NCBI GenBank assembly: GCA_002256025.1
Contig: NKIB01014749.1
Coordinates: forward strand, 1 to 41,036
DNA: 41,036 bases
Direction: 5' to 3'
Source of the DNA: Asterionella formosa
Lineage: Eukaryota
A model generated the notes under the pieces. The model saw only the letters and a list, made by a program, of their open reading frames with translations. It ran no database searches and had not been told where the DNA came from. Numbering within the stretch: position 1 is the first letter of the stretch; every line of letters begins with the position of its first letter. Positions 1 through 41,036 of the stretch are shown one piece after another. The position numbers and the translations under genes are program-made.

Positions 1-179
1 TGCGTTCAAAATTCATTGTGAAAACTTCACATGAAACAGTTAAAACTTCACATGAAACCGTTAAAAGTAATCTTTTTTACGTGAAGAGTGGCATTAATGC
101 ATGTGAAGTACCACATAATTAACACTCATACGTAGACGAAATTTCGAAAAGTGGCGTATTTCGCGGCTTAGATGCAGTG
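1..179. mobile_element. Probable right terminus of a DNA transposon (CAC...GTG-ended family), cut by the window edge
   Basis: Subterminal direct repeat AAAACTTCACATGAAAC x2 (~21-58). Ends in CGCGGCTTAGATGCAGTG (162-179), nearly identical to CGCGGCTTAGATGTGGTG at 25496-25513. CGTTCAAAAT and ATGTGAAG are also shared upstream of both. Confidence 0.55.
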
Positions 180-685
180 TGTTGAAATTCTAGGTTGTCC
201 TACAATATCCTGCCTATGCTAGTAGAATTCCGTTGCATCTGGCATCTAATAAATGGCGCTGGTCAAAAGTATTGGAATTCTTTGTGCAACAATATGGAGG
301 ATGCAGTGCTTTCATAGTGATAACCAGATCATCCTTGGATTATGCTTTGAGAATGATTTTGGAGAATCGCCATATGTCATCTAACCATTGAAGTACTTGG
401 ACGAAATTTATAACATCCATATTCTTAAAGTATTGCATCATTGGAATCCAGAATTTACCATGCCCTGCCTGTCCTTCAATCTAGCCAATAGTAATCATTG
501 GATTGATTTGTTAAACTGCATGGTTACATAATTACTCAAGTTACAATATAATTTGCATTAAAATGGATATAATATAACACAGCTGTTAGTATTACTTCAT
601 GTTTGCATTGAAATTTACTTATCTCTTGGTTTAGATATTGCAGAGGTGTTGATAGATTCGAAGTCAATCACTAAACTGGGTACTA

Positions 686-2683
686 CTAGCCCTTTTTGGA
701 AGTCAACTCCAAAATATGCTTCATGCACAAGAGTGATGACAGATTGTGTTGGGTATAGTCTATTCTCATTTTGGATTCTGAAATGGTCTCATGAAACCCC
801 CCAAGAATCCGATTTGGATCTTTCATGTATATTGCTTTCTCTGGTCGATACTGTGCTTGAAGCTGGTAACTGACACTCAGGGTTGTGCTTTCCAAGATAA
901 GTGCAGCTTCTTCTGTTTTGCCATTCGCAACTGCCAGCTCATACAGTGCACAAAGTCCTTCAGCCTTCGTTGCAGTTGCTGTCACTGACATGTCATCATA
1001 GTAAATGCCAATAAGATCCAGTTCTTCGTCGTCTTCGGCTTCAACACTTTGAAAATGCCTTGCCACCTTGACAGAGCGCATTGCATAATCCATGAAGGTA
1101 TTCTTGACGTTAGGCAACTCAGCAATTCCAAGCAAAAGCCAATGGTCGATCCTAAAATTGGCATCGTCGACTTTCGATTCTTGAGCCACAATATGGGCTG
1201 TAGTCGTTGTTGCTGTCACCAAGTATGCCTCATTATTGTCCAAAATTTTATGCAGCCGTGCCAGAGCAAATGCAACTTCACCAAGGGCATATCCCACAAA
1301 GTATTCCTCATCCAATTCAGTTCCATGTGCTCCATTGAGCCTTATCTTCTGACAAAATGACCCATTGTCACGCTGGCTTCCCATAATAAAGGTGGCAATG
1401 CCCTTCGCCATGTCAATAAAATGATCATTGTTTTCTTTAGTGGCATGTAGGTACTCCACAATGGCCAACACTGTTAGGGCATTAGCATCTAGTTTGGATA
1501 TTGCATGATTGTCATGCTCATAATCAATGAGGCATTTAGCATGTTCATCCTTCTTGTAGGGGATGGGACAATCTTGTATCTGTGCAGTTAGATAGTTCAT
1601 ACTGAGTTTCATGCTTTCAAGCAGAAAGTCATTTGGTGCCACCTTATAGAGACATGCCATGGAGTAAATTGTTCCTGCATGTCGAGCCAAACTATATCCA
1701 AAGGGTTCATAATCACTCCTAGGATTGTACTTGTACACCATCCTCCCAGTTTCCTTGACAGCTGATGACAAATATGCACCCGCTTCCTTCGCCGCGTCAA
1801 AAACTAATTCAGGTGTAATTCTAGGAAAGAGTTGATGGCCATGATACAGTGACACACTGTACATGGTATCTGCTGGATCTAAATCCATAAAGATACTTTC
1901 AGTATGAAAAACGTCCAATACTTCTACAATGGGTGTATCATCATTGTATTCTGGAAGTGCCCATGTGTTCAGCTTACGTTTTCCCCGAGCATATGTGGCA
2001 ATGTGTTCCAACCGGAGAATTTCATTTGCATCTACCATGGCGTTGGCTAGGACTTCATCTGGCAAAAAGACCCATTCCTTTTCCCAATCCAAAGCAATCC
2101 CGTAAAATGGGCCTGGAGTATCTTTTATAGCCTGAAAGTAGTTGAACTCTTCAAATCTTCTGACTCCTGTAACAATATCCAGTTTGATGTATGGGTAGTT
2201 GTTTGTTTTCCTAGGCAATTTGGCTTGCGCTGCCTTGAGTGCCACTTGTGGAGTCTTTGGAGACGATCCCATCTGAACATGCGTGTCTTGTCCATTACTG
2301 ATAGTGATAAACACCACGTACTCGTCGTTGACAGCAGCTGGTTTCTTGTCAAATAATTCTGAAACCTCCGTCTTGCTGATGTAGTCCTGCGTATTCCCCG
2401 CCATGGCCAGAGCCTTTTTATACAATGGATCATATGTGTCGTGATACTGAGTCAATTTCTCGTGCACACGGTCGTCTCCCATGATAATAATATACCATGC
2501 CATAATTCCTAGTCCCACGAGTATAATAAAAAGCGTACAGCAACAGCAGCTGGACATGCGACGCCGTCGAGGTCGTTTCTTGTGAGGGTCTGATATTGTC
2601 TGTTGCTTCTGTGTCGACGATGCTGGACTCGTCGTCGTGATCGGGAGTTCTCCTGCCGCTGGGCCGCCTCGTCGTCTCATCAT
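686..2683 (-). CDS. Type II membrane protein (~665 aa) with a predicted C-terminal alpha/alpha-toroid (six-hairpin glycosidase-like) domain; resembles a bacterial uncharacterised family often labelled 'poly(glycerol-phosphate) alpha-glucosyltransferase'
   Basis: Long intronless ORF; first ATG at 2683 (MMRRRGG). Basic N-tail, Cys run and one TM (TLFIILVGLGIMAWYIII). Motifs VFITISNG, YIKLDIV, GIALD...FLPDEV.AN, YSLARHAGTIYSM, DHWLL and RIDYTQHNLS recalled from that family. A paralog lies at 33083-35267. Confidence 0.7.
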   Translation of the reverse strand: MMRRRGGPAAGELPITTTSPASSTQKQQTISDPHKKRPRRRRMSSCCCCTLFIILVGLGIMAWYIIIMGDDRVHEKLTQYHDTYDPLYKKALAMAGNTQDYISKTEVSELFDKKPAAVNDEYVVFITISNGQDTHVQMGSSPKTPQVALKAAQAKLPRKTNNYPYIKLDIVTGVRRFEEFNYFQAIKDTPGPFYGIALDWEKEWVFLPDEVLANAMVDANEILRLEHIATYARGKRKLNTWALPEYNDDTPIVEVLDVFHTESIFMDLDPADTMYSVSLYHGHQLFPRITPELVFDAAKEAGAYLSSAVKETGRMVYKYNPRSDYEPFGYSLARHAGTIYSMACLYKVAPNDFLLESMKLSMNYLTAQIQDCPIPYKKDEHAKCLIDYEHDNHAISKLDANALTVLAIVEYLHATKENNDHFIDMAKGIATFIMGSQRDNGSFCQKIRLNGAHGTELDEEYFVGYALGEVAFALARLHKILDNNEAYLVTATTTTAHIVAQESKVDDANFRIDHWLLLGIAELPNVKNTFMDYAMRSVKVARHFQSVEAEDDEELDLIGIYYDDMSVTATATKAEGLCALYELAVANGKTEEAALILESTTLSVSYQLQAQYRPEKAIYMKDPNRILGGFHETISESKMRIDYTQHNLSSLLCMKHILELTSKKG

Positions 2684-3214
2684 CTTGGCTGGCAAAGTAT
2701 AATGTATTTGGAGGGACAAGGAAGGGAGATGTTTGCAATCGAAACAAAGCAATGGGCACAACGGAAAACGGATTGGAAGATTTTTTAAAAATAGAAGTAA
2801 AAGAGACAATCAACCAACCTTGAAAAATCAGATAATTTACTGGTAGTATCATCCAAGGAACAGCAGCCAATGAACCACGATGTCCACAACGCCACATGCG
2901 TAAAATTAGGACCATGATCAGCCATTGCACGACCGTGAGAGTACCGGTAGTACAGCACTTCCTAGCATTGATGGTTGTGAGGAGTGAAATCATAGGACGG
3001 AACTCCTCCTTGCTTCTCCACAAATCCTCGGCATTATGCATGGTAAATACCCTTCAGTACCGTTATTCTCGAGGAGAGTTTGACACAGTACCGGTATCAA
3101 GATTCCCTGATCCCGCCCTCCGTCGTTGTTGCTTGAAAGCGGGCAGAAAATGATGATGCATCTCCATACTATATATATCTACCACCCTGACAAACTAGTA
3201 AGTAAGTAATTCGT

Positions 3215-4232
3215 CATGGTCAAACCTCAGCATAAAACGCGAAAAAGTGTCACAGCAGAAAGGAACATGACCTTTTCGATATGCTCCTTATGTTTCGTCC
3301 GCCTTGTGGGAGCCTCTTCTCCATGAGCCAGATATATTACCAACTTTCCTTCTGAAACAAAGAACCACTTTTCATCTATATGGACCTGGTCATAGAAGCC
3401 ATCATATAATAACCAAACAGTCCCAGATCAAAATCAATGTCAGGGGAACAAGGATGTTCTTGATCTGGATGGTTCAATTGTAAATGATTAACACAAAACA
3501 TAAAACGACTTATCTTACCCTCCTCCGAAAGCATCGGCTTCACCACACTTGTGTGCGGTTGTATTACATTCTATCTGTTATCCTTTGCAATCCAAAAAAC
3601 TGTTGACTTGGGAAGGGCAAGAGCAGCTGCTAATTTCCATTACGTAGTACGCTTGCAATATGGAATATCTCTAATCGTTGTAATTATTTCTTCACGTGGG
3701 TATTTGTGAGTAATCCCCAGTCAATAATTTGCAGGAGAGCGATGCAAACACGAAAGTATCATCATTATAATAGGATTCGAGCGCGCGGTTCCAAATACAT
3801 TGTATAGTTGTTTTATCAACTTTGAACTGGCCCGCCAAAAATTTAACAGTTCCATGCACTAAAATTAGCCGACCATCTATTTCATCCCCTCCATCAGGTC
3901 CTTTTTGGAGGTTCTGTAAACCATAATCCAATACAAGTTGACGCTCTTCTGGTGTTAGATCCTTTCTCATATGCTTGTTAAGAAGAGGTGGCGACAAGAA
4001 AAAAGGGGGATCAGGCATCTACATTTCGCTCGAGATGAGCAAAAGTGGAAGTCGAAAAAGCCGAAAAACGTTTTTTTTCAAATGTAGTTGCCAATTTTAA
4101 TCTTTCTATATATATTATATATACATGGATCTGTAACTTAGAGCAAGCTGCACCATAGGGCTATTGAGCCGGAGAAAAAATGGCCCCGGATAAATTTGAA
4201 TTATCGATGCAACTGTTACTAGACAGAGGGAG
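3215..4232 (-). mobile_element. Degenerate, 3'-truncated plant-type (DD39D/Stowaway-partner) Tc1/mariner element
   Basis: TIR CTCCCTCTGT (reverse complement of 4223-4232) followed by TA at 4233-4234. Minus-strand transposase fragments: MRKDLTPEERQ...HGTVKFLAGQFKVDKTTIQCIWNRA (HTH), IPYCKRTT*WKLAAALALPKSTV...KPMLSEEGK, and VHIDEKWFF...KVMFLSAV (~3260-3390). Stops and frameshifts present; the remaining catalytic Ds and the second TIR are missing. Confidence 0.88.
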
Positions 4233-4234
4233 TA

Positions 4235-4989
4235 CCACTTAAAAAACTGAGAGTCAACGTTTCAGTACGTACTCCTTCTTTCGACTAAAATTATCGAAGT
4301 TTCTGAAATGATAAAATTCGAACCAAGTACAAACTTTCTAGTACCCTGTATATATTCTTTGCACAAAATATGTACCACGTGCGTCAAGAACACAGGTGAC
4401 TGACTCAATTGGCTGTACCTGGTACCAGGTACCGGTACAACAATGAGCCGAATCGTTAAATGCCAGCCTATCAGATCCCTTCAAAACGAGGTGGAAGAGA
4501 ATTGACGAAAACGAATTACTGTCAATGAATTGAAAATTCAAACAGACTCATAGAATGTCTTGAACAAAAAAATGCAAATGATACAAGTGAAAGAAGGATT
4601 GATATATTCAATTGCTAATTATCACACCAGAGTTGCTTGACTGAATAGTCAGTGAGTCCATCTATGGTAGCAGGAAGTAATTGGTACTTCAGTACTGGTG
4701 ATTCAAGGAAGAACCTTCATAGAGGATACAAACCCATGGGAACAAGTATGAAGCTTTAATATTTTCTTTGCTGAGTCCAGTAGTCTACAAACTGGACTAA
4801 TATCAAAATACACTATGGTGTTCTGGAGTTCCAGTATAATCATTTTTGGTTAGTACATAAATCGCTACAACATTGCTTGAATAATTTTGTTCATATCTAG
4901 CATATTTAGCCCAAAATGTGAATTTACTCGATTTAACGTTGACTCTCAGTTCAAAATCATCCAAACGTTGACCCTCAGTTTTTAGGTGG
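4235..4989. mobile_element. Non-autonomous TIR element (MITE, ~755 bp) with TA target-site duplication
   Basis: Left TIR CCACTTAAAAAACTGAGAGTCAACGTTT (4235-4262); right TIR AAACGTTGACCCTCAGTTTTTAGGTGG (4963-4989), 2 mismatches plus 1 indel. Extra subterminal copy AACGTTGACTCTCAGTT at ~4935-4951. TA on both flanks (4233-4234, 4990-4991). No coding capacity. Confidence 0.85.
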
Positions 4990-5203
4990 TACCTTCAATG
5001 CATGGGTAGACAATAGAAGACGAAGATCAGCAGCCAACGAACGAGAACAACTCGTGTTGAAACAGCCACAGTGCAAATCTTGACAATGAATGTCTCTGCT
5101 GACCATATCATGGAAGTCCAATGATTATGATTTCAATATTTAACAAGAATAACCCACATGTACCCTTGTCTAACTATTGTAAGGTCATCACTAGAGTTTC
5201 AAA

Positions 5204-6805
5204 CTACACAAGTTTGGGCGAACTTAGAAATGCATACCCAGCAGCCACTCCACCTTCGTCAGTTGTGACACTCTTGGCTCGCAAAATGTGTCCAACAGCC
5301 TTGTCTAGTATGGTTCGTCCACCATATTCTCGTAGTGTCACTCCAAAGACACCCAATTCACAAACACAATCGCCCTTGTACACCACTTCTCCCCCTCGAA
5401 CAAGTGATCCTTCTGTTGATGGAGGACAAATCTTTTCCATCAAAATGAATGCTCCTCGCTCGGCATGTGACATTTGCTTGAGGGCTTGCACTAGATCATC
5501 ATCGTAGAGATTATTTCCACCGCCTTCTCGTTGTGGCTTCAAGACGTATCCATGTGGATTTGCCAGTGCCATTTCAACCACTTGGGAATCATCTCCATCC
5601 CCCAATGCATACAGTCCTGCAAAACACGAGGAAAGAAGCTCTTCGTCTTCATTTGAGTCACAAAATTGACGAAGCACACCTTGTTGGGCTAGTGCCTGTT
5701 GTATCTTTTTGGCACCAACAATATGGTAAAACACATCTGGACATTTGATGGCGGCACTATGCTCGACAATGGCTCGACCAGCCCATTCCACATCAGATGG
5801 ATAATCATTGGGAGTGTACCCAGCTCTGTAATACACAACTCCAGCAACTACATCCGTGCCGTCGTCTCCTGTCAGATATAATTCTAGTCCATCCCACAAA
5901 CCTTGATGGGTGGCTGCAACTGCCAAGTCTTCAAGAGTTCGCCGTATCAATCGGACCCCATGTTCTTCTTTTAAAAGAAATTCCAAATCACGTTGATCAC
6001 AAGAATTGGTTTCCCCTGGTTGCACTACCATGACAACTAATGCATCAGTAGTAGTGGTATTAGTGTTGTCAGTGGCGGCGGATGTCAGTTGCAATGTACG
6101 TTGCCGATTGTATTCCTGCAAGGCTGTAGCAAGCCCATTAGCAATCCCTTGAGCCGCTCCATTGTCTGGTAAGTCATTTCTATCGTTTAAATGTTGAAGA
6201 TTTTGATGCATCTTTGTCACTTTGCTGGAGAGACAGCCAAAGGAGGATGCAATGGTGTTCAACTCAACTTGGAGTGGAATAGCAGTTTCAATGGAATCTG
6301 ATCCATGAAGCATATAGTCAGATCTTGAAAAACACAAATCCATCCATTGGTTAGAGCATGCTCTAGTTATGACTAGACACGAACATAAAATTTCAAGTTC
6401 TCCTCCAAACCAAACGTACCTCAATATCCCAAGAACTACCTTTTGTGCTCGTGGCTGTTGATTCCTAGCTTCTCTTGCCAAAACTTCTTGAGCCAGTTGC
6501 ACCAATCTGCCGGTAAAGTCTGAATCACCCTGAGCTGCAACTTGAATGGCAGAGAGTAGCCATTCTGTATCCGAAGCCACATTGTGCACCATGGAATTGA
6601 ATGGTTTGGCCATTTGGTACGCCAAGGCAAATGCTGATTTCGAAAACAGAGTCGGAAACAGAGAAAACGGCGCTGGTTCAAAGATGTACTTGCCCATCAG
6701 TGGTTCCTTGGTCAGACGATCACGAGCTCCCATTAAGATGCCATGGGAGGAACACCATGATGATGCTGTTTCGATGAGAGTGATGGTTTCAGCGGTCGTC
6801 GCCAT
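5204..6805 (-). CDS. GSS: Eukaryotic glutathione synthetase (exons 6805-6420 and 6323-5204; 96-nt intron 6324-6419)
   Basis: Motifs APFSLFPT, R-SDYM, QVELNTIASSF, YYRAGYTPNDY, KKIQQ.L, VLKPQREGGGNN, ELGVFG and EGGVAAG. Removing the GTACGT...CTAAC...TCAAG intron restores the conserved GILRSDYM. Confidence 0.95.
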   Translation of the reverse strand: MATTAETITLIETASSWCSSHGILMGARDRLTKEPLMGKYIFEPAPFSLFPTLFSKSAFALAYQMAKPFNSMVHNVASDTEWLLSAIQVAAQGDSDFTGRLVQLAQEVLAREARNQQPRAQKVVLGILRYVWFGGELEILCSCLVITRACSNQWMDLCFSRSDYMLHGSDSIETAIPLQVELNTIASSFGCLSSKVTKMHQNLQHLNDRNDLPDNGAAQGIANGLATALQEYNRQRTLQLTSAATDNTNTTTTDALVVMVVQPGETNSCDQRDLEFLLKEEHGVRLIRRTLEDLAVAATHQGLWDGLELYLTGDDGTDVVAGVVYYRAGYTPNDYPSDVEWAGRAIVEHSAAIKCPDVFYHIVGAKKIQQALAQQGVLRQFCDSNEDEELLSSCFAGLYALGDGDDSQVVEMALANPHGYVLKPQREGGGNNLYDDDLVQALKQMSHAERGAFILMEKICPPSTEGSLVRGGEVVYKGDCVCELGVFGVTLREYGGRTILDKAVGHILRAKSVTTDEGGVAAGYAFLSSPKLV

Positions 6806-7166
6806 GGTGTCTTGATTCTATGATTTTAATTTAAAAAAAAAATATCATCATCATTGTCCGTCGGCAGGGGGATTTAGTCTGCCGCTATTACTACATAGGA
6901 ATGCTATACGATGATGGAACTCCGTCGAACTCCAACGAACATGCATGTGTACATACCGGTACCTGGTACGGTAGGCACCTCTTGAGTTAGACCTAGGGCT
7001 ACATAGGGTTATTGTTACCGGTAGGATTAGAGTTGTATATTGCCATGGTTAGCAGCGCACTTCGTGCATTCTACCATTGCGCGCCATAAATTAAATACAT
7101 TTATTCATATATGAATATGATTTATGTAGATATCAAAACATAACAGGAAGTATCATTTAATTGACG

Positions 7167-8912
7167 ATGAACGCCCTCCAAGAACAAATCGATCAACTGA
7201 AGCAAGAACTGGAAGCCAAGGATGATTGTCTCTTTGAAGTGAGTGCGACACTCGCCGCTGTGCAATCGGAAACGCAGCACCGCTTGCAGGAACTGGAATT
7301 TGACGCGTCCAAGAGAATACGACAAAGTGAAGAAGCGCTTCGACGGGCTCAGCAAGAAGCCAATCAAGCCCATCATTCAGTGCTACAATTGCAACAGCAA
7401 CTGCAACTGCAACGTACCCTGCATGTTCCGCCATTAACCAAAGCTACTGCTGATACTGCTGCTGTTGCTACTGCAACTGCTGCCACCACCTCTGCTCTCA
7501 GTCAACCAACAGTTTCCAATTCTCCATTGGCTGGTCATTTACTCTTGCTGATGCCCACTATTACTACTGATAGGGATAATGTGTTTCACTTTTTACTACA
7601 GTCGCAACAAAAACCCCAGCAAAATCATCAGCATTTAGGTCTCACGGACTTGGAGGTTGTGTCATTTATCTTGGAATCAGAAACTCGTCACAGACAATGT
7701 GTTTGGATCCATGAGGCGCTTCGTTGGAGTACAATGTCGAGAGCCATTCTTCGAGAATCATGTGCTTTGCGGGATGATGCCACACCAACAGTAGCCAACA
7801 AGTCAAAGGCGTTGTCCTTGTCCTCCTCACGAATTATCCTTACAGGATCATCATTATTGAATGTCAACACTTCCATACAACAGGTTGAAACAGCCATGAG
7901 AGAGCCACTACTAGTAGTACGGGCCCAAAACAAACATATCAACACTAGGAATAATGATTCAATACACTACTACTACAACAAGAAAATTTGTCATCAATGG
8001 ATGGGACTCATGGTGGAGAATTTGGAATTTGACGTTTTGTTGACACTCTTCCAAGATGTTCCCAGCGTTCATTCCGATCATGTTGTATTGCCATGGTGGG
8101 AACTTTTCAAACCCGTGATTGTACATCATATTGCGCAGTTTTGTTGTTTGGATACAAAAAACATAACCACTCCCAACTCATCTAATCATCATCGCCGCCG
8201 TCATCGTCGGTATCATCCTCATCCTGACAATGGTGATGGTGGGAATACCAAGGAAAAAACAACAACAACAACACCACCACGACTAGCTGGGAAGGATGAC
8301 GCAGCCATGTTGTCAAATTCATTGGCATTGTTACGATTATGGTGGCATGCATCTCCCATCTTTCAAACGGAGCTTATGGAACATCATTATGCTCGATCAC
8401 TAATGGCCATTTTATTAGACATGTTGGAACAACAACAAGATCAGTCTCCAACATCAAAACATTGTTGTGTTGCCTTGGAATTTATTCAAACTCTCATGAC
8501 GCATAAAGCTGGAGTGCTTTTGTTACGAACTCAAATGGGAGGCCATCCATCGGGAATTCAAGTTTTGACTCTTACTTTGGCAAACCTTCAAATACAAGAG
8601 GAACAAAATAATGACAAGGACGATGAAAATGAAAATGATAATGGCACGAGCAAAAGTCTTCAACAACAAGTGTGCATTGTTCGAATCTTTTGGATGATTA
8701 TGAGATCCCACCAAGTTTATGACGATCCGATCCCATTTACATCGCTATTGGAAGAAAAACGATACCATTGGCTGGCATGTATGAATAAAATACTCATCAT
8801 GGAGGAAATGAAGATTGAGGATATCAAGTTGGTACAATCCATGTTGGAAGAAATTCAAATGGATCAAGAGGAATTAGAAGACTATCGACAACAAGAAATG
8901 TGTCAACAATAG
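7167..8912 (+). CDS. Hypothetical protein with N-terminal coiled coil and helical C-terminal region
   Basis: ~580-codon ORF with ATG at 7167; heptad-rich first ~85 aa; divergent from GSS across ~360 bp. No recognised catalytic motif. Confidence 0.75.
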   Translation: MNALQEQIDQLKQELEAKDDCLFEVSATLAAVQSETQHRLQELEFDASKRIRQSEEALRRAQQEANQAHHSVLQLQQQLQLQRTLHVPPLTKATADTAAVATATAATTSALSQPTVSNSPLAGHLLLLMPTITTDRDNVFHFLLQSQQKPQQNHQHLGLTDLEVVSFILESETRHRQCVWIHEALRWSTMSRAILRESCALRDDATPTVANKSKALSLSSSRIILTGSSLLNVNTSIQQVETAMREPLLVVRAQNKHINTRNNDSIHYYYNKKICHQWMGLMVENLEFDVLLTLFQDVPSVHSDHVVLPWWELFKPVIVHHIAQFCCLDTKNITTPNSSNHHRRRHRRYHPHPDNGDGGNTKEKTTTTTPPRLAGKDDAAMLSNSLALLRLWWHASPIFQTELMEHHYARSLMAILLDMLEQQQDQSPTSKHCCVALEFIQTLMTHKAGVLLLRTQMGGHPSGIQVLTLTLANLQIQEEQNNDKDDENENDNGTSKSLQQQVCIVRIFWMIMRSHQVYDDPIPFTSLLEEKRYHWLACMNKILIMEEMKIEDIKLVQSMLEEIQMDQEELEDYRQQEMCQQ

Positions 8913-9074
8913 AACTAAGGTTATAGTTGTAGACAATATGGAATATCTTTTTTGATTTTGGGCATGCAGAAATGATCAACCCTGCGCGTTTACAGAGTGC
9001 CGAATAGTACTGCAGAGAGGCAGCCAATTGTTTCCACTTTTACTGTCGTGGCTTAATGTCGATGATTTCCACAT

Positions 9075-11567
9075 TCACCTTCCAAAAGCCAAATCGCGCA
9101 ACTCGTTAGCTTTCTTCTTCTTTTTTTTGCCATCTTTGGATCCTTCCTGTTGAAGCTGAGCAGCCTGCTTGATTTGTTTCTGCTCCTTCGCCATGGCCTT
9201 GGTGGCAGTTCCAACTGACGCTCCTTGATTTGCCGCAGCAACAGCAACACTTCCTTTGGCCGAAGCAACAAGCAAGGTTGTTGAACTAGCGCCACTAGCC
9301 CAGGCACTTGGTTTCTTACTACCCGACAGGCTGGGATACAACTTGCTGCGAGCTACCGATGGAACGGTGACGCCACCATAGTGGACCTTGCTAGCAGCCG
9401 AAGGAGGTGCGTGCCAATTCGCCGCCGAAGATACGGATTCAGCAGTCCTGGTGGCTGTCTTGACGGTTGCTGGTGGAACAGACCCCCAACTTGATTCTGA
9501 TACCTTGACTATTGTCGACTGATTAGATGTACGAAGTTGATCCATGTACCGGAGAGCGCGATTAGCATTCGCTTCATTGGGGCAGCTCATCAAAAGAGTG
9601 GGAACAAACGTCCAAAAGTCGTTATCACCATATCCATTCTCGAATAGACTTGCCGCATGGTCTACATATGCGTCGGGAGCAATCGCGTCAACTGCAAATT
9701 CCTTGGTTAGATTTTTGAGTTCCTTGTATCTTGTAGGTCCAAGCTTGGCCTTTAATTTGTCCACTGTCCCTGCTCCGTTCGACATGGACTTGGTTGGGAG
9801 TGGAGGTGGGAAATTCATATGATTCATCGCAGGTGGAGCGACTTTGGTGCCTCCAAGTACTTTTTGCCTTGCAGAAGTATTGACATTCGAAGTTGGCGGA
9901 GGTGGGAAATTGGAGGTATTCATAGCTGGTGCATGTTTCTTCGCGGCCAACTGCTGTGCTGCCTTGTATGGTTTCGGAGCAGAACTACTTGGCGCTTCCA
10001 GAGATGGAAAATTATCGGAAGCCAGATTGGATCGTGAGTTGGACGCCATTGATGATGCTAGTGCTGCTGTAGGTTTGTGGGAGGGAACGGATAAGGGTTG
10101 ATTAGAAATTGTCACAGAGGCTTGATTCCAGTTGGCACTTGTACTAGTTGCAGAAGCATTCAATTTTCGACTGCCAGAGACCGCACCAGATTTGATTTTC
10201 GTGGCATGACTCTTCTTGATCGAAGGGAGGGAAGGATATTGTTCTTGGGTGTTTGCTTGAATGCCAGGCATCCTGGCCACTCTGGAAGTTATTCCATTGC
10301 TGGTCCATCCCATTCGAAATTGTCCATCTGTCTGCATAGTAGACTGAGCCAAAGTTGGAAATGACTCCACTTCGGCTTCCAATTGTTGTCGAATCTCCTG
10401 GGCTTGTGCTCTCAGTTCTGCTGTTCGTAGTAAATGTTGTGGATGTGATGATTCCGCGGATGGTTCTCGTGGCTGCGGGAGTGATTGCGGAACAAAGGCT
10501 TGGCCGTCGACACCAAATCCAAAGTCTTGGTCTGTTGGGAGTGATTGATGGTCGTAACCACTTCCATCGTATCCCTCCCGCCTCACTCTAAATTCTAAAT
10601 TAATTTTGGTCGATCCCCCCGACACTCCATGTGTGGACATGGAATGATGTCTGAGATCCAATTCATTCTCATATACCATGAATCGTGCAGCCAAACACTG
10701 TGGGTCTTTACATAGAAAGTGTCTTTTTTCAAAGTGTTGTTCCAATGTGGTGTAGTTTCTAAAGAACTGATTGTCCAATCCCTGTTTTTCACAAACATGA
10801 CATTTGTAATGGTCCTTTCGTAAATGCAAATGCAATTGAGTCAAATCATAAAATCGTTTTGGGCGACAGAATTCACAAAGTGGATGTCCAGAAAATCCTG
10901 ACGAAATGCCATCACCAGTTTGACAATGAGTTTTAAGTTGAGTTGGAGAAAATCTTGGCAACTTGGCAACAAAGTCTCGTTTGAATTCAATGCATATTTC
11001 ACATAGGGTTTGTCGATGTTTGTTGCGAAGGTGGTCTTGTAGTGCACTGAGGGGCGTGACTTTTTTCTTTTTTTGCTGTTGCTGTTGTTGCTTTGGATTC
11101 ATAGCAGTAGGTACTACTACATCGTCATCTGGAGCAGTTCCATCATATTCCTTACAGGAAGTACATGCATATCCAAAGAGAGGTAAAATGTCTTGTTCGT
11201 AATGTTCCCTGGGAAAGAACATCCCCACATCTTCCTTGTACACAAAATTAGCACCTAATTCATTGCCCCACATGGGGTAGTCTTTAAATTGTTTTGAATC
11301 ATAAAAGGAGTCATCATCGACAATAAGCTGTTCATTCACATGTTTGCACATTGGACATGCTCGATCGGTGTGTAAATATCGCAATCGTAAATGACAGGTC
11401 CCGCATATCTCGTTATGTCCACAAGGTGCCTTAGCAGGATGTGTTAAATCAGAATAACACACGAGGCATGGATGATGATGATGATTGTTTTTGTTGTTGT
11501 TCTTGTTGGTACTACTGTTGTTGATTGTATTGTTTTTGTTAGTGTTGGTTTCGTCAAGCAACGTCAT
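9075..11567 (-). CDS. ZNF598: ZNF598/Hel2-type RING and C2H2 E3 ubiquitin ligase (ribosome quality control)
   Basis: N-terminal RING (CLVC...CGH..ICGTC.LRLR......CPMC), then C2H2 fingers with GHPLCEFC, HYKCHVC, FFRNY..LEQHF...HFLC...C and repeated FPSL/FPTL motifs in a low-complexity C-terminus. Confidence 0.92.
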   Translation of the reverse strand: MTLLDETNTNKNNTINNSSTNKNNNKNNHHHHPCLVCYSDLTHPAKAPCGHNEICGTCHLRLRYLHTDRACPMCKHVNEQLIVDDDSFYDSKQFKDYPMWGNELGANFVYKEDVGMFFPREHYEQDILPLFGYACTSCKEYDGTAPDDDVVVPTAMNPKQQQQQQKKKKVTPLSALQDHLRNKHRQTLCEICIEFKRDFVAKLPRFSPTQLKTHCQTGDGISSGFSGHPLCEFCRPKRFYDLTQLHLHLRKDHYKCHVCEKQGLDNQFFRNYTTLEQHFEKRHFLCKDPQCLAARFMVYENELDLRHHSMSTHGVSGGSTKINLEFRVRREGYDGSGYDHQSLPTDQDFGFGVDGQAFVPQSLPQPREPSAESSHPQHLLRTAELRAQAQEIRQQLEAEVESFPTLAQSTMQTDGQFRMGWTSNGITSRVARMPGIQANTQEQYPSLPSIKKSHATKIKSGAVSGSRKLNASATSTSANWNQASVTISNQPLSVPSHKPTAALASSMASNSRSNLASDNFPSLEAPSSSAPKPYKAAQQLAAKKHAPAMNTSNFPPPPTSNVNTSARQKVLGGTKVAPPAMNHMNFPPPLPTKSMSNGAGTVDKLKAKLGPTRYKELKNLTKEFAVDAIAPDAYVDHAASLFENGYGDNDFWTFVPTLLMSCPNEANANRALRYMDQLRTSNQSTIVKVSESSWGSVPPATVKTATRTAESVSSAANWHAPPSAASKVHYGGVTVPSVARSKLYPSLSGSKKPSAWASGASSTTLLVASAKGSVAVAAANQGASVGTATKAMAKEQKQIKQAAQLQQEGSKDGKKKKKKANELRDLAFGR

Positions 11568-13625
11568 GCTGTGGGGTATGACGGTGGCGGTTGTAGCTGT
11601 AAGGTACGATACTATCGGTATGGAGATTCAACAACTCCTTTGCTTGTCTTGTTTCCTGATGTTACCCTGGCTGACTTTGTAAAATTTTGGATCGATATTA
11701 AAGTTATCCGTTTTCCGTTTTCCTTTTTCAGTTTTCAGATTCAAAGTTATGTAATATTGTAACTTTCAGCTCTTCAATACCAATGGATCTCTTTCCAACA
11801 ATAGCAAAACACTATTAGCTCCAACAGCAGCAAACCGCTGGTCAACAATGAATGTAGTACTATAACAGTAATACCGGTCTATATAGATTCAGACAGGATG
11901 ATGCAAAACGATCGACGAGAAGCAACGTTGAAATTTTTTAAATGATGTTATTCTCTCTCTAATAGAGCATGCCAATCAATGAAAGTGCGAGAGTAATAAT
12001 AGCGGTATTATAGCAAATCATTGCTTTAAGTATTCTTAGAATGAGATACTGGTGCTACTATTAATCGGAGGACTGTGTGCTGACCAAGAGGAGGGATGCG
12101 AGAATCGATGCGATTCGATTTTGGGAATCGGGTAATGAGCTGTACTGTCAGAATGTGTCTGTTAGGCTGTTGATGTCGACAGGTATCCTGAGGCTAGATG
12201 TAGTCTGAGGAGTGGCTGCGCGCATCATAGAAATAGACAGCATTTATATACATACCCGAAGAATAATGATGCCAGTAAATGCAAACGAGCATCTGCAGCG
12301 CGAGAAAGATCTTGACTGGTCATTCCAGGGCAGAACTGGAGTGCACTACCCCCCTGTAATCATGATAGGAAGAAGCACCATAAATTTTAAAACTGTGCAG
12401 CAAAGTTGAGTTGAAAAAGTGGATGATAGAGTCTAGGATGGAATTCTTGGAATAATGCATATACGGTATTCAGCAATAGATTTTGTCAGCTTCAATACAA
12501 CTACAACAGTCTATGTATTAGGACAGGTAAAATGCATTCTGGTATATTACATTCTGCAAAATTATGAGATTTAGGGGCTCTTTGTTTGTTCTTCAAATGT
12601 GATGGCCAGTTTTAGCCCCCTTGAGGTGCGTGCCTCAGCAGATATTGCTTTTTTGGAGGACAAACGTCCAAATCAAAAATCACCAACTAGAAGCCAAAAC
12701 TATCTTATAACACTGCAAACTGGCATTACAAAACATCTTATAAAAGTCATCCATTCTTGTTCCACTAAATACTTGTTGTGATAGCAGATGAGAAATATCC
12801 AGACTTGCTGAGCATGACATGAATCCACAGTTTGGTTGATTTAGATGAGTACTAGTTAAGAATGTATTTACAATTTGGGGATTGCAAAACCCTATAGTAG
12901 TGCCTGGTAATCTTTCGATGCAATGAATTTATCAATGTAAGCAAGGATCCATCATCTGGCCCTGTATCTTGGCTGGATTCCCAATATGACAATGATTGAT
13001 TTGATTTATAGAGAGAGTGTGCATTCAATTACTGACAATGCTGGTTGCATGTTGTACAAAATAGAAAGATGGGCAGCAGTGAAAAATTATTCAGGACTGT
13101 TGATATGATTGTATCTTACTTAATAGAAAAGAGGTGGGGCTTAAGGTTGATTACTGGTGCTGTGGTTGTACAGGATATCACATAAGATTTAATTTACTAA
13201 TACAGTACTCCCATGTATGTTTGCATGTCATGCATAAAACTGGCATTTTTCTAACAATTCATCCTTGGATATTTGCTTCTCTAAATTAAATTTTTGATCA
13301 TGTTTCAAATAGATTTCTTTGACAATAATGGAGGAGTACCAAGTAGGAACTCTCGACCAGTTACCAGTAAGCTCGTTTCGCGTCAAAAAGTAGAGAATAT
13401 ATAATATATGTTATACAGTAAATCGTGACTAATCTATATTATAGTCGCTCAATCCAAAAATAGGTGTTTACCTACCTGAACATGTACCCACATTCATCAT
13501 TGCAGGAAAATGAATAAAATACTTGCTTGCAACCAAAAAAATGAATTTACAGTTTTTGTTAATCCCATAATCTGTTACAAGTAATAAACTTAATTGTTCA
13601 TGTCGCTTTCGCCTGATGTTCCTGC

Positions 13626-15254
13626 ATGCTGATGAATAGGATGACACAAAGCGATCCCATTCACATTGGATTCTTGGTTCTACTGTTTTTCCTATCGCCG
13701 CTGTATTTAATCCTTTCCATTGTGAGCACGCACAGCATTGATGCAACGAATAAATCTTCCCAGAATCATTTTTTTGGCCCTGGCTCGTCGTCTGGCGGCT
13801 TGATAATGGACAGCCCATCATTGCTGCTGCGGCGGCGCCGTGACAGTAATAGTCACACAAACACATCAATCAGCAAAGGAATTGTATCTATTGAGGAGGT
13901 TATATCGTTTTTAAGCGACTGGATTCACACACTGGAACACAAGTTAGTTGCACTCCAGGGCCACGACTACACCGAAATTTGGGAGGCGTACTACCAACAC
14001 GCGAAGGGAGCTCTGATACCGTGGGATGACACTTATTTAACTCAACAAATGCCCCTCCGGAGGAAGGACGGAAGTATATTCCTATCACTGGCTAGCTTTA
14101 GAGATGAAAACTGCCCCAATACACTGCACGAAGCCTATACCAAGGCGGCACAGCCAAAACTATTGTTTGTTGGGCTCGTACAACAAAATTGTTATGATCA
14201 TTGTCACTCAGGTGTACAAGCTCAAGGGGGGACTGTTTCTATACCACCCGACGATGATTGTTATGACATATTTTGCAAGGCTCATCCCAGCTATTGTCCA
14301 AATGTTCGCTTGTTACCCATGACGGAAAATGAATCGTTAGGCCCCTACGCTGCGCGCTTCTTTGCCTCCAAACTATGGTGGGGGGAATCGTGGTACATGC
14401 AAATTGATGCACATACACTATTTGTACAAAACTGGGACAGCAGTTCCATTGATATGCTCCACCAAGCACCCTCAGAAAAGCCAGTCATTTCGCATTACCC
14501 ACCAGGGCACAAAATGGATTTGACAGCCCAAGCATTGAAACCTGGTGGACGCCTTTGTGGGCCTACATTTGCTACTAACCCTACTGAAAATCAAATGATT
14601 CGATTGGAAGGTTTGGGAAGATACGATCGAACCAAAATTGATATTCCACGATTTGCCCCCTTTGTTGCTGCAGGATACTTTTTGGCACATTCCGACTTTT
14701 TGCGGGAAGTGCCATTCGATCCATTGTTGCCATGGATTTTCATGGGAGAAGAAATTATTATGAGTACACGATTATGGACATCAGGATATGACATTTTTTC
14801 ACCATCCCATGCAGTAGTTAGTCATATATACAAACGAGAACACAAACCGAAGTTTTGGGAATCCATTCATAGATTCCTACAAGGTGACCAAGGGAATCAG
14901 TTGGAAATTTTAGTGTTGAATCGGATCAAACATCAATTGGGATATCCTGAGTCAGCGAGAGATTTCATTCCCAAACAACTGGGCAAGACGTTATTGGCCC
15001 ATCTACCTCGATATGGGATGGGCAAAGTGCGGCCTCTCAAAGATTACTTAAAATCCGTCGGTCTAGACGTGATAGAAAAAGCCGTAACAATTACGAAATG
15101 GTGCGAAACTGGAAGAGTCCCCCCGGGAATGGAGCATCTTCAGCATTTATATCCTATTGAAAACTACGTTGAGGAGGAACAGGATGCGCATGCCAAAGAG
15201 AATGCTGAGAGAATAAAGGCAAGGAAGTTGACAAAGCAAGGAAGGGGGGACTGA
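13626..15254 (+). CDS. GT60-family (GlcNAc/Gnt1-like) alpha-N-acetylglucosaminyltransferase with N-terminal signal anchor
   Basis: SIFLSLASFRD..C..TL, GLVQQN, ESLGP..AR, MQIDAH (DxH), AAGY, EVPFDP.LPWIFMGEE...S.RLWTSGYDIFSP; hydrophobic segment at aa ~14-33. Confidence 0.9.
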   Translation: MLMNRMTQSDPIHIGFLVLLFFLSPLYLILSIVSTHSIDATNKSSQNHFFGPGSSSGGLIMDSPSLLLRRRRDSNSHTNTSISKGIVSIEEVISFLSDWIHTLEHKLVALQGHDYTEIWEAYYQHAKGALIPWDDTYLTQQMPLRRKDGSIFLSLASFRDENCPNTLHEAYTKAAQPKLLFVGLVQQNCYDHCHSGVQAQGGTVSIPPDDDCYDIFCKAHPSYCPNVRLLPMTENESLGPYAARFFASKLWWGESWYMQIDAHTLFVQNWDSSSIDMLHQAPSEKPVISHYPPGHKMDLTAQALKPGGRLCGPTFATNPTENQMIRLEGLGRYDRTKIDIPRFAPFVAAGYFLAHSDFLREVPFDPLLPWIFMGEEIIMSTRLWTSGYDIFSPSHAVVSHIYKREHKPKFWESIHRFLQGDQGNQLEILVLNRIKHQLGYPESARDFIPKQLGKTLLAHLPRYGMGKVRPLKDYLKSVGLDVIEKAVTITKWCETGRVPPGMEHLQHLYPIENYVEEEQDAHAKENAERIKARKLTKQGRGD

Positions 15255-15439
15255 TCAAGTACTAACGTCATTATAGCTTGAGGAACTCTTCGTATGGCAT
15301 CACAGTACCAGGTAACATACATGCATAATGGATATTAGGGTTTACTTCTATCGTTTTTCGGAAGCGGCACAGAAAAGTGAGTACACTCGGCTCTTTTTTT
15401 GATGCCCAAGTTTCCGCTTTGCAGATCGACTGCAGAGTT

Positions 15440-16780
15440 TTAGACATGCTCACTGTTACTTGTCATGGCTCGGAGCAAACTAGGTGGAACATATACCTCC
15501 GATGCGATATCCACGGCGGCTTTCTGGTTGGTGCCACTGAAGGAGGTGGTGATGCCAGGGGCAACGTCCTTGTCAACAAGTTTCTCAGCAGGCGATGAAG
15601 AGACGGCAACAGGTACTTTCTTTGACCTTGAGCTCTTGGTCCGACCAGGACTCTTGCTCGTCCGAATCTTGCCACTAGCCGACCTTTTCGGCACAGCATC
15701 TACAGCCCTTAACCCAGGTGGCGCGTAATCCGACTTCTGAGTCGCCTTGGACATCCCCCACATATTAATTCTCCTGGTAGCAGGCGGTGTAATCGAGTCC
15801 ACGGATTCGGTTGTTTTGAGGTCTCGTTCGCTTCTTTTCGCTTTTTTATGCTTTAAGCTAATAGAACTTCTGGAACCTCTAGAACTTCTGCTCTCCACAG
15901 AACTATCATCACCCAAACCAACAGTATCCTTGACATCATCAAACATACTTGTCACTACGCCCTTCACTCCACCTCCACTGGCGTTGATCTTTTCTCGCTT
16001 TCTCATCACATACGCCATTGTCAAGAGGGAAACGCCGAGAACCAAGAGAATGGAGGACAAGATACGAAAATCTCTATTGAAGGAGGCTTCAGAAAAAACT
16101 GCACTCTTGGACGCTGATGTTGTTCCCACAGCACGCCGCACTTTGCGCTTCATCCCATAGGGGTCTGGACAGTCGAGGTAGACACTCGTGTCACAGGCAG
16201 AACTGTCCAATAGCAACGTCTCCGCGGCGGATCCGTAAACATTGCTCACATCCGTCAAGGCCCGACTCGCTTGTTTGGACAAATCCCACACCTTGGTGCA
16301 GGTCACCCTATCGATTGCATAAGTGTAATCGTCTAAAGGGTCAGTATTGTTTAGAAAGTATATTCCATTGCACGTTTGATCCGAAAAGGTGGCGACAACA
16401 AAATCCCCGTCATCGGTGCACCCCATGGTCTCGTACACTTTGTTATTGTTCTTGTTGTTGTCGTTAGACTTTTCACGTCTGTTTCCATTGCTCGACTGAA
16501 CGCAGGATGATCCTGGATTGGTCCCATCATCATTGACATCCAATCCCAATGCCGACACAAAAGTGTCTGCTCCGTGGAGAGTGAAAAAGGAATTGATGTA
16601 GGTCGACTGGGAACAGCCAGAGGACATTCTGTTTCCCTTCAAGACTCCATAGAGGGAGTATGCAGCGTTGGCTCTAAACTGTACCGTTCTAGGCTGGTAC
16701 CAGGTGGAATCTCCGTCGTGAGCTTCTCCGTCGTCGTCGTACGATCCCAATCCGTATTCGCTCCACCTGAAAAAAAGAGG

Positions 16781-16818
<38 letters not shown>

Positions 16819-17088
16819 AGACAATATAAAAAGGTCGAAATGCAACAAGGGAATTTCCAGAAAGTGCATTGGAGTGCAAGGAACTTACACACAGCCATGG
16901 GATCGAACATAAAGATACTGAAACTTGGTCAGATCTACCAAGACATTGCTAGCATCGCTGTAGTACATGGAGAACCTGTCCGTATTTCCGCCGTCGTAGA
17001 GGTATGAATTGGGGTCCTTGTCCGCATGGCAGCTCGCCGATAGTAGAACCACCAGTGCAAGCACTGAGTGCATTGGAAGAAGGACCAT
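15440..17088 (-). CDS. Cys-rich type I membrane protein (~508 aa), diatom-type; exons 17088-16889 and 16766-15440
   Basis: Signal peptide (VLALVVLLSASCHA). The 122-nt GTAAGT...TTTTCAG intron (16767-16888) joins HGC-V-WSEYG in frame with the 15440..16750 ORF. Spaced Cys, RAL motif, TM ILSSILLVLGVSLLTMAYVM, then a basic Ser-rich tail. Confidence 0.85.
16787..16817. repeat. (TG)15 microsatellite inside intron
   Basis: Read directly from the sequence. Confidence 0.97.
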
Positions 17089-17745
17089 GGTCGGAGAACT
17101 GGTCTATAATATGGCCGTCAGGACGGATCAGATTTTGTTGGAAATGGTATTGTCGTCCACCCATGTATTATTTATATATTATCATTATTGAATATTTATC
17201 AATGCTCGTTTGATTTGTCGAAGCGGGTATCACGAAAAATATGCTTGCGGGCGATTTCAACCGAAACAAATATTTATCTATCACTGAATGTGTTCCCGGA
17301 AAACCAATTCTCCGAGCCTTCAACCGATGTACTATAGAGAATTGAGGAGCTCTACAGTTAATTGCAAGTTTTCCGATCTCGATTCATGCATAATTGAATC
17401 AGTCAGATTTACACTCATTAAATATTTCCCGGCGAAAAATGTGTAGATTTTCTCCAAATTCGCCCGTCATTGTGTCCAACGGTTAGCATGCTGGCGCGTC
17501 ACGACTACTTCATGTACTTTGACTACCGCCGAAAAGTGTCACTCGACAAAAACTCAGTATCATCGGTTGCGACTCCGGCTAGCGCTTCCCCACTAAATAT
17601 AGTCGTCAATATCCCGGGTAAACAGATGCGCATTTTGAATCTTGGCTCCTTTCACCCTCACAACTCCTCGTAGATACAATCCCCCCTCCGCCTCCCCCAA
17701 GCACGTACAAGCACCTCCCCAAGCAACTGACCAACCATCTTCGCC

Positions 17746-19413
17746 ATGAGAAGTGGTAAACAATTGTCCTTGTTGCTTTTGACAGCCGTCACTATATGTG
17801 AAGCTGCTTCAAAGTTGCGTTACATTCCGAAAACAGAATTGCCCAGCGAGAATGGTTGGATTTCACTCGACCCAAAAACGGAATTTCTCCCTGCAACCAC
17901 GACCAATGAGAACGTTCGAGCGGCAGCACGTCACTTGGCAACTAGCAGCGGTATGAGTCCCTATGATAGTCAGCCCTTTGCCAATGGGGTCGCTGACTAT
18001 TCATCCTATCAACAAGCATGGAGAATGTTGGGATTTATGATTGATTGCGACGTTGTCAATAGTGGCGAAGGGAACAGTGCAGATAGGCGAAATGGACATA
18101 CAGTGACGGCAGAAGGGTGCCAGCGATATGTCGTGTGGGCAGCGGTACGTATACGCGTGAATCGACACTGACTTGGGACCATGGGGCATTTTACTCACCC
18201 ACTCGGACCTCAATCCTCGTTCAGTACGTGGATGAGGCTTATGAAGGAGGAGGAATTGGAGAGTACCAGTTCTGGAATCAAGCTAATCAGGAGTGGGATA
18301 CAACGCCATGCAACTATGGAAGTTACAACAATAACAACAACAATAACAAGAACAACAATAATAACAACAGCGGTGAGAAGCGCTGCGCGAAGATGGATTG
18401 CCATTTGGAAGATACACATTGGACGATGCTTGGGTTTTTCAAGCACATGTCATACAATGATTGGTTTGGACAATTGTTCAAGCATGAAGGATATTGTATA
18501 TGGGACTCCGATCAGTACTCGTTCATGAAGAATGCAAAAGGCGCTTGGCCTGGAGGATGCACCCAGTCGGACAAGTATATTGGCAACGACGAATCAAAGC
18601 CTATATACTATGATCTCAAACCCACTTCCGGTGGTGGCATTACGGTTGGGCTCTATACAGATACAAAATGTGTCAAGGAGTATTCAAGTAAGGGATCGAC
18701 TGACGCTTATACCATTGAAAGTGTGTTGGGCAATTTCTTGATGAACAACCGAGGAGGGCACAGTCACGACAACAACGATAATCAGCAGCAGTCTGATTTG
18801 TCTCTGTCAGAAGCAATGTCAATGTGGGACGAGTATTTCAGTATCTATAAAATTTGTCAACCGTGTGTTGCCCATGATCTTGACAACGTTGGGTACAATG
18901 GTGGTGACAAGGGATCTGCCTACGGAACGTATACTTATGGCAACGATGATTATTATAGTTATTACAATAAGGGGGCTGACTTTGACTGCTATGATGATGC
19001 TGGATATACCAATGTGAATCAGGTACGTGTATTGGTTTGCCCCATTATGTATAATTGTGTTGGTCATTGTGCACTCACCATTCGAATGCCTTTTGGATCT
19101 TGTTTGATAGTGCATGAAATTCATGGCCAAGACCTACATGGAAACTGCCACGTATCGTGACTTGGCTTTGGCGAAGACTCAAAATACATTTGTGGACAAC
19201 CCAGTGCATTCATATTACTCCTACACCTCGATTTCTGAGAGTTCAAAACCGACTGCCAAAGTTGAGCGTGCGAAAGGAGTTTTTATCACATGCTGTTTTT
19301 TCATCATTTCCTCTATTGTCCTTGCCTTTGGCATGTACTCCATTTCCAAGGTTCGCAAAGAAATGAGGGAGTCGGCTCAATTTTCCATGTCAAATCCTCT
19401 TGTAATGTCGTAG
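17746..19413 (+). CDS. Cys-rich, Asn-rich type I membrane protein (~499 aa), diatom-type; exons 17746-18144, 18225-19022, 19111-19413
   Basis: Signal peptide and RHL (RXL) site. Two GTACGT...AG introns (80 and 88 nt) join three ORF segments in frame (VVWAA-YVDE; YTNVNQ-CMKF). Poly-Asn tract; C-terminal TM with a short tail. Confidence 0.88.
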
Positions 19414-20045
19414 TATTAACTTTTACATTATTACATGGCCAGGTTATGATGTAGCAATACAGTTGGTTCAGTACCGGTAATGTTACTCTTGAATTCATTA
19501 GAGCCTGCTGAGTGCAATGGCAAGGAACTCCTTGACTCCATTCTTCAAAGGCAACGGTTGTTGATTTTACGAATATCATTGTGCACTGCAGGATTTAAAC
19601 TAGCTCGAATGATTAATTTACATTCAGCTACCCTTTTTCTTGCTTGTCGTCAACTGCTTCCTTTCTGGAGGTACTTCTTGTGCCACCTCATAATCTTTCT
19701 CACATCCCGGCATGGGGGCTTATTCTTATTCCTGCTTTCCTGAAACATCTACTACTAGAACTGCTTGGACTCGTGATAAATTTTGTTCTTTTGATAGTTT
19801 ACTACATTCAAGATCTGATGGCCAAGTGGATACCAAATAAAATATTTCTTTAACTTTATGAGAAGCAATTGAATCTTGAAAAAGACTTTTTTCATTGCAA
19901 CTATTGCCTGACTTGACAGACAACAAGTTCTTGTTGAAACACATGCATACATATATAGATAGACCCTCTCAAACACATCACATTGTATGAAAACCCCATG
20001 TTCTTGTTTCACAATACTACTGCTTTTGAGTGAGAAACAAAAAGA

Positions 20046-20687
20046 TTATGGGATTGGTTCTTCTTCTGGTTCAGGGTCCTTGGGTTCATCTTTCTCAGTG
20101 GTAGGTGATGTTTGATTGTCCACACCAGTTTCAGCAACAGCGTTTGAGGATGGTGCTATCAACAAAATCATCCCCGCAAACCACCAAAACACAAGAGCAG
20201 AAATATTAAGTTTGGCGCCCCACCCGAGGGAACATTTTTCATCATACAAGAGGTATGATAAATCCGTCATGACCTCACTTGCCTTGCAAGCATTGGAACT
20301 AAGAATGAATAAGCAAAATCCTTGGAACAAGGCTGTAATTTGAAGCAACCAGCCTGCCTGCTTTTTCCAACTAACCACCTGGGTACATGGACAGATCAAC
20401 AACATGACAATGACCCCAAATATGGGTGCAAGGACAGCAAATGCTCGTGCCGTCTTCCAATATGGATCAATATCAATGGAATTTGAGTAGGAAACACAAG
20501 TCTGTCCGACATAAAGATTGTTATTGATGATACTGATTGAAACCTGCTGTTGCAACCACATACCAAAGGCCCGGTTCGGGATATTTGACGTAAGGGAGTT
20601 GAACTTAATTGTCTCACAAAAGGTATTTCCAAGAAGAGAGAACAGAAACGCCATGCCAACAAAAACCAATGGGACTACATTAAACAT
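20046..20687 (-). CDS. Four-TM claudin/PMP22-like membrane protein
   Basis: ATG at 20687 (MFNVVPL); four hydrophobic segments; FGMW motif and Cys residues in loop 1, WKTARAF before TM2, C...C.LGWG before TM4; acidic tail. An upstream exon cannot be excluded. Confidence 0.75.
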   Translation of the reverse strand: MFNVVPLVFVGMAFLFSLLGNTFCETIKFNSLTSNIPNRAFGMWLQQQVSISIINNNLYVGQTCVSYSNSIDIDPYWKTARAFAVLAPIFGVIVMLLICPCTQVVSWKKQAGWLLQITALFQGFCLFILSSNACKASEVMTDLSYLLYDEKCSLGWGAKLNISALVFWWFAGMILLIAPSSNAVAETGVDNQTSPTTEKDEPKDPEPEEEPIP

Positions 20688-22125
20688 TGCTTCACTGTTT
20701 TGATTTCGAATGGAATTTGAATGGGAATGTGAGAATACAACTCGAGGACATTGATCGAAAAGTACAACAACTGTATTACTGCAATGAGGGAGGGCCAACG
20801 TGCAGCTGGAGCTACTATTTGCTATCCAAAAAGCACCAAAACTCGTTGTGATGCGGTAGCTGGCGATCTTGAATTTCCCAGAGCAAGTTCAAGGGGGTGT
20901 CTAATAAACATAAAGCTTGAACGTTTGCGCACAGGTACTGCCATCGTCCCAAAGCTGAATACCAACAAAACAGCACACAAGATAAAATCGATGGTGTACC
21001 AGGGCGCCTATTTCCATATCCAATGAAGACCCTGCAGAGGTCTATATGCTTGGTGATGATTATGCTTGGAGATATATACTTACTGCACCATGGTGAGAGC
21101 GTTTCTCGTGTAGCAGAATGGAAAGCGAAGTGAATGTTCATAGTACAGTGCAAGTGTCAAGAAAAATCGGAACCCAAAGCAAACAGAGGAACGATGGAGT
21201 CAACTGCATTATGTGTGCAACATATGCATGTCATACGCACAGAACATTGAGATGGTATGTCGTCATCAGATAGATCGCTCGTCGCCACAACATCAATTAC
21301 CGGCCTTTATATAATTAATTGGTACCAGGTAGTGCGGCTATTAGAAGTATATACCGGTACATACATGTATTTGGACATGTACCTACCCCGGTAAAATGGT
21401 AGGATAAATATATATATATATTTGTTTATGTTCATACATGTACTATTACCTGGTACCAGGGTAAAATCACTTATTTACACCAACACGTCTGGACTTGAGT
21501 CCAAAGTCTGACACCACCAAAAGTCAGACTTCACCTGATGCTGCAGCTCCCCAATGCACAAAGTCACTCCTTGTATCATTTGTTGTTGTGGATTCTTCAT
21601 TACTAGGAGTGGTGCAATTGCGATGAGCCTTGGCTTTGGGGACCTTTTTCAAAGCAGCTGCTGTGAGAGCCGTGCCTACTCGTTGCTGCTACACAACCTT
21701 ATCGTCTTCCTGTAATCCTTTGATGTCTCTTTTTGAATGCACATTCAAATACAGGTTATTCATTCACAAAACAAAGAGTATATTGGTGGTATTAGATTAT
21801 TTGGGAAAATTTTGCACAACCATCCATCACCCAGCCAGTCCAACACAAGAACCACACATTCGAATGACGTTTGATTCGAAAACGACTGGAATCCAATGAA
21901 AGGGTGTTACACCATATCATTTGAAATGACGGCCTGACAGAACAAGTCTTGGACAACCTTGTGGCAAGCAATATCATTCAAGGTTATGGACACAAATGCT
22001 GGAGTCGGTTCAAACAAAACAGTCAAACTATTGGATTCCAACACTATTGTTGCTATCAGCAAAACTTTTGAACGCTGTGTCATATCAATTACATCTTTTA
22101 CATCCCTTGTCAGTGAACAATAACA

Positions 22126-22745
22126 GTGACCTATAAAATCAAGAAATTGCCAATCTCCTTTGGGCCCTTGCTCAGTACCTCCAAGTTTGCAACAGAACCT
22201 GTTTGTGCAAGCATACTAAAGAGCTTTGACCGAAAAGCTCCAAAGCCTCAAAATTTTAGTAATTCCATGTGGTCCATCGCAACAAGTGAAATTTATGCCA
22301 AGGGAAATGAGATTGTGATTAAACAATGTGCTGATTTGTTAGAAGGAGACAAGAAATGTGTTAAATCATTCAAACCACAAGAGCCAAGTAACATTGCTTG
22401 GGGACTTGCAACTATGATTTCGAACAGACGCCAAGAACCCAAAGCATCATCATCTCATCATCATCATTATCAACATCGTCGTCTTCACACGAAGATTTGG
22501 AGGCATTGAGAATAATGAAGCATGTGGCAAGGCATTTGATTATATGGGAAGACGATTTCAATTCGCAGGAACTCAGCAACTTGTTGTGGGCGTTTGGAAC
22601 TCTTGGATTTGATGTTACCCAGAAGGAAGCAGCGATCAAGATTACCATGAAATACTACATCTTCTTAAAGTCGATGATATGGAAGGCGATAAGGAACTCA
22701 TACTTCCTGATCTGTGATGTCTGTGAGTCGGCAGCATAAAAGCGT
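22126..22745 (+). pseudogene. Frameshifted fragment of an OPR-like repeat (RAP/FASTK-type) RNA-binding protein gene
   Basis: Repeats KPQNFSNSMWSIAT, FKPQEPSNIAWGLAT and FNSQELSNLLWAFGTLG in two different frames with stops. The relic probably extends to ~21900-23130. Confidence 0.75.
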
Positions 22746-23354
22746 TCGCTCCAATAGTCAATGAGAATGAAAGACTCATGATTAATACCACAACCAACAA
22801 ACTGTGCCTCCATCTGGTACATCTTAACTCTGATCCACACCTCATCTTGAAGAACAGATTCTAAATATTAACCTATGTCCACAGGAGGCAAATTTTGATG
22901 GAAAGAGTTCTCTTCTTGATTTTGTATGGAAAGCGGGCATGACCTTCAATGGATTGTTCTCCAATTCTATCATATAAATTGATAAAAGCTTTTGCTCTTG
23001 TGTAAAGAACAAGCAATCCAAATTCGCCAGCATCATTCCATCTCAGCATTGAAACCATATCATTTGTAACAAGACTAAGTTTTTCGTCTTGCCCGCGGTA
23101 AGGTAGCTTGTGAGGGACTCCACAAGCGCACATGGCTTAAGAAATTCGATTGCTGATATGCACATGGAGAGAGGAGATACGAGATACTAGAGACAAGAGA
23201 GGAGAGAGGAATACCAGTGCATGAAAGGCATCAAAACATGTAAAGTGGCTGATGAAATTGGACGGAATGGCAACAAACAAGAAGCTATGCACGAAATCAG
23301 TATGTAATCATCTGTTACAGTTTTTACAAACACATGAGGTGATATGTCTTATAT

Positions 23355-23630
23355 CATAACCTGAGAAATAAATTCAATTGATTGAACAGAAAATATTCTT
23401 TATATATCAAGATTATTTCCGATGTAACAACAACTTTGCTTAATCAATAACTTTTGGTATATATGTTCAATAAGTTTTTACATATGCATAATTTGATCTG
23501 TGTAGAATCATAGCTGAGATAAAAAAAATCAATTAATTGAACAGAAAAAGTTATTGATGTCTCAAAATTATTTCAAATATAAAAAAATTTAGCTTAATCA
23601 ATAACTTTTTGAACATCTGCTGAGTAAAAT
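23355..23630. repeat. Diverged AT-rich direct repeat, two copies, period ~153 bp
   Basis: CTGAGA...TCAATT.ATTGAACAGAAAA...GCTTAATCAATAACTTTT occurs at ~23360-23455 and again at ~23514-23610. Confidence 0.8.
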
Positions 23631-23689
23631 GTTAGATCTAATGGAAATTTTATTCACAAACAGATTCAGAAGAAGTGATGCTACTCAAG

Positions 23690-24677
23690 CACACCATTCC
23701 ATCTTGTCAGCACAAATGACTGATTCGCTCCCAGTTACAGTAATAGCAACAAGACAACTAGAAAATATACAGAAGGAGGCTAGAAAGGCAAGCTTAGGAA
23801 AAATGGGTTTCAATCAGAATTTTCCGCTGGCAGTGGTATACAGATCCAAACAAACTGGAGGGATAGAAATGGTAGACCTTACCATGAATAAGGAGGCTAG
23901 AACAGTGGAGCAATAACTCTATCATAAATACGCAAATGATAAAACATCACAATTGATGGAAATTTCCCTCAGGATCCCCCAATTGGAATCTAGTTGGAAC
24001 GAACTGCTTTTAATGGACCCGAAAATTCCATTCCCTATTTATCCCAGTTGTGGGAAACAAACATGACAGCCCTTATTGGAAGAAACCAACTACAAATTGA
24101 AGATAGCAACTAATGGAAAATTAATTCTGTTTTAAGAAATGATGAAATGATCATGAAATTGCTAGCAGGATGCAGGCTCAGTGCAAGTAAATTACATAAC
24201 GTCAATGCCTGTTGTATATTTCTTCAGGTAGTGTGCAACTGGGGATGGTACAAGAATACGCAAGGAAACCATGGAATTCGAAGGATTTCACAAAGAACTT
24301 TGCCAATGGAATGGCCTAATCAACCCATCCCAACACAAGAAGTCATTTGGTTGGACAATACAGCTTCAGAAGGTAAAGGAAGAAATTGAGGACCATGTTG
24401 CTTTGTACGCAGGCCCTGTGGATGGAAACCCAAAAGACAATAGCTCATTTTGGGCAGAACCTTTTGGTATTGCTTCAAGTATTCTATTTGTCAAATATTC
24501 ATTCAATACCGATCCATTGACACAACCTCTACAGTCACAATCTGGAGAGGTAATGCAGCCTCGATATCACGCTTAAATTTTCTCTCCTATATACTCCATA
24601 CTGATAGATCCCCGGCAAATAGAGATCTAGTTTCAATGATTTCAGACCTTACTAAAACACTGCCAGTACAAGGATAA
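23690..24677 (+). mobile_element. Relic of a non-LTR retrotransposon (Ambal-like): post-RT region and RNase H
   Basis: LGKMGFNQNFPLAVVY.....GGI, QLES....LL..P, L..VNAC.IFLQV, GPVDGNP...SSF.AE..GI and TIW..NAASI in shifting frames; heavily deleted. Confidence 0.72.
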
Positions 24678-25229
24678 AAGCGCACCAGGACAAGCCACAG
24701 GCCACAGACCAACGGAAAATGACCTGCGCCGCAACGATGAATGTTCGAGCAGACGACGTTGCAAAAAATTCTCATGAGGTGATCCACGGACATTTGACAT
24801 TTGAACAGGCCTCTTCAGGAAAGGAGTAAGAGATTAAAGTGAAATTCATCATGCAAGATGAAGATCCGCAATGGATGCTCTTAAGGTAACTATTATAAGT
24901 TTTCGTCATCATATCAACAAAAGGAAGCGATATCTCACACTAATCTGTTATTGTTCTATCATTTACTTGACATTTAGCGGGTCATTTCAGAGCAGGACCG
25001 ATATTTTGAATGCATGATTGTGTGTTTGTATGTTTGCATTGTTTCTGTTGCAGGAATGTCGCAAAACGATACCTGTTCAAGAGTGAAAATTGATCTGCTC
25101 TGAATGATCAGTCTCTCTTTTCTTAAATTGTCCATACAGACGTGCCATATTGCCTGCCTTCTCAAGAAATGAAGGTTCCATTCTGAAAGTACAGCCTTGA
25201 TTCCATGTCGAGATAGGTTTTCCAAGTAG

Positions 25230-25513
25230 AGTGAAAAAGTTGAATTAGTCAGCTACCTCCTTTGATAGTTGAACAACCTTCAGATAAAAAGTTGAATGCC
25301 CTTTCAGATAATTAGCTGAATGGGGTCACGCATCAGGAATGCATGCATGATACTCTGATCAAATAAAAAATGATACATTCAGATAATATAGTTGATATAT
25401 TCAAGAACGCATTTTGATGTGCATATTTAACAAATTCATGTGACTCGTTCAAAATCAAACTTGGGTTATTTATGTGAAGGTCACTTCACGTAATACGCGG
25501 CTTAGATGTGGTG
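25230..25513. mobile_element. Probable transposon right terminus with subterminal repeats, same family as 1-179
   Basis: Repeated AAAAAGTTGAAT and TTCAGATAA motifs; terminal CGCGGCTTAGATGTGGTG. Confidence 0.5.
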
Positions 25514-25524
25514 TTGTATACGAT

Positions 25525-26635
25525 CTCACATCATGACAATAAATAGCAATTCTGATCGAAATCAAAATTCGGTTTGGGCCAGTCAGCTAAGATTTAATTG
25601 GCACCAAATAATTCAAAAAGTACAAACAAACTGTTTTGATTTACTAGGTAATTAGGTCATCATGACGAACAACTTGTATGAACAAGGAACAAGACCAAGA
25701 CCAAGACCAGGACCAGGATTGTTTTCTTTTGTTTTGTTTTGAGTTGATGGATAAAATCTTTGGTCACAATGAAGAAGGAGAATTCATATGTTCTGGAAGC
25801 AAACAAGCGAAAACTAATTTGGGGTTAGCTGACAGATTATGTCAACAATCAATTCTATTTGAATCGAGTTTTCCTCGACAAAGTATCGTCATGACGAAGA
25901 AGAAGAATTCAGATGGAAAGAGAAATTCAATTTGCATCCATCGAGCATTCAATCGAAAAACAAACTGCCTGGTTTTTGTCGACTCGTTTGTAAAGTGTAT
26001 ACATACTCTTTGTTATACAGTAAAATCTATCATTATATCATGATGATGACTAGTAACGATTAAAATGGAAAGCAAAAATCGATTTGGGTCTGCTGAGAGT
26101 TGAACGAAATAAAATAATTAGGTCTACGTCGACTAAGTTGAAAACAGCTTTGTTGTGTTGGATAATCAAGGGTCTATCATGAAGGCTAATGAGGATTCAT
26201 ATTGAAAGTGAGACTCGGTTTGGGTCAGCTGAGAGTTCAGCTTAATGAAACTATTCAATTTTGTCGAATAATTTAAACTGCAAATATGTTGTTTTAATTT
26301 TTTGGTTGAATTCATCATCATGACGAAGTTTATTAGTTCATGAATTTGAAATGGAGATTCGGTGTTAGTTCACTTACAGCCAGTTCAACTCGAAAAATTT
26401 AATACAATTTGAGTTGCATCCAATTGTTAGAGCGAAAACCAACATAGCTAGTATTGAGTTGTTGAATCTATAATCATAACAAATGATATTAACGCATGTG
26501 GAAAAGGGTAAAAATAAATTTGGGTTTGCTGGAAGATTAATCAAATATCAAATTAATATGATATTGACGCATGTGGAAAGAAGGGGTAAAAATATATTTG
26601 GGTTTGCTGGCAGATTAACTAAATATCAAATTCTA
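25525..26635. repeat. Degenerate tandem array, ~8-9 units of ~110-160 bp
   Basis: Recurrent ATCATGA(C/A)GA followed ~40-50 bp later by TTTGGG(T/G)NWGCTG.NAG (about 25573, 25818, 26083, 26219, 26519, 26597). The last two units form a recent ~75-bp duplication. Confidence 0.7.
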
Positions 26636-27473
26636 GCTAATTGAGTGGAGTTTTGGTTCGAAGATTGGAAGGTTGGAGCGATAAGCTGTCAAACATTAAA
26701 CAAGTTTCTGCTGAGTATAGCCAAATTCTGTGCTGGGTGTAATGGAGGGAAGGGCAAGATTTGTGACAAAAGGACATAATGCCTTTATAGCAAATCTAAA
26801 AAATAAAAAGATATAATTTTTTTTAATATTATCAAACATGCTTTACTACTACTTAGCTTGTTTAGCTTGTGTATTTCAACCTACATCAACTTCTCAATGA
26901 CGCACTTCCTGCAAGGCCCACCAAGAGGATGATTAATGTGAGCAGCCATCAAGTCTTGTAGCAATGAAATGATGGAACAATGACGCCACGGTCTTTTGGA
27001 AGTGTGTTGTTTGTGATGCATATATCAAAATTCTTTTTAACACAGTTGAACTCACGAAAACTTATCCGTGTACACAACACAAGATTCCATCAATAAATTT
27101 AGCCTTTGGAAGCATTCTACTACGAGTATCAGACAGACATTACCAGACCATCGTCCGGGCGACCGCCGTGAAGGTGATACACTCAGTACATATACCGGTA
27201 TATATTCAAACGAAATTAATTATCTACGTATAGCTTCAGAGTGTTTGTATTGATGATACCGGTAGGCAGTTTGACCATTTTCTCAAATACCGTGCGATTT
27301 GATTGTCCGTCGGGTGGAGCTACATAGAATCGTTGTACTTTATCCGGTAGAACTGAACTGATGAGGACTGCGATTTCCATTTAGAGGGCAACAGTGGTAT
27401 GGAAAGTGTGCTAGAGTATATTTGAATTGTTGTTTTCAAAAAATATCCTTTCAATCCCTCTGCTGGAAGAAAC

Positions 27474-28295
27474 ATGTTGTCATATTCCGAACAAGGCAAT
27501 CTCTATCATGCCGTTGTTGTGACGTTGTCTCTAGCCTTTGCAGGATCTGTCATGTTATTGGCCCGGGATGATGTAGCATTCTTCGACAAGGAATGGATGA
27601 AAAATGGCTTTTGCGTCGCCGACGAGAACACAAATTATTGGACTTCTCACGACACTTCGTTCTACGCCGACGTGTTCTTTTCCATCATTCATTTATGTCT
27701 GTGGCTTTCGTGGCGCAACAAGCCCCAGTGCCAAGGGAAACTATCGTCCAGAGTACCCCAGATCGTGTTTGGGGTGTTGGCACATGGACTTGGCCACGCC
27801 GGAATTGCCCACCAGCTGCGAACCATGGACCCCGACGGAATAGGAGAGATTGATCCGACTTTGAAGCCTCCTCTATACATCAATATTATTAGGTTAGGAA
27901 TTCTGTTTTGGACTCCCCTTCTCTATTCCATTCTCTACGAGAACCTCAAACTCTGGAGGATTACCACTATGGGTCTCGTTTTCTCAGGTTTCTCGACCTT
28001 GTTGCCCCTGACATATCAGTTTACCTTTGTTCAAACAGTGTTGATCATGTGCTTTGCCATTAACGAACTTCTACGACCAACCAGTGAAAAAGATAGAGAA
28101 TATGCCATGTTCCCATTAATTGTAGGGATGCCCACAGTGATTTGTGGGTGGATTGAGGCGCTTGGTTGTTCTGCATTCTATAAATCAATTGGTGGACATG
28201 TTTGGTATGATGGAACAATTGCAGTGACACAAATCATGTTTTACATTTATTGTTACTTGTATGGACAAAAAACAGAAAAGCCCAAACTTTTGTAA
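27474..28295 (+). CDS. Uncharacterised ~7-TM membrane protein with His motifs
   Basis: 273-aa ORF with about 7 hydrophobic segments; WTSHD, HGLGH and GGHVWYD. Confidence 0.85.
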   Translation: MLSYSEQGNLYHAVVVTLSLAFAGSVMLLARDDVAFFDKEWMKNGFCVADENTNYWTSHDTSFYADVFFSIIHLCLWLSWRNKPQCQGKLSSRVPQIVFGVLAHGLGHAGIAHQLRTMDPDGIGEIDPTLKPPLYINIIRLGILFWTPLLYSILYENLKLWRITTMGLVFSGFSTLLPLTYQFTFVQTVLIMCFAINELLRPTSEKDREYAMFPLIVGMPTVICGWIEALGCSAFYKSIGGHVWYDGTIAVTQIMFYIYCYLYGQKTEKPKLL

Positions 28296-28828
28296 CAAGT
28301 GCCTGATATATACTCCTATGACCACTCCTACGACCAAGCAGTGAAAAAGATAGAGAATATGCCATGTTCCCATTAAATGTAGGGATGCCCACAGTGATTT
28401 GTGGGTGGATCGAGGCGCTTGGTTGTTCTGCATTTTATAAATCAATTGGAGGACATGTTTGGTATGATGGAACAATTGCAGTGACACAAATCATGTTTTA
28501 CATTTATTGTTACTTGTATGGACAAAAAACAGAAAAGCCCAAACTTTTGTAACAAGTGCCTGATATATACTCCTATGACCACTCCTACGACCAAGCAGTG
28601 AAAAAGATAGAGAATATGCCATGTTCCCATTAAATGTAGGGATGCCCACAGTGATTTGTGGGTGGATCGAGGCGCTTGGTTGTTCTGCATTTTATAAATC
28701 AATTGGAGGACATGTTTGGTATGATGGAACAATTGCAGTGACACAAATCATGTTTTACATTTATTGTTACTTGTATGGACAAAAAACAGAAAAGCCCAAA
28801 CTTTTGTAACAAGTGCCTGATATATATA
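28071..28828 (+). repeat. Tandem triplication (257-bp unit) of the 3' end of the 7-TM gene
   Basis: Units start at 28071, 28328 and 28585. Copies 2 and 3 appear identical and differ from copy 1 by about 5 substitutions. Confidence 0.97.
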
Positions 28829-28979
28829 TACTTTTCTTCATTATAGAATTGACGAGTTCACCAGGAAGGTATCAATTGCACAATTCCCGAAAAACTTTCA
28901 ATGAAATTGGTACCCTGACATTCCTCCTCAAGAAAAATAAATGAATCCTTTCAGCATTCCCTCCTTATATTTTCATTAC

Positions 28980-29031
28980 GAATTGATTCTTCATTAAATT
29001 TCAGAATTGATTCTTCATTAAATTTCAGAAT
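28980..29031. repeat. 24-bp perfect tandem duplication
   Basis: GAATTGATTCTTCATTAAATTTCA x2. Confidence 0.9.
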
Positions 29032-30025
29032 AAATTAGTAATTGTTTTTAGATGTAATGTACCACAAATAAATCCTGTTGAATGCAATTTACAATCCAAC
29101 TTGTTTGGCCTGCCTTGCTTGAACCAATATATCACCAAGTGGATACATAACTCACCATCAATGGATTTCAGTATAGATCAATGTACACAAATCTTCAATG
29201 CAATGAATGGAATTTAATTATAATTTGATTGACCTTCTTGCAATCAGAATTGTATTACTTGTTCATAACGTAGCATTCATTGTCTGGCGAGGTACCCTGG
29301 TACCATACGTCACATGTATACCGTAGACTATATATACCGGTAGAAGTATACACCGAATTATGATATATTTAGAAGGAAGAAGCAAGCAAAAGAGCGACAT
29401 TCAAAAATAATCCGACTCTTTCGACTCACAGGCCTTGAATGATAGATTCTTCTTCATCAATTCTGACTAACCCCTGGTACCAGGTACCTGGTACCGATAC
29501 AAATGGTACAGGATACCTGGTTACCACAGTACATACCAGTAGCTACAGCACCAGGTACCCTGGACCTGGTACTCGTATCTGGCGTTTACAATTTTGGCTC
29601 TATTGATGCACCGGTATCCTATGTACGTGTGCGTTCGGTACAGGTACACGGGTATACCCGCGAGCAAGGCGAGCTCCTCGAAATTTGCTTGTTTTGTTAT
29701 TTACATCAAACAAGTGCGCACGAAAAGGATTCTTTCTGATTCACTCTTCGTTGTGTTCTATTGAAATACACTACGTATCATAACAGCCGTGCCCTTTCTA
29801 TTGAACCAGATTATAGCTGGCAATAGTCTGCCACATCTGTACTGAGTCAGCCATGTCACAGTAGATGCGACTGATTCATCGTCCCCATGAGCTACATAGC
29901 AACGATTGCTGAGCAAATAATTATAACAAGGATATATGCACCGATATAACGAAGGAGCACAGTGTGCTCACAAAAGATCTCAGAACAAGAGCTAATCACA
30001 AAACATCCAAAGCAAGAAAATCATC

Positions 30026-30745
30026 ATGAAGGTTTCTGTTTCCGTTCTCGCTTTCGCCTCTGTGGCTTCCGCTCTCGCTCCTACTCCTTCCAAAACTGCC
30101 CTCCGCATGGCGGAAAGTGGCATGGACATGAAAAGCTACCCAAGTATCAACGGATGGATCGCAGATTCGTCTAAGTTTTGTGCTGGCCTTCCTGGATCTG
30201 TTGCTCCCTTGGGCAACTTTGATCCATGGGGTCTTGTGTCGGACATGTCTGTTCAAGAAATTAAGAGATATCGTGAGTCTGAAGTCACTCACGGCCGTGT
30301 TGCCATGTTGGCTACTTTGGGATACCTTGTCGGTGAAAGCTTTCACCCCTTCTTTGGAGGTATTGTTTCAGGACCTGCTAACTCTCACTTGACCCAAGTG
30401 CAAGAAGTGGCACCTGCCTTCTTCACTCTCCTTACCATTGCCATTGGTGCTTCCGAATTATACCGTGCCAAGACCGGGTGGAAGACAGCACAATCGTTGC
30501 AAAAGGCAATTGACGATCCAAACAATGCTCTTGGAGCTGTTCTTAATGACGATTACTATCCAGGTGATATTGGATTTGACCCACTTGGTCTCAAACCCAA
30601 GGATGCCAAAGGATTTGCCATTCGTCAAACGAAGGAACTGAACAACGGCCGACTTGCCATGCTTGGAGCTGCTGGTATGATTGTTCAGGAACAAATCACG
30701 CATGAAACCATTTTTGAAACTCTCCAATCCATGGGATTGTTTTAA
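30026..30745 (+). CDS. LHCX: Fucoxanthin-chlorophyll light-harvesting protein, Lhcx/LI818 clade
   Basis: Signal plus transit peptide (ASA-LAP); GLPG...PLGNFDP.G, RYRESEVTHGRVAMLA, GPANSHLTQV, E.YRA..GW, YYPGDIGFDPLGLKP and TKELNNGRLAMLG. Confidence 0.92.
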   Translation: MKVSVSVLAFASVASALAPTPSKTALRMAESGMDMKSYPSINGWIADSSKFCAGLPGSVAPLGNFDPWGLVSDMSVQEIKRYRESEVTHGRVAMLATLGYLVGESFHPFFGGIVSGPANSHLTQVQEVAPAFFTLLTIAIGASELYRAKTGWKTAQSLQKAIDDPNNALGAVLNDDYYPGDIGFDPLGLKPKDAKGFAIRQTKELNNGRLAMLGAAGMIVQEQITHETIFETLQSMGLF

Positions 30746-31069
30746 GATAGGCACTTATTGCGATGGTAGGTACATTTATTTAGAGTATACATGCAAACAC
30801 ACACACATACACTGAACATCACTCCTGGAACAGAGCGCAGAGATCTAAAAATATAATTCATGACATTCCATTAACATTTGCAGTCGTTTTGACCTGATAA
30901 GCACCACAAAGAGTCGAGTTTGTTCGCAACACCAACATGACAGGAAAAGATTTGGAGTTATTGCAGTATAATGGAGAGGGAAATGAAAATTCGTATTTTA
31001 AACAGGAATTGTTAAGCCTTTGGTTATTTTATGAGCAATCACTTTACAAGCAGTACCCCTAGCTTTTTT

Positions 31070-32431
31070 TTACAAAGACTCTTTCTTCCAAAAATCTGAT
31101 GGTTTCAATGCATTGGCCAGACACGCCATGACAATCAAGGTCCCCCCAACATAATCATTCATCCCAAAAGATTCATGCAATAAAATAGAAGCAAAGAGTG
31201 CTGCCCACAATGGTTCTGTTGATAGAATGACTGAAGCTTCACTCGATGGGACTTTGCCCAATGCCGTAATTTCAATAAAATAATTGATCGAGGTGGAAAC
31301 AATCCCAGTCCAAACTACTGCTGCCGCAACTTGTGACAAGGATGGTTCAAAGAATAAATTAGGGAGTGTCATAACTTCATATCCTGGCTGTTGCATCCAC
31401 CCATCAGCAAAGCACCATAGCATACTAAAAAACGATGTCGTTGCAATGAGCGTAGCTGTAATGGGAAGAGCTTGATTGGGTTGACTGTGCATCATCTTTT
31501 CAGATAGAAATACGGCTGTTCCAAATCCAATGGCTTGTACGAGCGCCAATACATCTCCAGTCCCCATGGATATTGTAGGGCCGATGCTAGAAGTAGTAGT
31601 AGTAGTAGTCCCATCACCTCCAGCAAGCTCCAGAATTCCCACACCACTCAAACACAAGACTGCTGCCAACCATGTTTGTGGTGCTTCCTTCCATCCCAAG
31701 GGTTTGCCATCCACCAACCATTCCAAGAATGGACACCAAAGGACAGTTGCTGTTCCTAAGAAAGAAACAGTAGCAGGACTGGTATCTAACAATGCCAGAG
31801 ATTGTGAAATATACCCCAAGGAAGTGAAGCACCCACATAGCACCGCCTTTTGTCGAATGGTCGGATCTAATTTGACCAATTGTGGTGACAACACCAGGGC
31901 TGCCAATACCATTCGTGCACATGTTGCTGCGGATGCTGGGAGTGATTCCTCCATGAGACTTCCCAATGGAAAGTTCGTGCCATAGATGCATGCCACGGCA
32001 GCTAAAACAAGACGAGGGCCAATGTAGGAAGATAGAATTCCGTCTATTGTAAATGACTCTGAAAATAATGGCTGATGTGTTTGGATACCGGTGTCCTCTT
32101 GCTGCAATGATTGTTCTAAATCGGGAGTAGCTTCTGTCATGGTTATTGTGCTACCATCATCGTTATTGTTGTTGTCTGCTATCATTCTGAACGGATGGTT
32201 GCTGTACTTGTTGGTTAGACAAGGTATTGGACGAGTTGAGAATGATGATGATGACGGTACTGAAGGAGGCGATTGTCTCGTTCGCAAGCGCATCATGTTG
32301 ATGGGCTGCTGGGGTGTAAGCGGCTGAAAGGCATGACAATGGCACGATAGGAACACCATCAGCAGTAAGGAGGAGAAGTGGGGTAAAGGAATCGTCATCG
32401 GCATGTTTGTCGAGGTGTTCAATGAAATCAT
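31070..32431 (-). CDS. EamA/DMT-family transporter with predicted bipartite plastid-targeting presequence (start may be 32404)
   Basis: Signal peptide ending CHA-FQP, then a Ser/Arg-rich transit peptide. About 10 TMs with YGTNF, LGYISQS.AL, GD.LAL.QA.GFG and EASVILSTEPLWAALFA. Confidence 0.9.
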   Translation of the reverse strand: MISLNTSTNMPMTIPLPHFSSLLLMVFLSCHCHAFQPLTPQQPINMMRLRTRQSPPSVPSSSSFSTRPIPCLTNKYSNHPFRMIADNNNNDDGSTITMTEATPDLEQSLQQEDTGIQTHQPLFSESFTIDGILSSYIGPRLVLAAVACIYGTNFPLGSLMEESLPASAATCARMVLAALVLSPQLVKLDPTIRQKAVLCGCFTSLGYISQSLALLDTSPATVSFLGTATVLWCPFLEWLVDGKPLGWKEAPQTWLAAVLCLSGVGILELAGGDGTTTTTTSSIGPTISMGTGDVLALVQAIGFGTAVFLSEKMMHSQPNQALPITATLIATTSFFSMLWCFADGWMQQPGYEVMTLPNLFFEPSLSQVAAAVVWTGIVSTSINYFIEITALGKVPSSEASVILSTEPLWAALFASILLHESFGMNDYVGGTLIVMACLANALKPSDFWKKESL

Positions 32432-33082
32432 CAGGAATGGCTCCCGTGGTACGGCAGTACGGTAATAATGGATTTGATGTTGTATTTGTGGTCATGAACG
32501 TGATCCATTGGTACATTGCATGTATTTAATTACTGAAATGATATATATATATATGTATATATGTACAGAAATAAAATGATAATACAAAATGTGCTCGGAG
32601 TATACATCGTTGCAACGACAACCGGTATACTGATAGGAGTTGAACTTCAACAGAATTCTATGAACTAAGATACCGGTACATTGTAAAACTGAGTACAAAA
32701 TATGGTTCATACGTCAGATTGTTCGCTGTGATGAGGATCCGCGCAGGCTGTATTTCCTCATCATTCTGTCGTGACACCACGAATGATTTCGTTTTGTTCC
32801 TTCCCTGCTGTTCTTGTTCTATTTAATGGATAGTAAAGTACTTACTACAAAAGCTCGACCAGGGTAGGGTACCCTGGTTACCAGCTACCGGTAGTACCGG
32901 TATCATGTTTCTGTCACCATGGTTGCGCGCCTCGATCTAACACGGTTTGTGGTGGTTGAAACCGACATCGACATGATACCATCCTTTCGGTAAACTATTT
33001 ATATAATATATACCGGTAGTATGGTATAGAAGCAGAAACAGTCCGCCCCCTGAGACGAAAGGTTCAAGCCACTCCTGTTTCT

Positions 33083-35267
33083 TTGCCATTGTTACAGCAA
33101 CCAGTAGAACATCCTACCACTAGTAGCATTTCAACAAGGGCAGCAGCTGCAACGACTGATGCTGATTCTTCATCATTGTCCATCCTTTCCAATCGACAAA
33201 AGCGTGTCAGAAAGTTGTCTCATCCGTCCTTGTCTTTCCTTCAGCACAATGGTGCCATTACTATACAGCTACTACTACTTATAACAATACTCATAGTCCT
33301 TTTCATGTATCAAGGAAAATGGCGGACATTTCCAAATAAATCCATTTATAACAAGCTATTGGGAATCCCCAAGGTCCGTCAATTACTGAAGAGGCTCCAG
33401 CTCCACACAATGGACGATATGTTTTACCCATGGCAGCAACTACAATCACATCAAAAACAATATCATCAAAAATCACCAGCCATTTCATATTGCCTTGGGG
33501 AAATCACATGACTCTGCGGAATTTGCATACTCCTTATTGCCTTGTTGAAACTCCCATTTTCTGTGCCTATCATTCCTTGTGCAAACATCAAGACTCACAA
33601 TATCAATAATCACAACCATTGGTGGCACATGGATATTATCAATGCCATTAAAAAACTATGTATGACTTTAATTTCAAAGAACCGTTGAACGCACCAAGTT
33701 GGTGGTATGGGATTGCACTAGATTGGGTATTTGCACCAACCAAAGTGGCATTGCAGAGATTGGTGGTTGGCAAATCAACAAATCATGATCATGAACCAAA
33801 ACATTATTTACGATGGGATAATTTGGGAAAATATGCTAGAACCAAACGTCAGCTGAAAAAATTTCTAAGGAATCTTGTCAATGAAGATGATACTACCATT
33901 GTATCACAGTTTCATGTATTTCATACAACAAGTTTATTTTTTGACATGTCACAACAACAACGACAAAATGGACAACCATTGCCAATTTGTCATGAATTGT
34001 ACCATGGTCATCGATTGTTTCATAAACTGACACACAGATTATTAATGGATGCTGCCATGGAAGCTGGCAAATGCTTGGTTGCCACTGCGACTGTTGATGC
34101 TATTAATAAAAAATGGTGGACATACCACAATCGAATAGCAGTGCAATGATTCGTCATTACAATGAAAATGGTGGGGAAATCAATACCAATTCTATTTATT
34201 ACATCACATCTCCAACATCATGTTGGTGCTACGTATTCCGTGGCATGCTTGTATACTGAATGGCTAAATGATGAATTGAAACTTGCCATGCAACAAAATT
34301 TCAACTACCTGTTGGATACATTTGTTCATGACGACTGCCCCATTCCACATACCACGACTACTGCAAAATGTGGATGGGATCGTAGTACTCCTATATCAAC
34401 GACATTAGATGTATCAACTGTTGGTACAAATGCAGTATCAATAAAATTCCATGGTGGAATATTATCACGCCATTGGAAATGATCAATATATTAAAACTGC
34501 CATTTCCATTGCACAATGGATACATGGAATACAACGAGATGATGGAAGCTTTGTTCAAAAAGTCATTATGGACCCTGCCACCAAAGAAGACGACGATGTC
34601 ACCAATTCATGTCAAGGACAAGTGTCCTTTGCATTGGCGAGACTGTATCATGTACTGGTAGACAAGAATTCGCATAATTTGGTTCAAAAGAAGGAAGAGT
34701 GGTTGCTGAAAGGGGCACGACGAGCTGCTGCCTATATCGTTGCATCGTATTCTGACATGTCTGATGAAGATGTTCCAATAATGGACGAATGGGTCATGAG
34801 TGCAATAGGTGAACTCTATTCCATATTGGGAGGCAACATTGGCACGGCAATGATAGATCATGCCACGAGGATTGTCCAGTTGGCGGCAAATTCACAAACA
34901 ACGTATATTGGACATGGTGAAGACATGGACAAACTAGGAATTTACAATGGACATTCGTCAGCCACTGTTACAACCAAAGTAACGGAAGGTCTATGTGCTG
35001 TCTACAGTTTGGCATTGAATATGAAACTGGTAGATGATGCTTGTACCATTGAACGAGTAACAACCTTGTCACAACGGTACCAACTGCAATCTCAATATCG
35101 ACCCGAACAAGCCATGTAATATGAAGGACTCTGACCGTGTTTAAGTTGGGTTTCGTGGAGGTGTGGAAAATTGGGAAATGAAGACTTTTGATACACTACA
35201 TAATTTGAACAGTATACTGTGTATGGCGAGATTGGTAAAAGAAATGGAAGTGTCATGGACAGAATGA
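33083..35267 (+). pseudogene. Disrupted paralog of the 686-2683 gene
   Basis: Collinear matches across at least 5 frame segments: TM, WYGIALDW, FHVFHTTSLFFD, LYHGHRLF...L.MDAA.EAG, HVGATYSVACLY, QRDDGSFVQK, GQVSFALARL, TK.TEGLCAVY, YQLQSQYRPE, then MKDSDRV*VGF...HNLNSILCM ending TGA at 35265-35267. Several frameshifts and in-frame stops. Confidence 0.88.
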
Positions 35268-35475
35268 TTGGTATAAAATAAACTGTAAATGATATAGATC
35301 TCATGGCACCAATTCATCAGCCCTATTATTATATGATAGGGCACTACATATTAGTTGCTCTTATGTCAACTTTTCGGTTTCAGAATTTTTGTCAACAGGA
35401 AACGAAAAACCAAACATTGTTGATTCTGTAGTTGTTTCTGCATGTTGTATAAAATTTTCAAGCCGCGGTTTGTGG

Positions 35476-36705
35476 TTATTGCCCAAGGGTCAATGGCAGA
35501 CAGTGCATCCCAAAGTCCTTCTCAATAATATCTATAGCTCTCAATTGATCTTTTTGACTCTTCGCAATGAATTGTGCACTACCATCTCCTTGTGATCCCA
35601 CTCCCTTGCCCCCGTACACATGGGGTTGTAAGGCCGGATGTTGCAATACCTTGTGAAGGACAGGTGACGTAAGATGTGTCGGTGACGCTGGCATGGCATA
35701 GGTATCAAATTGATCTTGTGCCAATGTCATGAGCTCTCCCACAACCTTTGGGTTCCCTTGCTGCAATGCTGCAAGTGCTCGTTTCATAATATCATGATTG
35801 ATGGGACCCAGCAATTGATGGACACCTCGATGAATATCAGTCGTGGGGATAGGATATGCCATTTGCAAGTCACGTAAGATAGCTGGTGTATTCTTGACAG
35901 ACGCAAGGTCCACCATGAGTAAATGAATAGGTGCACCAAGGATAATATCCTCAACCACATGTAAATCATTGCCATTAAATTCCATGACAATTGGCTTCCC
36001 GGCACCGTAGGCGCACCCTTGATCCATTCGTCCACATTTTGAGGGTGTCGTTGTTTCTCCCAAGTATGCAAACTCCATTTCTTGACGTTTTGTGAAATTT
36101 AATCCATAGCATTGACTATATGCTCTGGCCGTAAGGACACAAATGGCAGCTGATGATGATAGACCCTTCTTGACAGGAAGTGTAGTTTTGTAATTATTGA
36201 TAACAATGCCCCCCACCGATGGATATACGTTCCTGATTTGATATGCCACACCAGCAATGTAGCTAAAGAGTGATGTACTCGTAGCTTCACTAAGGAGGTC
36301 ATTAATATCCAATTCCAACTTGGACGTTTCATTGGCATCATTGTTACTATTATGATGATGATGATGATGATTGTTAGTATTAGTAATGTTAGTATTGGTA
36401 TGGACATGAGCTCCACAACCAACACCAACATCATTACAACTGTGATTGAGTGTACATGTCAATACAAGCTTATCAGGATGGGCTCGAACCTTGGCAAACA
36501 GACCTTGGTTGGTTCCAGCAATAAGACACAGCCCAGTGGGAATGTCCTCTACCTGATGATTGGAGGCACAGGCGCTACTAGGACGCCGATACATTCCTGC
36601 CCAATCACTGTGTTCACCAAACAAACAAATACGACCAGGAACGAATATTTCATATTCGATAGCATTGGTACTGGACGCATCCATGGCAATCATAGGAATC
36701 GTCAT
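35476..36705 (-). CDS. GHMP-family kinase (galactokinase/sugar kinase-like)
   Basis: FVPGRICLFGEHSDW, ATP-binding LPVKKGLSSSAA, CGRMDQ and GGKGVGSQGDG; contains an Asn/His low-complexity insert. Confidence 0.9.
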   Translation of the reverse strand: MTIPMIAMDASSTNAIEYEIFVPGRICLFGEHSDWAGMYRRPSSACASNHQVEDIPTGLCLIAGTNQGLFAKVRAHPDKLVLTCTLNHSCNDVGVGCGAHVHTNTNITNTNNHHHHHHNSNNDANETSKLELDINDLLSEATSTSLFSYIAGVAYQIRNVYPSVGGIVINNYKTTLPVKKGLSSSAAICVLTARAYSQCYGLNFTKRQEMEFAYLGETTTPSKCGRMDQGCAYGAGKPIVMEFNGNDLHVVEDIILGAPIHLLMVDLASVKNTPAILRDLQMAYPIPTTDIHRGVHQLLGPINHDIMKRALAALQQGNPKVVGELMTLAQDQFDTYAMPASPTHLTSPVLHKVLQHPALQPHVYGGKGVGSQGDGSAQFIAKSQKDQLRAIDIIEKDFGMHCLPLTLGQ

Positions 36706-37898
36706 GATCGATATTGTTTACTGCACTCAACTGCAAAACAACAACACTTTTTTCATAAAATATTTGTGATAAATTTGATAAAATGCCGGCCGTCATTTTG
36801 GTTACTTCTTCGCCGTCGGTTTTGGGCGTTTTTTTACGGATAATGGACATGCGGCTATTTTTTGAACCAAGCTCTATGTACTGTCAGTTTGGGAATATAT
36901 ATTGTGTACACAAATACCATTGAAAAACCGGCATATACCGGTAGGTATAGGTTACATAAACAAACATACAGGTACCGTCGTTTATCATGGGGAAAGGATT
37001 GCGCGTTTGATTCACTTTAATAAATAGGTGGCTACCGGTATACATATACAATGTGTATTTGCCAGAGGTTGTATCCAATAGACCAGGTCATTCTGATACA
37101 GGAACTGATTTGAGGGCACAAATACGGTATACAGGATATTTTATGTACTTCTAACATTTTAGGAATATCCCTGTTGAGATGTTCCAGATCTCCTTGATAG
37201 TACTTACACATCCAGTGCCCAGTACTAGTTCTCCATTAGCTAGTAGTTCAACAACACTTTAATCTGCTTTTAGATTTGCCTTTTTCAATGTTGTGATTAC
37301 TTCAGATTGATTTTTCTATCCATCTTGCCAAATTACTTGATCTTACCAAATTGATCTTGCTTCATGAATCTTACTTTCTTGCACTTGCTCTTCACCTCAA
37401 TCCACACTTTCTGATTGGTCGATTTTGTAAAATTCTTAATTCCAATTGTTTATCTTGAACATCCCCCAACCCCTCCCTATTTTGTAAATGTTGACAACAA
37501 ACTGCCAACCAACCCCAACACTAACAAGAGCATGCACAGCCCTACATGAGTACCAGTATATTTAATCATCACCACACATTTTGTGCAGTATTGGACCAGA
37601 TTTACGTATTTGTAATAAATTCATATTTTATGTATAGGTATATTCATAACAAAGTGAAATGTGCAAATTTTCAATGGAATTGAATGGTCAAGTTGAGTTG
37701 ATGCTGGTTTTATTGATTGGAGAAATGTTTGCATTCATCATTCAAGACTATGTTAGGGTTTGGGAATCACCATCATCATGTCCATGGCAAAACCACTGAC
37801 TGATGGATTGCACATTCATTATAGCATGTTAAATTACACATCCTTACCATCCAATTGTACCATAGTACCAAGTTTAAGCATCATAAATAGTAAATGCA

Positions 37899-39488
37899 CT
37901 AGGATGAAATCTTATTCCACACACCCACAGCATCTAAAATCTGTTCCGGTTGAGTTGCACCCATTATCACCTTGTCAATTGAATTCTCCTTGAACAAAAA
38001 CTCCAATGCAAATTCTTGCAACTTGACATTTGATGGTATATCATGTTCACTGTTCTGAAGCATCTTTCTAGTTCGTGTAGCAAGTGCATGTCGGATGGTC
38101 CAACCATGAGCTGCAAAGAAATTGGACAAAATATGAGTACTTGGTTCATCCAATTCTTCAAAGGTACCAAATAAGGCAGGAATCACGACATTCATGACAT
38201 GTTCTTCATATGCACTAAAGCTGATCACATTGGCAATCTCTGCATCCAATTCATGAAGCAAGGATTGAAGATATTTTGCTCCCTCCAAGGTTTCAGCTTC
38301 TTCATCTGTAAGGTTGCGTTCTTGCTTGGCTTCTAACAAGGCTTCACCATCAAAGTGAGACAAGGCAATGTTGAGCACTTTCTGGTAAAATGGAGGAGGA
38401 CCTGCCATTAGATGTGTCCAATCTTGTTGATCAGGTCCCTGAGGTAAACAATAATCTAACAAGGAAATGCTTTGTCCTGTCCCGGTTCCAAAGTCAGGAT
38501 AGTATGTCAGTGGTCTCATGGCATAAAGTTGAATATGAGGTCGAATTGCCTTTACAGCTCGTGCTACTTGGATTCCACGCACTTCCATAACATTGATAGG
38601 CAATTGAAGGATGGAAAGCGACGATTGCTCCAACCCCAGTTCCTTCGCAGCTCGATCTGCCGCATTTAATACAACTGTCACATCCAAATGCAAAGGATGG
38701 TCTTTGGGAAGAGCAAGTCCATTGCTAACTACTCCAAAGGAAGGGATCCTGTTGTTGGATTGTTTCACGATTTCCTCAAGTCCACAAAAGGCTTCTGTAA
38801 GTCGATCGGCTGTACTATTGCCATGGACTTCTGGGTTGTGCACCATTGGTATTAGTTGAATGTGTGGGTTATTAGCAAGCAGTTGTGTGGTCGATGAGGA
38901 GGAGTCTGCTATTTGATGCATGTGGGAAACGCTTAGATTGTGGACCACTTGTTGGGTCGTAGTAGTAGTAGTAGTATCAGTTTCTCCTTTTGTTTGCAGT
39001 TCTTCTAGAAGCAAATCACCCGATATTCGTTGGTTACAGTTAGTACTAGTAGCGGTACTACTGGGAGTACTGGTAGTATCATCACTGCTGGTTTCAATGG
39101 TCCGGTATCCCACTCGTTGCAAAACAGTGATTGGACCATTCTCAGGATCACCAATGACGACATTCGCAAGATCTGTCGTGTTGGGACATTCAATGGTAGT
39201 AACTCCATGATCTACAGCTGTTTGAACGACCAATGAATATTGATTTGGCAACATGCGAGCATATTTGTGTGCACCAAGTCCAAGTTTGATATTATCCTTG
39301 TTACAACTGTACGATGTGCTGTTGCTGTTGCTGCGCCATTGTTGTTGATGTTGATAATGATCATGATGATGATGATGGATGCTTAGGACTCTACTTATTA
39401 CGGAGATGCTGGAGGAGGAGGATTGGATGCGCCCAAGCTTATTACAGGTACGAACAATAGTGGCGGCGGTGAGCGCCATTTTCATCAT
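37899..39488 (-). CDS. Divergent aldo/keto-reductase-fold protein with probable mitochondrial targeting peptide
   Basis: KLGLG, A.DHGVTTI, MVHNPE, AFCGLEE.V...RI.SFGVVSN, LQLPIN.ME, MRPL and VIMGATQPEQI.D; Arg/Ser-rich N-terminus. Confidence 0.72.
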   Translation of the reverse strand: MMKMALTAATIVRTCNKLGRIQSSSSSISVISRVLSIHHHHHDHYQHQQQWRSNSNSTSYSCNKDNIKLGLGAHKYARMLPNQYSLVVQTAVDHGVTTIECPNTTDLANVVIGDPENGPITVLQRVGYRTIETSSDDTTSTPSSTATSTNCNQRISGDLLLEELQTKGETDTTTTTTTQQVVHNLSVSHMHQIADSSSSTTQLLANNPHIQLIPMVHNPEVHGNSTADRLTEAFCGLEEIVKQSNNRIPSFGVVSNGLALPKDHPLHLDVTVVLNAADRAAKELGLEQSSLSILQLPINVMEVRGIQVARAVKAIRPHIQLYAMRPLTYYPDFGTGTGQSISLLDYCLPQGPDQQDWTHLMAGPPPFYQKVLNIALSHFDGEALLEAKQERNLTDEEAETLEGAKYLQSLLHELDAEIANVISFSAYEEHVMNVVIPALFGTFEELDEPSTHILSNFFAAHGWTIRHALATRTRKMLQNSEHDIPSNVKLQEFALEFLFKENSIDKVIMGATQPEQILDAVGVWNKISS

Positions 39489-41036
39489 TGCTGAAGTGGT
39501 GAGCTTTATTATACAAACACCCCATCAATAATCGACATATTTACGTAACTAATAAATATGAATTACCCTATGTAATAGTCTGTATCAGAATAAATATAAA
39601 AATGATGCGGTGAAATACAACTGGTAACGGTACCAGGTAGCTATGTACCGGTACATACATATGCAGGTTATACGAAAACTCCGTATAAACAAATAAATAA
39701 CAAGCTTCATCGGCTTGTTTTCCTGATATGACAAACCGTCTTCTAAAACACACCTTGCTTTTGTCGTATATAGCATCTAAGCAACAATGAAAAACAAACT
39801 GACGACTGCAAATGATGTGTCGCATCCCTGTCAGGCGGGGGATGGATGTCTTGTTGCAGGTTGATTCATACATAAGCATCAGCACTTTACATCGTGATAA
39901 TATCTGCATATGATGCTCCATTCATGCGCCGTACGAACCATACCGGCGCAGCCACCAGATTAGGTACATGCGTGAGTGCTAACAATGATGTACTTGGAAC
40001 AGCAATAGAATAGTCATAATATTGTAGTTCACCTTTATTCACGACAAGGTTCCCCTCAACAGAACTACCGGTACAATATCTGTTCTCTCATCTACAACGC
40101 CGATTACTGGTACAGCCGCCACACAAAAAACGCTAGTCAAATATGATCACCCAAATTAATTATTTGGGTGGCCCAATATGACGAATTTAGCTACGTACCG
40201 GTACATAATTTAAGGGTATGACATCACAAAAAAATATGATGCATCATACAATATATATGGACGGAGTGAACTAAAATAGTTTCGACAACTTCCATAATTA
40301 TTTTAGAAACCCACATAATTTTTGGGGCCAACTGACAATATTTTCTGGCGACACGAAGAAAAATTTGTTCAGTAATAATCTCTATAATACGGTACTTTTC
40401 TCGACAATTCGCAACATTTCCGTTCACAAATATTCTTCACTCTGACTATCATTAATTCTGTTAGTTTGCTCCCATTTTATCTTTACTTTGATCACATTAA
40501 TACCTCAAGGTTAAACAAATATATATGCTAGTCAAACAAATAATTATGTGTAACCAATTCACTTTTTCAATTTCATTCTACAATCGCAAAATCAATCAAA
40601 TTAATCGCTTCGCTATATAGTAGTTTATATTGATACTTTCTATAGAACGTGATTCTCAAACCAATACGACAAGCAATGGATGTTCATTCTTGCAGCTGGA
40701 TGCTGTAACGACTCACAAGATTGCCTGGCTACTCATACTTGCAGGAGTCCCTGTTGCTAGTATCGGTAGATCAATTCATAGCAAATGAGCCGGCTGCTCA
40801 TTCTCATTGCTCAGATTGATTGTCTGCTGTAGAAACAAGAGGGCAACAGCATTTGCAGAGTGAGTTGATGAGATAGCAAAAGTTGCGAAGCCATGATTTC
40901 GGTTCTGTGTGCTCCTTACCATGTTCCCCAATGTCCAACCCAGCCCTCATCAAATTGATTGTCTGCAATCAGTGAACAACGGTCGCAGAGTGAGTTCATG
41001 GACGAACAATTTTTACAAAGGCATCGTTCTTGTTGT

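Follow-up and report, generated by a model that had tools for sequence, protein, structure and literature searches.

A TA-flanked palindromic word frequent upstream of diatom genes can arise by 6-bp insertion at TA and may be a transposon excision scar

Background

What places one and the same perfect palindrome, TACCGGTA, again and again in front of the genes of an alga? The window analysed here, that is the whole 41,036-nt stretch, comes from the nuclear genome of a freshwater diatom and is present in sequencing runs from 15 studies. On average about every 0.7 kb of its noncoding DNA contains one word of the form TACC(N0-2)GGTA, which makes up its most over-represented intergenic word. An earlier note on this DNA had proposed that they are excision footprints of a TA-targeting element with CC..GG ends, deposited in promoters and chained through shared TAs.

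Results

The 19 exact copies of TACCGGTA that the earlier note had listed are all present at their positions and the word occurs nowhere else in the window. In 100 dinucleotide shuffles 0.19 copies were expected (standard deviation 0.44, maximum 2) and none of the shuffles reached 19, while an order-2 Markov model predicts 0.23 copies for the noncoding DNA, which contains all 19, the coding count being zero. Over all estimates the expectation is 0.19-0.24, and both the shuffles and the Markov model thus rule out chance or base composition as the source of the word. The variants said to accompany it were found as well: TACCWGGTA is present nine times (TACCAGGTA five and TACCTGGTA four times, against 0.25-0.32 expected), with A or T as the centre letter in all nine, TACGGTA five times, and TACCCTGGTA, TACCAGGGTA and TACCCCGGTA once each. 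Sorted by the core enclosed between the TAs, there are 19 CCGG, 9 CCWGG, three 6-nt and five CGG cores. Enrichment extends over core lengths of 4, 5 and 6 nt, and no enrichment was seen in the window for TACC..GGTA pairs whose spacer is 3, 4, 5 or 6 nt long (0, 1, 0 and 2 copies, with about 0.3 expected for each). The seven copies of TACCGGTATA, for which the expectation is 0.05, suggest that TATA was often the target. TAGCTA, considered as a second type of scar in the window, was set aside because it is not enriched (6 copies versus 3.1 expected).

Coding potential is low at all 19 TACCGGTA sites, which bears out the claim that none lies in an accepted coding sequence; the site at 2942 falls within an ORF of 203 amino acids, which itself scores as noncoding. 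Equally, the claim that most sites lie upstream of genes holds: 17 of the 19 are situated at most 750 nt upstream of an ATG, in a zone that makes up 41% of the noncoding DNA, the start codons being those predicted by ORF-based gene models. A gene-poor stretch of 5.6 kb (21500-27100) contains no TACCGGTA at all, and the word clusters in divergent promoters. No RNA family was detected in a search of the window against Rfam.

At the left end of the window a minus-strand gene with its ATG at 2683 has two isolated copies upstream, at distances of 259 and 406 nt (2942-2949 and 3089-3096), followed by the chain TA-CCTGG-TA-CCAGG-TA-CCGG-TA (4416-4437). The 361-nt divergent promoter between a glutathione synthase gene (5204-6805, minus strand) and another gene (7167-8912) holds the chain TA-CCGG-TA-CCTGG-TA-CGG-TA (6954-6973) together with an isolated TACCGGTA (7016-7023). 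An isolated TACCAGGTA (15306-15314) is found between two convergent genes and an isolated TACCGGTA (19472-19479), which together with one other exact site is farther than 750 nt from a modelled start, between convergent ORFs. A cluster at 21323-21463 comprises TACCAGGTA (21323), TACCGGTA (21352), TACCCCGGTA (21384) and the chain TA-CCTGG-TA-CCAGGG-TA (21447-21463). Two copies at 27193 and 27257 (ending at 27264) precede the ATG at 27474 by 281 and 217 nt. Upstream of a light-harvesting protein gene (30026-30745) there are TACCCTGGTA (29293), TACCGGTA (29335) and the chain TA-CCAGG-TA-CCTGG-TA (29478-29493). Public run contigs aligned over 28797-29495 show 28 gap letters, counted over the whole span. 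Four copies (32671, 32886, 32895 and 33011, the last ending at 33018) share the divergent promoter of an EamA transporter gene (31070-32431, minus strand) and a gene starting at 33658, and two more (36936 and 37033, ending at 37040) lie 231 and 328 nt upstream of a GHMP-kinase gene (35476-36705, minus strand). A 423-nt contig of run X7 that spans 36772-37200 differs by 2 other letters and 6 gap letters, again counted over the whole span. Finally, TACCAGGTA, TAGCTA and TACCGGTA (39646) stand in a row at 39631-39653, upstream of a gene whose ATG (39488) is 158 nt away, and the last two copies, at 40066-40073 and 40196-40203, lie in repeated DNA. All four chains (4416-4437, 6954-6973, 21447-21463 and 29478-29493) thus read letter by letter as had been described, with neighbouring units joined through a common TA.

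The repeated DNA at the right end of the window makes it possible to look at the ancestral state of a site. Positions 40088-41036 (plus strand) belong to a mobile element, a dispersed repeat of no assigned class, and cover its 5' part; this repeat serves as a ruler for the purpose. Five copies from metagenomes (L001-L005) are 93-96% identical to it from 40088 on and differ in their flanks, and in contigs of public sequencing runs the depth of the repeat is 500-11000, as compared to about 5-40 for single-copy DNA. When the window was compared with itself, the repeats at 39.7-41 kb turned up only once, and no copy of the dispersed repeat was found in a collection of viral contigs. The alignments show a plain TA at the position of the 40196 site in five of five other copies, where the search pattern had allowed 0-8 letters, so that filled and empty sites could both be retrieved; TACCGGTA at 40196-40203 is accordingly a 6-bp insertion at a TA of the repeat. 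Copy L003 carries a CCGGTA insertion of its own, which creates TACCGGTA at a different TA and is absent from four of four other copies; L003 and L004 share 99.4% identity over 2121 nt, and no other indel of at least 4 nt separates them. The third case is the site at 40066 inside the high-copy repeat, where six letters are absent and a single TA is left in 3, 7, 5 and 5 contigs of the runs X2, X3, X7 and X14, respectively. Contigs of four public runs (4, 7, 2 and 1) likewise lack exactly six letters at 40195/40196. About one third of the contig depth is without the gap at 40066 and 40195, which indicates that the filled state is common to many copies of the repeat and not unique to the window locus.

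In these three cases, then, TACCGGTA was born as an exact 6-bp insertion at a single TA, unlike a site that evolves by substitution. The inserted CCGG at 40196 and in L003 was not copied from flanking DNA and therefore is not the product of local duplication or of hairpin repair. All three cases lie in repeats, not in single-copy promoters, and the five repeat loci, which were not picked for the motif, carry three TACCGGTA in 10.4 kb. The prediction of the earlier note, that CC(N)GGTA is cleanly inserted where the ancestor had a single TA, is hence borne out for the 6-bp CCGG class; the 7- and 8-bp variants yielded no empty site. In one column of the repeat alignment TACCGGTA (L003 and L004 versus the others) differs from TATCGGTA by a single substitution, so that insertion is not needed to account for every copy.

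Discussion

We consider the excision of a Tc1/mariner-type transposon to be the probable source of the words, because its signature is a duplicated TA enclosing a 4-nt core that stays constant. Two features that would be expected of Tc1/mariner/pogo footprints were found, a single TA in related sequences (5/5 copies for 40196, 4/4 for L003 and four runs for 40066) and variation in the length of the scar, the empty sites being those of the CCGG class. An element of this kind would integrate at TA and duplicate it; on its departure a few letters of its ends, CC.. on one side and ..GG on the other, would remain between both TAs, and the break would be sealed by end-joining. If the tip is a palindromic CCGG, both overhangs would pair perfectly, which we propose as the reason why one exact 8-mer dominates. 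The CCWGG, CCCTGG and CGG cores could stem from repair that ended differently or from sister elements, and the chains would result from fresh insertions into the TAs of old scars. This scheme assumes a palindromic overhang of 4-5 nt; the staggers recorded in the Tc1/mariner superfamily are of a few nucleotides. We infer the agency of a transposon, the sequence of its ends and its preference for promoters or TATA-like targets from these patterns. More tentatively, and with somewhat less than even confidence, we suggest that a putative mariner-like element with palindromic CCGG/CCWGG tips has moved in and out of the promoters of this lineage very often and that its scars pile up on TATA-like targets and on each other, each adding an 8-bp palindrome, so that the element would seed new factor sites and reshape core promoters genome-wide without staying.

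But could the words not simply be the sites of a dimeric transcription factor with the half-site GGTA, kept in promoters by selection? Palindromy and promoter proximity are equally expected of a factor site: the 8-mer is a perfect palindrome, its location close upstream of modelled starts is that of a regulatory site, the gene-poor stretch is free of it, and it clusters in divergent promoters. The repeat copies in which it is one substitution away from TATCGGTA and the enrichment of its one-mismatch variants (22, with about 6 expected by chance) point in the same direction. However, selection predicts none of the three births by exact 6-bp insertion at TA, two of which took place inside mobile-element DNA. 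Moreover, the 19 exact copies nearly equal all 24 one-mismatch kinds pooled, a distribution that seems sharper than factor sites usually show, and a dimer would have to be very flexible to accommodate cores of 4, 5 and 6 nt. A diatom motif paper for this core was not among the full-text matches listed; those listed for TACCGGTA as a word look unrelated to the motif, and a search on diatom cis-regulatory palindromes gave nothing relevant. We therefore regard a factor site as an unlikely explanation, weaker than excision and partly compatible with it, since insertions may be one origin of such sites or scars may have been taken over as sites.

Slightly less probable still is an insertion process that writes CCGG between duplicated TAs without a free-living transposon, be it the work of a domesticated transposase or of a nuclease that breaks DNA at TA, the same filler being put in at each repair. 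In its favour, the insertions are genuine and uniform, and TA has been converted to TAGCTA, a second palindromic type, by a 4-bp insertion twice in the same repeat family. Furthermore, a TA-flanked element with CC..GG ends and inverted repeats, which the earlier note had named as a check, is not present in the 41-kb window despite the 31 scars: when inverted repeats were sought and TACC...GGTA pairs were screened for inner ends that match, the motif chains were all that paired up. The footprint interpretation is supported in part, with regard to insertion at an ancestral TA, and the element that it calls for was not found in the window. A missing donor is weak evidence, however, because an active element of low copy number can leave many scars over time. 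We know of no process that writes a fixed filler between duplicated TAs without a transposon, and the literature search on excision footprints in diatoms yielded none, its sole match being Kolobok, which belongs to another superfamily. A reading of the words as short tandem repeats, in which GGTACC(W) units grow by replication slippage, is already contradicted and very improbable: the chains do fit a series of GGTACC units 0-1 nt apart, and GGTACC is found 17 times in noncoding DNA where 4.2 copies are expected, but most exact sites are isolated, the head-to-tail identical units of a micro- or minisatellite are lacking (neighbouring units within the chains are identical in 0 of 7 cases, which argues against slippage), and each insertion observed added one unit to a plain TA that had no copy next to it before.

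Excision by a Tc1/mariner-type element can also be set against known systems. For Minos, of the Tc1 family, Arca et al. reportedly described in 1997 a 6-bp footprint of four end letters plus TA, and the net gain at 40196, 40066 and in L003 is the same, four letters and a duplicated TA. As its two 4-nt ends are not alike, Minos leaves two kinds of scar, whereas a single form would be left here if the CCGG end is palindromic, as we assume. Sites of Grainyhead/CP2 factors have an ACCGGT core and resemble the words in being palindromes with a CCGG centre in regulatory DNA; they differ in their flanks, which are AA/TT and here are TA, and birth by insertion is not a property of factor sites. According to a published review, TA duplication is a hallmark of the Tc1/mariner superfamily, the non-transferred strand being cut a few nucleotides inside the element so that a few end letters stay at the donor site, where end-joining of the overhangs makes scars of heterogeneous length (PMC8151067). 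Like the scar of Sleeping Beauty, the words consist of a duplicated TA around a few constant letters, with CCGG or CCWGG in place of CAG; in contrast to the near-random integration of Sleeping Beauty (PMC8151067), they are concentrated upstream of genes, and no donor was found for them in the window. Stowaway MITEs, whose insertions and excisions have been traced on a phylogeny in Triticeae (PMC1925063), are a natural case of TA targeting in which gain and loss are read by sequence comparison, but there the element is present in some taxa, whereas here only scars are.

Excision scars at single loci are textbook knowledge. One scar as the dominant intergenic word, located mainly in promoters, would be a different matter, as it would mean that a cut-and-paste element remodels regulatory DNA on a large scale with almost no copies left. 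Motif discovery in diatom promoters would rank TACCGGTA as a top "cis-element", although it would be foremost a mutational signature, and the presence or absence of a scar could be used as a marker to tell apart the strains of a widespread freshwater diatom.

With respect to the donor, literature searches on mariner-like elements and terminal inverted repeats in diatoms produced nothing on the ends of a diatom element, and one on diatom DNA transposons no diatom paper among the matches listed. A PDB sequence profile search gave no match. In L002 the dispersed repeat interrupts a gene of a multi-copy diatom family of about 900 amino acids (287 hits). Pfam returned nothing meaningful for the flank ORFs and 12 members of this family, and of 73 pattern matches in the viral contig collection none was confirmed as related to the candidate transposase. 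The family was modelled with a mean pLDDT of 64 and a best Foldseek E of 0.067. Still, the best structural matches of its predicted catalytic domain are Mos1, Metnase and Sleeping Beauty, with Z of 8.0-9.1, values of which those near 9 exceed by the tool's own note only slightly the scores possible for unrelated models; 181-195 residues align to entries of transposase catalytic domains, and retroviral integrases score lower (Z of at most 7.2). As a weak lead, this mariner-like family, seen on a related contig, may be considered a candidate donor family, and its Atlas neighbours carry DDE_1.

Frequency and placement of the palindrome

The eight-letter palindrome TACCGGTA (TA-CCGG-TA) occurs 19 times in the window against 0.19 expected, a count attained in none of 100 shuffles, and all 19 coordinates put forward in the earlier note are exact, with no further site present. 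Long, high-scoring ORFs, taken as coding, add up to about 20.2 kb of the window, and the remaining 20.8 kb or so was taken as noncoding; every site fell in the noncoding half, where 0.23 are expected, and the coding half had none, in keeping with the earlier statement that no CDS carries the word. The claim that most sites lie shortly upstream of start codons held as well: with starts taken from ORF-based gene models, 17 of 19 lie within 750 nt upstream of one, a zone making up 41% of the noncoding DNA, and the gene-poor 21.5-27.1 kb has no site. The 19 sites have flanks unrelated to one another, so what recurs is the short word itself rather than a repeat family.

When all TA-X-TA words were ranked without bias, TACCGGTA came first and the CCWGG-core variants TACCAGGTA and TACCTGGTA third. 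TACC and GGTA directly adjoin in 19 cases, are separated by one letter, always A or T, in nine and by two letters in three; spacers of 3, 4, 5 and 6 letters gave 0, 1, 0 and 2 cases against about 0.3 expected each. With spacers of 0-2 letters the word reaches about one per 0.7 kb of noncoding DNA and is the top over-represented intergenic word. One-mismatch variants of TACCGGTA number 22 against about 6 expected. Seven of these are TACTGGTA or TACCAGTA (positions 2838, 13362, 29534, 34653, 37551, 39068 and 40105; 34653 and 39068 being in coding DNA), which TACCGGTA would become if its central CpG underwent a C-to-T change; they may represent CpG decay of old scars, that is, putative excision footprints, or scars from a CCAG-tipped element.

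Empty and filled sites

Contigs from four public runs were compared with window positions 21100-41036 for indels. The listing of the 12 best-supported indels includes two absences of six letters, at 40066 (3, 7, 5 and 5 contigs in the four runs) and 40195 (4, 7, 2 and 1 contigs), and they coincide exactly with the two copies of TACCGGTA there, where only one TA remains once the six letters are taken away. Copy number is high at this end of the window, where depth is in the hundreds to thousands; elsewhere it is about 5-40. At both positions about a third of the contig depth lacks the gap, so numerous repeat copies have the filled state in common, probably by inheritance within a repeat subfamily, a point against reading the sites as excision footprints.

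Metagenome contigs were scanned with both flanks of the 40196 site and a gap of 0-8 letters, wide enough to admit either state, filled or empty; five loci were returned. All are copies, 93-96% identical to that of the window, of a dispersed repeat whose 5' end the alignment of copies places at window 40088/9, and their flanks differ in each. The 40196 site reads TACCGGTA in the window and TA in all five. One of these copies, L003, carries a second, independent CCGGTA insertion at another TA, absent from the four other aligned copies; between L003 and L004, which are 99.4% identical over 2121 nt, it is the sole indel of at least 4 nt. The flanking sequence offers no source for the inserted CCGG. 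The five loci, chosen independently of the motif, hold three TACCGGTA in 10.4 kb. The gaps at 40066 and 40195, the five empty copies and the L003 insertion show that in this lineage TA has indeed mutated to TA-CCGG-TA, repeatedly and recently. The footprint predicted earlier, a CCGGTA insertion at a single TA, was thus encountered at 40196, 40066 and in L003, and these three empty/filled pairs all lie within repeats and belong to the 6-bp class, which likewise counts against the footprint reading.

The dispersed repeat also shows a second type of palindromic insertion, from TA to TAGCTA (4-bp gain), twice in alignment A2 (columns ~598-601 and end): once in copy L001 only (~771-774) and once in common to L003 (~1174-1177) and L004 (~1180-1183). 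TAGCTA stands between two scars at window 39638-39643; with 6 occurrences against 3.1 expected, it shows no enrichment in the window. ORFs adjoining the repeat at L001:1-199 and L003:2123-2542 had no match in Pfam; they look like the RNase H/C-terminal part of copia-type polyproteins, which suggests nested mobile elements at these flanks.

Origin of the insertions

An excision footprint at TA is a textbook event, and excision of Minos leaves a net gain of four element letters plus TA; here, too, four letters (CCGG) and a TA are gained. We consider it reasonably probable that the sites are footprints of Tc1/mariner-type excision, a reading that is partly supported: the insertions themselves are observed, a transposon would have made them and promoters may have been affected. 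Elements of the Tc1/mariner/pogo superfamily are recognised by their duplication of a 2-bp TA. According to the review PMC8151067, cleavage of the non-transferred strand by their transposases falls a few nucleotides within the element, and element letters left on the donor DNA become a scar via end-joining. As a CCGG tip is its own reverse complement, its overhangs would pair perfectly and give a single uniform scar; between CCAGG tips the central position would be mismatched, and CCWGG scars would result. Re-insertion at the TAs of older scars would produce the chains at 4416-4437, 6954-6973, 21447-21463 and 29478-29493, whose structure is as the earlier note described. TACCGGTATA occurs seven times against 0.05 expected, which indicates that many targets were TATA, and such targets may help account for the promoter bias. 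What sets this case apart from textbook footprints is the scale and the mostly upstream-of-gene placement, in a diatom; a full-text literature search, with little coverage of subscription papers, found neither scars of such scale or place nor TACCGGTA as a diatom motif.

A transcription-factor site would likewise be expected to be palindromic and to lie near a promoter, and this reading is therefore kept. It draws further on one column of the repeat alignment, in which TACCGGTA and TATCGGTA differ by substitution, a difference that counts against footprints. We regard a factor site as unlikely, and as partly compatible with excision, as scars could be co-opted as sites. That a transposon-free insertion process of a novel kind writes the scars appears quite improbable to us. 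Slippage as the maker of words and chains is very improbable, since none of seven comparisons of neighbouring chain units found them identical, which fits independent events.

A candidate donor family

An element with matching CC..GG ends was sought within the window and none was found. The sole lead to a donor of footprints is indirect and comes without a link to such ends. In the repeat copy L002 the dispersed repeat interrupts an ORF (L002:164-835, minus strand) of a large multi-copy family of ~900-aa proteins (P0121-P0240). The family has 287 matches, the named ones being hypothetical proteins from a freshwater diatom, and is multi-copy in diatom-bearing metagenomes. It was not recognised in a Pfam search, and its neighbours in a protein atlas are DDE_1 clusters (score 0.96). 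One member was modelled (mean pLDDT 64), and its best matches are the catalytic domains of Mos1, Metnase/SETMAR and Sleeping Beauty (Z 8.0-9.1, where values near 9 exceed the tool's stated background only slightly; rmsd 4.1-5.2 over 181-195 residues); retroviral integrases rank lower (Z at most 7.2), and the Foldseek E-value is only 0.067. We propose the family as a candidate for a new diatom transposase family with a predicted mariner-like catalytic domain.

Genomic setting

The window is nuclear DNA from a photosynthetic stramenopile with few introns, most likely a freshwater diatom. It has a GC content of 37-47% and encodes a chlorophyll a/b-type light-harvesting protein, a eukaryotic glutathione synthase whose nearest named relatives are from diatoms (55-63% identity), a GlcNAc transferase, an EamA transporter and a GHMP kinase, and its sequence is present in runs labelled as freshwater or algae metagenomes from 15 studies. 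The stretch 20800-27400 has few genes, lower GC (37-39%), many loose ends in run contigs and a depth in the runs that is higher than for single-copy DNA by a factor of about 2 to more than 100; decayed mobile elements probably make it up, and TACCGGTA occurs only at both its edges. Three tandem units of about 257 bp each (97.6-98.8% identity) at 28067-28826 overlap the 3' end of the gene at 27474-28295, extend downstream and are free of scar words. Finally, at 31585-31610 and 38955-38981, position 31610 is joined to 38956 in many contigs, chiefly from one run (X7), with a few variable letters between, and depth bins reach about 147-149 in that run only. The junction looks like a low-complexity or repeat stretch common to two coding regions, or another organism's sequence, rather than a real 7.3-kb deletion.
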